Shown here: piece by piece, positions 1 to 64,000 of the stretch
Numbering within the stretch: the stretch's first letter is position 1
Layout of the letters: each line of letters starts with the position of its first letter
Source of the DNA: Methanothrix sp.
GTDB lineage: Archaea > Halobacteriota > Methanosarcinia > Methanotrichales > Methanotrichaceae
Assembly (NCBI GenBank): GCA_963682135.1
Contig: OY821645.1
Location: 480,001-544,000 of the forward strand
Direction: 5' to 3'
Length of the DNA stretch: 64,000 bases
The notes under the pieces: model-generated
Told to the model about the DNA's origin: nothing
Database searches by the model: none
The model's input: the letters and a program-made list of their open reading frames with translations, nothing else
Made by a program: the position numbers and the translations under genes

Positions 1-1
1 C

Positions 2-208
2 AACATTCAGGTATCCACGGGCTCGGCCTGCTCCTCACGCACTCTGGAGCCGTCTCACGTCCTTTTAGCCATAGGCTTAAAACATGAGCAGGCGCATGGC
101 TCCATGATCATGACGCTGGGCAGGAAGAACAATGCCGATCAGATACCGGCAATCGCCAATGCGACGAAAAAGACGGTTGATAGGCTGAGGGCTCTCTCTC
201 CGCTCTAA
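2..208 (+). CDS. iscS: Cysteine desulfurase (IscS/NifS), 3' end only
   Basis: Manual translation from position 2: NIQVSTGSACSSRTLEPSHVLLAIGL...RLRALSPL*. GSACSS/EPSHVL is the IscS catalytic loop; directly upstream of iscU. Not in the ORF track. Confidence 0.9.
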   Translation, partial: NIQVSTGSACSSRTLEPSHVLLAIGLKHEQAHGSMIMTLGRKNNADQIPAIANATKKTVDRLRALSPL

Positions 209-223
209 AAGGTGATATAAGAA

Positions 224-676
224 ATGGCACAGATTGGCTACTCCAAGGAAGTAATGGAACACTTCATGAACCCCAAAAATGTAGGTGTGATCGAGAACCC
301 GGACGGATACGGAAAGGTGGGCAATCCCGTCTGTGGCGATCTCATGGAGATATTTATCACCGTCAAGGAAGACAAAATAGACGATATCAAATTCAGGACC
401 TTCGGCTGCGGCTCGGCCATAGCCGTCTCCAGCATGGTTACCGAGATGGCCAAGGGCAAGACCCTGGATGAGGCCATGTTGATCACTCGCAAGGATGTGG
501 CAGACCAACTGGGTGGGCTGCCGCCCCAGAAGATGCACTGCTCCAACCTGGGGGCTGACGCGCTGCATGCAGCCATCAAGAATTACTGGGTGAAGATCGG
601 CAAGATCAAGCCTGAGGAAGCAGAAGCCGGGGAGGCGAGCCACGAGGGCGAAGAGGGGGAGAGCTGCGGGACGTAA
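224..676 (+). CDS. iscU: Fe-S cluster scaffold IscU/NifU-N
   Basis: YSKEVMEHFMNPKNVG, GNPVCGD, FGCGSAIA, LPPQKMHCSNL motifs. Confidence 0.95.
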   Translation: MAQIGYSKEVMEHFMNPKNVGVIENPDGYGKVGNPVCGDLMEIFITVKEDKIDDIKFRTFGCGSAIAVSSMVTEMAKGKTLDEAMLITRKDVADQLGGLPPQKMHCSNLGADALHAAIKNYWVKIGKIKPEEAEAGEASHEGEEGESCGT

Positions 677-681
677 GTGGC

Positions 682-1989
682 ATGCAGGCAGTAATTTTTT
701 CTGAAAGAATTTGTGAGTCCAATAAAATATTCTTTTATTTTTTATTAATTTCATTTTTATTTGGACTTTGCAGGGCAGATACCATTGCTATTGAGCCGGG
801 CGAGAGCATTCAGGCGGCCATTGATATAGCCCGTCCCGGAGACGCTATTCTGGTGAAAAGTGGCACCTATAATGAGTGCATCAACATGAATAAACCACTG
901 ACGCTTTATGGAAAGGATGAAGGCAATGGAATGCCGATTCTTTTGAATGAAGGCGATAGTAATGCAAGCGCAATCACGCTAAACTCAAATGGATGCATAA
1001 TTAAGGGCATGAATATCAAAAATTCCAAAAATTACGCCATATATATATTATCCAATCGTAACAGAATTGATGGCAACACAATCAAAGGCGGTGATGCAGC
1101 GATATATCTAAATGCATCGAGGTCAAATATAATAACTCATAATAATATTATCGCAGATAAAAATTTTGGACATGGTATAGTTGCATTGCAGTCATTCAAC
1201 AATACAATCCAAAGCAATAATATAAATTTTTCAGGATTGTTATCCGATGGCATCAATCTAGTGCGCTCATACAGCAACTTCATCACAGGTAATAAAATTA
1301 TGGGAAATGGCTTGATAGGAAGTTCTGGAATTTCAACTAGAGGGTCTAACTATAATATTTTAAAAAATAATTTGATTGAAACAAGTGGTCTTTACGGCAG
1401 TAGTATTTATTTAGGTTCATCTGATGAGAATTCATTAGAAGACAACAAAGTGGAGCACCGTGATTTTTCTGGAAGCGGAATAACTATCTATTTTTCTTCT
1501 GGAAATAAAATATTGAATAATACTGCATGCAGCAGAGGTTCGATTAATTGTGCCGGTATATTTCTTCGCTGGTCTAATAGTAATAATATCTCTGCAAATA
1601 GAGCTTACAGCACTGGTTGGTGTGGCAGCGGTGTAACCTTGTTACTTTCAAAAGAGAATACACTGATGGGAAATGAAGCTAATAATAGCACTCATGGTAT
1701 TTATCTGGGTGAATCAGAAAAAAATAATGTAGAGTACAATATTGCTCAACACAATAGCGACAATGATATTTATATTGATTTTTTCTGTGTTGGTACATCT
1801 ATCAAGCATAATACGGCATCAATATATATTGTTGAACCTAGATGGAGTCATATAGACCACAATTCAGGGATCATTAAGGAGTTTATTGTGGAGTTTCCGG
1901 ATGAGGTACCTATTTTCACTTTCGCAGATATCACTGACCTCATTTACAATATATCTCAATTTATACGGGTCCGTTTTAGTGAAACATAG
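682..1989 (+). CDS. Secreted NosD/CASH right-handed parallel beta-helix protein (true start may be downstream)
   Basis: Hydrophobic N-terminus, GESIQAAID..RPGD..LVKSGTY motif, many Asn-rich 'GI.L..S..N.I..N.I' repeats; visibly lower GC than the flanks. Confidence 0.75.
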   Translation: MQAVIFSERICESNKIFFYFLLISFLFGLCRADTIAIEPGESIQAAIDIARPGDAILVKSGTYNECINMNKPLTLYGKDEGNGMPILLNEGDSNASAITLNSNGCIIKGMNIKNSKNYAIYILSNRNRIDGNTIKGGDAAIYLNASRSNIITHNNIIADKNFGHGIVALQSFNNTIQSNNINFSGLLSDGINLVRSYSNFITGNKIMGNGLIGSSGISTRGSNYNILKNNLIETSGLYGSSIYLGSSDENSLEDNKVEHRDFSGSGITIYFSSGNKILNNTACSRGSINCAGIFLRWSNSNNISANRAYSTGWCGSGVTLLLSKENTLMGNEANNSTHGIYLGESEKNNVEYNIAQHNSDNDIYIDFFCVGTSIKHNTASIYIVEPRWSHIDHNSGIIKEFIVEFPDEVPIFTFADITDLIYNISQFIRVRFSET

Positions 1990-2007
1990 ACCATTCAACT
2001 GCGAATT

Positions 2008-2232
2008 ATTTTGCGCACTCGTTTTCTTGCGGACTTATCCCTAAGGTTGCCTGCGGGATAACATGCTCTCTGGCTTGCTTCAGCGACATGCTCTCCCAAG
2101 AGGGCGATTCCGCTCCGCACTCTCCCACGCGCGCGTGTGCCTGCGTGCGCACTGTGGCCGCTCGGTCGTGTGCCCGCAGGCGCGAGAAGGTTTGCCTGAG
2201 GTCGCAGAAATTGTGTAGGGCATGCACAAAAT
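2008..2232. repeat. GC-rich intergenic segment with nested imperfect inverted repeats (possible MITE or structured RNA)
   Basis: ATTTTGCGCA(2008)/TGCACAAAAT(2223), TTTCTTGCGGAC/GTCGCAGAAA, CCTAAGG/CCTGAGG, GCCTGCGGG(2049)/CCCGCAGGC(2173); direct repeat ACATGCTCTC x2. Confidence 0.35.
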
Positions 2233-2287
2233 GGGCTGTCAGGCACGGTCTTTAATTAGAATGACGATCCATAGTTGCTGGAAATAT

Positions 2288-2449
2288 ATGCAGACCTTTA
2301 CAGCCGTCATCCACCGAGAAGAGGACATGTTTGTTGCCGAGTGCCCAGAAGTAGGAACTGCGAGCCAGGGAGCAACTATTGAGGAAGCGGCTAAGAACCT
2401 CAGAGAGGCAACGCAGCTTTATCTGGAAGAGTTTCCTATTCGAATTTGA
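2288..2449 (+). CDS. hicB: HicB-family antitoxin (short, orphan)
   Basis: MQTFTAVIHREEDMFVAECPEVGTASQGATIEEAAKNLREATQLYLEE is the typical HicB RNase-H-like N-terminal domain. Confidence 0.8.
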   Translation: MQTFTAVIHREEDMFVAECPEVGTASQGATIEEAAKNLREATQLYLEEFPIRI

Positions 2450-2681
2450 ATTCCGAGTACATTTCTAGAAATTTATCGAGGCTTATCTCCAGATCTTCCC
2501 TGATGATCTTGCGGAGAAGTCCTTTGGGCACTTCTCTATTCGCATGGATAGGAACTGTGGTTACCCGACCATCTTCAGATCTGAGCCGCACATGAGATCC
2601 CTTAGTTCTTATGACAACGAATCCTAAAGCCTTCAGGAATCTCAAGAGTTCTGAAGCATCAATCGCAGGAAGCTTTTGCAT
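2436..2681 (-). CDS. hicA: HicA-family mRNA interferase toxin
   Basis: MQKLPAID..LLRFLKALGF..IRTKGSHVRL...TTVPIH...KGLLRKI; GSH motif; start set at ATG 2681. Confidence 0.9.
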   Translation of the reverse strand: MQKLPAIDASELLRFLKALGFVVIRTKGSHVRLRSEDGRVTTVPIHANREVPKGLLRKIIREDLEISLDKFLEMYSEFKFE

Positions 2682-2910
2682 CGGAAACGACTTCCAGCTC
2701 TCTAAAACCGACGAAAGTATTGACGTTCTCCAACTTTGTCTCTTCCAGACACATCTCAATGACCTCCGTTATGTTTTTCATGGCATCGTCAATGCTCTCG
2801 CCCCAGGAGTGGCAGCCTTTGAAAAGAGGACAGCTAACTATGTATAGGCCGTCTTCATCGATTTCGATAATAATGGGCAAATGCAGTTTTTTCATTAGTG
2901 TATCAACCAC
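2659..2910 (-). CDS. hicB: HicB-family antitoxin
   Basis: IIIEIDEDGLYIVSCPLFKGCHSWGESIDDAMKNITEVI; upstream of and overlapping hicA. Confidence 0.9.
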   Translation of the reverse strand: MVDTLMKKLHLPIIIEIDEDGLYIVSCPLFKGCHSWGESIDDAMKNITEVIEMCLEETKLENVNTFVGFRELEVVSDAKASCD

Positions 2911-3018
2911 GCTCTCCTTTGACCTGCAAACTTAAATGTATTTCGCAATAATTGACATCACTGCTCGCAGGTGATTGGCGGATCATGGCATTTTCCGCAA
3001 TCATTGCTGCATAGTTGA

Positions 3019-3378
3019 TCATATTACTATTACCTCAACAGTATCGCCGTCTTCCAGCCCCAGCGCCCGCAGCTTTACGGGCGCTATGACCTCGATCAAT
3101 TCCGGCGGATACGAGCTCTTCTCAGGCCGGACCACTGCGACCTCGATCCCGTTCAACCTGATGCGGTAGCATTTGCACTCGCCAAAAGTGCGGCCCTCCT
3201 CAGAGAAGCCCTCTAACTGTATCGCCTGTCCCTCTGTCGGGAAGGGCTCCTCCAGGAGCACATTCAGGGTGCCGGGGTAGGGAACGAAGCCCAGCTTCTT
3301 TGCGAACTGGCAGCTGTAGCCCTCCCGGGTGAGGAAGTACTGGGCCTGACCTAGACCGGATACGATTTTTCCGCGCAT
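3019..3378 (-). CDS. ribK: CTP-dependent riboflavin kinase (archaeal, DUF120)
   Basis: GKIVSGLGQAQYF, GFVPYPGTLNV, VVRPEKS.YP..LIEVIAPVKLR motifs. Confidence 0.9.
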   Translation of the reverse strand: MRGKIVSGLGQAQYFLTREGYSCQFAKKLGFVPYPGTLNVLLEEPFPTEGQAIQLEGFSEEGRTFGECKCYRIRLNGIEVAVVRPEKSSYPPELIEVIAPVKLRALGLEDGDTVEVIVI

Positions 3379-3699
3379 GACGACAAATCATTCCATATTA
3401 ATGAAGATCTTACAGTTCGTCTCGACTTTTATCTCTTTAGGCATTAGCCGGTATTTCAGGGCCATCATCAATCCATCTCATGGTCGATCTTGTATATCTA
3501 CATCTCTAATGCGGAATTGTAAACGGCAATTATCTTCCGAGATGGTTCCGGACGACTGGATGGGCAATCCAAAGCATTTACTGTCTGGTTACAGAGTTTT
3601 TAAATAGGGTGGCAACCATAATGTACCTGTATTAGCCATAAAATCAGCTACAGGCACAAATCGTAAAAATTCAACGCAAGGCAAAGATCCATTCCGGGG

Positions 3700-5427
3700 A
3701 TGAAGATGGATAATTTTTCTACACTTATTGGTGGTATAGCCGGTGATGGCATAAATGAGGCTGGCCTTACTGTGGCTCGTCTCTTTAGCCGCCTTGGCTA
3801 TCACATTTACATGTACTACGACTATCCCTCTCTCATCAGAGGGGGGCACAATTTCTCTCTGGTCAGGGCCGGCAGACAGAAGATTGCATCTCATACTGAT
3901 CAGATTGATGTCTTGATAGCTCTTAACCAGGAGACCGTCGAGAAGCACATGAGCCGTCTGAAGGACAGCTCCTTTGTGATTTACGATGCAGATAAAGTCA
4001 AACTGGACGGCATGAAGCAGAAGAGCTGTGCTCTACCTATCACTTCCATCCTGAAGGAGGCAGAAGCTCCCGGCGTTATGAAAAATTCCTGCATTCTGGG
4101 AGGATTTTGCAAGGTTGTGGGCATAGATTGGTCTGTGCTGGAAGATGTCCTGAGAAAACATATACCAAAGATGCTGGAGCTGAATATGCTTGTGGCCCGG
4201 CAGGGCTACGACCAGGCGACTGAGTTTTGTCATATGGATAGTCTTGCCGATCAGGCAGATAGTCATTCGCAAGAGACAGACAAAAAGCCTCTTCCCATCA
4301 TAACCGGCAACCATGCCATTGCCCTGGGACTAATTAAAGCGGGCCTGGGGGCATACGTCGCTTATCCCATGACTCCCTCCTCCAGCATACTCGATTTTAT
4401 GGCTCGCTATGCCCGGGATTTTGGCCTCAAGGTGATCCATCCGGAGAGCGAGATCTCCGTAATTCTCATGGCACAGGGATTTGCCTATGCCGGAGTCAAA
4501 GCAGCCGTGGGAACCTCCGGCGGCGGATTTTGTCTCATGACCGAGGGGCTCAGCCTGGCAGGCATGGCTGAGATGCCGGTAGTAGTGATCATGGCCCAGA
4601 GAACTGGACCTTCCACGGGTCTTCCCACCTACACGGCGCAAGGTGACCTGCATTTTGTCCTCAATGCCGGTCAGGGGGAGTTTCCCAGGTTTATAGTTGC
4701 ACCAGGAGACGCAGAGGAGGCGTATTACTGGGCTGGTGTAGCTACGAATTTGGCCTGGATGTTTCAGGTGCCGGCTTTCATTCTAACCGACAAGACCGTC
4801 AGCGAGAGCCAGTACAGCTTTGATATGGATCTGGCTGCGGACCCTTCCGGCGAGCTAAAAGAAGAGACGCTGAGGGCCCCCTTGCTCTGGGATGGGCAGG
4901 GTGAGTACAAACGTTACCGCTACACGCAATCGGGTGTCTCGCCTCTGGCTTTCCCACCTCTTCCGGGGCAGGTGATAAAGGCAGACAGCTATATTCACGA
5001 TGAAAACGGCATAACCTCTGAGGACCCCCAAATAACCACGCAGACCAGCGACAAACGCCAGAAAAAAGGCCAATTCATGGCCGAATATCTGGAGGGATAC
5101 GAGACGGTAAAGGTCTTGGGAGACGAAAAGAGCAAGACTGCCCTGCTCTGCTGGGGCTCAAATAAAGGTGTTTGTGAGGAGGTTGCCCAAAAATTGGGGC
5201 TTAAAGTGATTTTTGTGCTGGTTCTCTCCCCCTTCCCGGAAAAGAGGCTTAAGAGTGCTCTACAGGGGGTAGAGCGGCTCATGGCCGTAGAGTGCAACTG
5301 CACCGGTCAATTGGCAAGGCTGGCCGGCTTTTACGGCATCAAGACCCAGGATAGGATTCTCAAGTATGACGGCAGGCCTTTTTCCGTGGAGGATCTTCTG
5401 GCACAGCTGGGGAGGGTTCTGGCATGA
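3700..5427 (+). CDS. 2-oxoacid:ferredoxin oxidoreductase alpha subunit (fused gamma-alpha)
   Basis: GGIAGDGI, YPSLIRGGHN, AYPMTPSS, TSGGGF, QRTGPSTGLPT motifs. Confidence 0.92.
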   Translation: MKMDNFSTLIGGIAGDGINEAGLTVARLFSRLGYHIYMYYDYPSLIRGGHNFSLVRAGRQKIASHTDQIDVLIALNQETVEKHMSRLKDSSFVIYDADKVKLDGMKQKSCALPITSILKEAEAPGVMKNSCILGGFCKVVGIDWSVLEDVLRKHIPKMLELNMLVARQGYDQATEFCHMDSLADQADSHSQETDKKPLPIITGNHAIALGLIKAGLGAYVAYPMTPSSSILDFMARYARDFGLKVIHPESEISVILMAQGFAYAGVKAAVGTSGGGFCLMTEGLSLAGMAEMPVVVIMAQRTGPSTGLPTYTAQGDLHFVLNAGQGEFPRFIVAPGDAEEAYYWAGVATNLAWMFQVPAFILTDKTVSESQYSFDMDLAADPSGELKEETLRAPLLWDGQGEYKRYRYTQSGVSPLAFPPLPGQVIKADSYIHDENGITSEDPQITTQTSDKRQKKGQFMAEYLEGYETVKVLGDEKSKTALLCWGSNKGVCEEVAQKLGLKVIFVLVLSPFPEKRLKSALQGVERLMAVECNCTGQLARLAGFYGIKTQDRILKYDGRPFSVEDLLAQLGRVLA

Positions 5428-6278
5428 ATCCTAAAGATCTGGCAACCACAGCCCAGGTCACCTGGTGCCCCGGCTGCGGCAATTTCTCCATCATGAGCGC
5501 CATGAGGATGGTGCTGGCCGAGCTGGACAGCGAAGGCTATCCCCTAGAAAATACAGTACTGGTCTCGGGTATCGGTTGCCATGCCAAGATTGTGGACTAC
5601 ATGAATGTGAACAGCTTTTATTCCATTCACGGTCGAACTATACCTGTAGCTTCAGCCATAAAGATAGCCAACCCCGATTTAAATGTGATCTGCTTTTCCG
5701 GCGATGGTGACAGCCTGGCGGAAGGGCTTGATCATCTCATCTTCGCGGCCAAGCGAAATATCGACATCACACTGATATTGCATGACAACCGCGTCTACGG
5801 CCTGACCACAGGCCAGTTTACCCCCACATCTCCTCAGGGATTCAAGGGCAAGTCCACGCCTGCCGGGGCAGTCGAGCATCCCATAAACCCGCTCGATCTG
5901 ATGCTGGTCAGCGGAGCGTCTTACATTGCCCGAGGCTACACGCATGGCATCGAGCAGCTGCAGACGCTCTTTAAGGAAGCTATACTGCACAAGGGTTTCT
6001 CCTTTGTGGATGTTCTCCAGGTCTGCGTCTCTTATAATAATCTATACGAGAACTACAACAAATGGACCTACACTGCGCAGGAGGGCGATGCCTCAAGTTT
6101 CGAGGAGGCGCAAAAGATCATTCGCTCCTGGAACTATGACCGCTCAGATGTACCTATACCTCTGGGCAAGTTCTACCAGACTGATGCAGAGCGTTTTGAT
6201 CAGTCATTTGGGCAATACCGGCTCAACCTATCTGAGAGAGATAGCAGAATAGAGAATCTGCTGGAAGAGTTAATCTAG
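5424..6278 (+). CDS. 2-oxoacid:ferredoxin oxidoreductase beta subunit (TPP-binding)
   Basis: WCPGCGNF, SGIGCH, HGR, GDGD...DNRVYGLTTGQ TPP motif; ATGA overlap with alpha. Confidence 0.93.
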   Translation: MNPKDLATTAQVTWCPGCGNFSIMSAMRMVLAELDSEGYPLENTVLVSGIGCHAKIVDYMNVNSFYSIHGRTIPVASAIKIANPDLNVICFSGDGDSLAEGLDHLIFAAKRNIDITLILHDNRVYGLTTGQFTPTSPQGFKGKSTPAGAVEHPINPLDLMLVSGASYIARGYTHGIEQLQTLFKEAILHKGFSFVDVLQVCVSYNNLYENYNKWTYTAQEGDASSFEEAQKIIRSWNYDRSDVPIPLGKFYQTDAERFDQSFGQYRLNLSERDSRIENLLEELI

Positions 6279-6293
6279 AAGGTGCATAAAAAA

Positions 6294-6455
6294 ATGGAAA
6301 AGTATATTTGTCAGGTTTGCGGGTACATCTATGATCCAGAGAAAGGGGATTCTACCTCTGGTATCCCTGCTGGAACGGCATTCGAGGATCTTCCCGATGA
6401 TTGGATCTGTCCTGAATGCGGCGTGGGAAAAGAACAATTTAAAAAGGCAAAATAG
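6294..6455 (+). CDS. Rubredoxin
   Basis: Manual translation [53 protein letters not shown]; two CxxCG motifs; absent from the ORF track. Confidence 0.95.
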
Positions 6456-6500
6456 AAAATGCCTTAATGCCGGCGAATTTTAGATTAGAGGTGCAATGCC

Positions 6501-7031
6501 ATGCTCAGCGAAAAGATGAATGACGCCTTGAATGTTCAGGCTAATAGGGAGTTGTACTCCTCCTATCTCTATCTCTCCATGTCCTATTATTTTGAATCAA
6601 TAGAAATGCGGGGTTTTGCCCATTGGATGAGATTACAGGCTGGTGAGGAGCTGGTCCATACCATGGAGATGCTCGACTATGTGGTCGGAAGTGGCGGCAG
6701 AGCAAGGATGCTGGCTGTGGAGGCTCCCAAGTTCACCTGGGACTCACCCCTGCAGGCTTTCCAGCATGTCTGGGATCATGAACGGATGGTGACCGGGCTC
6801 ATCAAGACACTGGTCAAGGTGGCAGAGGAGGAGTTGGATGGGGCTACAGAAGAGTTCCTGCAATGGTATATCAAAGAGCAGGTGGAAGAAGAAGAGTCCT
6901 CGGACAACGTGCTGAGTAAAGTCAAAGCGGCAGGAGCTGACAAGAGCGCTCTGGAGGCGGCGGATAAGCTTCTGGGACAGAGAAGCTTCAAGTTCCCCAG
7001 GGGATTTGAGATATTTCCTCAGGTGGATTGA
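6501..7031 (+). CDS. ftnA: Ferritin (non-haem)
   Basis: ALNVQANRELYSSYLYLSMS, GFAHWMRLQAGEELVH, FLQWYIKEQVEEE ferroxidase motifs. Confidence 0.92.
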   Translation: MLSEKMNDALNVQANRELYSSYLYLSMSYYFESIEMRGFAHWMRLQAGEELVHTMEMLDYVVGSGGRARMLAVEAPKFTWDSPLQAFQHVWDHERMVTGLIKTLVKVAEEELDGATEEFLQWYIKEQVEEEESSDNVLSKVKAAGADKSALEAADKLLGQRSFKFPRGFEIFPQVD

Positions 7032-7036
7032 ATGCC

Positions 7037-7687
7037 ATGAAGGTGACTGTGACCAAGAATGGTCCCTATATCGTGACCGGCAGAATTCCTCTTGCAGCTA
7101 TGGAAATCTGCAACGATGATGAGGGCTACTGCCGAACCTGGCGGGAAGTTGAGAGATACCCTTTGCAGGAAACCTATGCACTCTGCCGGTGCGGCCACTC
7201 CAAGAATAAACCCTTTTGCGATGCAACTCATGCAAAGATTCATTTTGATGGAACTGAGTCCGTAGATCATGATCCATTTGATAAAACTGCAAAAATCATC
7301 CGGGGTCCGGAACTGACATTGGCAGATAGTGAGCATCTTTGCGTCCATGCCAGATTCTGCATGCGAGCCGGCGGGATTTGGAATCTGGTGAAGCATCCAA
7401 AGAGCCAGGAATCCAGAGACATTGCCATAGAAGAAGCGTGCAACTGCCCCTCTGGTCGGCTGGTGGTCACGGATAATGAAAGCGGTAAGACGATAGAGCC
7501 CGAATTGGAAAAGTCCATTGTCGTCATCGAATATCCGCCAAAAGGTGAGCACGGGCCGCTCTGGCTGCGAGGCAAAATTCCAGTCCAATCAGCAGAAGGC
7601 AAGCTCTACGAGATCCGAAACCGTGTCACCCTCTGCAGATGTGGAAAGTCGCAAAATAAGCCGTTTTGTGACGGCAGTCATATCTGA
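7037..7687 (+). CDS. CDGSH iron-sulfur domain protein with central ferredoxin-like domain
   Basis: Two LCRCGxSxNKPFCD motifs, the last ending CDGSH; central CVHARFC...CPSG. Confidence 0.9.
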   Translation: MKVTVTKNGPYIVTGRIPLAAMEICNDDEGYCRTWREVERYPLQETYALCRCGHSKNKPFCDATHAKIHFDGTESVDHDPFDKTAKIIRGPELTLADSEHLCVHARFCMRAGGIWNLVKHPKSQESRDIAIEEACNCPSGRLVVTDNESGKTIEPELEKSIVVIEYPPKGEHGPLWLRGKIPVQSAEGKLYEIRNRVTLCRCGKSQNKPFCDGSHI

Positions 7688-7728
7688 TCGAAAAGGCTTA
7701 TTATGTAATAGTAATAATATTGCTTACG

Positions 7729-8280
7729 ATGCTTAGCATAACAGATCTAAATGAGCGGCAACTTTACCTGGAGAGTGACCGCTGGCAATGCAATTTCGGT
7801 CATGGTGAGCCGGTGAGACTGGGTCTGGTCCTGGAGGCTGTGGACCTGGCTCCAGGCGATGAGGGGGGCTTCTCTTACGTCATAGAAGCCGGACTTATTC
7901 CCCAATTCGATTTTCTGGATGAGGAAATTTTGCAGGAGGCGAAATCCGACGGCCTGGAGACGCGAGAGGATCTTTTGCGCTATGTCTTCGAATGCTATGG
8001 TTGTGTGCCCGTCAACATCGATGCTGTGCAACCTCCCAAATCCTCCTGCGGTATGTCCAGTTTCGTTGCCAAGAGTAGCATAAGCACTATAATTGCCGGA
8101 ACGGGTGAGGAGATGGAGACCCGCCACTTCCAGGATCTGGGGGAGGCTATGTCATTTGCTCGCGACTTTTATGCCGTTTATGCTCCCGTCATCTTCGGTT
8201 TCATAGATGTGGTTCTCGATCACCCCCTCAGAGCGGGAGGAACAGGCTGGGACAAAATAAGGGAGATGGCCAAGAAGTAG
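7729..8280 (+). CDS. Hypothetical protein
   Basis: Long ORF co-oriented with the operon; no motif recognised. Confidence 0.6.
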   Translation: MLSITDLNERQLYLESDRWQCNFGHGEPVRLGLVLEAVDLAPGDEGGFSYVIEAGLIPQFDFLDEEILQEAKSDGLETREDLLRYVFECYGCVPVNIDAVQPPKSSCGMSSFVAKSSISTIIAGTGEEMETRHFQDLGEAMSFARDFYAVYAPVIFGFIDVVLDHPLRAGGTGWDKIREMAKK

Positions 8281-8314
8281 TTCGGCTGGCGAGCAGCATA
8301 ATTTGTACCACAAC

Positions 8315-8322
8315 TTTATATA
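8315..8322 (+). promoter_or_regulatory. Putative archaeal TATA box within the palindrome AACTT-TATAT-AAGTT
   Basis: TTTATATA ~90 bp upstream of the ATG at 8413. Confidence 0.35.
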
Positions 8323-8412
8323 AGTTAAATGTCGAACAGTATACAGTCAGAAGTCGATAATTCATACAAAGGACTGGCTATTACCGAGAGCTTCTGACTG
8401 AGAGGAATTGAT

Positions 8413-8775
8413 ATGCCATACTACCATATGATGGACTGGTTCCCATTCATGGGATTTGGGACAGTCTTTTCCTGGTTTATCTCGTTAGCTGTAGCTTATC
8501 TGGTCTACAAAGATGCTGAGAAGAGAAACATGAATGGGCTTCTTTGGGGATTGCCGATCTTGATACCCTGGATAGGCATACTGTTTCTGATACTGTTTCT
8601 GATTTTGCGCGATTCCGGACATCGCGTAGCTAGAGAGATAAGCGCACCGACAAGAACTAAGGCCGAGGAGGTTCTGGACGAGAGATATGCAAGAGGAGAG
8701 CTGACCCGAGAGATCTACGTGCAGATGAAGGAAGACCTTAAAAAACCGACTAATGGTTCAGCAGTTCAGACATAG
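8413..8775 (+). CDS. Small membrane protein with C-terminal SHOCT domain
   Basis: Two hydrophobic helices; C-terminal 'AEEVLDERYARGELTREIYVQMKEDL' SHOCT motif. Confidence 0.8.
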   Translation: MPYYHMMDWFPFMGFGTVFSWFISLAVAYLVYKDAEKRNMNGLLWGLPILIPWIGILFLILFLILRDSGHRVAREISAPTRTKAEEVLDERYARGELTREIYVQMKEDLKKPTNGSAVQT

Positions 8776-9186
8776 AGAGCCTGTAGCATCCGCTGTCGTT
8801 TGCAGGCCTATACCACCCATATTGCGCTCGATAGCCGCACCAAGCTCATCCATTTTTACAGGTTTATTTAGATAATCATCAGCTCCCGCATCATAACAAA
8901 GATCGCGGCACAGCTCTGCCTCAAATGAGGTGACGACTATTATCTTGGGGCCTTGCGACCACCGCTTGCGAATGATTTTTGTAGCTTCAATCCCATCCAT
9001 TTCCGGCATCTGGATATCCATGAGAACCAGATCATAATGATGCTCCTCCAGAGCCATCAAGACCTCCTGGCCATTCACAGCCGTATCGGCCTTGAGGCCA
9101 AGCTTCTTGAGTGCAATCAGAGCTACCTTCCTATTTACCGGGTTGTCCTCGGCAAGAAGAATATTCAAATTAGGTCTGGCCAGCAT
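8758..9186 (-). CDS. Stand-alone response regulator receiver domain
   Basis: ILLAEDNPVN, DLVLMDIQMPEMDG, GADDYLNKP. Confidence 0.92.
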   Translation of the reverse strand: MLARPNLNILLAEDNPVNRKVALIALKKLGLKADTAVNGQEVLMALEEHHYDLVLMDIQMPEMDGIEATKIIRKRWSQGPKIIVVTSFEAELCRDLCYDAGADDYLNKPVKMDELGAAIERNMGGIGLQTTADATGSLCLNC

Positions 9187-9589
9187 AGTCCTCGATCATT
9201 GGTATAGCGCTTTTAGTATAAGAATTTTTCTTTAGTAATTAATTTTACCGCAGAGTTCTCAGATTGTTTAGATGAGTTCTGTATGTCTATTTGTAAAGAT
9301 TTATAATTCAATACTATGATTGAATTAATCATAACTTAAAATTAATTCAAATAAAAATAACATAAATGGGCAAACATTCAATTGATGTTATTTTTTCTAT
9401 GATTGCAGAGTGATTTGGGCTATTCGTTTCGGTTTTCGTAGGGCCTTAATTTTGTACACCTGTGCCTATATATTTGTCATTATTTTCCCTAATTCTCAAA
9501 AGGAGTTGGGAATAAAGAGCATGATCAATTTTGTTGCTGGTTGTACAGAAGCTAAGGTGCTATCATTGACAGCATCTGTGGGCTAAGAG

Positions 9590-10159
9590 ATGATGACAAT
9601 TGGAAAATCTAATCGCGATGCAAAACTCAGGAGGGCGGCATGCAAACTTTTTTTGGTAAAGAGAACCAAGATAGCAGCCATGGCAGATCAAACCATGTCC
9701 CAGGCAAAAATGGCAAAAGATAGATTCTTCTTGACACCCACATTCCAAGCCCTGACCATTGGAGTCCCCTTCTGCATCTTCAAGCTGCTCTTCGGTCTGC
9801 TTGCCTTGCGAACTGGTGAGCCGTCTACCTTCCTTTTGGCTTTGGGATGGATTGTGATTGCCTGGTCCGTAGCGGATTTGCTCATGAATCTGGCTCGAGT
9901 CTTTTTAGATCTGGCCGGGAGGGAGTCTTCCATCGAATATTGCACCATCGCCCAGGCGGGAAGGCTCTTTAATCGGGCCAGGCTCTTCTTGGCCATCGAC
10001 ACTCTGATTACTTTCTCTATAATTTGTTTCGTTCTTTGGTCCGGCTGGATAGTGCAACTTCGCCTGCATGAATCCTATCTCTGGTATGCAGCTACCACAT
10101 TAAACCTGATCAGCATCTCAGCGGTAAATGTGTGGATTGAACTATCCCGAGAAAGGTGA
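9590..10159 (+). CDS. Hypothetical membrane protein (start may be downstream)
   Basis: About four hydrophobic segments. Confidence 0.65.
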   Translation: MMTIGKSNRDAKLRRAACKLFLVKRTKIAAMADQTMSQAKMAKDRFFLTPTFQALTIGVPFCIFKLLFGLLALRTGEPSTFLLALGWIVIAWSVADLLMNLARVFLDLAGRESSIEYCTIAQAGRLFNRARLFLAIDTLITFSIICFVLWSGWIVQLRLHESYLWYAATTLNLISISAVNVWIELSRER

Positions 10160-10224
10160 ATCTTTTTTTTCTGCAATGAGAAAATGATATATTTTCGAAC
10201 TGTATATATAGACTATTATGGAAG

Positions 10225-10833
10225 ATGGTTACAATGAATAAAGACCTCGAAACCCTCCTCTCCGAATTAAAGGTTGTTCATGAAGATCTGCGACTCATAC
10301 CTACGGAGATGATAGTAGTGGCTGATTGGGTGCGGCTAAAGTGCAGATATGGCTGCGACAATTATGGGAATCATCTGGGTTGTCCTCCTTTTACTCCTAC
10401 CCCGTCTGAGACCAGAGCGGTTCTCTCTGCATACAGAAATGCGGTCCTCGTCCGCTTTGAGGCCAAGCCGGATCCCAAGATCTCGTCCAAACACGCCAGT
10501 CGTGCTCTCTCTAATTCAGTGGTCAAGATGCAAAAGACGGTGGCGGAGCTGGAGAGAGCTGCCTTTTTGGCCGGCTACTATAAGGCATTCGGCATGAATG
10601 CCATGCCTTGTACTCTTTGCGATACATGCGTCATCGGAGAGATGCAGAAGAAGGATCAAGCGGTCTTCGATCTGGATAGTGTGAAATGCAAGAATAAGGA
10701 GATCATGCGCCCATCCATGGAGGCCTGCGGCATCGATGTCTTTAAAACCCTGCAAAACGCCGGTTTCAAGCCGCGAGTTCTCAAGGACTGCAAGGAGATG
10801 GTGGAACTCTTTGGCCTGATACTGCTTGACTGA
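10225..10833 (+). CDS. DUF2284-like Cys-rich metal-binding protein
   Basis: WVRLKCRYGC..YG..LGCPPFTP, PCTLCDTC, RPSMEACGIDVFKT. Confidence 0.8.
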   Translation: MVTMNKDLETLLSELKVVHEDLRLIPTEMIVVADWVRLKCRYGCDNYGNHLGCPPFTPTPSETRAVLSAYRNAVLVRFEAKPDPKISSKHASRALSNSVVKMQKTVAELERAAFLAGYYKAFGMNAMPCTLCDTCVIGEMQKKDQAVFDLDSVKCKNKEIMRPSMEACGIDVFKTLQNAGFKPRVLKDCKEMVELFGLILLD

Positions 10834-10923
10834 AAATGTATATCCTTTTTTTCGGGAGCTATTTTTTTTTGGTTATCATTATGGCTAATAAGCTAATATA
10901 CCATCATATCCTTCCTAAGCCGG

Positions 10924-11181
10924 ATGCAATGGGAATTGATTGGGTCGTTAGCAGCCGTTTTGACAATGTTCGGCTTTGTGCCTCAGATCCTCAAGATGTA
11001 CAAAACGCAGTCCGTAGCAGATGTAAGCCTGTTCATGCTCCTGCAATTCTGCCTGGGAATGTTCCTCTGGCTGCTCTATGGCTTGCACATCCAGGATAAT
11101 ATTCTTATCGTCGCCAATATAGTATCATTTTCCAGCTTGGTAGTGGCCATCGGAATATTTTTTAAATACAGAAAAAGATAA
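10924..11181 (+). CDS. SemiSWEET/PQ-loop transporter
   Basis: IGSLAAVLTMFGFVPQILKMYKTQSVADVS, LWLLYG...IVANI. Confidence 0.88.
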   Translation: MQWELIGSLAAVLTMFGFVPQILKMYKTQSVADVSLFMLLQFCLGMFLWLLYGLHIQDNILIVANIVSFSSLVVAIGIFFKYRKR

Positions 11182-11469
11182 TCAGCCCTTTTCCAGTTTT
11201 TCTTTGACCCGATTTGCCAGCCGTTCTAATGAGGCTTTGGTGTACTGACGATTTTCACAGGGGGAGAAATCCTTAGGGCTGCAGCCTGCCAGGAGTTCCA
11301 TGACCCTATCCGCCAAATCATTTACCTGCAAGTCCTCCAGCTTTTGAAGAAAAAGTGAGACCTGGGAATTGAATTCCCTGCATTTTCCCGGATGGGAGAT
11401 TTCACTTTCATGCAGCTCATAAAGTCGATTCAGCTCCTTTTGGATCTTCAGCCAATCATCTCTGTCCAT
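11182..11469 (-). CDS. Hypothetical protein
   Basis: 95-aa helical ORF with a TTTATAAA box upstream. Confidence 0.6.
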   Translation of the reverse strand: MDRDDWLKIQKELNRLYELHESEISHPGKCREFNSQVSLFLQKLEDLQVNDLADRVMELLAGCSPKDFSPCENRQYTKASLERLANRVKEKLEKG

Positions 11470-11535
11470 TGCCGTTAAGGCTGCTTCTTCCGGGTTTATA
11501 AAGAGATGCTATAATCATCTGTCAAAGGAGGGAAG

Positions 11536-12327
11536 ATGATTAATATTTGGCATTTAAAGAATGATTCATTGATTGATACGGCTAAGCTATTGAGGCATAA
11601 AGCACATTTGTGCCGGACAGCAGAGGGGGCAGAGCACTCTAGCTATAAAATTAAATTCCTGCAAGCAGGCTCATTGCCGGAATTGCTCCGGCTGCAAGGC
11701 ATCATCGCCGCCAATCTTCCCTGCCCGGAGGTCTTCATGCTGCATGATGATCTCTATCTCCAGGAGATTCTGCGTCATGAGCGCTCGGTTATCGCTGTGA
11801 CAACTGACGAAGGTTTGATTGCCTTCAGCATGATTCGCATTCCCGGCCTCTCTCATGACAACCTGGGCAGGGACATAAATTTGTCGGAAGAGGATCTCTG
11901 CAATGTCGCTCATCTCCAGGCGGCGGCGGTCCATCCTGCCTATCGCGGCAATGGTCTGCAGCGAAAGCTCACTTTTGCACACCTGAGTGTGATTGAAGAA
12001 ATGGGATATGAGCATGTCTGTTGCACAGTATCTCCTAAAAATCCCGCAAGCCTTCGCAATTATCTCTCCTGCGGGCTGGTTATTGAGGGGCTGCGCCCGA
12101 AAATGCAGGGCTGGTGGAGATTCATTTTGCACAAAAAGATACCGCGGGCAAATTGCAGAGATCTGGATGGGGCAGTAGATCTCAATGAGTCCGATATTAA
12201 AAAAGAGGAATGCATGATAAGAATCTCTGAAATAGAAGGTCAGTTGGATCTCTTGAGGAGAGGCTTCAAAGGCTATAAGATTTCATCTCTTCCCGATGGC
12301 GTGAATGTATTTTATGCAAAGTCCTGA
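11536..12327 (+). CDS. GNAT-family N-acetyltransferase
   Basis: VHPAYRGNGLQRKL acetyl-CoA motif; TVSPKNPASLRN. Confidence 0.85.
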   Translation: MINIWHLKNDSLIDTAKLLRHKAHLCRTAEGAEHSSYKIKFLQAGSLPELLRLQGIIAANLPCPEVFMLHDDLYLQEILRHERSVIAVTTDEGLIAFSMIRIPGLSHDNLGRDINLSEEDLCNVAHLQAAAVHPAYRGNGLQRKLTFAHLSVIEEMGYEHVCCTVSPKNPASLRNYLSCGLVIEGLRPKMQGWWRFILHKKIPRANCRDLDGAVDLNESDIKKEECMIRISEIEGQLDLLRRGFKGYKISSLPDGVNVFYAKS

Positions 12328-12338
12328 TCAATCTGATT

Positions 12339-13391
12339 CTATCGGGCTGCCATAGCCACCAGATCTACCAGATCGATTACCTTCTCCCTGCCGCCCGCAT
12401 CTCTCAGATTTCTGATGCAAAGTGGGCAGGAGGTGACGATGTAGTCGATATCCTGCGGAACATCTTTAAGCCTCTTCTTGGCCATTTGCAGGGATAGATC
12501 TCTGTAACCGGCCCGAACTCCGCCCCCGCCTCCGCAGCATCTGGCGTCTTTTCGGTTTGTTTTCATCTCTTTGAGGAGACAAATAGCTTCGATAACCTGG
12601 CGTGGCTGCTCATAGATCTGATTATGTCGGCCCAGATGGCAGGGATCATGGTAGGTTACGGTTAGATCAAGCGGCTTCAGATCTATTTCTGATATTCTCT
12701 CTGCCAAAAACTCCGGGACGCTCTGTACCTGAAAGTCCTGGGGGTAGCTCTTCTTGAGGGTTGTATAACAACCAGCACAGCCCGTAATAACTGTTTTTGC
12801 CCCTGTCTTTACGATCTGTCTGCAGTTCTCATCCACAAATCTCCGGGCATCAAATCCAGTTCGAAGCAGAGGCGAGCCGCAGCACTGCTCAGCGGGGAGC
12901 ATGGTTGCCCCGAAGCGATGCAAAAGTGCAAAAGTGTTGGCTGCAGTTTCTGTATAACGATAGGAATTCATGCATCCCACAAAATAGACATAGTCAGCCT
13001 TTTTTGTGAGAAGGCTTCTGTCTTTCAGCCAGGAGAGCCGATCTCTGCCATCGCCAAAGGTGTTGCCGCTTGCAAAGATATTTCTGCTCAAATCTGCTTG
13101 CTGGGGTGTCATCTTTCCCAGGAGGGCAAGCTGTCTTCTGGCGTTCTCAATTATCTCCGGCGGATTCACGCCGGCCGGACAGTTCTCCGTGCATATTCCG
13201 CAAGTGGTGCAGCTATTCAGACTATCCAGAACCTGCGAGTCGGGCGAAAGGCCACTGGTGAGGCCCTTCATGATCATAATGCGTCCTCGGGTATTGGCTG
13301 ACTCCCAGCCGGATTCCTGGAAAGTGGGACAGAAGGTGCGGCAGCTTCCGCATCGCACGCATTGATTTATCGCCTTAAGATCTAGATTCAT
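12339..13391 (-). CDS. Fe-S oxidoreductase, GlcF/HdrD-like (2x[4Fe-4S] plus CCG domains)
   Basis: CVRCGSCRTFCP, CTTCGICTENCP, EQCCG, YHDPCHLGR, RCCGGGGG. Confidence 0.88.
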   Translation of the reverse strand: MNLDLKAINQCVRCGSCRTFCPTFQESGWESANTRGRIMIMKGLTSGLSPDSQVLDSLNSCTTCGICTENCPAGVNPPEIIENARRQLALLGKMTPQQADLSRNIFASGNTFGDGRDRLSWLKDRSLLTKKADYVYFVGCMNSYRYTETAANTFALLHRFGATMLPAEQCCGSPLLRTGFDARRFVDENCRQIVKTGAKTVITGCAGCYTTLKKSYPQDFQVQSVPEFLAERISEIDLKPLDLTVTYHDPCHLGRHNQIYEQPRQVIEAICLLKEMKTNRKDARCCGGGGGVRAGYRDLSLQMAKKRLKDVPQDIDYIVTSCPLCIRNLRDAGGREKVIDLVDLVAMAAR

Positions 13392-14780
13392 TCAAAGCCC
13401 CATCTTTCCCGGATTGAGAATTCCCTGGGGGTCCAGGGAGTTTTTGATGGATTGCATCACAGAAAATGCCTCAGTTCCCATTTGCTCGGGCAGATACTCT
13501 GCACGAGCAAGACCAATGCCGTGCTCGGAGCTGACTGTTCCGCCTAGCTCCATGGCCGCCCTATGAATTCTATCCGCAGCCAGTCGCAGCTTTTGCCATT
13601 GCTCTTCGCTCATGACATCAATGAATAGGGCCACGTGCAGGTTCCCGTCTCCAATGTGGCCGTATCTCATGGTCGGGATGTCTAACTTCGTGGTGATCTG
13701 CTGCACCTTTTTAATCAGGGCTGGAATCTCCTTAATAGGCACGCCCACATCCTCGCCCATATAAATTCTGGTCTTAGTGGGATCAAGCCGTGATATGGCA
13801 GCTCCAACCAGTCTTCTGGCCGCCCAGATGCTGTCCATCTCCCTACCTGCCGCGATCCTCACGCTCTTGGCCGTAATTTGGCATATCTCTGCGATTTGCC
13901 TGGCAGCCTCAGATGTTGAACTCTCTGTTCCGTCCACCTCGAATAAGATTATGTCTCCATCCTCGGGTATGGCAAGCAAAGGATCACAAAGCTTCAGGAC
14001 CTGCAGAGTTGTTCTGTCAAGTATCTCGCAGGCGGAGGGGGTTATGCCATTTGAAAATATCTCTATTACTGTCTGGCCGGCGACTTCCGCTTCGTCAAAG
14101 CATGCCAGGATCAGCTTTCTGGTACTGGGCAACGGGGCAATCTTCAGTCCGGCCTGGGTAATGATTCCCAGTGTTCCTTCTGATCCCACAAAGAGGCGGG
14201 TAAGATCATATCCTGCTGATGATTTGAGCACCTTTTTGCCGGTATGGATGACTCGGCCGTCTGCCAGCACTACCTCTAAATCAAGGACGTAATTTCTTAC
14301 CGTCCCATATTTGACGGAACGCATGCCGCTGCTGTTGTAGGAGATCATTCCGCCGATGGTGCACATGGCCAGGCTTCCTGGATCAGGCGGAAAGAAAAAA
14401 CCATAAGGCTTCAGAGCTGAATTAAGTCTTTCCGCTACTACACCCGGCTCAACTATGACCTGTTGGTTTTCAATATCTATCTCCAATATCCTGTTCATTC
14501 CTGACATGTCCAGGACAGCGCCGCCCTTTACTGGAGAGCAGCCGCCGGCAAGCCCGGTGCCTGCTCCGCGTGCCGTGACGGAAATGAGCTTTTTGCTGCA
14601 CAATCGGAGGATGCGAGAGACCTGGCTCGTGCTTTGCGGGCGCACGACAAAGTCGGGCATGCCAACGATTTGAGATGCATCGCCGGTATAGCAGCATCTT
14701 TCGCCAGGAGAGGCAGATACTCTATCTCCAACAATCTCCTTTAGCTCTTGCATAATCTCGATCATAGCGATTCCGGACAC
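13392..14780 (-). CDS. FAD-linked oxidase, GlcD/D-lactate dehydrogenase family
   Basis: RGAGTGLAGG, FPPDP, GYDLTRLFVGSEGTLGIIT, GHIGDGNLH, SEHGIG, DPQGILNPGK. Confidence 0.92.
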   Translation of the reverse strand: MSGIAMIEIMQELKEIVGDRVSASPGERCCYTGDASQIVGMPDFVVRPQSTSQVSRILRLCSKKLISVTARGAGTGLAGGCSPVKGGAVLDMSGMNRILEIDIENQQVIVEPGVVAERLNSALKPYGFFFPPDPGSLAMCTIGGMISYNSSGMRSVKYGTVRNYVLDLEVVLADGRVIHTGKKVLKSSAGYDLTRLFVGSEGTLGIITQAGLKIAPLPSTRKLILACFDEAEVAGQTVIEIFSNGITPSACEILDRTTLQVLKLCDPLLAIPEDGDIILFEVDGTESSTSEAARQIAEICQITAKSVRIAAGREMDSIWAARRLVGAAISRLDPTKTRIYMGEDVGVPIKEIPALIKKVQQITTKLDIPTMRYGHIGDGNLHVALFIDVMSEEQWQKLRLAADRIHRAAMELGGTVSSEHGIGLARAEYLPEQMGTEAFSVMQSIKNSLDPQGILNPGKMGL

Positions 14781-14819
14781 TCACTTTTATCTGAGAACTG
14801 CTTCTTTTCGATATAAAGA

Positions 14820-16330
14820 TTAGCCATCCAAAAACGGAAGAGATTTTTTTCTTGAATTCTTTCCTCTGCATGAACTCTAACTTTTCCTCAAAAAGTTTAA
14901 ATCATTTAAGTTAAAAATATATTATAGTCAATATAATATTATCAAATTTTTAATTTTTTATTAAAAAATTTAAAATCCTTTGATTAATAATTAATATATA
15001 AATTATATTTTTAAAATTACTATTAATTTTATATTTGTAAGTCTTTAATGTTATATCAAACTATAATCAATTTAAAAGCACTATAAATTTATAATCTTAA
15101 TAAATTATAAGAATGTTAAAGCAAGAAAAATATTTGTGCATTGTATTGCTTATTATAATAATTATAAATAACTTTTGCGAATGTTAAACCACTCTAATTT
15201 TTAATATCTACAATTTTATAAATACAAATTCAGTATGAAAATGCTATATTTTTGCATGGCAATTATTGTTTATAAAATTAATCTAATTGATATCAACACA
15301 ATATGTTATTCCTATAGTTTATTAGAATAGAATTATCCAATAATGTCTTTTAATGGTTGAATCATATTTTCATCTCGCAAAGCATGAGGATGGGCGCTGA
15401 AGGGGGCATATTCATGTAGTGATTGGAATCATTGTCTTATCTAAATTGATGTTTTCAAGATGGCATGAAAACTCATATATATAGTGTATAAGAACAAGGT
15501 ATCCGCGATACATCAAGGAGATGCTTTATAAGAGATTTTCAGAATACCAAGGTGCGATTAACTTCAAATTGTTTATATTTTTTTAAAAAATCAATAAAAA
15601 ATAAATAATTTTTTTAAAAAAATTGATATTAATTATTTACAATCATTTTTGTACATTAATTTATTGCAATAGTTAAAATTACATTTATTCCTAATATTAG
15701 TTAAATCTTCAAATATAAATTCATTTATTATATATGTAATTTATAAGTATATTTATATTTTTAAAATTATTTTTTATATATGAGTATATCATATTTTTAT
15801 TATATACAATTTTATTCTAAATTATATTATTTTATTTGAATAATCCCATATTTTTCTTATTCTTAAATTATACTCGATTCAATAGAGAAAAGTGAGGATT
15901 AAACTGATATTGATCTCAGACGTATTTATCTCGAATTCACCTCGATTATCCTAAAGAAAATTCAATGTAGTGTAAATTAAGTGCTATTTAGGTTAGTATT
16001 ATATATCATATGATCTATGGGGTTTTCAAATCCTGAATCATAATATCTTCAATTACAGGAGCGAGCACTTGGCGATGAAACTTCTGGGAATAGCTTGCCG
16101 TGTGATTTTTTTTAAGAGCTGCATGCGTTGGGAATTTAACTGCGCATAGATCTATCGCTTAAGCCTATAGTGATAGGCCTTTGCAAAGTTTCTATTCCTA
16201 ATGATAATATATAAGAATCCTGTAATTTAATTCAAATAGTTCTGTAGGATGTGGATTGAATGAAACCAAGAGAGATGTGTATTAGGGCAATGGAAATCTG
16301 GGCACCACCTGGGGCGATTAGGAGGATAAG
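14820..16330. promoter_or_regulatory. 1.5 kb extremely AT-rich divergent intergenic region, upstream control region of the CIS operon
   Basis: No credible ORF; long A/T tracts; TATATAAG near 16208; GGAGGA RBS at 16321. Confidence 0.55.
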
Positions 16331-16333
16331 CTG

Positions 16334-17848
16334 ATGCCGGCCACCTTAACCTATCCCGGTGTGTACATAGAGGAAGTTCCCAGCGGTGTGCGAACCATCG
16401 TTGGCGCAGCAACCTCAATCACAGCGTTTATCGGTCGCGCCCCGCGTGGTCCCGTAAACGATGCAGTGACCATTAACAGCTTCGGGGATTTCGAGCGCAT
16501 CTTTGGAGGGCTTAATGCTGATTATTCTCTGAGCTATGCTGTGAGGGACTTTTACCTCAATGCAGGCAGCCAGGCGATAATCGTGCGGCTATTCAAACCT
16601 AAGGAAGGCGATGGAGTTGCTTCTTTAGATATTTCGATAAAATTGAAAGCTGCCAATCCTGGTTCTTGGGGCAATAATTTGGAAATTAAAGTAGACCATG
16701 ATGTGGCCGAAGGAGTGGCAGAAAAATATGGGCTGGTTAAAACCGACTTATTCAATCTGACTGTTAATGATAAGGCCACAGGTGCTATCGAGGAATTCCG
16801 CAATCTTACTGTTAAAAATAGCCCTCGCAGAGTTGATCTGGTATTGGAGAACGAGTCCAAGCTCGTGCGGATTGAAGCAGGGAGCCTACCAGAAGTAATT
16901 CCTGATGAAATCAAACAAAAAAAGCTGGCGAACGGTATTGACAGCGAGCCATTGGGTACGTTGGATTACAAGGCCAATGAGGCAGAAAAGAAGGGGATCT
17001 ATGCCCTGGAAAAGGCAGACATCTTCAATTTGCTCTGTATCCCTCCTGATATAATAGATAGCGATACGGCTGCAGATGTATACGCAAGTGCCGCAATATA
17101 CTGCGAGAAGCGGCGAGCTATGTTGATTGTAGACCCGCCAAGCGGCTGGACTAGCAAGGATAAGGCTAAAGATGGTGTCGCCAGTGTTGGAACGAATAGC
17201 AAGAATGCAGCTCTCTTCTTCCCCCGGCTTCGGCAGCCCAATCCATTACGAGGAAACCAGATGGAATCTTTTGTTCCATGTGGAGCTGTAGCCGGAGTCA
17301 TCGCCCGGACGGATACTCAGCGCGGTATCTGGAAGGCTCCTGCCGGTCTTGATGCCACTCTAGTTGGTGTTCCTCAACTGAGCGTGTCCTTGACAGATAT
17401 GGAAAATGGCGAGCTAAATCCCAAGGGGATCAATTGCCTCAGATCAATGCCGGCCGCTGGCCGCATCATATGGGGTGCGCGTACCTTGCAGGGAGACGAT
17501 CGTTTGAGCTCGGAATGGAAGTATATCCCGGTAAGACGCGTGGCTCTCTACATAGAAGAAAGCCTTTATAGAGGCACCCAGTGGGTTGTCTTCGAGCCCA
17601 ACGATGAGCCTTTGTGGGCTCAGATCCGGTTAAACGTGGGTTCTTTCATGCATGGCTTATTCCGGCAAGGTGCTTTCCAGGGAGCTTCACCTAAGGAGGC
17701 CTACTTCGTCAAGTGCGACAAAGAAACCACCATCCAGGACGATATCAACAAAGGCATAGTTAACATTATGGTGGGATTTGCTCCGCTCAAGCCTGCAGAG
17801 TTTGTGGTAATTAAGATCCAGCAGATGGCTGGAGAGATCCAGACCTAA
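16334..17848 (+). CDS. Contractile tail sheath protein
   Basis: YPGVYIEEVPSG, RGIWKAPAG, WGARTL, WKYIPVRR, WVVFEPNDEPLW, GFAPLKPAEFVVIKIQQ. Confidence 0.96.
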   Translation: MPATLTYPGVYIEEVPSGVRTIVGAATSITAFIGRAPRGPVNDAVTINSFGDFERIFGGLNADYSLSYAVRDFYLNAGSQAIIVRLFKPKEGDGVASLDISIKLKAANPGSWGNNLEIKVDHDVAEGVAEKYGLVKTDLFNLTVNDKATGAIEEFRNLTVKNSPRRVDLVLENESKLVRIEAGSLPEVIPDEIKQKKLANGIDSEPLGTLDYKANEAEKKGIYALEKADIFNLLCIPPDIIDSDTAADVYASAAIYCEKRRAMLIVDPPSGWTSKDKAKDGVASVGTNSKNAALFFPRLRQPNPLRGNQMESFVPCGAVAGVIARTDTQRGIWKAPAGLDATLVGVPQLSVSLTDMENGELNPKGINCLRSMPAAGRIIWGARTLQGDDRLSSEWKYIPVRRVALYIEESLYRGTQWVVFEPNDEPLWAQIRLNVGSFMHGLFRQGAFQGASPKEAYFVKCDKETTIQDDINKGIVNIMVGFAPLKPAEFVVIKIQQMAGEIQT

Positions 17849-17861
17849 GAGGTGATCATGT

Positions 17862-18374
17862 ATGGCTAGTTTTAGTGTTAATGCAACCCGTTTTGATCCT
17901 TACAAGAGCTTCAAGTTCAGAGTCAAGTGGGATGGCCGGTATGTGGCTGGCGTCAGCAAAGTCAGTGCTCTCAGCCGGACTACGGAAGTGGTCGAGCATC
18001 GTGAAGGGGGCGATCCCAGCAGCACCCGTAAATCTCCAGGGCAGACCAAATACGAGGCTATAACTCTGGAACGAGGAGTAACCCACGATCCGGATTTCGA
18101 AGCGTGGGCCAACAAGGTATGGAGCTACGGGGCCGGCCTGGGTGCAGAGGTCTCTCTCAAGGATTTTCGTAAAGATATCACTATCGAGGTCTATAATGAG
18201 GCGGGGCAGCTCGCGATTGCCTATAACGTCTACCGGTGCTGGGTTTCCGAGTATAAAGCGCTGCCGGATCTCGATGCCAAGAGCAATGAAATTGCCATCC
18301 AGACCCTAAAGCTGGAGAATGAGGGTTGGCTTCGGGATGAGGGCGTAGCCGAACCGTCCGAGCCGTCTTTGTAA
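17862..18374 (+). CDS. Tail tube protein (T4 gp19-like)
   Basis: RFDPYKSFKFRVKWDG, EHREGG, PGQTKYEAITLERGVT, FRKDITIEVYNEAG. Confidence 0.95.
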   Translation: MASFSVNATRFDPYKSFKFRVKWDGRYVAGVSKVSALSRTTEVVEHREGGDPSSTRKSPGQTKYEAITLERGVTHDPDFEAWANKVWSYGAGLGAEVSLKDFRKDITIEVYNEAGQLAIAYNVYRCWVSEYKALPDLDAKSNEIAIQTLKLENEGWLRDEGVAEPSEPSL

Positions 18375-18381
18375 GTGAGAG

Positions 18382-19128
18382 ATGCAAACACTATCGCCTC
18401 AAGAACTGCTAAGCATTTGGGAGCAGGGGACGATCTGGCCGGCAGCACTCCGCGCACTTAAGCTGCTGGCCTTTGCATTTCCAAAGAGATCTCAGGAAGA
18501 TCTGGAGAGGATATGCATTGGACAGCGTGACGCCCTTCTGCTCAGGCTTCGTGAGGAGACCTTTGGGTCGCGACTTGTCTGCCTGGCAGAGTGTCCTGGC
18601 TGCAATGAGCGCATGGAGGTGACATTTAGTGTGCAAGACATTTTGGTCGATCCCGCAATTAAAACGGGAGAGGCTTTGTCGATTGCAGTTTCCGGCTACG
18701 AGGTTCAGTATCGTCTTGTATGCAGCCAAGACCTCATCGCCATTGCAGGAATTGAGGATCAGATTTTGGCCCGCAGTGTCCTGTTGGATCGGTGCATCCT
18801 GGCAGTTCGTCATAATAATAAAAATATTTCGGAATATCTTTCTGTAGAAGAGCTGCCCCTCGATGTGCTTAACGCCGTGGTAGATGGGATGGAGCAGGCT
18901 GACCCTCAAGCCGATGTTCAACTATCTCTCACCTGTTCTTCTTGCGGCCATGAGTGGCAGGTCAGTTTTGACATAGTCTCGTTCTTCTGGAGCGAGATCG
19001 ATAACTGGGCCCATCGCATCTTGCGTGAGGTTCATGCTCTGGCGAGAGCCTACGGCTGGAGTGAATCCAATATCCTGGAAATGAGCCCTCTACGGCGTCA
19101 AATTTACCTGGAGATGGCATCCGAATGA
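18382..19128 (+). CDS. eCIS assembly protein (tail assembly chaperone/hub-chaperone-like, two CxxC)
   Basis: IGQRDALLLRLREETFG, CPGC, CSSC, C-terminal 'EVHALARAYGWSESNILEMSPLRRQIYL'; position directly after tube. Confidence 0.7.
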   Translation: MQTLSPQELLSIWEQGTIWPAALRALKLLAFAFPKRSQEDLERICIGQRDALLLRLREETFGSRLVCLAECPGCNERMEVTFSVQDILVDPAIKTGEALSIAVSGYEVQYRLVCSQDLIAIAGIEDQILARSVLLDRCILAVRHNNKNISEYLSVEELPLDVLNAVVDGMEQADPQADVQLSLTCSSCGHEWQVSFDIVSFFWSEIDNWAHRILREVHALARAYGWSESNILEMSPLRRQIYLEMASE

Positions 19129-20867
19129 ACGATTACCTGAGCCGCTTAGTGGCCAAGAACCTCAATTCGGCGCAGCTGATTCAACCCAGGTTGAGGTTTA
19201 GATTTGAGCCGCCATCTTTGAGCGGCGAGATGGTGTACGGTTCTGATAGTTTGGGCGGCAGCATTGTATCCAGTTCCATAGAGTCTGATGCCGATGCCCC
19301 TACTCCCGGATCATCGAATTCATCTCTTGAGATTTCGAAAGAGCCATCACTCGGCGTGGCGACGTCTGAATCGATTTCGCTAAATTCTGGGAAAGTTGCA
19401 GATAGGGCCGAGCCGGAAATTCAGGTCAGTCAACCTCAGCCGATCGGTCGGAATTCAGATCGTCAGATCCGATCAAGTCCGGATGCCGTGCCCTCTCCTT
19501 CGCTTCCTGGGAGAGCGGATAGAGTTTTAAAGAGGATCGATCTGGAAACTCATGTCAGCCAATCTCGCCCGATCGGTCGAATTCCTGATCATCAGATTCA
19601 ATCAAGTCCGGATGCTGTGCCCTCTCCTCCGCTTCCTGGGAGAGCGGATAGAGTTTTAAAGAGGATCGAGCCGGAAATTCAGGTCAGTCAACCTCAGCCG
19701 ATCGGTCGAAGTCCGGATTATCAGATCCAATCAATTCCTGATGCTGTGCCCTCTCTTCCCCATCCTGGTAGAGCGGATAGAGTTGCAAAGAGGGCAGAAA
19801 TGGGGCCTCTGATCGACCAACCTCAGCCTATTGGTGGAAGTTCCGATCGTCAGATCCAATCAAGTCCGGATGCTGTGCCCTCTCCTTCGCATCCTGGTAG
19901 AGCGGATAGAGTTGTGAAGAGGGCCGAAATGGGGCCTCTGATCGACCAACCTCAGCCTATTGGTGGAAGTTCCGATCGTCAGATCCAATCAAGTCCGGAT
20001 GCCGTGCCCTCTCCTCCGCTTCTTGGTAGAGCTGATAGAGTTTTAAAGAGGATCGAGCTGGAAACTCAGGTCAGCCAATCTCGCCCGATCGGTCGAAGTT
20101 CCGATCGTCAGATCCAATCAAGTCCGGATGCCGTGCCCTCTCCTTCGCATCCTGGTAGAGCGGATAGAGTTGTAAAGAGGGCCGAAATGGGGTCTCTGAT
20201 CGACCAATCTCAGCCGATTGGTCGAAGTCCGAATCGTCAGATCCAATCAAGTCCGGATGCCGTGCCCTCTCCTCCGCTTCCTGGTAGAGCGGATAGAGTT
20301 GTAAAGAGGATCGAGCTGGAAACTCATGTCAGCCAATCTCGCCCGATCGGTCGAAGTTCCGATCGTCAGATCCAATCAAGTCCGGATACTATGCTCTCTC
20401 CCCCGCTTCCTGGGATAGCGAATAGGCCGGGGGAGAGGGCCATGACGGGAAAACGAGGAAACCTGAAAATTGCAGCTTTTCCAGCAGCGGACCGGAGTTC
20501 GCACAGAAACGCTGTGCGCTTATCTTATGATGACGATGGGCTCATGCAATCGATAGTATCCATTCAGAATGCATTGTCCCCAAAGTCAACGCAACGCCCA
20601 GCCAAAACCGATCGCCGAAAAGATCTTGATGCGACTGTAGAGCCAATATTTGCCGAGCAAAAAGAGATCTGGTTCATGGATCGAAGGAAGGATGCATTCA
20701 GAGAGAAGTCATCATCGGGATCCAATTCATCGATCAAAGTGAATATCGGACGGGTTGAGGTGCGTGCTACAGCATCAGCATCAACCCCGCCGCCTCCGCC
20801 CCAAAAGGCTGTCTCAACATCGAGATCGGGTCTCTCTCTGGATGATTATCTCAAGCGTCGAAGGTGA
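19125..20867 (+). CDS. Pro/Ser-rich repeat protein of the eCIS (candidate tape measure)
   Basis: Distinct ends (DYLSRLVA..IQPRL..FEP; IKVNIGRVEVRA...SLDDYLKRR) around 8 tandem 43-aa repeats; overlaps the upstream stop. Confidence 0.7.
   Translation: MNDYLSRLVAKNLNSAQLIQPRLRFRFEPPSLSGEMVYGSDSLGGSIVSSSIESDADAPTPGSSNSSLEISKEPSLGVATSESISLNSGKVADRAEPEIQVSQPQPIGRNSDRQIRSSPDAVPSPSLPGRADRVLKRIDLETHVSQSRPIGRIPDHQIQSSPDAVPSPPLPGRADRVLKRIEPEIQVSQPQPIGRSPDYQIQSIPDAVPSLPHPGRADRVAKRAEMGPLIDQPQPIGGSSDRQIQSSPDAVPSPSHPGRADRVVKRAEMGPLIDQPQPIGGSSDRQIQSSPDAVPSPPLLGRADRVLKRIELETQVSQSRPIGRSSDRQIQSSPDAVPSPSHPGRADRVVKRAEMGSLIDQSQPIGRSPNRQIQSSPDAVPSPPLPGRADRVVKRIELETHVSQSRPIGRSSDRQIQSSPDTMLSPPLPGIANRPGERAMTGKRGNLKIAAFPAADRSSHRNAVRLSYDDDGLMQSIVSIQNALSPKSTQRPAKTDRRKDLDATVEPIFAEQKEIWFMDRRKDAFREKSSSGSNSSIKVNIGRVEVRATASASTPPPPPQKAVSTSRSGLSLDDYLKRRR
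19400..20430 (+). repeat. Intragenic tandem repeat, ~8 x 129 bp
   Basis: TCAAGTCCGGATG core at 19473, 19602 and onward at 129-bp spacing; unit RADRVLKRIELETQVSQSRPIGRSSDRQIQSSPDAVPSPPLPG. Confidence 0.92.
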
Positions 20868-20872
20868 TGATC

Positions 20873-22087
20873 ATGAGCAACTTCTTGGCAATTGCCACAG
20901 TTACCGAAGCTCTTAGACAACTTCTCGACGAGGCGGTCAAAGAAGACGTCTCCGGAGCTATAGCTACAGCGGTGCGGCCTGCCGGCAACGGAAATGAGCT
21001 GGCGCAGGTGGGTGTCAACGTCTACCTCTATCAGGCCAGCCCCAATACCTCATGGCGCAACGATGATCTTCCCAGCCGGCGCGAGGATGGAACCGCGATT
21101 CAACGTCCCAGAGCGGCCCTGGATCTGCACTATCTTTTAACCTTTTACGGTGACGAAAAAAGGCTTGAGCCTCAGAGGGTGATGGGAAGCGTTGTCCGGA
21201 CTCTGCATACGCAACCGATCTTATCGCGCCAGCAGATTCAGAAGGCGGTCCAGAGCGTCGATTATCTGGGAGATTCCGACCTGGGGGAAGCGATGGAACA
21301 GGTCAAGTTCACGCCTGTGCCCCTCTCGGTCGAAGAGCTTAACAACCTTTGGTCCGGATTCTTTCAGACGTCTTATGCTCTTTCTGTGGCTTATCAGGGG
21401 TCGGTGATCTTCATCGAAGGCAAAGTACAGGCCCAAAAGCCTTTGCCGGTGCGGGGCCGCAACCTGTACGCTGCCACATTCCGCCAGCCGGTCATAGAGC
21501 AGGTCATCTCCGAGGAGGGTGCCGGTCGGCCTATCGTCGCGGGAACTGCTCTGGTTGTTCGGGGCAGGAATCTCCTGGGCGATGTGACAACTGTGGCCAT
21601 AGAGGGCGAAGAGATCGCACCATCTGATATCCTGGAACTTCATGATCAAGAGATCAAATTCCGTTTGCCGTCGTCTCTCCGGCGGGCTGGGGTGCTGGGC
21701 TTGCAGGTGATCCACAAAAGGATGATGGGATCGCCCCCAACGCCTCATCAGGGGGATGAATCTAACCTGGCCGCTTTTGTGCTGCGCCCTACGATCTCGG
21801 TTGATGAGGCTGGGAAGGTGGTGCATATAAGTCCTGCCATCGGGAAGGATCAGCGTTTGCTCTTGCATATGAACGAAATACCTCCCGGCGCTTCGCAAAC
21901 TTTGCCTTTGAGGGCGCGCTCTTTCCTTATCCCGTCGAGGAAGGCGGCAATTTGGGAAATCCCTATACCGGCTGATGATTTGGAAACGGGAGATTATCTG
22001 GTGCGAGTGGAGGCGGACGGCGCAGAGAGCGTTCTTTATGCCGATGAGGCCGGAAACTACATCGGACCGAAGGTGAGTATTGCATGA
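20873..22087 (+). CDS. DUF4255/Pvc16-like cap (tail terminator) protein with C-terminal Ig-like domains
   Basis: MSNFLAIATVTEALRQLL, VNVYLYQASPN..WRN.DLPSR, LDLHYLLTFYG, LSVAYQGSVIFIE. Confidence 0.85.
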   Translation: MSNFLAIATVTEALRQLLDEAVKEDVSGAIATAVRPAGNGNELAQVGVNVYLYQASPNTSWRNDDLPSRREDGTAIQRPRAALDLHYLLTFYGDEKRLEPQRVMGSVVRTLHTQPILSRQQIQKAVQSVDYLGDSDLGEAMEQVKFTPVPLSVEELNNLWSGFFQTSYALSVAYQGSVIFIEGKVQAQKPLPVRGRNLYAATFRQPVIEQVISEEGAGRPIVAGTALVVRGRNLLGDVTTVAIEGEEIAPSDILELHDQEIKFRLPSSLRRAGVLGLQVIHKRMMGSPPTPHQGDESNLAAFVLRPTISVDEAGKVVHISPAIGKDQRLLLHMNEIPPGASQTLPLRARSFLIPSRKAAIWEIPIPADDLETGDYLVRVEADGAESVLYADEAGNYIGPKVSIA

Positions 22088-24054
22088 GTTCTATGCAGGA
22101 CTGGCAGGAGGCAAATCAGAGGTATCTGATGGCCGAGCTTGCCGTCCTGCAGAGGCGGCTGGAAGGCTACATTGCCGAACTAGGAGATGAAACGCAGGAT
22201 TTAGAGGTGAAGGAGAGGGAGACGGAAAGTGAGACGGCCCCCATCTCTTTTGAAAAAAGTGCTCTGGATTCTATCGGTCAAATCTTTAGCCTCACCTCTT
22301 TCGAGAGGGATCTGCTGCTCTTTTGTGCCGGGCCGGAGCTTGATTTTGGGTTTGCCTCGCTCTGCAGCCGGGCCGGTGGTGGGTCCTGTCTACCCACCTT
22401 TGCTCTAGCTTGCCGGGTTCTGCCCAATGTTCATTGGAGCGCTTTTACCCCTGCCGGGCCATTGAGGAGATGGCATCTGATTGAGGTGGGCAATGGAGAT
22501 GCTCTGACCTGCAGTCCCTTGCGGGTCGATGAGAGGGTGCTGCACTATCTGCTGGGAATAGACTATCCGGACGAGAGGTTGAGAGCATTTGAAACGCTTG
22601 CAGTGCCTCAAGATCTGCCCGATTCTTACAGGGATCTCGCTTGCCGGATCGAGGGGGCCATGCAGAGGTCGGACCGGCCTGCTGTCCAGCTTTTGGGCAC
22701 TGATTCACAGGCAAAGCTGGATGTTGCCGCCTTCGCTTGCGCACAGCTCGGCCTTCGGCTTTATGCCATCAGTTCTGAGGATATACCGCTTGTTTTAGGG
22801 GATCGAGAGAAGCTCGCCTGGCTCTGGGAGCGGGAGGCGTTCTTGAGCGGCGCCGTCTTGCTGGTGGATTGCGAAGAGCTGGAAGGAAGGGAGAGGACGC
22901 ATGCCGTCCTTTCGCTGGTGGAGGGACTTCGCAGCCAGGTTCTGATTGCGGCCCTTCAGCCTCTTCGCCTCAAGAGGCGGGCCGGTCTCAGTCTGGAGGT
23001 GGCAAGGCCCAGGCCCGCAGAGAGGCAGATGATCTGGCAGAAGGCGCTCGGGCCTTTGGCGGATGGGCTGGACGGCCAGCTGGAGGTACTGGTGGATCAG
23101 TTCGATCTGGGCCAGAGGGAGATTCGGGCCGCCAGTGCGCAGGCTGCGATCTTGGGAAAGGACGCGGATCTTGGCGATCCCGGAAATCTTGATGGTCTTG
23201 GTGATCGGCTCTGGGATGCCTGTCGCATCCAGGCCCGGCCCCGCCTGGAAGAGCTGGCCCAGAGGATTGAGCCTGCTGCCACCTGGGAGGATCTGGTATT
23301 GCCCGAATCCCTTCTGCAGATACTGAGGGAGATCGGAGTGCATCTTCGCCAGAGCAGCAAGGTTTACGGGTCATGGGGTTTCGGCTCCAAGGGGTCTCGG
23401 GGGCTGGGAATCAGCGCTCTCTTTGCCGGAGATAGCGGGACCGGCAAGACGATGGCAGCCGAGGTTCTGGCAAACGATCTGAAGCTGGATCTCTACCGCA
23501 TCGACCTCTCCCAGGTGGTGAGCAAGTACATCGGCGAGACCGAGAAGAACCTGCGGAAGGTATTCGATGCTGCGGATAGGGGCGGAGCAATCCTATTATT
23601 CGACGAGGCGGATGCCCTATTTGGCAAGAGGAGCGAGGTGAAGGACAGCCACGACCGTTATGCCAACATCGAGACCAGCTACCTTCTGCAGAGGATGGAG
23701 GAGTACCGGGGGCTGGCTATACTCACCACCAACATGAGAAGCGCTCTCGACCGGGCATTTTTGCGGCGCATCAGGTTTGTGGTGCAGTTTCCTTTCCCCA
23801 GCTCGGCAGAACGGGCATCGATCTGGGAGCGGGTCTTTCCCAGGGATACCCCTCAAGAGGGCCTGGACTTCGATAAGCTGGCCAGGCTGAATGTCGCCGG
23901 GGGAAACATCCGAAACATCGCCATCTATGCCGCCTTCCTGGCGGCGGATGACCGCTCAGCGGTACGGATGTCTCACCTTGTTCGGGCGGCCCGGGTGGAG
24001 TACGCCAAGCTGGAGCGGCCTCTCACGGAAGCTGATATCGGGGGTTGGGCATGA
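22084..24054 (+). CDS. eCIS AAA+ ATPase (Afp15/Pvc15-like)
   Basis: GDSGTGKT Walker A, VVSKYIGETEKNL, LLFDEADALFGKRSEVKDSHDRYANIE. Confidence 0.93.
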   Translation: MSSMQDWQEANQRYLMAELAVLQRRLEGYIAELGDETQDLEVKERETESETAPISFEKSALDSIGQIFSLTSFERDLLLFCAGPELDFGFASLCSRAGGGSCLPTFALACRVLPNVHWSAFTPAGPLRRWHLIEVGNGDALTCSPLRVDERVLHYLLGIDYPDERLRAFETLAVPQDLPDSYRDLACRIEGAMQRSDRPAVQLLGTDSQAKLDVAAFACAQLGLRLYAISSEDIPLVLGDREKLAWLWEREAFLSGAVLLVDCEELEGRERTHAVLSLVEGLRSQVLIAALQPLRLKRRAGLSLEVARPRPAERQMIWQKALGPLADGLDGQLEVLVDQFDLGQREIRAASAQAAILGKDADLGDPGNLDGLGDRLWDACRIQARPRLEELAQRIEPAATWEDLVLPESLLQILREIGVHLRQSSKVYGSWGFGSKGSRGLGISALFAGDSGTGKTMAAEVLANDLKLDLYRIDLSQVVSKYIGETEKNLRKVFDAADRGGAILLFDEADALFGKRSEVKDSHDRYANIETSYLLQRMEEYRGLAILTTNMRSALDRAFLRRIRFVVQFPFPSSAERASIWERVFPRDTPQEGLDFDKLARLNVAGGNIRNIAIYAAFLAADDRSAVRMSHLVRAARVEYAKLERPLTEADIGGWA

Positions 24055-24314
24055 ACTTGCATTCTGTTGATCTTAATCTGAATATCGAGGAGCTGGTCTT
24101 GCGGGGCTTTCCCAACCGGGATCAGGACCGGATCCTGCGAGCTGTGCAGGCGGAGCTGGAGCGGCTTATCAGAGAAAAGGGCGTTCCTGCAGCTCTTTCC
24201 AGTGGCGGCGAGCTGGCCCGCCTGGACGCAGGAAGCATTGAGGCAGAACCAGGCTCCAGCCCTGAGGAAATTGGCGCCCAGGTGGCACGGTCTTTGTACG
24301 GGGGTTTTAGGTAG
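24051..24314 (+). CDS. Small eCIS-associated hypothetical protein
   Basis: NIEELVLRGF...AVQAELERL...IGAQVARSLYGG; coupled between the ATPase and DUF4157 genes. Confidence 0.7.
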   Translation: MNLHSVDLNLNIEELVLRGFPNRDQDRILRAVQAELERLIREKGVPAALSSGGELARLDAGSIEAEPGSSPEEIGAQVARSLYGGFR

Positions 24315-25838
24315 ATGATGACGAGAGCGAGAAAACCTGCACCAAAATCGGAAGCGTCTTTTCAGCGGCAGCATAGTCAATTCGCATCGCGCCCCTTTGC
24401 TCCAAGAGCAGAGGATCATGAGGTACCGGCGGGGGAATCGCGCGTCAGCTTCAGCATTGCCGATATCGACATATTACCCAGGGAGATTATTCAACCAAAG
24501 CTCCGGCTCGGGCCTGTTGGCGATCGATACGAGCTGGAGGCGGATAGGATGGCGCACCTGGTGGTCCAGACCATTTCGTCCTCGGATCAGGTGCAGAGAG
24601 AGTGTGGGTGCAAGGAAGACGAAGAGCTGGATAAAAAAAAGGGCGAGGAACTGAGGCGCAAGGTCGCTGGTATCGCACCCGTCGGAAACGCCGCTGTCGG
24701 GCCGGTTGTGGAATCCGCCATCCAGAGGGCTCGGTCAGGCGGAAAGCCCCTTCCGGATGGCGTCCGTCAGCCGATGGAGCGGGCCTTTGGCGCCGACTTC
24801 GGCGGGGTGAGGGTGCACACTGATGCCCAGGCTGATAGGCTCAATCGATCGGTCCAGGCGCGGGCATTCACCACCGGGCAGGACATCTTTCTCAGGCAGG
24901 GAGAGTACCGGCCCGGAAGCTTTGAGGGGCAGAGGCTGCTGGCGCACGAGCTGACGCACGTGGTGCAGCAGGGGGAAGGAAGGGGCCAATCTGCAACAGA
25001 AGTGGTGGGACTACCAGTCGATGATAGCTCTACATTTGAAAAAGATATAGGCATGAAGGACGTCACAACTCAAAAGAATCATTCAGAAGGTTATGCTCAA
25101 TCGAAATTTATGAATCATCGAGTAATTAAGCATAATAAGAATGATTCTTTTCATAAACAATCAGACAATATTATTCAAATGAAGCGACCATCTGAAGGAG
25201 TCTGGCATCCTGATACAGAAGAAATTTATGTTGCACGTGGTGGAAAAAACGATATTTATAATGGCGGTCGCCCATGCCATTTTTCAACTGCAGTAAAAGA
25301 AAAATTATTAAAATATTGGAGTGCTCCTAGATTTAATTGGGTAAAACGTATAGACAATCGATGGATAGTTGAAACACCTCGAACTCATTATTTCTTGCCT
25401 CCTGAAGCAATTCAAATAGATCATCTTACTCCTTGGGCTACATATGAAAATGATCTAACCAAAGATGTGGACACTAATCGAACGGATATACCTAAAGATG
25501 CCAAAACAAACGGAAAATTTTCTGTCTGGGGTGCGAGGATGTACTATCATGATGCAGAAAATTTAGTCCCAGAAGTACCATCTTTGAATGCTGGAAAGGG
25601 TGCACAGCTTACAGAAGGAGTCACTTACTCAGGATCGGTTTCTGAAAAAAGTAGCAAATTGTTAGGAAACATTTCACGAGTTGCTTTTTCGTTATCAGAA
25701 TGGCAAAGTATTTGGACTCGTTTAGATCAAGAAGGCAAAATGGATAAAACTGCCATTGGTGAAATTGACATTAAATTGCAGACTATTTATGATTCCATTT
25801 TAGATTTAAAAAATTTTACGGAAGAATTAAACATTTAA
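24315..25838 (+). CDS. DUF4157 (eCIS core) protein with C-terminal HNH/Endo VII-like putative nuclease
   Basis: QPKL..G...DRYE.EADRMA; MERAFGADFGGVRVH...ARAFTTGQDIF...LLAHELTHVVQQ; C-terminal IDHLTPW...YHDAENLVPEVPSLNAGKG. Confidence 0.8.
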   Translation: MMTRARKPAPKSEASFQRQHSQFASRPFAPRAEDHEVPAGESRVSFSIADIDILPREIIQPKLRLGPVGDRYELEADRMAHLVVQTISSSDQVQRECGCKEDEELDKKKGEELRRKVAGIAPVGNAAVGPVVESAIQRARSGGKPLPDGVRQPMERAFGADFGGVRVHTDAQADRLNRSVQARAFTTGQDIFLRQGEYRPGSFEGQRLLAHELTHVVQQGEGRGQSATEVVGLPVDDSSTFEKDIGMKDVTTQKNHSEGYAQSKFMNHRVIKHNKNDSFHKQSDNIIQMKRPSEGVWHPDTEEIYVARGGKNDIYNGGRPCHFSTAVKEKLLKYWSAPRFNWVKRIDNRWIVETPRTHYFLPPEAIQIDHLTPWATYENDLTKDVDTNRTDIPKDAKTNGKFSVWGARMYYHDAENLVPEVPSLNAGKGAQLTEGVTYSGSVSEKSSKLLGNISRVAFSLSEWQSIWTRLDQEGKMDKTAIGEIDIKLQTIYDSILDLKNFTEELNI

Positions 25839-25885
25839 TTGGAACTTATCATGAATATTACCGATACAATCATCGCAAATTCACC

Positions 25886-26108
25886 ATCAACGGCGTTGAT
25901 GTCTTCAATCATCTTGCGGCCTGACCATCTTTCGATACAATCCCTGGGTCCTGATCCTGAGGCTCAACCCTATTTTACCTGTTAGAGGCAAATGGTGCAA
26001 CACGCTTCAAAGTGCGTTCCCGTAGAAACGATCGACCTGGAGGTGAAAATAGAGGCAATCGACCAACTAAAGAACGCGAACGAAATGAGCATCCATCCTT
26101 TGTCCTAA
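25886..26108 (+). pseudogene. Frameshifted remnant of a tube-initiator gene (paralog of 26250..26894)
   Basis: Fragments in shifting frames GVDVFNHLA / TIFRYNPWVL / PVETIDLEVKIEAIDQLK match TVFQYNPHTL and PVETIDVEIEIDASDQLEK of the next gene. Confidence 0.75.
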
Positions 26109-26249
26109 AAAGAATCCCACCTAAAACAATTTTCTAATTTATAATTCCATCTAACTTTCTTACCATTTGACCATCAAATCCATGCAAAGTAGGAGACCCG
26201 ACATGATCGCCAAAGACTCATCCAACCCCCACAGAGGAGCCCTCCAGCC

Positions 26250-26894
26250 ATGAGCCTCGCCCCCCGCCTTCTCAAAGGCGCGATAATCGCCATCGACTCC
26301 GACAACTCCCTGCAGTCCAGCGTGACGGTCTTCCAATACAATCCCCACACCCTGACTCGCCGGCTGGAACCCCAGATGATGGGCGGCGAGAGCAGAACCG
26401 AGCCTCTTCGAATCAAGGGCGCTCCTGTGGAGACGATCGACGTGGAGATAGAGATCGACGCCTCAGACCAGCTGGAGAAGGGGGGTCCTACTGCCTTGGC
26501 TATGGGTATCTACCCTCAGCTCTCCGCCCTGGAGATGCTCGTCTATCCCAAGAGCTCGCGGGTGATCGCTAACGAGAATCTTCTCAAGCAGGGAACCATC
26601 GAGATCATTCCTCCCGAGGCACCACTCACTCTATTCGTCTGGGGGCCGGCCCGAATTCTTCCCGTACAGATAACCAGCTTCAGCATCACCGAAGAGGTCC
26701 ACGACACCTTGCTCAATCCCCTCCAGGCCAAGGTGTCTTTGAGCATGAGGGTCCTCAGCTACAACGACCTTCCCTCGGATCACAAAGGCCATAAAATCTT
26801 CCTGGCCCACCAGGTGGCAAAAGAGGTCATGGCCGCCCTGGGGAGCGCAGGCAGCCTGGGATCAGTGGTGGGGAGCAATTTTAGTATTTTGTAA
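26250..26894 (+). CDS. CIS tube-initiator protein (Afp7 N-terminal-like)
   Basis: FQYNPHTLTR, PVETIDVEIEIDA, PLTLFVWGP.RILPVQITSFSITEE..D..LNP. Confidence 0.8.
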   Translation: MSLAPRLLKGAIIAIDSDNSLQSSVTVFQYNPHTLTRRLEPQMMGGESRTEPLRIKGAPVETIDVEIEIDASDQLEKGGPTALAMGIYPQLSALEMLVYPKSSRVIANENLLKQGTIEIIPPEAPLTLFVWGPARILPVQITSFSITEEVHDTLLNPLQAKVSLSMRVLSYNDLPSDHKGHKIFLAHQVAKEVMAALGSAGSLGSVVGSNFSIL

Positions 26895-26917
26895 GTGTAT
26901 TATTATGAGGCGAAATA

Positions 26918-27202
26918 ATGTTTGAATCGACCAGCCGCTACTATCCCCTGGAGACTGCCGTCCACACCATGCAAGACGGCCGCATCGTGGCCTACAAACG
27001 CCGCCGTTTCCTGCCCCGAGGCGAGGAGCTGGACCTTCTCGTGGAGGTGGCAGTGACCGAAGGCGACCGGCTCGACCTGATCACCAGCCGCACCCTGGGC
27101 GATTCGGAATTCTTCTGGCGGATTTGTGACGCCAACGACGCTATGAATCCCTTTGATCTGGCGGCAGAGATCAACCGAAGGCTGAGAGTGCCGGTGCCGT
27201 AA
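26918..27202 (+). CDS. LysM-like baseplate protein (P2 gpX-type)
   Basis: FESTSRY; VTEGDRLDLITSRTLGDSEFFWRICDAN. Confidence 0.82.
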   Translation: MFESTSRYYPLETAVHTMQDGRIVAYKRRRFLPRGEELDLLVEVAVTEGDRLDLITSRTLGDSEFFWRICDANDAMNPFDLAAEINRRLRVPVP

Positions 27203-27224
27203 TCTGAAAATTCGAGAGGCGATA

Positions 27225-28328
27225 ATTCTGAAGGGAGTTTACCTGACGCTTTGGATCGGCAAGGGCGACATCAAACCCGCGAAAAAGGAGCTTATGGAGT
27301 CACTTCAGAGCGTGGAGGTGACTCATAACGACAACGATAGGTCGGGCTTTGAGCTGACCTTCCAGATCAGCCACGGCCAGAAGCTGGACGACCTCAAACC
27401 TTTCAACCGGGTTATTCTCATGGTCACCATCAACTCAGTTAAACAGGTTCTCATGGACGGCATCATATCTTACCATCAGCTCGCTTCCGGAAACGGATCT
27501 GGTGCTTCGATTTTTACCGTCTTTGGCGAAGACGTGAGCATCATGATGGACCTCAAGGAGGAAACGATCTCCCACAAAGGCCAGGACGATGCCACTATTG
27601 CACGGGATATCATCTCAAAATATTCGAGCTATGGCATAACTGCCGATGTCAAATCTCCCAAAGGGGTAAGCCAGCCAGCAGCTAATGACTGGGTCCCAAG
27701 GCAGCAAGCAACAGACCTCGAACACCTCAAGATCATGGCGGATAAGTACGGCTTCGTCTTCTACATCGTGCCCGGACCTGTGGCAGAGAATAGCGTCGCC
27801 TACTGGGGACCGCCCAAATATGAGGGTACCCGTCAGAAGGCCCTCTCGACGAACATGGGCCCCCACAGCAATGTCGAGACGATCAACTTCTCTTACGATT
27901 CTCTCGCTCCCACCCTGGTCAAGGGAAATGTTCAGGATGCAAAGACCAACCAGATCAAGCCCGTTGAGACGAGCTCCAGCCAGCTCAATAAAATCTCGCA
28001 AAATTCTGCGCTTGAGAGTCAGTCCCAGGTCAGGCTCAAACTCCTTCTTCAGAAGTCTGGGAATGATCTCAAAGAGGCTATGGCTCTCGCCCAGGGAATG
28101 ACCGACGCCTCACTCCAAGAGGCTGCGAAGGCAGAAGGTACTCTGAACACTCTGCGTTACGGCGATCTTCTCCTGCCCCGCAAGCTTGTGGGCCTGCGGG
28201 GCGCAGGTCGGGAATACGACGGCGTCTGGTATGTCAAAAAGGTGACCCACAAAATCCAGCGGGGCGAGTACAAACAGAGCTTCACCCTCACCAGAGAGGG
28301 AACCGGACCAAAATCCTCGAAGGTATAG
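27225..28328 (+). CDS. Baseplate hub (gp27/gpD-like N-terminal half of the VgrG/Afp8 spike); start uncertain (ATT/CTG at 27225-27228 vs ATG at 27294)
   Basis: VLMDGII, GEDVSIMMDL, TDLEHLKIMADKYGFVFY, LRYGDLL..RKLVGLRGAG..YDG.WYVKKVTH; frame open upstream of ATG 27294. Confidence 0.8.
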   Translation: MLKGVYLTLWIGKGDIKPAKKELMESLQSVEVTHNDNDRSGFELTFQISHGQKLDDLKPFNRVILMVTINSVKQVLMDGIISYHQLASGNGSGASIFTVFGEDVSIMMDLKEETISHKGQDDATIARDIISKYSSYGITADVKSPKGVSQPAANDWVPRQQATDLEHLKIMADKYGFVFYIVPGPVAENSVAYWGPPKYEGTRQKALSTNMGPHSNVETINFSYDSLAPTLVKGNVQDAKTNQIKPVETSSSQLNKISQNSALESQSQVRLKLLLQKSGNDLKEAMALAQGMTDASLQEAAKAEGTLNTLRYGDLLLPRKLVGLRGAGREYDGVWYVKKVTHKIQRGEYKQSFTLTREGTGPKSSKV

Positions 28329-28330
28329 AT

Positions 28331-28891
28331 ATGAGTCCTCAAATTTTCGGAAAACATCGGGGCAAAGTTCAGAACAACAAAGATCCCCTGAAACTGGGCC
28401 GGCTTCAAGTCCAGGTTCCATCGGTTCTGGGAGAAGACCATGACAGCTGGGCCATGCCCTGTGTCCCTTATGCCGGCAAAGGTGTGGGATTTTTCGTCCT
28501 CCCCCCGGTCGGGGCGAACATCTGGGTGGAGTTTGAAGCCGGAAATCCGGATCACCCCATCTGGAGCGGCTGCTTTTGGGGTACCGATGAGGTTCCTGCC
28601 GATCCGCCGGAAGAGAAGATCAGGATCTTCAAGACCGAATCCTTCTCAATAATTCTGGATGAGTCCAAAGGCATGACCCTCGATGTGAAATCGCCCGCGG
28701 TAAAAAAGCCGCTCAAAATGGTCTTCGACTCCTCTGGAATTGAGATCAAAGACGGAGGCTCCTCCATCAAGATGACCGATTCCAAGATATCAGTCAAGTC
28801 GAACGAGATCGAGATCAAGAACAATGCTTTCAGCATCAAGGTGACTGCTTCTAAAGTCACCATCAACGACGGCGCGCTGGAGGTGATCTGA
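28331..28891 (+). CDS. Spike protein (gp5/gpV OB fold plus short beta-helix)
   Basis: GKHRGKVQNNKDPLKLGRLQVQVP, WAMPCVPYAG, PPVGANIWVEFEAG.PD.PIWSGCFW. Confidence 0.92.
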   Translation: MSPQIFGKHRGKVQNNKDPLKLGRLQVQVPSVLGEDHDSWAMPCVPYAGKGVGFFVLPPVGANIWVEFEAGNPDHPIWSGCFWGTDEVPADPPEEKIRIFKTESFSIILDESKGMTLDVKSPAVKKPLKMVFDSSGIEIKDGGSSIKMTDSKISVKSNEIEIKNNAFSIKVTASKVTINDGALEVI

Positions 28892-28893
28892 AA

Positions 28894-29238
28894 ATGGCTG
28901 ACTTTCTGCAGCATGTGGGGCTCACAGCATTGTGCCCTCATGGCGGTCAGGTATCAGTGGTCTCCACCAATACTCGGGTAAAGGCTATGGGCCAATTCGT
29001 GGCAGTCATGGGAGATATCTATACCATAGCCGGCTGTCCTTTTCAGATTCCTGTGGGCCCGGCTACCAAACCCCAGCCCTGTATCAAAGTCCAGTGGATT
29101 GTCCCAGCCCTGCGGGTGAAGGTGATGGGAAAACAGGTCCTGCTTAAGAGCAGCACTGGAATCTGTCAGAGCGCCGAGATGATACCTCAAGGTCCTCCGA
29201 ATGTGATAATGACCCAGATGAGAGTCAAGGGAGTATGA
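28894..29238 (+). CDS. PAAR-like spike tip protein
   Basis: CPHGG, IAGCPF, QPC..VQW, STGICQ; position between spike and gp25. Confidence 0.75.
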   Translation: MADFLQHVGLTALCPHGGQVSVVSTNTRVKAMGQFVAVMGDIYTIAGCPFQIPVGPATKPQPCIKVQWIVPALRVKVMGKQVLLKSSTGICQSAEMIPQGPPNVIMTQMRVKGV

Positions 29239-29241
29239 CAC

Positions 29242-29598
29242 ATGGAAATAGCCTACCCTTTTCGGATCGACAGCCGGGGAAGAACTGCTTCTTCTGATGC
29301 CGAGCGGCACATCCGGGATTTGATTGAGCAGGTCCTGTTCACTGTGCCAGGAGAACGGGTCAACCGGCCGGACTTTGGCTGCGGCCTGATGCAGATCGTA
29401 TTCGCTTCCAACAGCAGTGAATTAGGCTCAGCCACCCGGTTTCTGGTTCAGGGCCAGCTCCAGCAGTGGCTGGGGGAACTCATCCAGGTGGAGGCAGTGA
29501 ATGTGGAAAGCCTCGATTCCACCCTGACGGTGACGGTTCAGTACATTATCCGACGAACTTTGCAGCAGCAAGTGGCACAGTTTTCCCGTGAGGTATAA
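29242..29598 (+). CDS. Baseplate wedge gp25/GPW-like (sheath initiator)
   Basis: YPFRID, HIRDLIEQVLFT.PGERVNRPDFGCGL. Confidence 0.93.
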   Translation: MEIAYPFRIDSRGRTASSDAERHIRDLIEQVLFTVPGERVNRPDFGCGLMQIVFASNSSELGSATRFLVQGQLQQWLGELIQVEAVNVESLDSTLTVTVQYIIRRTLQQQVAQFSREV

Positions 29599-29599
29599 G

Positions 29600-32041
29600 A
29601 TGGGCATTTTGTATTACTGCAAGAATGAAAAACGACGGACGCTGGTCCGCGGTTGCGAGGTAGTGAACGGTAAGCCCCTCTTCAATGGTATCGATTACCT
29701 GGAGGTCATGCCAGGCCAGACAACTCTGAAGGTTCATTTCATCCACAATCTCCCCGGCCCAGAAGCAGGAGTCGTTGCAGATTCCTATCCGCTATCCAGG
29801 AACAACGTGGTTATTGAGGGAGGCGTCCGGGTCAGAGACATCCGGGTGATATCGGTCAATTCGGGCGGAGAGGTGCTGACAGTCTGCGTGAATGTCCCTG
29901 GAGACTTTTCAACCTACAAGCTCCGCCTGGTCGAGTCGCCGACTTCTCTAAATCCCCCCAAGACATTCGATAAGCAGCTATCTGAGATAAATTTCTCTTT
30001 TAAGGTCAACTGCCCCAGCGATTTTGACTGCAAATCGAGCAAGGTCTGCCCAACAGAAAGCCTGCCAGAGCCGCACATCGATTATCTGGCCAAGGACTAC
30101 GCCAGCTTCCGGAGCCTGATCCTCGACCGTTTGTCAGTCATCATGCCGGACTGGAAGGAGAGAAGCCCTGCCGATCTGGGGATAGTGCTCTCGGAACTGC
30201 TTGCCTACGCGGGTGACTATCTCAGTTATTATCAGGATGCAGTGACGACTGAGGCTTATCTGACCACCGCTCGTAAAAGAATCTCAGTCAGGCGCCATGC
30301 CCGTCTGCTGGACTATCCCATGCACGACGGATGTAACTCCAGAGTCTGGGTCCGTTTCGAGCTTGATGAGGAGTGCGGTAAGGTTATTCTGAAAAGAGAA
30401 GACGAGAAGACAAAACGGCGGACGAAGCTGCTGACAAGATCCGATGGGGGGACGGTGGTGGACTGGGACGACTGGCAGGGCCTGGCTTACGAAAACCAGC
30501 TCGAGGTCTTTGAGCTTCTGCACGACGCCACCCTGTATCCTGCTCATAGCAAGATCGGATTCTATACCTGGGGGGATGAAGAATGCTGCCTGCCGAAGGG
30601 GGCAACCCGCGCGACTTTGGTTGATGACGGCTTGAAACTCCTGGCGGGAGATGTTCTGATCTTCGAGGAGCTATGCGGGCCCAAGACCGGCGAAGAGGCG
30701 GATGCAGATCCCGCTCACAGGCAAGCGGTGAGGTTGATCGATGTAACTTACAGTACCGATCCATTGCAAAACGACCGGAAGATCGCAGAGATACAGTGGC
30801 ATCACGAGGATGCTCTCACTTTTCCGGTTTGTATCTCCTCTCGAATGTCCAAGAAGGAAACGCACGAGATCTCCTGCGCTCGCGGCAATGTGGTCCTGGC
30901 AGATCACGGAGCCACTCACCCGGATGAAGACCTTATACCCGCATCTGTTCCGATGAGCGGAGTGTACCGGCCCCGGCTCGCCCAAGGGAGCATCACCTTT
31001 AGCACTGCTTACGATCATGAAGACGCTCTAAACACATCTGCATTTGCAGCATTCAACCAGGACCCTCAACAGGCGCTTCCTGTTGTGCAGCTGACAGGTG
31101 AAGGCGATCGCTGGCTTGCAAAGCGTGATCTCCTGAACAGTGATCGGTTTGCCTCGGAGTTCGTCGTGGAGACAGAAGACGACGCCACCTCAACGCTTCG
31201 TTTCGGCGATGACGTGACAGGAAGGAGGCCCATACCAGGAACCAGCTTCAAGGCCACTTACAGGGTGGGCAGCGGAAGCGCGGGAAATGTTGGAGCCGAG
31301 GTGATAGGTCATCTTGTCTTCCCCACCGGTCATTTATCCCTGGGTGGGGAGATCAAGGTGATAAATCCGCTTCCTGCTCAGGGGGGCGTCGACCCGGAGC
31401 CAACCTATCAGGTCTCACTCTACGCTCCCAGAGCGTTTCGAAAACAGGAGCGAGCTGTGACCGAAGACGATTACGCAGAGATGGCTTCGCGTCATCCGGA
31501 TGTTTTCAAAGCCGTAGCCACCTTGCGATGGACTGGAAGCTGGTACACCATCTTTGTGAGCATCGACCGAAAAGAGGGTCGAAAGGTCGACTTGTTGTTC
31601 GAGCAGGATCTGCGTCTCTTCCTGGAGCGGTTTCGTCTGGCCGGGCACGACATCGAGATCCAGGGACCGAAATATGTCCCGCTTGATATCGCCTTTAAAG
31701 TCTGCGTTGCGCCCAGCTACTCCAGGAACAGCGTAAAGCAGATTCTTCTTCTGACCTTCAGCAATGTTGCCCTTCCGGACAACAGGCAGGGATTCTTCCA
31801 TCCTGATAATTTCACCTTCGGCCAGCCGGTTTATTTGAGTCGACTGGTGTCGGCAGCTATGCGAATCCCTGGAGTCTTGTGGGTGGAGACACTTCGTTTC
31901 CAGCGTTGGGGCCAGGTGGCCGAAGGGGAGACCGATGCCGGCATGATCAAGATTGACCGGCTGGAGATCGCCCGGCTGGACAACGATCCGAGCTTCCCGG
32001 AGAACGGCAAGATCGAGTTTGTAATGACCGGGGGGATGTGA
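29600..32041 (+). CDS. Baseplate J-like wedge protein (Afp11-like)
   Basis: IDYLAKDYASFR..ILDRL...PDW.ERSPADLG, YQDAV.TEAYL.TAR.R.SVRRHA, LRFGD...GRRP, RAVTEDDY. Confidence 0.9.
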   Translation: MGILYYCKNEKRRTLVRGCEVVNGKPLFNGIDYLEVMPGQTTLKVHFIHNLPGPEAGVVADSYPLSRNNVVIEGGVRVRDIRVISVNSGGEVLTVCVNVPGDFSTYKLRLVESPTSLNPPKTFDKQLSEINFSFKVNCPSDFDCKSSKVCPTESLPEPHIDYLAKDYASFRSLILDRLSVIMPDWKERSPADLGIVLSELLAYAGDYLSYYQDAVTTEAYLTTARKRISVRRHARLLDYPMHDGCNSRVWVRFELDEECGKVILKREDEKTKRRTKLLTRSDGGTVVDWDDWQGLAYENQLEVFELLHDATLYPAHSKIGFYTWGDEECCLPKGATRATLVDDGLKLLAGDVLIFEELCGPKTGEEADADPAHRQAVRLIDVTYSTDPLQNDRKIAEIQWHHEDALTFPVCISSRMSKKETHEISCARGNVVLADHGATHPDEDLIPASVPMSGVYRPRLAQGSITFSTAYDHEDALNTSAFAAFNQDPQQALPVVQLTGEGDRWLAKRDLLNSDRFASEFVVETEDDATSTLRFGDDVTGRRPIPGTSFKATYRVGSGSAGNVGAEVIGHLVFPTGHLSLGGEIKVINPLPAQGGVDPEPTYQVSLYAPRAFRKQERAVTEDDYAEMASRHPDVFKAVATLRWTGSWYTIFVSIDRKEGRKVDLLFEQDLRLFLERFRLAGHDIEIQGPKYVPLDIAFKVCVAPSYSRNSVKQILLLTFSNVALPDNRQGFFHPDNFTFGQPVYLSRLVSAAMRIPGVLWVETLRFQRWGQVAEGETDAGMIKIDRLEIARLDNDPSFPENGKIEFVMTGGM

Positions 32042-32044
32042 GCC

Positions 32045-35000
32045 ATGACTTCTGATGATGGAAAATTGGATAGATGCGGCTGTTGCAAAGGAGTTGAGCC
32101 TCGATCGGCTCGTTACAATCGACCCGGTCTGCCGTCCATAGAATACAAGCTGGATACCCATTCTGGCTTCTTTAAGAGAGCTCTCGCAAAGCTGCACCTC
32201 CAGAAGGCAGCAGACGATTCTCAGCCCCTCCGGGCTCTGACCACCCGTTCCAAGGACGATTTTGCCATCGCTCTGCTGGATGCCTGGGCAATGGTGGGGG
32301 ACGTTATCTCTTTTTATCAGGAGCGTGCGGCCAATGAGGGATTCTTGCGCACCCTGCAGGAAAGGGTTTCGGCCCTGGAAATGGCAAGGGCCATCGGATA
32401 CGAGTTGAAGCCGGGCGTTGCCGCCAGCGCTATTCTCGCTTTTACCATGGATGACTCGCCGGGCTCTGCGAAAGTAACTTTGATACCGAAAGCTCTGGCA
32501 GTCAAGAGCATCCCGCCGCCGGGAAAATTGCCCCAAACCTTCGAGACGGCTGAGGATCTGGAAGCGAGGGTGGAGTGGAATGCTCTCTCTCCCCTGCTCA
32601 CCGAAGAGCAGATGGTAGGAAACGGCTCGACTGGAGTCCTGCTGGAAGGGCTTGATACCTCATTGCAGCCTGGAGACGCTCTACTCTTCGTGGCCGCGGA
32701 GGATGACTCTGACCTCGAGGGCGAAGCCTGGCAGAGGTGCGCTGTGAATGATGTGAAATACAGCCCTGAAGATGAGATTGTCACCATCAAGTGGGACAGA
32801 CCTCTCAGGGAGAGGGCGAAGGGCCTGCGGCTCGCAGGTGACCACACGAATCTGAAAGCAGGCGATCCCATTCTCTTTGAGAATGAATCCAAAGAGAGCC
32901 GATCTCTGGCGGCGGTAGGAGACCTTTGCAAAGACACGCTGGCAATTTGGCAGGAGCCGTTGACGATCAGAGCGACGCAGCTCTTGATTAAATGCCTGGG
33001 AACCGGCATCCGAAAGGGTGACGAGATCCTCTTTGGGCCGGCTGCAGGCCTGAAGGCCCATGTTATCATTAAGAAAACGCCTCTCACCAAGGTGATCGGC
33101 GATATCGAGAGCAATATCACCCTTCTCACATTAGAAGAAGCTTTTCCTTCGGCCAGAGGAGCAACGAAGATTCTCATCGATGGCGATTACCCGAATCTGG
33201 AACCTAAAGATGCCGTGGTTTTCGTGGGCCAATACCGCCAGACTCGGACTCTTGAGTCGGTCAACGTCATTGCCGGTAAAACCAGCATCGTCTGGAAGGT
33301 GCCATTAATAAGCGGCCGGACCACACTTATGCTAGATTCGGGAGTAAGTCCTGTCGATTTACACGCGGGAGATCTTGTGATCTTCATGGAGGCCAGTAGA
33401 GATGTTCGTTTGCTTGATCGCATAGAGAGCTTTGACAGCGTATATCTGGCTACCTGGACCGATCCGCTCCTTGACGGGTCCAGAGGGGTTCTGCTCGGCA
33501 AAGTTTTCGGCCAGATGGGATCGAACCCATCCCTCCTCTTCGAAGGAGACCCCCAGCAGGTCCGGACGGTCGTCGAAGCCTTCGAATGCGCGGACGAAAC
33601 ACTGCTGACCCTCAACAGAGCTATTGAGAAAGGAACAGGGCAGCTTCTGGCCGGGATTCGCAGCGAGAAGCTGAAGCCAACCGAAAATATCCACTTCGGC
33701 AGATACGCCTGGCAGGCTCGATCTATAAACAGCGTCAGAAAGATCTCCGATTCAACCGGAGACACTACCCTGGTATCCTGGGAGATGCCATTATGTGCAA
33801 AGCATATTGGGATGCGCCTCAGAGGGACAGAAGAGTCGATAAAGGTAAACGATCTGATCTGTTTTGAAGACCGGCGCTGGCAGATGCGCATCCTGACGAC
33901 TGTGACTGCCGATCTGCGGTTAAATTCGACATTCGTGAGCTGGGACGCTCCGTTGGCCTACCTTGGAGATCCGGAAGACACCTCTTTTATTAATCCTCTG
34001 GTATTTGCCATGCGAGAGCGGCCCGACCCCGACCGGCTCGGTCTGGATGAGGGAAAAATCGACCTTGAGGGCACCTATCCCAGGATCCTGCCAGGAAGCT
34101 GGGTTGCAATGACCCTCGATGAAGGTCTCTGCAATGTCTTAAACGCCTCCCTTATGTCAGTAGAACGGATTGTCGAAGTTCCCAGGTCTGGGGAAGATCC
34201 CCCTATGCAGTTCAAGTCGAAGGTAAAGATAACTCGCATCGAGCCGGATACGGCCCATGGCCTATCCGAATTTAAAGAGCAGCAAACCGCGGTCTTTGCC
34301 CAGAGTGAACCCCTCAGCATAGCTCTTAAGAGCCGTGAAGGTCTGATCGAAGGGCAGACCATCGAGCTGGACAGAGCGGTTTACGGTCTTGATACCGGAA
34401 AAACCCTGATAGCCAGTGGAAAGCTCATGCGGGCCCAGGTTGGAGTCGACGATCTGAAGCTCGTTTCATCCAAAGATATCGAAAAGCCTCTTTGCAGAGC
34501 TGACTCTCTCCAGGTATTAAAGCCTCCGCGAACGACAGAGTTTCTCTGGACTGCCGAAGATGAGGAAGGATTTGCCGGCACAATAATTGCCGATGCCGGG
34601 GGTATCGCATACGTATCCGGCTCCGGTTCTGATGGCCAGGCAGAGATCGAGGTCAAAGTCGACGGCTTGAAGCTGATTTCACTGGAAGAAGAGAGTAGAG
34701 ATCTGGCCAGGGGCCAGGTATTGAAGGCAACCGGTCTGCCTAAAAGTGTCTCGCTTCGCTGGACCCTGAGGGACGGCGACGGTTTTGAGGGCACAGTGAC
34801 AGCTCTGGCTGGTGAGATCTGTCTGCAGCCAGCTCTTGCCGGGGACTTGAAGGTCAGCGAGGTTGTGACCCTGAGCGGAACGGAGAGGTCTGGAGGGAGG
34901 ACCATCCTCTCGCTCAAAGATCCGATGGAAAGCCCTTATGATCCCGCAACCTTCTTGGTGTTTGCCAACGTCGTTCGTGCCACTCATGGCGAGACGAAGC

Positions 35001-36067
35001 AGGAGGTTTTAGGAAGTGGCGACGGCTCCCGGTCAAACCAGCGGTTCGAGCTTAGCAAGCCCTATCTGACCTATGTCTCCGCTCCTACTTCTAGCGGCAC
35101 CAGTAGCACTCTTGAGGTGAGAGTCAACGGTGTACTCTGGAAAGAGTCGCCTTCTCTCTACGGGATGGACGAAAGGAGCCAGAACTATGTCGCCCGCATA
35201 GATGACAATGCCTTGGCAACCATAATCTTCGGGGACGGCAAGAGCGGAGCGCGTCTTCCCACTGGTGATGAGAACATCACTGCCACCTACCGCAACGGCA
35301 TTGGACCTGACGGCGAGGTGGATTTTGAAAGCCTGACCCTTCTCCAGAGCCGTCCTCCTGGGATCAGCGAGGTGACAAATCCCCTGCCGGCTTCGGGGGC
35401 TGCTGCACCCGAAGAGCTTTCCGATGCCCAGCATAATGCCCCATTGACGGTTCTCACCCTGGATAGGATAGTCTCCTTACGCGACTTTGAGTACTTTGTC
35501 AGATCTTTTGCAGGTATCGGTAAGGCTCAGGCAGTTTCTCTCTCCCAGGGACAGAGCAAAGTGGTGCATATCACCATTGCCTCTTCCAGCGGCTCTGCTG
35601 TTGACCGAGGGTCATACCTCTATAGCAACCTCGTCAAGGCAATAGATGCCATGCGTGACCCCGTGGCCAGGATTCGTGAGCGAGTTATTGTTGACAGCTT
35701 CTCTCTTCAGACCTTCAGTATACAGGCCGGTATTATCATAGATGCCCGCTACCAAGCAGATGATGTAATGGCCCGGGCAGAGGCCGACTTGAGGAAGACC
35801 TTCTCCTTTGAAAACCGCAATTTCGGACAGTTCGTGACTGCCGCCGAAATTTTGGCCGTGATCCAGGCAATCGAGGGCGTGATCGCAGTGGACCTGGATA
35901 AGCTGGAACGAGACGACGCTCCTAAGGTCGGGACATCATTTACCGCCGTCTTACAAGCCGAGAGAGCTCGAATAGACAGGGAAACGGGAGAAATACTGCC
36001 TGCAGAGCTACTATTGCTGAATTTCTCCTCTAAAGGCAATTTACATTTAAAGGAACTGAAATCATGA
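32045..36067 (+). CDS. Second baseplate J-like protein with a large internal repeat expansion
   Basis: LTTRSKDDFAIALLDAWA, FYQERAANEGFLRT, ANVVRATHGET..EVLGSGDG, IFGDGKSGARLPTG, DRIVSLRDFE. Confidence 0.88.
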   Translation: MTSDDGKLDRCGCCKGVEPRSARYNRPGLPSIEYKLDTHSGFFKRALAKLHLQKAADDSQPLRALTTRSKDDFAIALLDAWAMVGDVISFYQERAANEGFLRTLQERVSALEMARAIGYELKPGVAASAILAFTMDDSPGSAKVTLIPKALAVKSIPPPGKLPQTFETAEDLEARVEWNALSPLLTEEQMVGNGSTGVLLEGLDTSLQPGDALLFVAAEDDSDLEGEAWQRCAVNDVKYSPEDEIVTIKWDRPLRERAKGLRLAGDHTNLKAGDPILFENESKESRSLAAVGDLCKDTLAIWQEPLTIRATQLLIKCLGTGIRKGDEILFGPAAGLKAHVIIKKTPLTKVIGDIESNITLLTLEEAFPSARGATKILIDGDYPNLEPKDAVVFVGQYRQTRTLESVNVIAGKTSIVWKVPLISGRTTLMLDSGVSPVDLHAGDLVIFMEASRDVRLLDRIESFDSVYLATWTDPLLDGSRGVLLGKVFGQMGSNPSLLFEGDPQQVRTVVEAFECADETLLTLNRAIEKGTGQLLAGIRSEKLKPTENIHFGRYAWQARSINSVRKISDSTGDTTLVSWEMPLCAKHIGMRLRGTEESIKVNDLICFEDRRWQMRILTTVTADLRLNSTFVSWDAPLAYLGDPEDTSFINPLVFAMRERPDPDRLGLDEGKIDLEGTYPRILPGSWVAMTLDEGLCNVLNASLMSVERIVEVPRSGEDPPMQFKSKVKITRIEPDTAHGLSEFKEQQTAVFAQSEPLSIALKSREGLIEGQTIELDRAVYGLDTGKTLIASGKLMRAQVGVDDLKLVSSKDIEKPLCRADSLQVLKPPRTTEFLWTAEDEEGFAGTIIADAGGIAYVSGSGSDGQAEIEVKVDGLKLISLEEESRDLARGQVLKATGLPKSVSLRWTLRDGDGFEGTVTALAGEICLQPALAGDLKVSEVVTLSGTERSGGRTILSLKDPMESPYDPATFLVFANVVRATHGETKQEVLGSGDGSRSNQRFELSKPYLTYVSAPTSSGTSSTLEVRVNGVLWKESPSLYGMDERSQNYVARIDDNALATIIFGDGKSGARLPTGDENITATYRNGIGPDGEVDFESLTLLQSRPPGISEVTNPLPASGAAAPEELSDAQHNAPLTVLTLDRIVSLRDFEYFVRSFAGIGKAQAVSLSQGQSKVVHITIASSSGSAVDRGSYLYSNLVKAIDAMRDPVARIRERVIVDSFSLQTFSIQAGIIIDARYQADDVMARAEADLRKTFSFENRNFGQFVTAAEILAVIQAIEGVIAVDLDKLERDDAPKVGTSFTAVLQAERARIDRETGEILPAELLLLNFSSKGNLHLKELKS

Positions 36068-38271
36068 CCGAAGCTACAAAGGGACGACTCTATAACCTTC
36101 TGCCTGCAGTCTATAGAGCTCGTGACTCCAAGGTGGGCGAGCCCCTGAGAGCTCTGCTGGATCTGATTGAAGGAGAGATGCAGCTCCTGGAGGAGGATAT
36201 TGGTGGGCTCTACGATGATTGGTTCATTGAGACCTGTGACGACTGGGTGATTCCTTACATCGGCGACCTTCTTGGGGTCCACGCACTCCATTCTCTCTCG
36301 GCACGGGGGGCGAACATGCGAGGTTATGTGGCCAACACCATCGCCTACCGCAGGAGAAAGGGAACGGCTGCGGTTCTGGAGCAGGTATCACGCGATGCGA
36401 CTGGCTGGCCGTGTCACGCAGTCGAGTTCTTCCAGCTTCTGGCTGTCACCCAGCATTTGAATCATCTGCGTCTGGACAAGGGTCGAACGGCCTGCGTTCG
36501 CAATGCTGATGAGATTGAGCTGGCGGGCGGGCCCTTTGAGACGACAGCCCATACCCTGGACGCAAGAAGAATAGCCACCAGAGGCGGAAAATACAACATT
36601 GCCAACGTCGGCATCTTTCTCTGGAGGCTGCAAAGTTATCCTTTGAGCCGGTCCTCCGCTCGCAAGATCGGCGAGGAAGGCAGACGGTACACCTTCGATC
36701 CCATCGGCTTTGAGATTCCCCTGTTCAACAGGCCTCAGACCGAAGAATGGATCGTCCATCTCTCTTCGGAGGTTAATGTCCCCGGAACGCTGCGTCGCTA
36801 TCCTCTTTATAGCGAGCTTGAGGCCCGTCGCAAGGGAGAGGTTTTGCAGCCATCTTATTTCGAGCCTCAGCCTGTTTTTGAGATCGAGATCGTACTCGAT
36901 GATGAGACTGAGCCTCACATAGTACCTCTAAAGGACATCTTCATCTGCAATATGGCCCAGTGGCGAGATCCGCCTTCGTCGGAAGAGCTCGAATCAACTG
37001 GGGATAGTGACCAGGCCAAACGCATTCCCGTTGCCATCGATCCGGTGAGGGGAAAGATGACCCTTCCCAAGGATACCTCTCCAAGGGAGGTCCTCGTCAG
37101 CTACTCTTGCGGCTTTAGCGGTGATGTGGGCGCAGGACCCTATGATCGCACATCATCAATAGAGCAAGCCCTGGCAGGCGAAGTGGACTGGCAGGTTGGG
37201 GTGAGCAAAGAGGCTGCAGACGGGGATGCGATATTCGAGACCATCCAGGAGGCGCTGGATGAGTGGAATAATCTGAAGCTTGGGGGCGATTTTGAGGCAA
37301 AGGTAGGTTTGATCGTTATAATGGACAGCCGGACATACAAAGAAGGAAAACTGACAGCATTCGTTCCTTACGGTTGCCAGCTTCTGATCGTAGCCGCAAA
37401 CTGGCCAAAGCCGAGGACGAAGGGACAATTCGCAGCCAGGGGGCTGAGGCCCCATCTGCAGGGAGATATGGCAATATCAGGAGGTACTGCCTCAGACTCG
37501 GGATCTGATCCAGGAGAGCTTGTTATAGATGGCCTCATGATTGAAGGAGAGCTGAGTGTCCCCAAAGGCAACCTCAGCCTTCGAGTGGCTCACAGCACAC
37601 TGAAGGAGCATGACAAGTCCAAGGAGGGCGGCTTCTCGGAGGAAGAAGTTTCCGCTGGTGGCGGCATAAGAGTTGATAGCGCCAGTCTGATAGAATTGAC
37701 CATTGAGAGGTCGATATGCGGACCGATTGAGATAGGTGGCAACGATTGCAGCTTGATTCTGAACGAGAGCATCGAATATGACTCAATTATCGCTGAGAAG
37801 ACTGCCGCTAAAATAGATCGTTGCACAGTTATGGGAGAAAGCAATCTGCGCCGTCTGGAGGCCAGCAACTGCATATTTCTGGAAAAGGTGACTGTTAAGC
37901 AGCGACAGGAAGGATGCGTTCGGTTCTCTTATCTACCCTATGATTCGCTTTCACCCCGGCGCTTCCGCTGCCAGCCTGACCTGGCTATGGCTGAAGAGAA
38001 AGAGGCATTGGGAAGAGATCTCTCCGATGAGGAGAAGAGAGGGGTTATGGTTCGTCTCTGTCCCGCATTTACATCGGTTCGTTACGGCGATCCAGGGTAT
38101 ATTCAGCTCAGCTCCGCCTCTGCTAAGGAGGTTAGGACGGGAGCTGAAGACGGCTCGGAGATGGGCGTCTTCGGGATTTTGGAGCAGCCTTCGCGAGAGT
38201 CTAACCTGAGGATGGCTTTGGAGGAGTACATGAGGTTCGGGCTTGAGGCCGGGATCTTTTACGTGACATAA
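36064..38271 (+). CDS. Baseplate/tail protein (P2 gpI-like N-terminus, beta-helix-like C-terminus)
   Basis: RLYNLLPAVYRARD, LYDDWFIETCDDWVIPYIGDLLG, VANTIAYRRRKGT, C-terminal GAEDGSEMG...RE.NLR..LEEY..FGLE. Confidence 0.85.
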   Translation: MTEATKGRLYNLLPAVYRARDSKVGEPLRALLDLIEGEMQLLEEDIGGLYDDWFIETCDDWVIPYIGDLLGVHALHSLSARGANMRGYVANTIAYRRRKGTAAVLEQVSRDATGWPCHAVEFFQLLAVTQHLNHLRLDKGRTACVRNADEIELAGGPFETTAHTLDARRIATRGGKYNIANVGIFLWRLQSYPLSRSSARKIGEEGRRYTFDPIGFEIPLFNRPQTEEWIVHLSSEVNVPGTLRRYPLYSELEARRKGEVLQPSYFEPQPVFEIEIVLDDETEPHIVPLKDIFICNMAQWRDPPSSEELESTGDSDQAKRIPVAIDPVRGKMTLPKDTSPREVLVSYSCGFSGDVGAGPYDRTSSIEQALAGEVDWQVGVSKEAADGDAIFETIQEALDEWNNLKLGGDFEAKVGLIVIMDSRTYKEGKLTAFVPYGCQLLIVAANWPKPRTKGQFAARGLRPHLQGDMAISGGTASDSGSDPGELVIDGLMIEGELSVPKGNLSLRVAHSTLKEHDKSKEGGFSEEEVSAGGGIRVDSASLIELTIERSICGPIEIGGNDCSLILNESIEYDSIIAEKTAAKIDRCTVMGESNLRRLEASNCIFLEKVTVKQRQEGCVRFSYLPYDSLSPRRFRCQPDLAMAEEKEALGRDLSDEEKRGVMVRLCPAFTSVRYGDPGYIQLSSASAKEVRTGAEDGSEMGVFGILEQPSRESNLRMALEEYMRFGLEAGIFYVT

Positions 38272-38290
38272 TTACTGAGAGGGGCACTTT

Positions 38291-41200
38291 ATGAAAGGAG
38301 ATTTTACACGGTTCACATTCGATCCCAAAAAGCATTTCAACAGGGTCTTGATGCAGCAGGGCCGGGTGATCCTGGACGCTGACTGGAACGAGCAATCGGA
38401 TATCCAGAAGCATATCCGGGAAACGGAGGATTCTGATGTCATTGGCCCAAGCGGGGCTCCCATCGATTTTGCCGGTTTCAAGGTCGAGGTTGCACCCGAT
38501 GGTCGAGAGCTGATCCTATCCACCGGCCGGATGTATGTGAATGGGATTTTGTGTGAGCTGGATGCTCATATCCTATATTTTGAAAGTGTAGCCTTCCCAT
38601 CGGAAAAACTGGTAAAGCTTCTCACCCAGAACATCGAAGATATGGGTTTTGAGAAAGGCCAGTGGATTGAGATCTCAGTTAAAAGCGATGAGCAGATTGC
38701 GCCTCAGGTGCTCAAAGTAGTGGAGATAAACGCCGCTGAGTCGATTCTGACCCTAAACGATAATGTCAACGGTAATCTAAGCACTCAGGCGGCATCTTCA
38801 GGCATATTTATAAAAATATTCTCAAAGATAGAAGCAGAGCACGAGCTAGATACCGATGCTTCTGAGACCTTCCTGGCCCATCTGGACGTCTGGGAGAGGC
38901 ACATCACATCTGTGGAAGACGACGGCATTCGGGAAAAGGCCCTGGACGGCCCGGACACCACTACCCGCGCCAAGACTGAGTGGCGCGTGAAACTCTTGCC
39001 CTGCGAGCTGGAGAAAAAATCGTGCCGGGAAGCGGCCTTGAAGCTGAAGAATCTGACGGAAAAGAATGTTTCCCGCCTTGCTGTTCGTCTGCAGCCCTCC
39101 CAGGGTGAATTCTTTGAAGATCCATGTGCCGCACTGCTGCAAGCAGCTTACCGGGGGCTTGAGAACCAGCTCTATCGGGTGGAGATTCACAAGCCAGGTG
39201 AGACAGGAAAGGCTACCTTCAAGTGGTCCCGAAATAACGGGGCGATAGCTTTTGCCATATTGGATTTCATAGCTGAGGAAGCAGCTAACTCCGGGGCAAA
39301 AACCGATCCCAATGTCTACAAGAAGGTGAAGCTGCAGCAGCTCGGATGGGACGAGGAGCTTCGGATCCACAAAGATGATTGGGTCGAGGTCCTGGGCGAT
39401 GAGACTGAGATCTTGGGCAAACCCGGAACTTTGGCCAGAGTTGAGGATATCGATGAGACCGATCTGATCCTGACGCTAACCGTTGATGTGGCCAGGCACC
39501 TGGAAGAATCCAATCCCAAAGTCCGTCTTTGGGATATAGACGCAAGCGAAGGCATATCAACTGTGGGCACCTCTGAAGAGGACTGCTGGATAGAGCTTGA
39601 AAACGGCATAGAGGTCTGCTTTAAAGCGGGCGATTATTACCAGACTGGCGACTACTGGATGATTGCTGCCCGAAGCACGGGAGATATAGAATGGCCTTAT
39701 GACGAGAAAGATTTTGTGCCGAAGTTCGGTATCCAACATCACAATTGTCTGCTGGCTATTTTAACTCGCAATCAGGACAGAATGTGGAAGTTTGAAAAGG
39801 ATTGCCGCAAGCTTTTCCCAAATCTGACGGATATGGTATTCTTCTCCTACGCCGGTGGCGACGGCCAGGAGGCGATGCCTGGAAAGGAGTTGCCATCATC
39901 GCTTCAGGTTGGGGTCCATCGTGGAGGCAGTCCTATTGTTGGGGCAGAGGTGAAGTTTGAGATCGCAAAAGGACAAGGAGAACTTCGATTATCTGATAAT
40001 ACTTTTTCCTATCAAAAAGATTGCACAATTACCACAGGAGAAGACGGCATCGCTGAATGCTTCTGGAAGTTTGGAGAGGACCAGCCAAAAGCAGATCCTA
40101 TCTGGACTGAGATGGTGAAAGCCACACTTCTCTCACCAGAACAGGAGCATCCTCCATCGATTCTCTTTAATGCAAGCGCCAGTGCTGCGTCTCTGTCTTA
40201 CGTCGAAGGGGACGGCCAGGAAGCGATGCCTGGAGAAGAGTTGCCTGCACCTCTCCTGGCGAGGGTCTTTGTGGGCGGCTATCCCTTAAAGAATGCAGAG
40301 GTCGAATTCGAGATTTTAAAAGGTCAAGGAGAGCTGCGTTCGTCAGAAAGCGCATTCTCCGGACTAAGAAATCTTAAAGTAACCGCAGGAGAAGACGGTA
40401 TCGCCCGATGCTTCTGGAAGATTGGGACAGATCAGCCTGAAGGCGCTCTGATCTGGACCGAGCAGGTTGAAGCTAGGCTCATCAATCCAAAACAAGAGCA
40501 TTCCCCATCGATGTTTTTTAACGCCAATGTTATCGCTCTGGCTCTATCCTACGCCGGTGGCGATGGTCAGGAGGCAATGCCTGGAAAGGGTCTGCCTGCA
40601 CCGTTCAGGGTCAGAGTCTCCAGAGGCGAACGTCCAGTTGAAGGGGCAGAGGTCGTATTCGAAATCCTGGAAGGTCAGGGAGTCCTGAATCCTGCCGGCT
40701 CTGTTCCTACCGGAAAGGACGGGATTGCCCAGTGCGCATGTCAGCTTGCAGATGGGGTAGGCAGCATGCACCTTCAAGTAAGGGCTGCGCTTATCAATAT
40801 CGTATGTCCTGACAAAACCGGCGCTCTTTCTCATCCTTCAATTATCTTTAACGCAAATGCCAGTATTGCAGAAGAGGTAGCCTGTGTTCCGCCGACAGAG
40901 TGTTCCCAGCTTAAGGATGTCAGGACCGTCCAAGGTGCCATCAATCGTCTCTGCCAACAGGTCTCATTTTCCTGTATTGGCGGCGATGGCCAGGAGGCTA
41001 TGCCTGGACTTGAGCTTGCCAGCCCGTTACAGGTCAGAGTGGCCAGGGGATCTTACCCTGTCAATGGCGCAAGTGTCAAGTTCAAGATCGAGAGCGAAAA
41101 TGGACTGCTCAGGGATTCAAAAGGTGTGACTGGATATGAGCTTTCAGTTTTAACAGATGAGAACGGTATAGCTGCCTGCTTTTGCATATTGTACAAGAGC

Positions 41201-41827
41201 GCCAGGATCGAGGCAAGACTGTGGCAGCCCGCTCCTCCCGATCAAAGCTTAATATGGTTTAACGCAAGCCTTAGCACCGCAGAAGAGGTGGCTTATGTTC
41301 CGCCTGCAGCGTGCCCCCAGCTGAAAGATGTCAGAACCGTCCAGGCTGCCATTGATGGTCTGTGCAAAACCCTCTCAGAGAGGACATCCCGGGTCGTGTG
41401 GGTTCACGGCAATAGCCTGCAGGTTGAAAAAATGGCAGGAGAAATTACGGTTGTGCGGGAAAATTATGCAACCGCAGTCAGAATGACAGGCGGCTCTAAG
41501 GCCGGAATGCATTTTTCAATTCCAACCATCCAGTCTCCGGGCGGCATCCCCCCGCTGGCTCAGGGGTCCCTGGTTCGTCTCAGAGCATCATCTGATTCTG
41601 CAGCTGCATTTTCTCTTTCCATTGCCGTATCAATCTATGATGGTGAGATTTCGATATCTGATGGTAATAGAATAGGGATTTCCGGAACATGGGAGACAAA
41701 AGAGATCGACTTTCCCGATAAAGAAATAAAGACCGGGCTAGGTATATCGATATATGCAGAGTGCACCGCAGGAAGCGGCAAGATAGAGCTTAGCGCTGCT
41801 GGATGCAGGATTTTATCAGACTGGTGA
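38291..41827 (+). CDS. DUF6519-type fibre-like protein with four Ig-like (Big/invasin-type) repeats
   Basis: MKGDFTRFTFDP.KH...VLMQQGRV.LDADWNEQ; YRGLENQLYRVEIH..G...ATFKWSR.NG; 4x S(Y/C)xxGDGQEAMPG; 2x VRTVQxAIxxLC. Confidence 0.8.
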   Translation: MKGDFTRFTFDPKKHFNRVLMQQGRVILDADWNEQSDIQKHIRETEDSDVIGPSGAPIDFAGFKVEVAPDGRELILSTGRMYVNGILCELDAHILYFESVAFPSEKLVKLLTQNIEDMGFEKGQWIEISVKSDEQIAPQVLKVVEINAAESILTLNDNVNGNLSTQAASSGIFIKIFSKIEAEHELDTDASETFLAHLDVWERHITSVEDDGIREKALDGPDTTTRAKTEWRVKLLPCELEKKSCREAALKLKNLTEKNVSRLAVRLQPSQGEFFEDPCAALLQAAYRGLENQLYRVEIHKPGETGKATFKWSRNNGAIAFAILDFIAEEAANSGAKTDPNVYKKVKLQQLGWDEELRIHKDDWVEVLGDETEILGKPGTLARVEDIDETDLILTLTVDVARHLEESNPKVRLWDIDASEGISTVGTSEEDCWIELENGIEVCFKAGDYYQTGDYWMIAARSTGDIEWPYDEKDFVPKFGIQHHNCLLAILTRNQDRMWKFEKDCRKLFPNLTDMVFFSYAGGDGQEAMPGKELPSSLQVGVHRGGSPIVGAEVKFEIAKGQGELRLSDNTFSYQKDCTITTGEDGIAECFWKFGEDQPKADPIWTEMVKATLLSPEQEHPPSILFNASASAASLSYVEGDGQEAMPGEELPAPLLARVFVGGYPLKNAEVEFEILKGQGELRSSESAFSGLRNLKVTAGEDGIARCFWKIGTDQPEGALIWTEQVEARLINPKQEHSPSMFFNANVIALALSYAGGDGQEAMPGKGLPAPFRVRVSRGERPVEGAEVVFEILEGQGVLNPAGSVPTGKDGIAQCACQLADGVGSMHLQVRAALINIVCPDKTGALSHPSIIFNANASIAEEVACVPPTECSQLKDVRTVQGAINRLCQQVSFSCIGGDGQEAMPGLELASPLQVRVARGSYPVNGASVKFKIESENGLLRDSKGVTGYELSVLTDENGIAACFCILYKSARIEARLWQPAPPDQSLIWFNASLSTAEEVAYVPPAACPQLKDVRTVQAAIDGLCKTLSERTSRVVWVHGNSLQVEKMAGEITVVRENYATAVRMTGGSKAGMHFSIPTIQSPGGIPPLAQGSLVRLRASSDSAAAFSLSIAVSIYDGEISISDGNRIGISGTWETKEIDFPDKEIKTGLGISIYAECTAGSGKIELSAAGCRILSDW

Positions 41828-41860
41828 GCTTCTAGAATGCGATGAAATTGAGGAAGTCTT

Positions 41861-44800
41861 ATGAAAGGCGATTTCACACGGTTTACATTTGATCCCACGA
41901 AGCATTACAGCAGCGTGCGGATGCAACAGGGACGCATTCAGCTCGATGCAGATTGGAACGAACAGGCTGAGATCCAACTGTATCACAGTTATATCACCAA
42001 TCATGACGTAATTGGACTATGCGGCGCTCCCAAACACAATCCCGGATTTGCTATCGGCGTTTCTTCCGGCGAGCTGACAATAGGAAAGGGCCGTTACTAT
42101 GTTGGGGGTATCCTCTGTGAGAATGAGCAGGATATATCTTACTTAGCACAACCGGATATTATTCCTGAGAAGGTTGAGAGCGACGGCCGGTATCTGGCCT
42201 ACCTCGAGGTCTGGCAGAGGCATCTGACTGCTGTTGAGGATGAGGATATCAAGGAGGTGGCCCTCGGTGGGACCGATACCGCAACTCGCACCAAGACCGT
42301 ATGGCAGGTCAAGCTGCGGCGGCTGGAGACCCTCTCTGCAAATCCGGGCGATGACTGTCCCTGTCCCACGGTGACCCGCATTGCCGGTCTTGCTGTCCGA
42401 ACCGATCCCCTGGGGCCTGAGGATCCTTGCATCTTGCAGCAGGGCGCAGGTTACCACGGTCTGGGAAACCAACTATATCGTGTGGAGATCCACCAGCAGG
42501 GAAGGACGGGCGTTGCCACCTTCAAGTGGTCGCGTGATAACGGCTCTATTGTCCGTGCTGTGGAAAAGGTTGACGGCAACTCGATCACATTGCAGGATTG
42601 TGCCCAAGGCATACAGGATATATTTCTGCCAGGCAAGCTGATTGAGATATCCGATGAGCTGCGGGATCTCAGAGGAGCGCCGGGAGTGCTGGCAGCAGTC
42701 CAGTCTGTGCAGGGCAATGTCCTGGTTGTGGCAGAAAGCAAAAGGATAAGCGGAAAGGACTTTCCATCGAGCGGTAAGCCTAAGGTGCGGCTGTGGGATA
42801 ATCAGATTAAAAATAAGCTGGCGAATAATGATGGCAGCCTGAAGACAGGAGCTGATTGGATCGGTCTGGAGACCGGCATTATGGTCCGGTTTGATCCCAA
42901 TGGCGATTATAGGTGTGGCGATTATTGGCTTATTCCGGCCCGCCGGGCCACAGGCCTGATACAATGGCCTCATAGCGAGAATGAATTCGTGCCGCGTCTG
43001 GGCATAATCCGCCATCGCTGCTCTCTGGCCGTCCTGCAGAAGTCCGGCGAATCATGGTCCGCGTTAAAAGACTGCCGCAGAGTATTTCCTCCCCTCACTG
43101 AGATCGAAGTTACGGGTGGTTCGGGCAGCTGCTCGGTCACAGTTGGAAAAGGCGGAGAGTACTCTGATCTGTCTGCTGCCATCGGAGATCTAATTGGCAA
43201 GCACAAAAATGATTCACTGAAGACGATCTGCATCTGTCTGCTGCCTGGAGAGCATATTGTCAAAAACCTGACTGTGGATACGCCGACGAAAACCCCTCAA
43301 TTTAATTTGCACATAAGAGGCTGCGCAAGCTCCACTCTTCTTGTTTCATCCGGCCAGATGAAGATAATCGGACTGGCCAGCGTATCCTTTGAAAATATGC
43401 TGATCAAGACGATAGAATGCAATGATGAGGCGCTGCACGCATCTGGGGCAATCTTCTTAGAGGGCACGGAGAGTATCGCAGTTCGTTCCTGTCGGGTGGA
43501 AGGTGAGGGAATTCCTTTGCTGAGGATCGGTCCCACCGCCAGGCATATCGTCATCAGTAATAGCTTCCTACTTCCCACAGATGTTAGCGAGAGGTTAGCT
43601 CTGGTAATTCATCAGGTAACTGAAGATGCGACCCTGACCCACAATTGGATCAGAGGAAAGCTAAGCCTGGGTCCGACGGGAGTGCATATCGGTACCTGGC
43701 CGGATCTATCTCGCCAGGAGATGAGCCTTGCTGGCGATCTCATGAGGCGTGGTCTGCTCAAGCTGGGGGGAATGAGCAGCGGAACCTTACGGATGCAAGG
43801 AAACCGGCTAACCAGAGTTCTGGCGGGAGATATTATAATTGAGGAGATCAAAGAACTGCTAAAGACAGATGAAGTCACCAAAGAGGGTCCGGGAAGGCCG
43901 TCAAGACCTCTGCAAAAAGTAATTAAATCCTGGTTTTTCCGGCAGGTATTATTCTCGGAAAACATCATTGAAGAGGAGAATGTTGCCCTGCAAGGAAACA
44001 ATCAGGTAATAGGAGAGAGCGTTTCCATTAACTCCAACTGGTTAAGCCCGGCCAGGGGAGATGATACGACTGGAAAGAAGCTATTGGGATGGTCGATGGC
44101 GGACAGCGCTTTTTATGCAGGAAACAGCGGCCTTGAGGATGTTCAGATCTGTGATCTATCCAGGATAAGCAGCAAGGCGGGCAATACCATTGATATCATG
44201 AAGTGCCGGCCTGCCGCTCATTATCTGGCTTATCGATCTCGGGGCGGAAGAGCTCAGAGCTACCGCTGGCATAATGACCGCGTCAGAGCTAACATTATCA
44301 CGGAAAAATGGGAGGAAAACTGTGATTTACTTTCCGCCTTACTGGGAGGCAAGCCGCATTTCCTGCTTCGTGGTCCTACTGCCGATGGAAAGGCGCCTTT
44401 TGCTCTTTATGGCATCAAATCCAAAGCCGTCAGAGAGATGATCTGGTCGGAGAGCTGGGAGTATGATCCGAGTTATGCAATAACCCCTCTGGATATTGGC
44501 GGCCAGATGAACTTTGTCTCTTACAGATCAACTGATGGAGATGTGCAGCTCTGGCGCAGGAATTCGCAGGGAGGCAAGGATATTATCGGCTACGGTTGGG
44601 GCGTAGGATATGAGATAGTGCCGTTTTCGTTCAATTCTGAGCCGCATTTCGTTGCCTACAAGTCGGAGAACGGCAGCGCCGAGATATACCATTGGACATC
44701 TGATGGCAAAAGAGAGACTGTCAGATCGGAGAAGTGGAAAGAGACCTGTAAGCTGGTGCCTTTTGAACTGGAGGGCAAGTCCTATCTCTTGATGTACGGG

Positions 44801-45973
44801 CCCAAAGGAATTTTTAATGACGGACCGGGCAGGTTATTCAACTCGAAGGTCTATATCTGGAATGCCGATAAGAGCAGATCCGAGGCTTATTCTTTTAACC
44901 GCCAGGAAGACTCCATTGTCATGCCCTTCAAGCGGGCTGCGGTTCCTTATGTCATGATATATAAGGAGAGCACAGCCGCTTTTGAGATACATCGCTGGGT
45001 GCAAAAGACGGGGGGAAAGCTGGATCTAGAGATCCTGGCAACAGGGACGATGCCGATCTCTCTGAAGAGCAATCTTACCATTCCTTTTTATCAGGTAACT
45101 GATCTCTATTTCGCTTCTTACGACACGACTACCGGCTTAGCCGTTTTATGTAAAGGATTGGCGGGCGGCACTCCTAAAAATCCAATAGTGACCATTACCC
45201 CGGGAAAGTCCTTCACCTGGCAGAAGGATTCAAATGTGATCGTATTTGAGGCCAATAACCTGCTTCATTTCGTGGTTTACAACCCTAAATCAGGGGCAGT
45301 ACTCTTATCCCGCGGTAAGTCGGAGAAAGAAGGCTATTCTCTGGAGACTGTGTGGACTGGAACCTGGGAACCATCCGATGCTTTGATGGTATTTGATCTG
45401 GGCGGAAAGCCTCACTATTTGGCCAGTATGCAGGAGAAGCGGCTGATTCAGTTAAGCCGCTGGAAGCTGGAAGACGGAACTAATGAATTGATCTGGTCGA
45501 GCGGTTGGGAGGCAGGATATGTCCTTTATAGAGTGCTGCTCTCCGGCCAGTCTCTTGTTCTGGCCTACAAGCCGGGCGACGGGAAGGTGGAGCTGTGCAG
45601 CTGGGATGCAGGTGGTGTGAGGGTGAGCATCTGGGTCAATAGCTGGGAAAAAGGCTACAGCAGGCTGGTCTTCTTTGAGATTGGAGGCCAGCCGGTCTTC
45701 CTGGGCTACCGGCCTGAGGACGGACAGGCAACGCTCTGTAGCTGGGATCCGGCCAAGGGAACTCATGAGGTTGTTTGGAGTGACGAGTGGGGGCAAAATT
45801 ATGCTCCTATGGCCTTCGAGCTGGAGGGCAGCGCTTATCTATTGGTCTACAGGGCGGCGGACGGGCGGGCTGCTCTCTACCGCTGGAACCCTGACGGCAG
45901 CCGGGTGGCGGTCTGGCAGGAAGAGTGGGGGCAGGGATACACGCTGATGCCTTTTTCGCTTTCTGAGGATTAG
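41861..45973 (+). CDS. Second DUF6519-type fibre-like protein with beta-helix and ~12 Trp-rich beta-propeller-like repeats
   Basis: Same MKGDFTRFTFDP...QQGR..LDADWNEQ head; ICLLPGEH beta-helix start; C-terminal repeats such as FLGYRPEDGQATLCSWD...WSDEWGQNY..MAFELEG. Confidence 0.8.
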   Translation: MKGDFTRFTFDPTKHYSSVRMQQGRIQLDADWNEQAEIQLYHSYITNHDVIGLCGAPKHNPGFAIGVSSGELTIGKGRYYVGGILCENEQDISYLAQPDIIPEKVESDGRYLAYLEVWQRHLTAVEDEDIKEVALGGTDTATRTKTVWQVKLRRLETLSANPGDDCPCPTVTRIAGLAVRTDPLGPEDPCILQQGAGYHGLGNQLYRVEIHQQGRTGVATFKWSRDNGSIVRAVEKVDGNSITLQDCAQGIQDIFLPGKLIEISDELRDLRGAPGVLAAVQSVQGNVLVVAESKRISGKDFPSSGKPKVRLWDNQIKNKLANNDGSLKTGADWIGLETGIMVRFDPNGDYRCGDYWLIPARRATGLIQWPHSENEFVPRLGIIRHRCSLAVLQKSGESWSALKDCRRVFPPLTEIEVTGGSGSCSVTVGKGGEYSDLSAAIGDLIGKHKNDSLKTICICLLPGEHIVKNLTVDTPTKTPQFNLHIRGCASSTLLVSSGQMKIIGLASVSFENMLIKTIECNDEALHASGAIFLEGTESIAVRSCRVEGEGIPLLRIGPTARHIVISNSFLLPTDVSERLALVIHQVTEDATLTHNWIRGKLSLGPTGVHIGTWPDLSRQEMSLAGDLMRRGLLKLGGMSSGTLRMQGNRLTRVLAGDIIIEEIKELLKTDEVTKEGPGRPSRPLQKVIKSWFFRQVLFSENIIEEENVALQGNNQVIGESVSINSNWLSPARGDDTTGKKLLGWSMADSAFYAGNSGLEDVQICDLSRISSKAGNTIDIMKCRPAAHYLAYRSRGGRAQSYRWHNDRVRANIITEKWEENCDLLSALLGGKPHFLLRGPTADGKAPFALYGIKSKAVREMIWSESWEYDPSYAITPLDIGGQMNFVSYRSTDGDVQLWRRNSQGGKDIIGYGWGVGYEIVPFSFNSEPHFVAYKSENGSAEIYHWTSDGKRETVRSEKWKETCKLVPFELEGKSYLLMYGPKGIFNDGPGRLFNSKVYIWNADKSRSEAYSFNRQEDSIVMPFKRAAVPYVMIYKESTAAFEIHRWVQKTGGKLDLEILATGTMPISLKSNLTIPFYQVTDLYFASYDTTTGLAVLCKGLAGGTPKNPIVTITPGKSFTWQKDSNVIVFEANNLLHFVVYNPKSGAVLLSRGKSEKEGYSLETVWTGTWEPSDALMVFDLGGKPHYLASMQEKRLIQLSRWKLEDGTNELIWSSGWEAGYVLYRVLLSGQSLVLAYKPGDGKVELCSWDAGGVRVSIWVNSWEKGYSRLVFFEIGGQPVFLGYRPEDGQATLCSWDPAKGTHEVVWSDEWGQNYAPMAFELEGSAYLLVYRAADGRAALYRWNPDGSRVAVWQEEWGQGYTLMPFSLSED

Positions 45974-45987
45974 GGGGAGAAGCAATT

Positions 45988-48138
45988 ATGATGACTAGAT
46001 TGAGGAAACCTGCACAGGAATCTGGAAGGTTCGTTGTGCCGCAGCATAGTCATTTCGCATCGCGCCACTTTGCTCAGAGAGCTGAGGAGCACGAGGCCCC
46101 GGCTGCGAAGTCACCTGTCCCCTTCAGCCTTGCCGATATCGACATCTTCCCACGGGAGACCGTGCAGCCAAAGCTGTGGCTGGGGCCGGTCGGGGATCGA
46201 TACGAGGAGGAGGCGGACCAGATGGCCGGCCGGGTGGTCCAGATTATCTCATCTCCTGATCCAGGTCCTGTGCAGAGGCAGGAAGACCTGAAAGACGAGG
46301 ATGAACTGGATCTGGAAGAGGACGGAGCGCTACAGCGAAAAGTCGCAGGACCCGCTCCATCAACCAGGGTCGCAGATCTCGGGCCCGAATTTGATTCTTC
46401 CATTCAACGGGCGCGGCTAGGCGGAAAAACCCTTCCGGATAGCGTCCGCCTGCCGATGGAGCGGGCTTTTGGCGCCGACTTTGGCGGCGTGAGAATCCAC
46501 GCCGATGAAGTAGCAAACAGGCTCAATCGATCGATCCAGGCGCGAGCCTTCACGACGGGGCAGGACGTCTTCCTCAGGCAAGGCGAGTACCGCCCCGGAA
46601 GCTTTGAGGGACAGAGGCTGCTGGCACACGAGCTGACGCATGTAGTGCAGCAAAATGGTAGTAAGATGCAGAAGGAAAATGTAATTCAGCGATATATGCT
46701 TTACAATCCGGGGGCGGGGGCAGGACAGTATCAGACCAACGGAGGTGCCGACTTTACTAGCCAGATCACGGGAGGGGCTGGTAATTCGTTTATTGATCCT
46801 GGTACCCAATTGCCTCGTTTGCAGAATCAGGTAAATCCACCAGCAGTGCGCGTCTCTCAAAATGGCCACCTCGCTATCGAGGACGCTCAACTAACCAATA
46901 GGCAACCCAAGTTCTTCTATGCCAACGTCGCTATGGTGCCTGCATGGAACGATACCTTGCAGTCTCAGGGATCATTCTACCGGCTGGTCGTGGTTGGCGG
47001 GCCAATCCTTACCTTTGTTATGCCTGGAGGCGATGCCCGGCATCTAGCCAAAATCGAGGCGCGAAATCTGGAGCGGGGCAATCAAGGGCTGGGTATGACC
47101 ACAGCCCAGCGATGTGACGAGATGGTGCGAGAGGTACTGGGCACAATAGGTACAGAACCGAAGGCTTTGTTCAATAATGCGCCCATGCAACTCCCTGAAG
47201 CAAATCAGGTGACACAAGAAATCATCCGGCACTACTACGTGGCTGCCGAGCTTGCTTACGAAGCAGCCGGTGGGGGAGGGGCTGGCGCAGGCGGTGCGTG
47301 GGGCGTCGGCGGAATGCCAGTTAACGGAGTGGACTTCTCAAATAGCGATCCTGTGTTTAATGCTGTGGCAGCAAACTACGGCAACGAGATGAATTTGCAT
47401 CTGGGCGCAGTACCCAACGCTGCGCTGGCCGCACGAATGCAATTTCTTGGGGTGAATGAGTACGCAGCTCCCGAGGTAGGCCAGGGACTTGTTACGCACA
47501 AACTGGGAAAAGAGACTGCTGCACCGGGAGCAGGGGGAGGAACACAACTGATTGATGCATACAACAACCGCGTCGTACCAAATCCGAACAACAACACAAT
47601 GTGGGGATTTCATTGGGCAGGAGTGATTGCCAAAGACGGAACAGATTATATAACCATAGAGAACTACGCACGCAATGCAGAAGACAATCACTTACCCCTG
47701 TCCCCTGCTGATCCACGGTTTTACTTCCAGATGTATGGGGCTGATGCCCAATCCTGGCACGCCCAATGGTCGGCTATCGGACGCGGGGGACGAGAGTTTG
47801 TCAACCCGGTTAGCATGGTGGTCGCGGCAGAAGAAACGCCAGAGGTTTACGAAGAGCGAGCGATGCGAAACTTTGGGAACAACATCTATGCCATCCGATA
47901 TGATTACAACACTTTGGCCGTCGTGGGGGCGACGGACGACCAGTTAAGGATCGGACTGTTAAAAGGTTTGGCGTATGCAAAATACATTCTCGACAACAAT
48001 GTTTGGGGAAATCAGGGAACGGTTAATGCGTGGGTGACAGCTGTGACCAATGTTGCTAACCCAGCGGTCACAGCACTGCGCGACCATGTACTGGCCCGAC
48101 TCGGCCAAATCTGGAGAATCCCAATTGTTGGTCTGTAG
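45988..48138 (+). CDS. DUF4157 protein with C-terminal putative Cys-His-Glu (papain/CHAP-like) effector domain
   Basis: N-terminal ~220 aa paralogous to the 24315 gene, including LLAHELTHVVQQ; C-terminal QRCDEM...WGFHWAGVIAKDGTDYITIENY. Confidence 0.78.
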   Translation: MMTRLRKPAQESGRFVVPQHSHFASRHFAQRAEEHEAPAAKSPVPFSLADIDIFPRETVQPKLWLGPVGDRYEEEADQMAGRVVQIISSPDPGPVQRQEDLKDEDELDLEEDGALQRKVAGPAPSTRVADLGPEFDSSIQRARLGGKTLPDSVRLPMERAFGADFGGVRIHADEVANRLNRSIQARAFTTGQDVFLRQGEYRPGSFEGQRLLAHELTHVVQQNGSKMQKENVIQRYMLYNPGAGAGQYQTNGGADFTSQITGGAGNSFIDPGTQLPRLQNQVNPPAVRVSQNGHLAIEDAQLTNRQPKFFYANVAMVPAWNDTLQSQGSFYRLVVVGGPILTFVMPGGDARHLAKIEARNLERGNQGLGMTTAQRCDEMVREVLGTIGTEPKALFNNAPMQLPEANQVTQEIIRHYYVAAELAYEAAGGGGAGAGGAWGVGGMPVNGVDFSNSDPVFNAVAANYGNEMNLHLGAVPNAALAARMQFLGVNEYAAPEVGQGLVTHKLGKETAAPGAGGGTQLIDAYNNRVVPNPNNNTMWGFHWAGVIAKDGTDYITIENYARNAEDNHLPLSPADPRFYFQMYGADAQSWHAQWSAIGRGGREFVNPVSMVVAAEETPEVYEERAMRNFGNNIYAIRYDYNTLAVVGATDDQLRIGLLKGLAYAKYILDNNVWGNQGTVNAWVTAVTNVANPAVTALRDHVLARLGQIWRIPIVGL

Positions 48139-48206
48139 TGCGATCGCCGATCTTGTAGGTTGGAGTGCGTTATGGAGTGTTGGGTTGTACTTCGTTTCAC
48201 TCGCAA

Positions 48207-48474
48207 TTACTGGCTAAACTCAAGCGGCTCTACAGCCCCGAGGCATTAGCCCAGATCCGCTGGCAGAACGAAAACCCGGCGTCGGTTCGCCACAAATGAG
48301 GAAACGGAGGTGCTGCGCGAGGGATTCTTCAGCAGGATGTGGGACGTGATCTTCTTCATGAAGGGGCTCAAGCAACTGTTCATCTGCTGGTACAATCGGC
48401 GGCATGGGCGCAGAGGCACGCAGCAGGAGGAGCACTTCAAGAGTGTGCTCATGGCAAGCAGCGAGGTAGCCTAG
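48207..48474 (+). pseudogene. Remnant of a Y1 (IS200/RAYT-type) tyrosine transposase
   Basis: Manual translation: LKRLYSPEALAQIRWQ (frameshift) REGFFSRMWDVIFFMKGLKQLFICWYNRRHGRRGTQQEEHFKSVL*; resembles the RAYT 'FMK.LKQRF..W.N..H.R.G.LWE.RFKS' motif. Confidence 0.65.
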
Positions 48475-48910
48475 ATCAATGATATATACGGATATAAATC
48501 TGCTTTACCTTTTCTTGCTGAACGAACAGAGCACATCTGCGATGGCCACAGTCTTTTCCCCTATCTAGCTGGCATCTTAATTAATAAGCTAAAAAATTTA
48601 ATTATATATATGAATTGTATTTGATTTTTAGATACTAGTATAATAATATAAAAACCATTCTGCAATCTAAGGCAACGGTCATGAGAATGATCTGCTCGAT
48701 AATTAGCGAAAAATTGATTTGGAAGTCATATTACGTAACAAAGTTTTTAAAGGACGACACCCCTTGAGTGTAGCATACTGGAGGAATAATCTTTTCGGAG
48801 ATCTGGAGGCCAGGCTGAAAGGCAAGCGCCTGGGCTGTGAAATCTTTGACCCGGCCATTAGGGCTTCTGAGAGTTCCTGACAAATTATCAAGCTCATGTG
48901 AGATGGTATC

Positions 48911-49258
48911 TTGAAAAGGACAATACTATGCGAGTGCGGCGAGTTCGTCCAGGGTCACACCTTCAAGGATTACATTCCGACCACTATCGGCCCATCCACA
49001 TGCACATTCGGCCACAGTGGCTGCGGGCTGATCTTCAACCTTGTCGACGGAAATCTTCCTAAAAGTTTCTCGACGCGCATACAGCTCAAGGGCATAGCCA
49101 TGAGATTTGCAGAGATGAACAAGATGGAGGACGAATCTGTGGGACTCTTCTTGCTTGAGGTGGATCGTTTGAAGTCTCAGGGCAACATCTGCGACATTGA
49201 TATACTCATTTCGGCCCATAAGGCGATCCAAGGCAAAACCTCATCGGCAGGGGTGTAA
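48911..49258 (+). CDS. Hypothetical protein with N-terminal CxC...HxxC (possible Zn site)
   Basis: ILCECG...FGHSGCG. Confidence 0.6.
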   Translation: MKRTILCECGEFVQGHTFKDYIPTTIGPSTCTFGHSGCGLIFNLVDGNLPKSFSTRIQLKGIAMRFAEMNKMEDESVGLFLLEVDRLKSQGNICDIDILISAHKAIQGKTSSAGV

Positions 49259-49312
49259 TATCGAGGGAAATTTGGTGGCGTGAAATATAATCTCAGAAAC
49301 AGGTGATTCTAA

Positions 49313-50146
49313 ATGATAGTAATAGTCTCGGATGTCCACCTCGGCAGCGACGTGGGCAGGAAATGCAGGGGAACCGGACGAGCATGTGACGATCTGGATC
49401 TCGATCCGCTCTTCCAGACCTTCGTAGGGTACATTGGCAAGGAGTATCTGCAAACCAAGGAGGATAGGCTTATCCTATTGGGCGATATCTTCGACTTCTG
49501 GAGAAAAGATGCAGCAGAGGTCATGATAGAGAACCAGGAAGCCGTCTCCAAGATGAAGGAGATCGCCGATCGATCGGTCATCAACTACGTTGTCGGAAAC
49601 CATGATTACTCCATCCGGGAAATGTGGAGAGCGGCCGGCACGAAGAACCTGTTTAGCACTATGGACAAGAGACTTCACCTGGATATAGATGGCAATGCGT
49701 TCACTTTCATGCACGGCCATCAATTAGAGGTCCTGGCAAACCCCTACGACAAGAGCGAAAAGCTTTACGATTCAATATCCTCCATGCTGTGCAATTCTGC
49801 CGGAGTCACAGGTTCGGCTGCGAGCGCGATATGGGCCGCCATAGACCCTGAGGCGCACTTGGATTACATGAAGTCTGTGAAAAAGTCAACATCTGAAAGG
49901 CTCAAAGGCAAACATAGTGCCCTGGATACAGTAGAGAAGCTTGCCCAGTCCAAGTCCCGGTCCATCTACACCGGTGCAGAGGGCTGGCTGGTATACGGGC
50001 ATACCCATAGAGGCTATGTGGATGAGGATAGCATGACCGCCAATACGGGCTCCTGGGGAAGGAACGAAGATGACGATGACTGTGGCCTTGATTATATGAT
50101 CATAGAAGAAGGAAAGCCAAAGCTATGTTCCTACGAAATTAAATAA
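49313..50146 (+). CDS. Calcineurin-like metallophosphoesterase (LpxH-like)
   Basis: SDVHLG, LGDIFDFW, GNHD, HGH, GHTH, NTGSW. Confidence 0.9.
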   Translation: MIVIVSDVHLGSDVGRKCRGTGRACDDLDLDPLFQTFVGYIGKEYLQTKEDRLILLGDIFDFWRKDAAEVMIENQEAVSKMKEIADRSVINYVVGNHDYSIREMWRAAGTKNLFSTMDKRLHLDIDGNAFTFMHGHQLEVLANPYDKSEKLYDSISSMLCNSAGVTGSAASAIWAAIDPEAHLDYMKSVKKSTSERLKGKHSALDTVEKLAQSKSRSIYTGAEGWLVYGHTHRGYVDEDSMTANTGSWGRNEDDDDCGLDYMIIEEGKPKLCSYEIK

Positions 50147-50148
50147 GA

Positions 50149-50913
50149 TCATCTAAATCCTTCAATAAAGCTCTTTATGCACCATTTCAGATCCGGGTGG
50201 TATCCGCCTTCCAGCACGGCAAATCTGTGCCCGTCGCACATTTTTGCCCCTTCTTTAATGACTTTGCCAATCCTGTAATAGTCCTCTTTTTTCAGCAGCT
50301 TGCCCCAGTCCTCCAGATATGTGTCAAAGCCAGCCGAAACGCCGACAATGTCGTAATCAAAACCCTGGAATGCTCCATTTACCTGGCTTAAATAGCGGCT
50401 CTCATCCATGTTAAGGTATTCAAAGTTCTCATCTACCGACCAGGGATTGACGATTTTGACATTCTGATCTCCCCGGAAGATGCTGACGGTGCCGTCTCCA
50501 AAGTGCAGGTCAATATCGATGATCAGCGCTCTCTTCGCCCTGGGACGGATATTTTTTATGGCAATGGCTATATTGTTGAAGTAGCACATTCCCCAGGCCC
50601 GATTAGCTGCGGCATGATGCCCGGGGGGGCGCAGCAGAGCGAAAGCAGGCTCGCCCTGCATGGCCATCTCGGCTGCGGCAAGAGCGCCACCAGCCGCAAG
50701 TGATGCTGCTTCATAGTGGCCGCTAAGTATTACGCGATCGATATGCTCCCTGCCGTGGACTTTTCGGATCGCATCCAGGTCACATGGCTGCGGCTCCCTG
50801 AATTGATATCCGGCTTTTTCGAGCTCTACAGCCGGCAATCGCACACGATCCGGATTTTCCACCGGGTTAGCCGGATATTTTTGCTCATATTTTCTGCTGT
50901 ATACTATTATCAC
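50149..50913 (-). CDS. Histone deacetylase-family protein
   Basis: ENPDRV, RPPGHHA, GMCYFNNIA, DIDLHFGDGT, SAGFD, VLEGGY. Confidence 0.92.
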   Translation of the reverse strand: MIIVYSRKYEQKYPANPVENPDRVRLPAVELEKAGYQFREPQPCDLDAIRKVHGREHIDRVILSGHYEAASLAAGGALAAAEMAMQGEPAFALLRPPGHHAAANRAWGMCYFNNIAIAIKNIRPRAKRALIIDIDLHFGDGTVSIFRGDQNVKIVNPWSVDENFEYLNMDESRYLSQVNGAFQGFDYDIVGVSAGFDTYLEDWGKLLKKEDYYRIGKVIKEGAKMCDGHRFAVLEGGYHPDLKWCIKSFIEGFR

Positions 50914-51063
50914 GTTATAATTTGTAAATCATAAGGACTATATGAATGGTCCTACACAATGATTCATTCCAGGCCAGGCTGACCGTTAACCCGCCTGGCG
51001 ACCAGTACGAGCCAGACACTGGCGGGAAAAGTAAATATGATACAAGTTCATAAACATCTCTGA

Positions 51064-51408
51064 ATGCCGAATTTCAATGTCCTTCTGGAAGGTGCCTGGC
51101 TGGTAAGAGATGTCAAGACTGAGGATGATGCCATCGGTGTGGCCATCTCGGAAGCCGGCAAGCGGTTGAATCAGAGAAAGATGGACTTCGTCGAGGTGGA
51201 GACGGGTCAGTGGGACTGCCCGGAGTGCAGCGAACCTTTGCCCGGCGTATTTCTCGTTGCCAACACCGCCCTTGTGGCGCTGCTCTTTGAGATCAAGATC
51301 TTTAATGCAGAAAGTGAAGAGCATGCCGGGCGCATAGCCAAATCCTCAATTGGAAAGGCCCTGGGAGCCATACCCCTGAACGTTTTGGAGACGACTCTGA
51401 TCGATTAG
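51064..51408 (+). CDS. UPF0212 (DUF555) archaeal conserved protein
   Basis: AWLVRDV...DDAIGVAISEAGKRLN, CPEC, FNAESEEHAGRIAKSSIGKAL. Confidence 0.85.
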   Translation: MPNFNVLLEGAWLVRDVKTEDDAIGVAISEAGKRLNQRKMDFVEVETGQWDCPECSEPLPGVFLVANTALVALLFEIKIFNAESEEHAGRIAKSSIGKALGAIPLNVLETTLID

Positions 51409-51426
51409 CCCCTTTTTAGAAAAATT

Positions 51427-53751
51427 CTAACTTTTCTCGATGGAGCTTTTTGGGCTTGGCTTTGCAGAACTCTTGGCTGCAGATTTGGCTGTTCCCAGTC
51501 CCAGTGCCTTGGCCAGCTCCCTGAGATCTCTTTTGCCGGGCTTTGCCGCTTTTGATCTCCAGGGCATTTGCGGCATCTCTTGGTCTGTATTAATCTCTGT
51601 CTTATTATGGGGTGTTTTATTCAGGTGAGGTTTGTCCATCTTCCAATCCGCGATCTTCTTTAAAATTATCTCTTTGCCCTCTCTTGCGTCTACCAGTATC
51701 AAATCTTCTCTCACCCAATCCGGCAAAAATTCATTGACGCTTCCCGGGCTGTTATCCCCAAACCTGCGATCGCAAAATAGGATCACGCCTCGTTCCAATT
51801 CGGAGCGAATGACTCTGCCGGCTGCCTGCAGTCCGCGGTTGACCGCCGGCAGGGTATAGGCGATGAGCATTCCTTTGGACCGGCCATACTTTCTGGTATA
51901 GTAGCCGTTGATCTCTTTTTGAATCTCATCGTATGCAGCCAGGGGCAGGCCCACCACGGCCACGCCGTTTAGTGCCTCGCCCTTGTAATCGATTCCCTCT
52001 GCCAGCTTTCCGCCACATACACCCGTCAAGACGCCGCCGCCCCTACCTGCCAGGCGGAAGAATTCCTGCAAGACAGAGGGGACTTCTTCGCTACTTCGAG
52101 GCTCGATACATAGCTTCTTTCCCGCTTTTTTGCAGGAGGTGAGACATACTTCCCGGTAATTGTTCATCATCGGGTAGGAGGTAAAGAAGATAGCTACGCT
52201 GCCGGGAACACATTCTATTATCGATCTGATGTGCCCGGATATCTCCTCCCTGTTATCCGCATCTTCCCTGATATCGAGCTGCGTCGTCGCCTTCTTTGCG
52301 GCCATTAGCAGACGGTTTTCTTTAGGGAAGGGATTGGGCAGGCTCAGTTTTTGAGCTCTGTTCTCTTCTCCCAGGCAGTACAGCTCATAGGCTTCCAGTG
52401 GCGAGAATGTACCGGAGAGCATAATAGTAGCATTGATGTTGTCGGTGATGCGCCTGATATTAATGGCCGGATCGATATTATTGACCTCCAGGCGCGCAAA
52501 TTTCTTGCCGCCACTTCCGCTCACCATGATCTTTCTCTGATAGGATGAATCCTTTTCTGCGGTCTCAACATCCATGAGATAAAGCAGCACCAGCGCAAGA
52601 CTGGGCTGAATATCGCCTTGCAGGTTCTCGCGATCGCCTTCCGCCAGATTCAGGTCGGCTACAGCCACGGCGACATCTGAGAAATTGGATAGTGCTTCAT
52701 CAATATTCTCGATCCCATTGTAAAGGAAGGTGCGAAATAGATCCGCGTCCAAGAGAGCCTCACTCTCTTGCATCCTCTCCTGTTTGCTCTGCAAAAATTT
52801 CCTCAATCTGGGAAGAAGCATGCGGATGACTCTGATTCCTTCCCTTCTCCAGGAAGCCTTTTCTCGCGTCTCTTCCAGCCGGGCCTGGCCGAGTGTACCT
52901 TCGAACTTCTCTACCTCTTTTTCCGCCATATCTATCATGCGCATGGAAAGAAGTCGCGAGTTCATGGCCCGCACGCCATCACCAAGGTTATGCGCCTCAT
53001 CTATGATCAGGGTAACCTTTTCGGATTCCATCTCCAGCCACTCAAAGATTATGTCTTGAAAGTCCGGGGAGAATAGATGGGAATAATTCATAATAACTAT
53101 GTCGCAATTTTTAGCATAAAGGCTCTGGATTTCGTAAGGACAGATTCCCTGGCAGGATTCCAAAAGTCGGGATGGTGGTGTGATCGTCTTTTTCAAGTTC
53201 TCCACTACATCCAGAGCAAGTCCTGACCGCCGGAAATGGACTGTACCGTTGAGATCGAAACCCTCTCTGCTTCTCAGGTAATAGGGACAGAAGGTTCTGT
53301 AACCTGGCTCCTCCTCCGGAATAATGTCGGAGGCAGGGTCATAGATGCTTGCGTTTCTCTTGCCGATCCTTGACGAGACATAATTTTTGGTCCACTCTTT
53401 TAGCCTTGAGCAGCCGGCATAGACGCTTTCCCCGCGAAATTCATCTTCCAGGGGACAGATCTTCTGCTTGCCTACCATATAGGCTATCTCCGGCCTGTGT
53501 CTGGTCTTTGACCAGATCTTGCTTATCTCTTCGATGTAGATATCGATCTGAGATACCGTTCGCACAGCCACGATGGTCTTTCCTGGAGCCGCAGCTAAGA
53601 CCGAGCAAATGCAGCTCGTCTTCCCAGTGCCGGTTGGCGCGTCTATCATCAGCACACCGTGGCCACCTTTGCTCACAATTTCATAGACCGCGTCCAACAT
53701 TCTATCCTGGTAAGGCCGGAGGGAATCATAGGGGAAATAGTCCAGGTACAC
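51427..53751 (-). CDS. XPD/Rad3/DinG-family Fe-S DNA helicase
   Basis: FPYDSLRPYQ, APTGTGKT, four Fe-S Cys, IIDEAHNL, SGT, GKLAEGIDY, QAAGRVIRS. Confidence 0.92.
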   Translation of the reverse strand: MYLDYFPYDSLRPYQDRMLDAVYEIVSKGGHGVLMIDAPTGTGKTSCICSVLAAAPGKTIVAVRTVSQIDIYIEEISKIWSKTRHRPEIAYMVGKQKICPLEDEFRGESVYAGCSRLKEWTKNYVSSRIGKRNASIYDPASDIIPEEEPGYRTFCPYYLRSREGFDLNGTVHFRRSGLALDVVENLKKTITPPSRLLESCQGICPYEIQSLYAKNCDIVIMNYSHLFSPDFQDIIFEWLEMESEKVTLIIDEAHNLGDGVRAMNSRLLSMRMIDMAEKEVEKFEGTLGQARLEETREKASWRREGIRVIRMLLPRLRKFLQSKQERMQESEALLDADLFRTFLYNGIENIDEALSNFSDVAVAVADLNLAEGDRENLQGDIQPSLALVLLYLMDVETAEKDSSYQRKIMVSGSGGKKFARLEVNNIDPAINIRRITDNINATIMLSGTFSPLEAYELYCLGEENRAQKLSLPNPFPKENRLLMAAKKATTQLDIREDADNREEISGHIRSIIECVPGSVAIFFTSYPMMNNYREVCLTSCKKAGKKLCIEPRSSEEVPSVLQEFFRLAGRGGGVLTGVCGGKLAEGIDYKGEALNGVAVVGLPLAAYDEIQKEINGYYTRKYGRSKGMLIAYTLPAVNRGLQAAGRVIRSELERGVILFCDRRFGDNSPGSVNEFLPDWVREDLILVDAREGKEIILKKIADWKMDKPHLNKTPHNKTEINTDQEMPQMPWRSKAAKPGKRDLRELAKALGLGTAKSAAKSSAKPSPKSSIEKS

Positions 53752-53865
53752 ATGAGTTGGATAATACTAGGAAGAGATAAATGCTCTCCACAGGGTGAAA
53801 ATGAAATTTGTTATAGAAAAGTTAAAATTGTATTGGAGACTTGATAAATTAAGGGAGCACATGAG

Positions 53866-54459
53866 GTGGGAATTATGAAGCGGATCATAGTAATCTTATT
53901 AATGCTCTTAACAGCGGCAGATCTTCTATTAGCGGCGGCATTGTCGAGTGAATCCGGCTTTGCGAGCATCCTCGGGCCGGATGGAGATGTTATCTCAACA
54001 CCTGGAACAGATACTAAGAAGGTGGAGGATAGGATGGCTGAGGCTTTGGCCAGCCTTGATTCCTGGAAAAAGGCCCGGGCAAAAGAGAAGACAGAGCCGG
54101 TTGTCGGCAACAAAGACCAAACCGAATTGACCTCCATACCTTCTCTTAATTCAACTGAAGCTAATTCGATTCAAGCTAACTCAACTGAGGCCAATTCAAC
54201 TTCAGACAATTCAACCTCGGACAATTTAACCTCGGACAATAATAGCATCATCAGTCCACTCGGCAATTCATCCCCTGCAAATAGCCCCACCGGCATGCAA
54301 AATGTTGGTTCCAGCTCCGAAGGGAAGTTCAAAGGTTTCTACGGCATGACTGCTTCCCGGCATGAGATAGGCAAAAGCGGCATAGATTCCCACATGTTTT
54401 TAAGCGGGAACTTTGAGATGGACAAGACTGTCAAATTCCATGACCAGGGCATCGATTAA
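53866..54459 (+). CDS. Secreted hypothetical protein with Asn-Ser-Thr linker
   Basis: Signal-peptide-like N-terminus; NSTEA/NSTSD repeats. Confidence 0.7.
   Translation: MGIMKRIIVILLMLLTAADLLLAAALSSESGFASILGPDGDVISTPGTDTKKVEDRMAEALASLDSWKKARAKEKTEPVVGNKDQTELTSIPSLNSTEANSIQANSTEANSTSDNSTSDNLTSDNNSIISPLGNSSPANSPTGMQNVGSSSEGKFKGFYGMTASRHEIGKSGIDSHMFLSGNFEMDKTVKFHDQGID
54148..54246 (+). repeat. Degenerate 15-bp tandem repeats encoding N-S/L-T pentapeptides
   Basis: NSTEA NSIQA NSTEA NSTSD NSTSD NLTSD NNS. Confidence 0.7.
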
Positions 54460-54476
54460 GTCAGGGAGTCCGAGAG

Positions 54477-55679
54477 ATGAAACTTTCTTTTATCTTTTTC
54501 CTCCTCTTTTTTCTCGGCTGTCTTTCAGCCTCAGCGGCAGAGCCTCTGGAAGAGTGGAATTTAACCTTTGGGGGGCAGTACGCAGATGGCGCCTGGTGTT
54601 TGCAGGAGACAGAGGATGGCGGCTATATCCTGGTGGGAAATTCGGCTTCAAGGGGTGAGGGAAGCGACCTGTTCCTGATCAGGACCGACAGCATGGGGAA
54701 ATGCATCTGGAGCCGGATTTGGGGAGGATCAGCCGAGGACGTAGGATACTTCGTGCAAGAGACGAAAGAAGGCGGATTTATTATTACGGGGAGCACAAAA
54801 TCCTATTCCATGGGCGAGGAGCTGCTCTGGCTTGTCAAGACGGACGGCAATGGCAACCTCAGTTGGGACAGAACCTTTGGCGGATTTGTATCTTCCTCAG
54901 GGGATGGCGGATGGTCTGTGGATGAGACCGATGACGGGGGCTACATCATCACCGGATACACTCAATCTCTGGGAAGCGGCAGAAAAGATCTCTGGCTGCT
55001 GAAGACCGATGGACAGGGAGCCAAGATCTGGGATAAGGCCTTTGGAGGAAGGGAAGATGATGTGGGCATGTCCGTCTTGCAGAGCCGGGACGGTGGGTAT
55101 ATTGCAGCAGGGCGGACTGCATCCTTCACCAGGGGTGGAGACGACATCTGGCTCCTTAAGACTGATTCTCTGGGAGAAGAGCAATGGAATAAGACCTTTG
55201 GCGGCAACCTGGATGATGCCGGCTTTCAGGTTGTAGAGCTTGCAGACGGATATGCGGTTGTTGGCAGGACCGAATCCGGCTCGGATAGGGAGAAGATAAT
55301 TCTCATAAAAGTGGACCCAAACGGCCGGAGACTGTGGGAGAGATCTTACGAGGGAAGTTCAGCTTCATCTCTGCAGTCGACTGCAGAAGGCGGCTATATC
55401 ATTGCAGGAAGAATCGACAATAAGAGTACTGGAAGAGATGCTCTCATCATTAAGACCGATTCCACAGGCCGCGAAGAGTGGTCGATGATCTTGGGCGGGA
55501 TCGCTGATGATATCGGCACTTTTGTCGTTTCGAACAAAGACGGTTCCTATACAATGGCAGGCATTACAGATTCCTATGGACAGGGAAGGGAAGATGCCTG
55601 GCTGGTCAGGATTCGAGCAGAATCACAGATCAAGGAAAATGAGACACAAATGCGGCATTTAGTTTTTCCTAGCTCTTAG
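54477..55679 (+). CDS. Secreted beta-propeller repeat protein
   Basis: Signal peptide; ~7 repeats W..TFGG..DD.G.SV..T.DGGYII.G.T.S......D.WL.KTD..G. Confidence 0.85.
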   Translation: MKLSFIFFLLFFLGCLSASAAEPLEEWNLTFGGQYADGAWCLQETEDGGYILVGNSASRGEGSDLFLIRTDSMGKCIWSRIWGGSAEDVGYFVQETKEGGFIITGSTKSYSMGEELLWLVKTDGNGNLSWDRTFGGFVSSSGDGGWSVDETDDGGYIITGYTQSLGSGRKDLWLLKTDGQGAKIWDKAFGGREDDVGMSVLQSRDGGYIAAGRTASFTRGGDDIWLLKTDSLGEEQWNKTFGGNLDDAGFQVVELADGYAVVGRTESGSDREKIILIKVDPNGRRLWERSYEGSSASSLQSTAEGGYIIAGRIDNKSTGRDALIIKTDSTGREEWSMILGGIADDIGTFVVSNKDGSYTMAGITDSYGQGREDAWLVRIRAESQIKENETQMRHLVFPSS

Positions 55680-55720
55680 ATTGGAAAAATTTTTAAAAGA
55701 TGAAAGGCATATAGCCACTG

Positions 55721-56437
55721 ATGCATACGCCCGTCAGAATCCATGAAATCGGCCTCTATCTGCGCTGCCCCCGGCTTATTTTCTTTGAAAATCTGAGAAA
55801 TACTTCCAGGAAGATCGATGCCAAGCATATCCTTTTGCATAGCCTCATGCTCTCCATTTCCCAAAAAAATGATCTGGAAGGCCAGCTAAGAGAGACCCTG
55901 GCTAGATTGCAGGAGGAGTTGCCTCTGGTTTATGAGATTGATCCGGTTGAAGTCGAGCAGGCCTGTCGGGAACTGGAAGGAGAGATTGCCGGTATTGCCC
56001 GGGGTCTGGCCGGGCAGCTGGATCTTCTGCTTCCCTGCCAGGCAGAGGTTGACCTATATTCCGATAAATTGGGATTGTCAGGTAGATTGGACCGGCTGAC
56101 AGCGGGCGGCACCCCCAGCCTCATTCGCACCGGCAAAGCCCCGCAGGACGGCATCTGGAAAAGAGACCGGCTCATGCTGGCGGGCTATGCTCTTCTTTTG
56201 GGCGAGAAGCAGAGGACGCACATAAATCAAGGACTGGTGGAGTATCCGCGCCAGGGCCTGGTGCGGTCTGCCGAGATTTACAGCGTGGATAGAGCACGAG
56301 TGCTGCGCATTCGGGATAGAATAAAACAGATAAAAGAGGGCCAGCTTCCAGACCGGCCCGAGGATGCACCCTGCCCGGATTGCGAGGCGAGAGAGATCTG
56401 CGAGACGAGGCACAGTCTGGCGTCGAGATTTTTTTAG
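55721..56437 (+). CDS. Solo Cas4/Dna2-like Fe-S PD-(D/E)xK-fold protein (degenerate active site)
   Basis: YLRCPR N-terminal Cys plus CPDC...C C-terminal Cys; LSGRLDRL; no CRISPR array or other cas genes in the window. Confidence 0.8.
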   Translation: MHTPVRIHEIGLYLRCPRLIFFENLRNTSRKIDAKHILLHSLMLSISQKNDLEGQLRETLARLQEELPLVYEIDPVEVEQACRELEGEIAGIARGLAGQLDLLLPCQAEVDLYSDKLGLSGRLDRLTAGGTPSLIRTGKAPQDGIWKRDRLMLAGYALLLGEKQRTHINQGLVEYPRQGLVRSAEIYSVDRARVLRIRDRIKQIKEGQLPDRPEDAPCPDCEAREICETRHSLASRFF

Positions 56438-56644
56438 GGGTAATTCTCTGGCGCTTCGAAGCTGATGGTAGAGTGCGATGTTCTTGGTTTATTGGATGAT
56501 TATTGGGATAGTGACTTCTATTTCGCTTCAAGTTCAATAGCAGTAGGTAGGCATTCATCCTACCACTTGTTGGGAGCGAGTCTTCTGCCTGCAGTGGAAG
56601 CTGTTAACTGTTTTTGCCAGGCCGCAAAAAAGTTTTTAGCCTAA

Positions 56645-57016
56645 CTACCTGGCAAAGACGTCGTTAAACATCAGGCATTGGACTATTTTCGCATTAACTT
56701 GTCGTTTAAGATCGGAATCTGCCTCTCCTAGGATGCCTTTGATAAACGTTTTTTCTATGGTGGCAATTTTATCTATTAAGATGATGGAAGTCTTTTTCAA
56801 TCCGGTGGCTTCGAAGGAGGAAACCCCTTTAAAAATTGGCAAGTCGGTCAGCAATAATATTTTGGGTATCTCACTGGTTATGGCAGCCACAGTTACATCT
56901 AAGTACCCTTCGTAGAGAACTAGTGCCGGCCTCAGCTTTTGGCCATACAAATCTGAAAATGGGAAGTCAATTAGAATAATACTCCCTTTGGGCACTATCG
57001 GCGGCGCTTCGGACAT
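56645..57016 (-). CDS. PemK/MazF-family toxin
   Basis: GSIILIDFPFSD...KLRPALVL, VAAITS, TGLKKTS.I..DKIATI. Confidence 0.9.
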   Translation of the reverse strand: MSEAPPIVPKGSIILIDFPFSDLYGQKLRPALVLYEGYLDVTVAAITSEIPKILLLTDLPIFKGVSSFEATGLKKTSIILIDKIATIEKTFIKGILGEADSDLKRQVNAKIVQCLMFNDVFAR

Positions 57017-57019
57017 TGT

Positions 57020-57250
57020 TTATCTGAATCGCACTTTAAGGTCTTCGACGGTATAGATATCTGGTTCGTTTTCGAAAACGCTGGCCAGAGATTTCTCAGA
57101 GAGTATCATGAGGCCTCTGGCAATCGCCCTATCTTCGTCAAGAGGGATTTCGGTCAAGTCGTTCGGTTTGTTTGGCACAATCTGACTTTCTTGATTGTCA
57201 TGCATACCCGCCACCCCGTCATCTCCTGTCATATGCTTCAATTTCGACAT
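57020..57250 (-). CDS. Putative antitoxin of the MazF-type toxin
   Basis: Small acidic ORF ending 3 bp before the toxin start; LSEKSLASVFENEPDIYTVEDLK C-terminus. Confidence 0.7.
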   Translation of the reverse strand: MSKLKHMTGDDGVAGMHDNQESQIVPNKPNDLTEIPLDEDRAIARGLMILSEKSLASVFENEPDIYTVEDLKVRFR

Positions 57251-57288
57251 CTTAGGTTATAGTACTTTCGTTCTTCTGTCCAATCATA

Positions 57289-57725
57289 GGGGTCTGGCCG
57301 GGCAGCTGGATCTTCTGCTTCCCTGCCAGGCAGAGGTTGACCTATATTCCGATAAATTGGGATTGTCAGGTAGACTGGACCGGCTGACAGCGGGCGGCAC
57401 CCCCAGCCTCATTCGCACCGGCAAAGCCCCGCAGGACGGCATCTGGAAAAGAGACCGGCTCATGCTGGCGGGCTATGCTCTTCTTTTGGGCGAGAAGCAG
57501 AGGACGCACATAAATCAAGGACTGGTGGAGTATCCGCGCCAGGGCCTGGTGCGGGCTGTTGAGATTTACAGCGTGGATAGAGCACGAGTGCTGCGCATTC
57601 GGGATAGAATAAAACAGATAAAAGAGGGCCAGCTTCCCGACCGGCCCGAGGATGCACCCTGCCCGGATTGCGAGGCGAGAGAGATCTGCGAGACGAGGCA
57701 CAGTCTGGCGTCAAGATTTTTTTAA
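57289..57725 (+). pseudogene. Near-identical duplicate of the 3' 437 bp of the cas4-like gene (56001-56437)
   Basis: From GGGGTCTGGCCGGGCAGCTG to the stop codon; only a few substitutions; 5' part of the gene missing. Confidence 0.92.
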
Positions 57726-58054
57726 GCCAGATTCTATTTTGCTTCGAGCTTGAGGGAGAAGGTGCTGAATTATCTATCGACGGCAGACTATGGGGTGTTG
57801 GGCTGGAGGAGAGGGCCTGCAACCCCGCTCGACCGCAACAAGAGCCTCCAGAGCGAGCCCCCGGCCTCCTGGCGTGCGTCCTGCCGTCCATCCGTGCTCG
57901 ACCTGATCCTCGCAATCCATGCAGCTGAGATGGCCACCGTGCTCCTGCTCGGCCAGGATCTGGCCGCGCTCCCGGCAGAAGTGCGCAGGCAACCATGCAG
58001 GCTTACTCATGAGGTTGCCCTGGAAACGAGATGCGATCTGAATAAATCCGAACC

Positions 58055-59710
58055 CTATGACAACGATACCTCCCACAACTCGCCTGGTTTCCAGGAAGCG
58101 GTTCCTTCAATACTTGATCCATCTGCTGAGATGGTTCCGGTATAGTACCCCGAATTTCCATGCCGGAATAAAGTAATTTGATCTCCCTCGATTGACTGAA
58201 TATCGATAATATCAGTAATCAGTCCTCCCGACCATGAAGCGTCAATGGTTTTTACATCATCCCGAACAACCCACTCTCCATCCCAGCTACCGCTTTGACC
58301 ATATTCTTTTACAATCCAAGATGCACCTGGCGCGAATAGTGGGCCCAGGCCGTTCCAGATAGATCTTTTTGCAGCTTCGCCAGATGTCTCGGGAACCGGG
58401 TTTCTATAGCTCCCAACTGGTGCCAGGTCGTCTAAGAGATGAGAGTCATCATCATAAGTTCCTGAATTCCACTGATCCGCCGTATCTGCTCCTTCTTGGG
58501 ATCCATCGCAGTCTTTCACCCAGGTGTAGTTGTACATTATTACCGGTCCTGAAGGGAATCCCATTTTTAAAAACCTTTTATCGCCCTCTCTTCCAGCACC
58601 AATACTTTCCACATACATCATACTCTCAGGTCCGGTATGGGCCGTGGGTCCACACCCATTCACGCTATCACCATGCCAATGAAATATCCTCGTACCGCTG
58701 AAGGGACCAGTTCCACTGAAGCTTTGTTCTGGGAAATTAAAACCCGATCCGCGATGATTATATGATTCACCAATATATTGGTAGGGAACCTCAGCCCAAT
58801 CACTGCGCCACTCTAAATACCAATTCCTCCCATCCCAGTTTATCTGGCCAGGCTCTTTAGCCTTTTTGGAAGCGACTATGGTAAGAGGTATGTTGAGCTC
58901 ATATCCAGGATACAGCACACTCTGTGGTGCGTCCCATTTGACGGTATATTCAATAGTAGAATACCAAGTTTTGTCCCATTTACTTCTTACATTTTCCTTT
59001 ACTTCAATTTCGCCATCTAAATCATCATTGAGACCACCATTCCAATAGTAATTATTGATAAAATTACCCGTATATTCATCGTCAGGATAATTTTCCTGCA
59101 CAGTAATGATTTCTCCGTTAATCAATTTCCAGTATCCGCTCGCCTTACTACACTTATCAGAATCGATCTGACTATGGTGGACAGAGACTGCTGAGGTCCT
59201 TTTCTTTTCACCGCCAACGTCATCAGGAACTGGTTGTCCCTCAACTGCTTCGCAACCATCTTCTATAACTTTGTCAGATGTTTCGGGAACCCCCATGACC
59301 TTGGTGAACCCGCAGGGTGATTCTGAGTTCTGAGTCCATGTGGCCGGGTCCGAGTCTTCGACAGTATAGGACCCCGCAGACAGGATCACGTTGGGATGGG
59401 CAATCCAATTAGCGTTAGGCACACCGCTTGAGCCAGGCGTGGTCTCAACATTCCATGGTCCATAGAGGGTACCATCATCCTTTCGTAGGCCGATCGTTCC
59501 TCCTGGTGCACCTTTGCCGTAGTTCCAGTGATATGTATCTATGTAGGTAATCCTCTGTGGTTCCAAGATAGTGAAAATTGGGCTACATGTGGGATTATTG
59601 TCCCCAAAACCTGTATTCCAGCTGTCATAGATTGTTGCTGCTTGCCCGAATGCTGGCGTGCACAACAGCACGGCCAAAACTGCCAATATCGGGAAAAAAT
59701 TTAGTCGAAT
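58055..59710 (-). CDS. Secreted multi-domain protein (start TTG 59686 or ATT 59710)
   Basis: In-frame upstream extension gives signal peptide RLNFFPILAVLAVLLCTPAFG; YIDTYHWNYGKG N-terminal domain; Trp/Gly-rich beta domains. Confidence 0.7.
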   Translation of the reverse strand: MRLNFFPILAVLAVLLCTPAFGQAATIYDSWNTGFGDNNPTCSPIFTILEPQRITYIDTYHWNYGKGAPGGTIGLRKDDGTLYGPWNVETTPGSSGVPNANWIAHPNVILSAGSYTVEDSDPATWTQNSESPCGFTKVMGVPETSDKVIEDGCEAVEGQPVPDDVGGEKKRTSAVSVHHSQIDSDKCSKASGYWKLINGEIITVQENYPDDEYTGNFINNYYWNGGLNDDLDGEIEVKENVRSKWDKTWYSTIEYTVKWDAPQSVLYPGYELNIPLTIVASKKAKEPGQINWDGRNWYLEWRSDWAEVPYQYIGESYNHRGSGFNFPEQSFSGTGPFSGTRIFHWHGDSVNGCGPTAHTGPESMMYVESIGAGREGDKRFLKMGFPSGPVIMYNYTWVKDCDGSQEGADTADQWNSGTYDDDSHLLDDLAPVGSYRNPVPETSGEAAKRSIWNGLGPLFAPGASWIVKEYGQSGSWDGEWVVRDDVKTIDASWSGGLITDIIDIQSIEGDQITLFRHGNSGYYTGTISADGSSIEGTASWKPGELWEVSLS

Positions 59711-59769
59711 AGATATCTCTCCATGTTAACATAATTATCATATAAATGATAAATTTTGCGGGACCGTCT

Positions 59770-59946
59770 ACTCGGATCATCGGGTTCGTTTTCATAGACT
59801 CTGGCCAGCGATTTCTCGGAGAGTGTCATAAGGCCCCTAGTAATCGTTTTATCTTCTTCAAAAGGGTCTTCAGTCAAGTCATTCAGTTTGCTTGGCGTAG
59901 CCTGCTTCGTTTGATGGTTTTGCGGAACCTGATCATCCCCAATCAT
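59770..59946 (-). pseudogene. Truncated paralog of the 57020..57250 antitoxin
   Basis: NDLTEDPFEEDKTITRGLMTLSEKSLARVYENEPD vs NDLTEIPLDEDRAIARGLMILSEKSLASVFENEPD; homology ends at ENEPD. Confidence 0.75.
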
Positions 59947-59962
59947 GCAAATTTATTTCATA

Positions 59963-60155
59963 TATCCGTGCCAGGGCCTGGTGCGGGCTGCCGAGATTTG
60001 CAGCGAAGATAGGGCGCGAGTGCTGCGCATTTGGGATAGAATTGGGCAGATAAAAGAGGGCCAGCTTCCCGACCGGCCCCAGGATGCTCCCTGCCCGGAT
60101 TGCGAGGCGAGAGAGATCTGCAGGGCGAGGCACAGTCTGGCGTCGAGATTTTTTT
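59963..60155 (+). pseudogene. Third, shorter and more diverged copy of the cas4-like 3' end (56243-56435)
   Basis: YPCQGLVRAAEICSEDRARVLRIWDRIGQIKEGQLPDRPQDAPCPDCEAREICRARHSLASRFF; stop codon lost (TGG). Confidence 0.88.
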
Positions 60156-60188
60156 GGCTTCGCAGTTCGAATTCATATTGCACCCAAA

Positions 60189-61340
60189 TTATTCAAACAA
60201 CATAACCTCCACCGTCTCCCCTGCATCCAGCCCCTCCTTCTCCTCGGACACTACCACAAAGCCATTCGCCTTTGCCACTGAGCTGAGAATACCCGCGCCT
60301 GAGATCATGATAGGCTCGGCCTCGCCATCCTTGAGGGTCACTCTGACCATGCTCAAATAGTTCGGTCGCGATGGAATCTTTCTCGCCAGACGCGCTGAGA
60401 CTCTTGGCTGATGGTCGGAGCGGTGGCCTATCTTTTGCAGAGCCGGTCGCACGAAAAGATAGAGATCGGATAGCGCCGCCACTGGATAGCCGGGCAGGCA
60501 GACGACAGGCTTGCCCGCCACGGCTCCAAAAGCGGTAGGTTTTCCCGGCTGCAGGCGCACGCCATGAACAAAAAGCTCTCCCATCTCTTCCAGCACCCGA
60601 GGAGCATAGTCCTTTTCACCCACCGAGGTTCCGCCGATTATTATGATCATATCCGCATCTGCGGAAGATGAGATGGCCTCGCGAATGAGTCCTTCGTCAT
60701 CCGGGACGATATCGGTTTTCTTGGCCCGCGCGCCCCATTTTTCTGCGTAGAGACGGGCCATGAGTCCGTTGATCTCGTATGCTTCGCCGGCGCAAAGCGT
60801 GCGCAGTCCAATAGGTACCAGCTCTCCTCCTGTGGGGATGACGACAACCTTGGGCCTTTCATAAACCGATACTTCGCCGATTCCGAGAGCAGAGAGCATT
60901 GCCACATCAGGGGGCCGAAGGGTGTGGCCCTCAGAAAAAACCGTTTCACCAACGCTTATGTCCTCGCCGATGCGAGAGACATTCTTGTAAGCATGCAGCT
61001 GCGTTGTGATCTCTAAAGTTGTCCCGCGCATCCTGCAATCCTCACTCATCACCACGGCATCGTAACACCCCGGAACAGGCATACCGGTACGTAGGGCCAG
61101 GAAATTATCCAGAAGAGCGGGGGCGTTAGGCTTTGCGCCTTTTGTGTCCTCGGACCGCACGGCAAATCCGTCCATGGCCGCCCGATCAAAGCCCGGCAGG
61201 CTCACGGGAGAGCGGATATCTTCCGACAAAATCCGGCCTGATGCCTGCATGCCTGGCAGGTGTTCTGTCCGCTGTAAAGGTAAGCAGCGATCGAGAAGCA
61301 TATCTTTTGCCGCTGCTGCTCCGCGAAAACGTCTAAACAT
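60189..61340 (-). CDS. moeA: Molybdopterin molybdotransferase MoeA
   Basis: PGFDRAAMDGFAV, TGGEL, GGTSVGEKD, GVRLQPGKP, LPGYPVAA. Confidence 0.92.
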   Translation of the reverse strand: MFRRFRGAAAAKDMLLDRCLPLQRTEHLPGMQASGRILSEDIRSPVSLPGFDRAAMDGFAVRSEDTKGAKPNAPALLDNFLALRTGMPVPGCYDAVVMSEDCRMRGTTLEITTQLHAYKNVSRIGEDISVGETVFSEGHTLRPPDVAMLSALGIGEVSVYERPKVVVIPTGGELVPIGLRTLCAGEAYEINGLMARLYAEKWGARAKKTDIVPDDEGLIREAISSSADADMIIIIGGTSVGEKDYAPRVLEEMGELFVHGVRLQPGKPTAFGAVAGKPVVCLPGYPVAALSDLYLFVRPALQKIGHRSDHQPRVSARLARKIPSRPNYLSMVRVTLKDGEAEPIMISGAGILSSVAKANGFVVVSEEKEGLDAGETVEVMLFE

Positions 61341-61480
61341 GCAAAAGTCTTGTCAGCCATCTCCTGGATATATGCTTTTGTATATTTTCAGGAGATCGTG
61401 TGAAAGCTTCATATAATGTAAAGAGGGAGAGGTGGGCAGATACTGACGGTATAATGAAGAATGAAGAATCATAACGGTGG

Positions 61481-63772
61481 ATGGATGATTTAATGGAAGC
61501 TGTTGTATGGCTGGAAGAAGTGGGAAAGAATGATCTTTCCGTAGTGGGCGGCAAGGGTGCAAGCCTGGGTGAGATGATAAATATCGGCGTTCCCGTACCT
61601 GGCGGATTCGCAGTCACAGCTCAAGCCTTCCGGGATTTCCTTAACCGATCAGGCATCGCCAAGGAGCTATTCGAAGCCCTTAATGTCGATGTTAATCAAG
61701 AGTCTGAGCTGCACCAGGCCGAGAAGACGGCTAAGAAGCTCATCATGGAGGCCAAGGTGCCCGAGGACATCGAGTTGGCCATTAAATCCCGCTATGAGGA
61801 ACTATGCAAGCGCGAAGGAGAACAGGTCTTCGTGGCCGTGCGGTCCAGTGCTACCGCTGAGGATCTTCCTGATGCCAGTTTTGCAGGCCAGCAAGAGACC
61901 TTCCTCAACATGCGCGGAGCTGAGGATGTCTTTAACGCAGTTCGCAAGTGCTGGGCATCACTCTATGGAGCACGCGCTATCTTCTACCGGGTGGAGCAGG
62001 GCTTTGAGCACGATAAGGTCAACCTCTCCGCCATTGTGCAAAAGATGGTGGATTCCGAGAAGTCGGGAGTCATGTTCAGCTCACAACCTTCCACAGGCGA
62101 ACCACTGGTGGTCTTAGAAGGCGCCTGGGGACTGGGCGAATCCGTGGTTAGCGGAAGCGTCTCTCCTGACAATTTTGTCGTGGACAGAAAGACCAAGAAT
62201 ATCTTAAGCAAGTACATCGCCACCAAGGAGATAATGATCATCAGGGACCCCAAGACCCAGAAGACGGTTACAATCCCGGTCCCGGAAGAGAAGAAAGACG
62301 CCATCGTTCTGACGGACAACGAGGCAATTGAGCTCGCCAAATACGCCGAGATTCTGGAGAAGCACTACGGCATCCCCCAGGATATCGAGTGGGGCGTAGA
62401 GAAAAGCAAGATCTACATCCTCCAGTCGCGCCCGATTACTACTATTAATAACGGCAAAAAGAAAGAGCCAGCATCGGCAGCCAGCGGCAAAGTGATCCTC
62501 ACGGGCCTGGGCGCAGCTCCAGGAGTGGCTACAGGCATTGTGCGACTTATTGCCAGCGGCAGAGAGCTGGATAAGGTCAAACAGGGAGACATCATGGTCA
62601 CCAAGATGACCATGCCGGACATGGTTCCAGGCATGAAGCGTGCCGGAGCTATTGTCACCGATGAGGGCGGCATGGCCTGCCACGCAGCTATTGTGAGCCG
62701 CGAACTGGGTTGCCCGGCAGTGGTGGGAACCAAGAAGGCCACAGCGAATCTTAAAGAAGGCATGGAGGTCACAGTGGACGGCGGCAAAGGCACAGTCTAC
62801 GAAGGACGTGTTGCCCTGGCAGCGCCTGCCAAGCCGGCATCCGCAGCCAGCGGCGGTGGCGTGGTGTTCACTAAACCCATTACTGCCACCGAAATCAAGG
62901 TCAACGTCAGCGAGCCGGACCGAGCCGCAGCCGCGGCCGAGACGATGGCTGATGGCGTGGGTTTGCTGCGCATAGAGCACATGATTCTGGGTCTGGGCAA
63001 GACACCTAACTGGTACATCAAGAACGGCAAGTCAGAGGAATACATTGAAGAACTGGTTAAGAACATCAAAATAGTGGCCGATGCCTTCTTCCCACGACCT
63101 GTCTGGGTGCGCACCCTGGATGCCCCCACAGACGAGTTCCGGGCCATGGAGGGCGGCGAGGGCGAGCCTATCGAGCACAATCCCATGCTCGGCTGGCGCG
63201 GCATTCGGCGCGACCTGACGGAAACAGATCACTTCCGCCTGGAAATAAGGGCTTTCAAGAGACTGCATGAGATGGGCCTGTCTAATGTAGGCATCATGCT
63301 GCCCATGGTACAGCACGTTCGCGAGTTTCAGAAGGCCAAGGCCATCATGGTTGATGAGAACCTGGACCTGGAGAAGATCGATGTGGGCATCATGGTAGAG
63401 ACGCCCGGCGCCGCGCTCACCATTGAAGACTTCATCGAGGATGGAATCGATTTCATCTCATTCGGCACCAATGATCTGACCCAGTACACCCTGGCGGTAG
63501 ACCGAAACAACGAGAACGTTGCCGGGCTGTATTCCGAGCTTCATCCCGCCATACTCAAGCTCATCGAGTATGTAGTGGAACGCTGCAATGAGGCGGGAGT
63601 CAAGACCTCCATCTGCGGCCAGGCCGGATCATACCCGGAGATGGCCAAGAGACTGGTGGAGATCGGTATAACCAGCATATCAGCTAATATCGATGCTGTG
63701 GCTACGGTTCGAGAGACGGTGGCTAGAAGCGAGAAGATTCTATTGCTCAATGCCGCGAGAAATACGAAATAA
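61481..63772 (+). CDS. ppsA: Phosphoenolpyruvate synthase (pyruvate, water dikinase)
   Basis: VGGKGASLGEM, VAVRSSATAEDLPDASFAGQQETFLN, CHAAIVSRE, EHNPMLGWRG, SFGTNDLTQY. Confidence 0.95.
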   Translation: MDDLMEAVVWLEEVGKNDLSVVGGKGASLGEMINIGVPVPGGFAVTAQAFRDFLNRSGIAKELFEALNVDVNQESELHQAEKTAKKLIMEAKVPEDIELAIKSRYEELCKREGEQVFVAVRSSATAEDLPDASFAGQQETFLNMRGAEDVFNAVRKCWASLYGARAIFYRVEQGFEHDKVNLSAIVQKMVDSEKSGVMFSSQPSTGEPLVVLEGAWGLGESVVSGSVSPDNFVVDRKTKNILSKYIATKEIMIIRDPKTQKTVTIPVPEEKKDAIVLTDNEAIELAKYAEILEKHYGIPQDIEWGVEKSKIYILQSRPITTINNGKKKEPASAASGKVILTGLGAAPGVATGIVRLIASGRELDKVKQGDIMVTKMTMPDMVPGMKRAGAIVTDEGGMACHAAIVSRELGCPAVVGTKKATANLKEGMEVTVDGGKGTVYEGRVALAAPAKPASAASGGGVVFTKPITATEIKVNVSEPDRAAAAAETMADGVGLLRIEHMILGLGKTPNWYIKNGKSEEYIEELVKNIKIVADAFFPRPVWVRTLDAPTDEFRAMEGGEGEPIEHNPMLGWRGIRRDLTETDHFRLEIRAFKRLHEMGLSNVGIMLPMVQHVREFQKAKAIMVDENLDLEKIDVGIMVETPGAALTIEDFIEDGIDFISFGTNDLTQYTLAVDRNNENVAGLYSELHPAILKLIEYVVERCNEAGVKTSICGQAGSYPEMAKRLVEIGITSISANIDAVATVRETVARSEKILLLNAARNTK

Positions 63773-63787
63773 AGAATGGGATAAAAA

Positions 63788-64000
63788 ATGAGAGACAAAG
63801 CCCTCCCCGAAGATGAGGTAATGCGCATCCTGGCAGAGACGAGAGCACGTGACTACAGCTATGACCGCTTCCTATCCACCATGTGCACCCTGCCCCATCC
63901 TATTGCGGTAAGGGCTCATGACATGTTCCTGGAGACAAACCTGGGAGACCCGGGTTTGTTTCCGGGTGTGGCCGAACTGGAAGAGCGCGTAGTGGCCATG
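63788..64000 (+). CDS. mfnA: L-tyrosine/L-aspartate decarboxylase MfnA, 5' part (runs off the window)
   Basis: MRDKALPEDEV...LSTMCTLPHPIA..AHDMFLETNLGDPGLFPG. Confidence 0.88.
   Translation, partial: MRDKALPEDEVMRILAETRARDYSYDRFLSTMCTLPHPIAVRAHDMFLETNLGDPGLFPGVAELEERVVAM

Follow-up and report, generated by a model that had tools for sequence, protein, structure and literature searches.

Does the 64,000-nucleotide window analyzed here (the whole stretch of DNA, to which all coordinates refer) encode a complete CIS of a methanogenic archaeon, and if so, would the machine act from outside, within the producing cell, or at its membrane? The original prediction had named an eCIS with about 19 co-oriented structural genes, all intact and many of them translationally coupled. 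The ORF list contained exactly 19 plus-strand ORFs at 16334-48138 (O1 to O19; Table 1), each of them open, and 5 of their 18 junctions were overlapping (four by 4 nt and one by 11 nt), with 7 further junctions of 14 nt or less and 6 wider ones (19, 23, 33, 91, 260, and 411 nt). The predicted gene list was sound as far as it went and was not complete: two small genes, s89 and x115, had been overlooked, and counting the latter moves the end of the locus to approximately 49258. The parts encoded are a sheath, a tube, a Pvc16-type cap, an AAA+ ATPase, a split hub and spike, a PAAR-like tip, gp25, two baseplate-J-like wedges, two DUF6519 (eBAP5) fibers, and two DUF4157 cargo proteins. Family matches in Pfam, PHROG, or NCBIfam were obtained for 14 of the 19 ORFs; Pfam matches were counted as firm only above the curated cut-offs, below which PAAR (O12) and Tail_P2_I (O16) fell, and O8, O9, and O16, which have no clear family, are weak assignments. 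We regard it as virtually certain that the locus is a CIS of the Afp/PVC-like superfamily, and the classes given for this chromosomal CIS are lineage II (Chen 2019) and "PLTS" (Sarris 2014).

Table 1. Features of the CIS locus and its surroundings, in order of position
Feature	Coordinates	Strand	Length	Basis or remark
AT-rich non-coding stretch	14781..16333		1.55 kb	upstream of sheath gene
O1, contractile sheath (Cis2/Afp2-4 type)	16334..17848	+	504 aa	Pfam Phage_sheath_1, Phage_sheath_1C
O2, inner tube (gp19/Afp1 type)	17862..18374	+	170 aa	Pfam Phage_T4_gp19, E 4e-47
O3, PF12322 T4_baseplate-family protein	18382..19128	+	248 aa	Pfam E 2.5e-14, above cut-off
O4, P/S/R-rich repeat protein	19125..20867	+	580 aa	position and repeats
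O5, tube/sheath terminator cap (Afp16/Pvc16 type)	20864..22087	+	407 aa	Pfam Pvc16_N, E 4.5e-45
O6, AAA+ ATPase, N-terminal winged helix (Afp15/Pvc15/Alg15 type)	22084..24054	+	656 aa	
s89, small conserved protein	24045..24314	+	up to 89 aa	directly after ATPase O6
O7, cargo/effector 1: leader, DUF4157 (145-222), CTD	24315..25838	+	507 aa	eCIS_core 4e-35
Frameshifted relic of O8-like gene, 5' part	25900..26099	+		tblastn of O8, beside O7
O8, conserved structural protein	26250..26894	+	214 aa	
O9, small baseplate-associated protein	26918..27202	+	94 aa	PHROG 7145 "baseplate wedge subunit", E 1e-5
O10, hub (gpD/gp27-like half of split VgrG)	27294..28328	+	344 aa	PHROG 52 "tail protein", 1.6e-8
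O11, spike (gp5 OB-fold/Afp8 type)	28331..28891	+	186 aa	Pfam Phage_base_V 9.6e-25
O12, PAAR-like spike tip	28894..29238	+	114 aa	directly behind spike O11
O13, baseplate wedge gp25 (Afp9 type)	29242..29598	+	118 aa	Pfam GPW_gp25 6.9e-17
O14, baseplate wedge gp6/J-like (Afp11 copy 1)	29588..32041	+	817 aa	PHROG 219 1.3e-26
O15, second, enlarged baseplate J-like protein	32045..36067	+	1340 aa	TIGR02243 3.8e-62
O16, peripheral baseplate protein	36064..38271	+	735 aa	Tail_P2_I E 0.0081, below cut-off
O17, fiber 1: DUF6519/eBAP5 anchor and own distal part	38291..41827	+	1178 aa	DUF6519 5.9e-62
O18, fiber 2: DUF6519/eBAP5 anchor and unrelated distal part	41861..45973	+	1370 aa	DUF6519 8.5e-58
O19, cargo/effector 2: leader, DUF4157 (149-224), 490-aa CTD	45988..48138	+	716 aa	eCIS_core 1.9e-32
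x115, zinc-finger-like protein	48911..49258	+	115 aa	linked to CIS loci in genus

The O1 sheath was closest by sequence to PDB entries 8bky (5e-78), 8bl4 (2e-75), and 9ezm (1.4e-70), with PVC and Afp sheaths matching more weakly (approximately 1e-46 to 1e-51; Afp3, 6.7e-46). Its nearest homologues were 58 to 66% identical, and the O2 tube protein was 67 to 80% identical across six bacterial loci listed individually. O3 matched PHROG 150 "baseplate hub," had no match in the PDB by sequence, and stood in the same position in 37 of the 38 long bacterial loci; the order sheath, tube, O3, variable gene, cap, and ATPase was also kept in 37 of these 38, and DUF4157 was present in 32. The Pfam matches of O6 were AAA (7.6e-25) and WHD (5.6e-16). 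The protein encoded behind it, s89, was 79% identical in the congener L014 and had homologues behind the ATPase gene in 32 further, mostly bacterial loci (L015-L093; E 5e-20 to 4e-4) as well as in the relatives G015 and G017, and it matched nothing in Pfam or NCBIfam. O4 includes a 129-nt (43-aa) unit repeated 7.9 times in tandem (19409-20425) and had no match in family searches. Its L014 homologue has about 390 residues and 3.4 copies, a lower count that could reflect assembly collapse, L014 being a MAG. In relatives and bacteria the O4 slot is a gene-sized gap without detectable sequence match, O4 having been matched in 2 of the 38 long loci. Its position and repeats make O4 a candidate tape-measure protein or length ruler.

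Among the baseplate genes, O8 had no match in family searches or in the PDB and was 96% identical in L014 and 53 to 61% identical in G015 and G017; its position is kept in bacterial loci that extend that far, for example L082. O9, which is conserved in relatives, reached Phage_tail_X at an E value of only 0.19 and stands where PLTS clusters carry their LysM/tail-X-like gene. O10 gave a weak PDB match to VgrG (9rce_F, 5.9e-5), and O11 also has a beta-helical trimerization domain (1.3e-6); GPD and base V are described on separate ORFs in archaeal loci (Sarris 2014). The Pfam PAAR_motif match of O12 (E 0.0025) scored 18.4 bits against a cut-off of 27 bits, and its homologue in the Myxococcus locus L082 was 48% identical. 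O14 matched Pfam Gp6-like_1st at 8.6e-4 besides PHROG 219, "baseplate wedge subunit," which O15, a weak paralogue, matched at 1.8e-19; the score of O15 against TIGR02243, "putative baseplate assembly protein," was 210.8 bits versus a cut-off of 155.8. Two copies of afp11 are reported for subtypes IIa and IIc (Chen 2019). O16, which had no PDB match and is kept in G015 and G017 at 31 to 44% identity, is possibly an analogue of P2 gpI/Afp12.

The host genome is one closed contig of 3,043,341 bp, 99.87% complete, with mcrA present, and the housekeeping genes that flank the locus are 92 to 95% identical to those of a MAG labelled Methanothrix; the host is a methanogen of or near this genus. The predicted absence of head and packaging genes extended to the whole closed genome, in which TerL_ATPase, Terminase_6N, Phage_capsid (HK97), and Phage_portal had no match, so that capsid or terminase genes of a split prophage were not found elsewhere either. 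Because these four families had no match and O1 was the only sheath gene in the genome, the cluster is not a phage. Chimerism of the contig, the other danger named beforehand, is unlikely, since congeners G015 and L014 carry the cluster beside the same flank genes, intact in G015 and, as far as its locus extends (O1 to part of O10), in L014. A sheath gene was present in 17 of the 36 congeners and absent from 19, and this occurrence, together with the intact cluster at the same flanks, indicates that the system is maintained in the genus. The x115 gene was found in 16 of the 17 sheath-positive and 1 of the 19 sheath-negative congeners, adjoining the sheath gene or at the locus end farthest from it and with both sheath types. 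Its motif, C-x-C ... H-x2-C, was conserved in 19 sequences, it occurred in none of the 38 long bacterial loci, and family searches gave no match; x115 is a candidate genus-specific accessory factor or regulator. At the other end of the locus, GC content was 33% in the bin 14001-16000 versus about 48 to 59% in the locus. The AT-rich stretch wholly contained no ORF of at least 70 aa (the longest had 63 aa), its repeats were of the low-complexity AT type only, and L014 aligned across it at 83 to 86% nucleotide identity; it is probably a promoter or regulatory region.

The N-terminal 228 residues of O7 and O19, which include DUF4157, are 68% identical, and the two proteins diverge completely thereafter. 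Their layout of leader, DUF4157, and variable CTD resembles that of the AlgoCIS lumen cargo proteins Cgo1 and Cgo2, whose loading needs the leader and an AAA+ protein (preprint 10.64898/2026.05.27.728243). The O7 CTD had 32 representative relatives, and eCIS_core was present in 14 of the 33 aligned members. In its alignment the D-H, W, Y, and N columns are invariant, HNH/endonuclease I folds came out on top in fold searches with the AF2 model (pLDDT 76.9; Foldseek E 0.25; VIA Z 3.7), nucleases make up the closest of the named Atlas clusters (Atlas 0.81), and an HNH profile matched one of the 33 members (E 0.01). Each of these lines is weak; the D-H...N columns, the top folds, and the Atlas clusters suggest that C-terminal residues ~288-430 of O7 are probably a His-Me finger nuclease. 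The O19 CTD had 9 relatives among 5.8 billion clusters, with PF13699 in 6 of the 9, and its alignment had 93 invariant columns, including C151, H246, H317, and H366; its AF2 model (pLDDT 46.6) was unusable for fold. Slot 1 of L014 holds a different DUF4157 protein, though the structural proteins are 84 to 97% identical, and nucleotide homology to L014 breaks off at 24500 and returns at 26235. When the gap at 25839-26249 was searched by tblastn, O8 residues 20-41 and 56-89 were recovered, each in a frame of its own (joint E 1e-8), a relic that may be the scar of a cargo-cassette exchange. This relic, the different slot 1 protein of L014, and the absence of the O7 CTD from all 58 congeners searched argue that the cargo is exchanged by recombination and the machine conserved.

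Clusters of this type have been catalogued by genome surveys since 2014, and methanogen and ANME examples are already in print: archaeal loci were known from surveys, as the original prediction said, and those reported extend to Methanosarcinales and ANME (Sarris 2014, Chen 2019, Chadwick 2022). It had also been said that no functional study in a methanogen was known, and our literature search likewise found none for such a CIS; Zachs 2024 calls the methanogen and ANME clusters unexplored. The parts added here are s89 after the ATPase, the genus-specific zinc-finger protein x115, and the frameshifted O8 relic.

Taking the locus as a whole, we propose a complete Afp/PVC-like CIS that most likely acts from outside on neighbors, with a probability of roughly 55%; extracellular action by itself we judge to be an even call. 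It is favored because the cluster encodes two soluble DUF6519 fibers and no transmembrane-like segment was found in any of the 19 ORFs, whereas the cytoplasmic Streptomyces CIS lacks fibers and has a transmembrane adaptor, and a putative membrane anchor belongs to the membrane-bound haloarchaeal CIS. DUF6519 is eBAP5, described as a baseplate-anchor domain of eCIS tail fibers (Nachmias 2026). The region common to O17 and O18 covers only their first ~420 to 525 residues (39 to 51% identity), and neither contains a hydrophobic segment; the distal part of O17 matched Big_1 and DUF6623 weakly, and O18 had no PDB match. Extracellular action is made less likely by the closest characterized sheaths (8bky and 9ezm), which belong to cytoplasmic and membrane-bound systems, so that the predicted eCIS was upheld in its Afp/PVC-like gene set and not in its extracellular label. 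It is also weakened because fiber-like proteins anchor the thylakoid-bound Anabaena tCIS to its membrane (Nachmias 2026) and because no lysis or release gene was recognized, nor an immunity gene beside O7 or O19. The DUF4157 cargo is uninformative on this point, since such effectors also function with a Streptomyces CIS, for which extracellular action is not known.

An intracellular CIS, like the cytoplasmic one of Streptomyces or the thylakoid-anchored one of Anabaena, would keep its particles in the cytoplasm, fire them under stress, and turn the nuclease and the second toxin on the cell itself, for the regulated death of the producer or of a filament neighbor. The lack of recognized lysis and immunity genes, the Streptomyces effectors, and the best solved sheath match, cytoplasmic Streptomyces Cis2 (8bky and 8bl4), fit this reading, which we nevertheless consider unlikely, given the two soluble fibers and the lack of transmembrane segments. 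Methanothrix is filamentous, and its cells sit inside a tubular proteinaceous sheath, which is consistent with such a machine and would hinder the release of particles. Bacteria that are filamentous or multicellular (Nostoc, Calothrix, Microcoleus, Chloroflexales, Thioploca, Myxococcus, and Streptomyces) supplied many near homologues of the contractile sheath, an apparent multicellular pattern, but many also came from unicellular Nitrospira, Marinobacter, Rhodanobacter, and Acidobacteriota. More doubtful is a baseplate seated on the cytoplasmic membrane that fires into a touching cell, as in the "T6SS-like" system of Halogeometricum borinquense, the sole functionally studied archaeal CIS. Among solved sheaths, that of this system matches second best (9ezm), two J-like baseplate genes and a split spike, features described for archaeal clusters, occur in both loci, and Methanothrix is found in dense granules and in consortia; however, no membrane protein was found in or beside the locus, a putative anchor being the mark of the haloarchaeal T6SS-like clade, toxin-immunity pairs were not recognized, and the tubular sheath of the cell would separate the baseplate from its target. 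It is very improbable that the locus is an inactive remnant, in which a domesticated phage tail or a tailocin-like cluster has fallen silent or no longer assembles and persists by chance. The cluster is missing from about half of the congeners searched (19 of 36), but the 19 ORFs, s89, and x115 are all open over 32 kb, the identity of the structural proteins to those of L014, alongside a different cargo, points to purifying selection, and many bacterial phyla share the conserved gene order. The AAA+ ATPase, Pvc16 cap, and DUF4157 cargo also speak against a remnant, as tailocins are not known to have them.

If the CIS acts from outside, as we prefer, its baseplate would assemble from the O10/O11 hub and spike, tip O12, gp25 O13, wedges O14 and O15, and O16, and the O2 tube and O1 sheath would polymerize on it, with O4 possibly setting the length and cap O5 closing the structure. 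By analogy with AlgoCIS, the ATPase O6 would use the common N-terminal leader of O7 and O19 to load both proteins into the lumen of the tube. Particles would be freed from a lysing subpopulation, and binding of a target surface by the two fibers, which have the same anchor and different distal parts, would lead to contraction and to injection of the probable His-Me nuclease O7 and the toxin O19 into neighboring microbes. Should the intracellular reading prove true, the CIS could serve to sever filaments or to clear away damaged cells in a filamentous methanogen.

The host genome is a single contig of 3,043,341 bp that is 99.87% complete and encodes McrA, and the ORF listing placed 19 co-oriented genes, O1 to O19, at the locus. 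Five of the 18 junctions between them are overlaps (four by 4 nt and one by 11 nt), and at seven others the genes lie within 14 nt of each other. [quoted passage not shown] The cargo proteins O7 and O19 both matched eCIS_core/DUF4157 (E 4.3e-35 and 1.9e-32), with no third Pfam match in the genome. O10 was assigned to the GPD half of the spike complex from PHROG 52 (1.6e-8) and a weak VgrG match in the PDB, O14 to a baseplate-J/gp6-like (Afp11) wedge from PHROG 219 (E 1.3e-26), and O15 to a second such wedge from NCBIfam TIGR02243 (above its cut-off); none of the locus ORFs matched Pfam Baseplate_J itself. The PAAR_motif match of O12 reached 18.4 bits, below the 27-bit cut-off, with a size and position that fit a PAAR tip, and the Pfam match of O16 to P2 gpI was only sub-threshold. 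No clear family was found in Pfam, PHROGs, or NCBIfam for O4, O8, and O9, no NCBIfam match for O3, O4, O8, O9, O10, O12, O16, and two small added genes, s89 and x115, and no PDB sequence match for O8, O16, O17, and O18. Membership among the extracellular contractile injection systems (eCIS), or PLTS as Sarris 2014 named these phage-like clusters, was defined by the core domain list in Geller 2021. The original prediction of a co-oriented set with sheath, tube, cap, ATPase, hub, spike, wedge, and fiber families was thus correct.

The locus is bordered by housekeeping genes: one flank has those for pyruvate:ferredoxin oxidoreductase, ferritin, and an HdrD-like/FAD-oxidase pair, and the opposite flank those for metallophosphoesterase, deacetylase, XPD-type helicase, MoeA, and PEP synthase. 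Rfam detected no RNA family anywhere in the window, and a promoter and terminator scan after O19 gave chance-level results. The tRNA-Ile called by ARAGORN inside O15 had no Rfam tRNA match at gathering score and is probably a false positive. In the congener G015, both neighboring contigs end near the place of the two AT-rich blocks, as expected for a hard-to-assemble region. The helicase and Cas4-like genes a few kb downstream of the locus are syntenic in congeners both with and without a contractile injection system (CIS), so this block is probably unrelated to it.

Features of the locus and its surroundings, in window coordinates
Feature	Position (nt)	Strand	Description
NosD/right-handed beta-helix protein gene	682-1989		possibly a surface protein
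AT-rich block	14880-15330		extremely AT-rich, upstream of sheath gene; low-complexity repeats only
AT-rich block	15550-15870		extremely AT-rich, upstream of sheath gene; low-complexity repeats only
O1 to O19	16334-48138	+	19 co-oriented ORFs
s89	24045-24314	+	frame of up to 89 aa, filling the 260-nt "gap" after the ATPase gene; overlooked in the original prediction
O8-like relic	within the 411-nt gap after O7		frameshifted, first ~90 codons; joint E 1e-8; overlooked in the original prediction
tRNA-Ile (anticodon AAT), ARAGORN call	33077-33163	-	opposite O15 coding sequence
x115	48911-49258	+	115 aa, conserved C-x-C ... H-x2-C motif; overlooked in the original prediction
XPD/DinG-type helicase gene	51427-53751
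Unassigned ORF	53866-54459
Unassigned ORF	54477-55679
Cas4-like PD-(D/E)XK nuclease gene	55721-56437

We then weighed whether the cluster could be a phage remnant, an assembly artifact, or an inserted island. The four head and packaging families searched (PF03354, PF03237, PF05065, and PF04860, covering HK97 capsid, Terminase_6N/TerL_ATPase, and portal; archaeal virus capsids of other folds lie outside this set) had no match in the closed genome and did match control genomes, no tRNA or integrase was found at the borders, and the genome has one sheath gene. A prophage was therefore rejected, including the split form, with capsid or terminase genes elsewhere, for which the original prediction had left room. 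R-type tailocins are phage-tail clusters with a lysis cassette and without an AAA+ ATPase, a Pvc16 cap, or cargo genes; unlike them, the locus has an AAA+ ATPase, Pvc16_N, and DUF4157 cargo, and neither a lysis gene nor an immunity gene was recognized there. A chimeric join at 14.8-16.3 kb or 48.1-48.9 kb, which had also been raised, is unlikely because the genome is a single contig and the same flank genes adjoin the cluster in G015 (flank proteins 84 to 89% identical) and in the close Methanothrix sp. MAG locus L014 (HdrD-like protein and FAD oxidase 92 to 95% identical, structural CIS proteins 84 to 97% identical). A simple comparison with an empty site, meant to reveal island insertion, failed: G024, a congener that lacks the sheath gene, has the two flank genes 187 kb apart and therefore offers no clean empty site.

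The core set and order of the locus are those described for lineage II eCIS/PLTS clusters (Sarris 2014; subtypes IIa and IIc of Chen 2019; the ANME clusters of Chadwick 2022), with which it shares one sheath gene, two baseplate-J-like genes, split GPD/base-V, a putative PAAR tip, an AAA+ ATPase, and no lysis cassette. Sarris 2014 reported such clusters in 34 euryarchaeal genomes, one Methanosarcinales representative included, gave Methanomethylovorans hollandica Metho_1612-1628 as an example, and noted two baseplate-J genes and split GPD/base-V in archaeal clusters. Chen 2019 placed archaeal loci in subtypes IIa and IIc, each with two afp11 copies, and related clusters occur in all ANME groups (Chadwick 2022), with ANME-3 covered by a 2025 paper as well. 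This places the locus in a kind that is already catalogued. It has fibers, which Chen 2019 reports for IIa and IIb but not for most IIc and IId loci, and Chen 2019, Geller 2021, and Nachmias 2026 may already tabulate this same locus with its subtype and fibers.

The first 228 residues of the two cargo proteins, comprising a leader and a DUF4157 domain with HExxH, are 68% identical, and the proteins are unrelated beyond this point. DUF4157 is an eCIS core domain that is joined to toxins (Geller 2021), and the arrangement of leader, DUF4157, and variable C-terminal domain is that of the two lumen cargoes of AlgoCIS, the proven extracellular system of Algoriphagus machipongonensis, for which loading was reported to need the disordered leader and an AAA+ protein, with DUF4157 dispensable (preprint 10.64898/2026.05.27.728243). 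The C-terminal domain of O7 was absent from all 58 congeners and had two close relatives and 32 representative relatives at E <= 1e-3; eCIS_core was present in 14 of the 33 aligned family members, and the invariant columns include a D-H pair, Trp, Tyr, and Asn. An AlphaFold model built on the family alignment had a pLDDT of 76.9 (~90 over the core). This domain had no Pfam match, and the only matches of a PDB profile search were helical-hairpin proteins aligned to the C-terminal helices. Nothing passed E <= 0.001 in Foldseek, where the Gme HNH nicking endonuclease (E 0.25) took the top three rows and further His-Me nucleases were listed. In a VIA-align comparison with 48,161 chains, the top places went to an HNH nuclease from a retron, again the Gme enzyme, and Vibrio endonuclease I, all with a weak Z of 3.7; no chain reached Z >= 5, and the Atlas lead was nucleases (score 0.81). 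With no strong match, the call rests on concordant weak signals, which together point to a predicted His-Me finger nuclease as the likely identity of this domain.

A search of 5.8 billion clusters gave only 9 relatives for the C-terminal 490 aa of O19, of which 6 carry a DUF4157 fusion, and the alignment contained 93 invariant columns. Pfam returned nothing at E up to 5, the best Atlas score (0.79) was too weak to serve as a lead, a PDB profile search found only a short nucleoporin coiled coil (E 0.22), and AF2 run on the nine-row alignment gave an unusable model (pLDDT 46.6). In L014 the machine is kept, but another DUF4157 protein occupies the first cargo slot. Nucleotide homology to L014 ends at 24500, inside the O7 leader, and restarts at 26235, just before O8, with the O8-like relic between; this break and relic fit a cargo cassette having been brought in through recombination within the conserved flanking genes.

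O17 and O18 share their first ~420 to 525 residues, at 39 to 51% identity, and then differ. The shared part is DUF6519 (Pfam, E 5.9e-62 and 8.5e-58), which is defined in Nachmias 2026 as eBAP5, from a set of five domains that anchor eCIS tail fibers to the baseplate. Neither protein has a hydrophobic segment or a solved relative. Both are predicted tail fibers for target binding, the component that the strict definition of an eCIS calls for.

The added parts of the locus were also compared across genomes. Apart from a 79% identical copy in L014, homologues of s89 lie directly 3' of the ATPase gene in G015, in G017, and in 32 further loci among L015-L093, almost all of which are bacterial, a distribution that marks s89 as a real, unnamed, conserved component. 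The zinc-finger-like gene x115 was present in 16 of 17 sheath-positive and 1 of 19 sheath-negative congeners (36 searched for both genes), counts that overstate the statistics because related genomes are not independent, the adjacency being direct; the two exceptions are genomes ~70% complete. It lies just upstream of the sheath gene in seven congeners (G009, G012, G016, G017, G028, G008, and G026) and at the far end of the locus in the host, G015, G004, G001, and G027, accompanies both sheath types of the genus, and was absent from all 38 long bacterial loci. An x115 match with an in-frame TGA (G012:C1:405270-405521) and a sheath N-terminus match with an in-frame TAG (G035:C5:6362-6658) could each be a decayed copy or a sequencing error.

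Between O3 and the cap gene lies O4, a protein of 580 aa rich in Pro, Ser, and Arg, with 7.9 tandem copies of a 129-nt (43-aa) unit. A sequence match to O4 was found in only 2 of 38 long loci, and relatives and bacteria have a gene-sized, non-matching stretch in the same slot. AlgoCIS length is set by a tape measure (preprint 10.64898/2026.05.27.728243), and O4 is a candidate length-determining protein from its position and architecture. Its homologue in L014 has ~390 aa and 3.4 repeat copies; the lower number in this short-read MAG may be an assembly collapse. The available text of the lineage II eCIS/PLTS surveys (Sarris 2014, Chen 2019, Chadwick 2022) yielded no description of x115 or the O4 repeat array, and the locus adds some locally new details: the x115 linkage, s89, the candidate O4 repeat ruler, the two poorly known toxin domains, and the probable cargo-swap scar.

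Conservation of the sheath between the two domains is striking: homologues 56 to 66% identical to O1 occur in Nostoc, Microcoleus, Calothrix, Chloroflexota, Nitrospira, Streptomyces, and others, and congener sheaths are only 49 to 67% identical, L014 excepted (83%). Other sheath relatives are labeled Methanotrichaceae and Methanosarcinales, which, like the flank identities to L014, points to a host in or close to Methanothrix. In a 97-row tree, from which four N-terminally incomplete rows were left out and in which a second sheath type served as the outgroup, same-genus sequences were scattered among bacterial ones, and the host and L014 sheaths adjoined a Chloroflexales sequence (SH-aLRT 95). 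Forcing the 23 archaeal rows together cost 94 log-likelihood units (AU p = 0.032), for a group that was named after the tree was seen, and the 80 contig rows (bacterial except four labeled archaeal) were the best matches to the O1 sheath alone. Because of this post hoc grouping and choice of rows, we claim only repeated exchange of the sheath across domains, and no direction. G015 has the cluster at the corresponding chromosomal site, but with proteins only 30 to 56% identical to those of the host (tube, 79%) compared to the more conserved flanks, a pattern consistent with replacement of the cluster or its very fast evolution at that site. The second, distant sheath type, 31 to 36% identical to O1 (34 to 37% in a separate comparison), forms its own clade and occurs in five congeners (G007:C5, G001:C70, G026:C1, G008:C24, and G027:C74; loci L103-L106 and L109) and in G048 and G058 of the sister family; G007 and G027 have both types, and the host genome has only the first. 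Sheaths of the same type are 504 aa long in the host versus 636, 742, 761, and 1066 aa in congeners (L100 of G016, L102 of G027, L007 of G015, and L096 of G012), the additional length coming from insertions that follow residue ~100 in the variable region and are presumably extra surface domains.

The families present predict CIS assembly and cargo loading, and an inactive cluster appears very improbable. For the mode of action, we favor a putative extracellular one, in which the particle is released, at a probability of about 0.5. Two soluble fibers, the lack of a membrane protein among the 19 ORFs, and AlgoCIS-type cargo genes argue for it. A 19-residue hydrophobic window typical of a membrane helix was absent from 18 of the 19 ORFs, with one weak window inside a soluble domain of O15 and one borderline window in O1. 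AlgoCIS differs from the locus in its bacterial host and its more distant sheath (PDB 7adz, which we take to be the AlgoCIS sheath; E 4.7e-41), and the methanogen system is known from its genes alone. Lineage I Afp (Serratia entomophila) and PVC (Photorhabdus) likewise have a sheath, tube, Pvc16_N cap, AAA+ ATPase, VgrG-like spike, PAAR (putative in the locus), gp25, gp6/J, fibers, and cargo genes at the 3' end; they differ in having three sheath paralogues, adenovirus-like fibers with eBAP1/2 anchors, and, as described, cargo without DUF4157. These systems gave more distant sheath matches, with E values of ~1e-40 to 1e-51 for Afp2, Afp3, Pvc2, Pvc3, and the nearest two of the 9qgl chains and 1e-25 to 1e-31 for Pvc4, Afp4, and a third 9qgl chain. 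The tubular sheath of a Methanothrix host would stand in the way of particle release. Also against an extracellular mode, the nearest solved sheaths, ahead of PVC/Afp, are those of cytoplasmic Streptomyces systems and a membrane-bound haloarchaeal one, DUF4157 cargo also serves a Streptomyces CIS, and lysis and immunity genes went unrecognized. Of the original interpretation, the family, an eCIS-type gene set, was upheld, and the mode of action stays a hypothesis, with the two soluble fibers in its favor and the nearest solved sheaths, which are not extracellular, against it.

An intracellular cell-death device is possible although not probable. The closest solved sheaths are those of the cytoplasmic CIS of Streptomyces coelicolor/venezuelae (8bky, 5e-78; 8bl4, 2.3e-75; Casu 2023), which like the locus belong to lineage II and have one sheath gene. 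As described in Casu 2023, however, those clusters have no tail fiber, no typical tape measure, two tube genes, and a transmembrane adaptor (Sco4242/CisA) after the baseplate genes, whereas the locus has two fibers, one gp19 tube gene, and no transmembrane segment in O16 to O18. A more specific form, modeled on the Streptomyces and Anabaena CIS, seems doubtful: the CIS would fire inside the sheathed filament as a developmental or stress device rather than a weapon against outsiders, killing individual cells so that filaments break or damaged cells are sacrificed, with x115 as the switch and the O4 repeats as the length ruler. If true, it would be the first CIS-mediated programmed cell death in Archaea. 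A membrane-anchored contact system is unlikely. The T6SS-like CIS of Halogeometricum borinquense (Zachs 2024), described as the only archaeal CIS with functional data, has an archaeal host, a related sheath (9ezm, 1.4e-70), and 14 structural gene types in common with the locus, and its plasmid was not among the best 40 matches listed when the sheath was compared to PLSDB by tblastn, which included Rhizobium, Ensifer, Streptomyces, and others. The haloarchaeal cluster, however, is plasmid-borne and split by an 8.7-kb spacer, with no recognizable tape measure, a putative membrane anchor, and toxin-immunity pairs (Zachs 2024), whereas the locus is chromosomal and contiguous, and no anchor (Hbor_38620 type, assessed in the locus ORFs by hydrophobic windows rather than by the anchor's own sequence) or immunity gene was recognized.

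Methanogen and ANME clusters have been named as an open area (Zachs 2024), and this locus in a closed genome is a compact test case, with a shared-leader cargo pair, two fibers, and an O4 array that differs between close relatives. Further handles are the O7 C-terminal family, probably nucleases and frequently joined to DUF4157, the 490-aa toxin domain of O19, which has hardly any relatives, and a genus-specific linked zinc-finger gene. The locus leaves the picture of CIS unchanged, and its value is that of a well-annotated entry point rather than of a surprise. Acetoclastic methanogens of the Methanothrix type rank among the main sources of methane in wetlands and digesters and live in dense consortia. 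An injection machine, if working, would be a lever on the neighbors of these methanogens.
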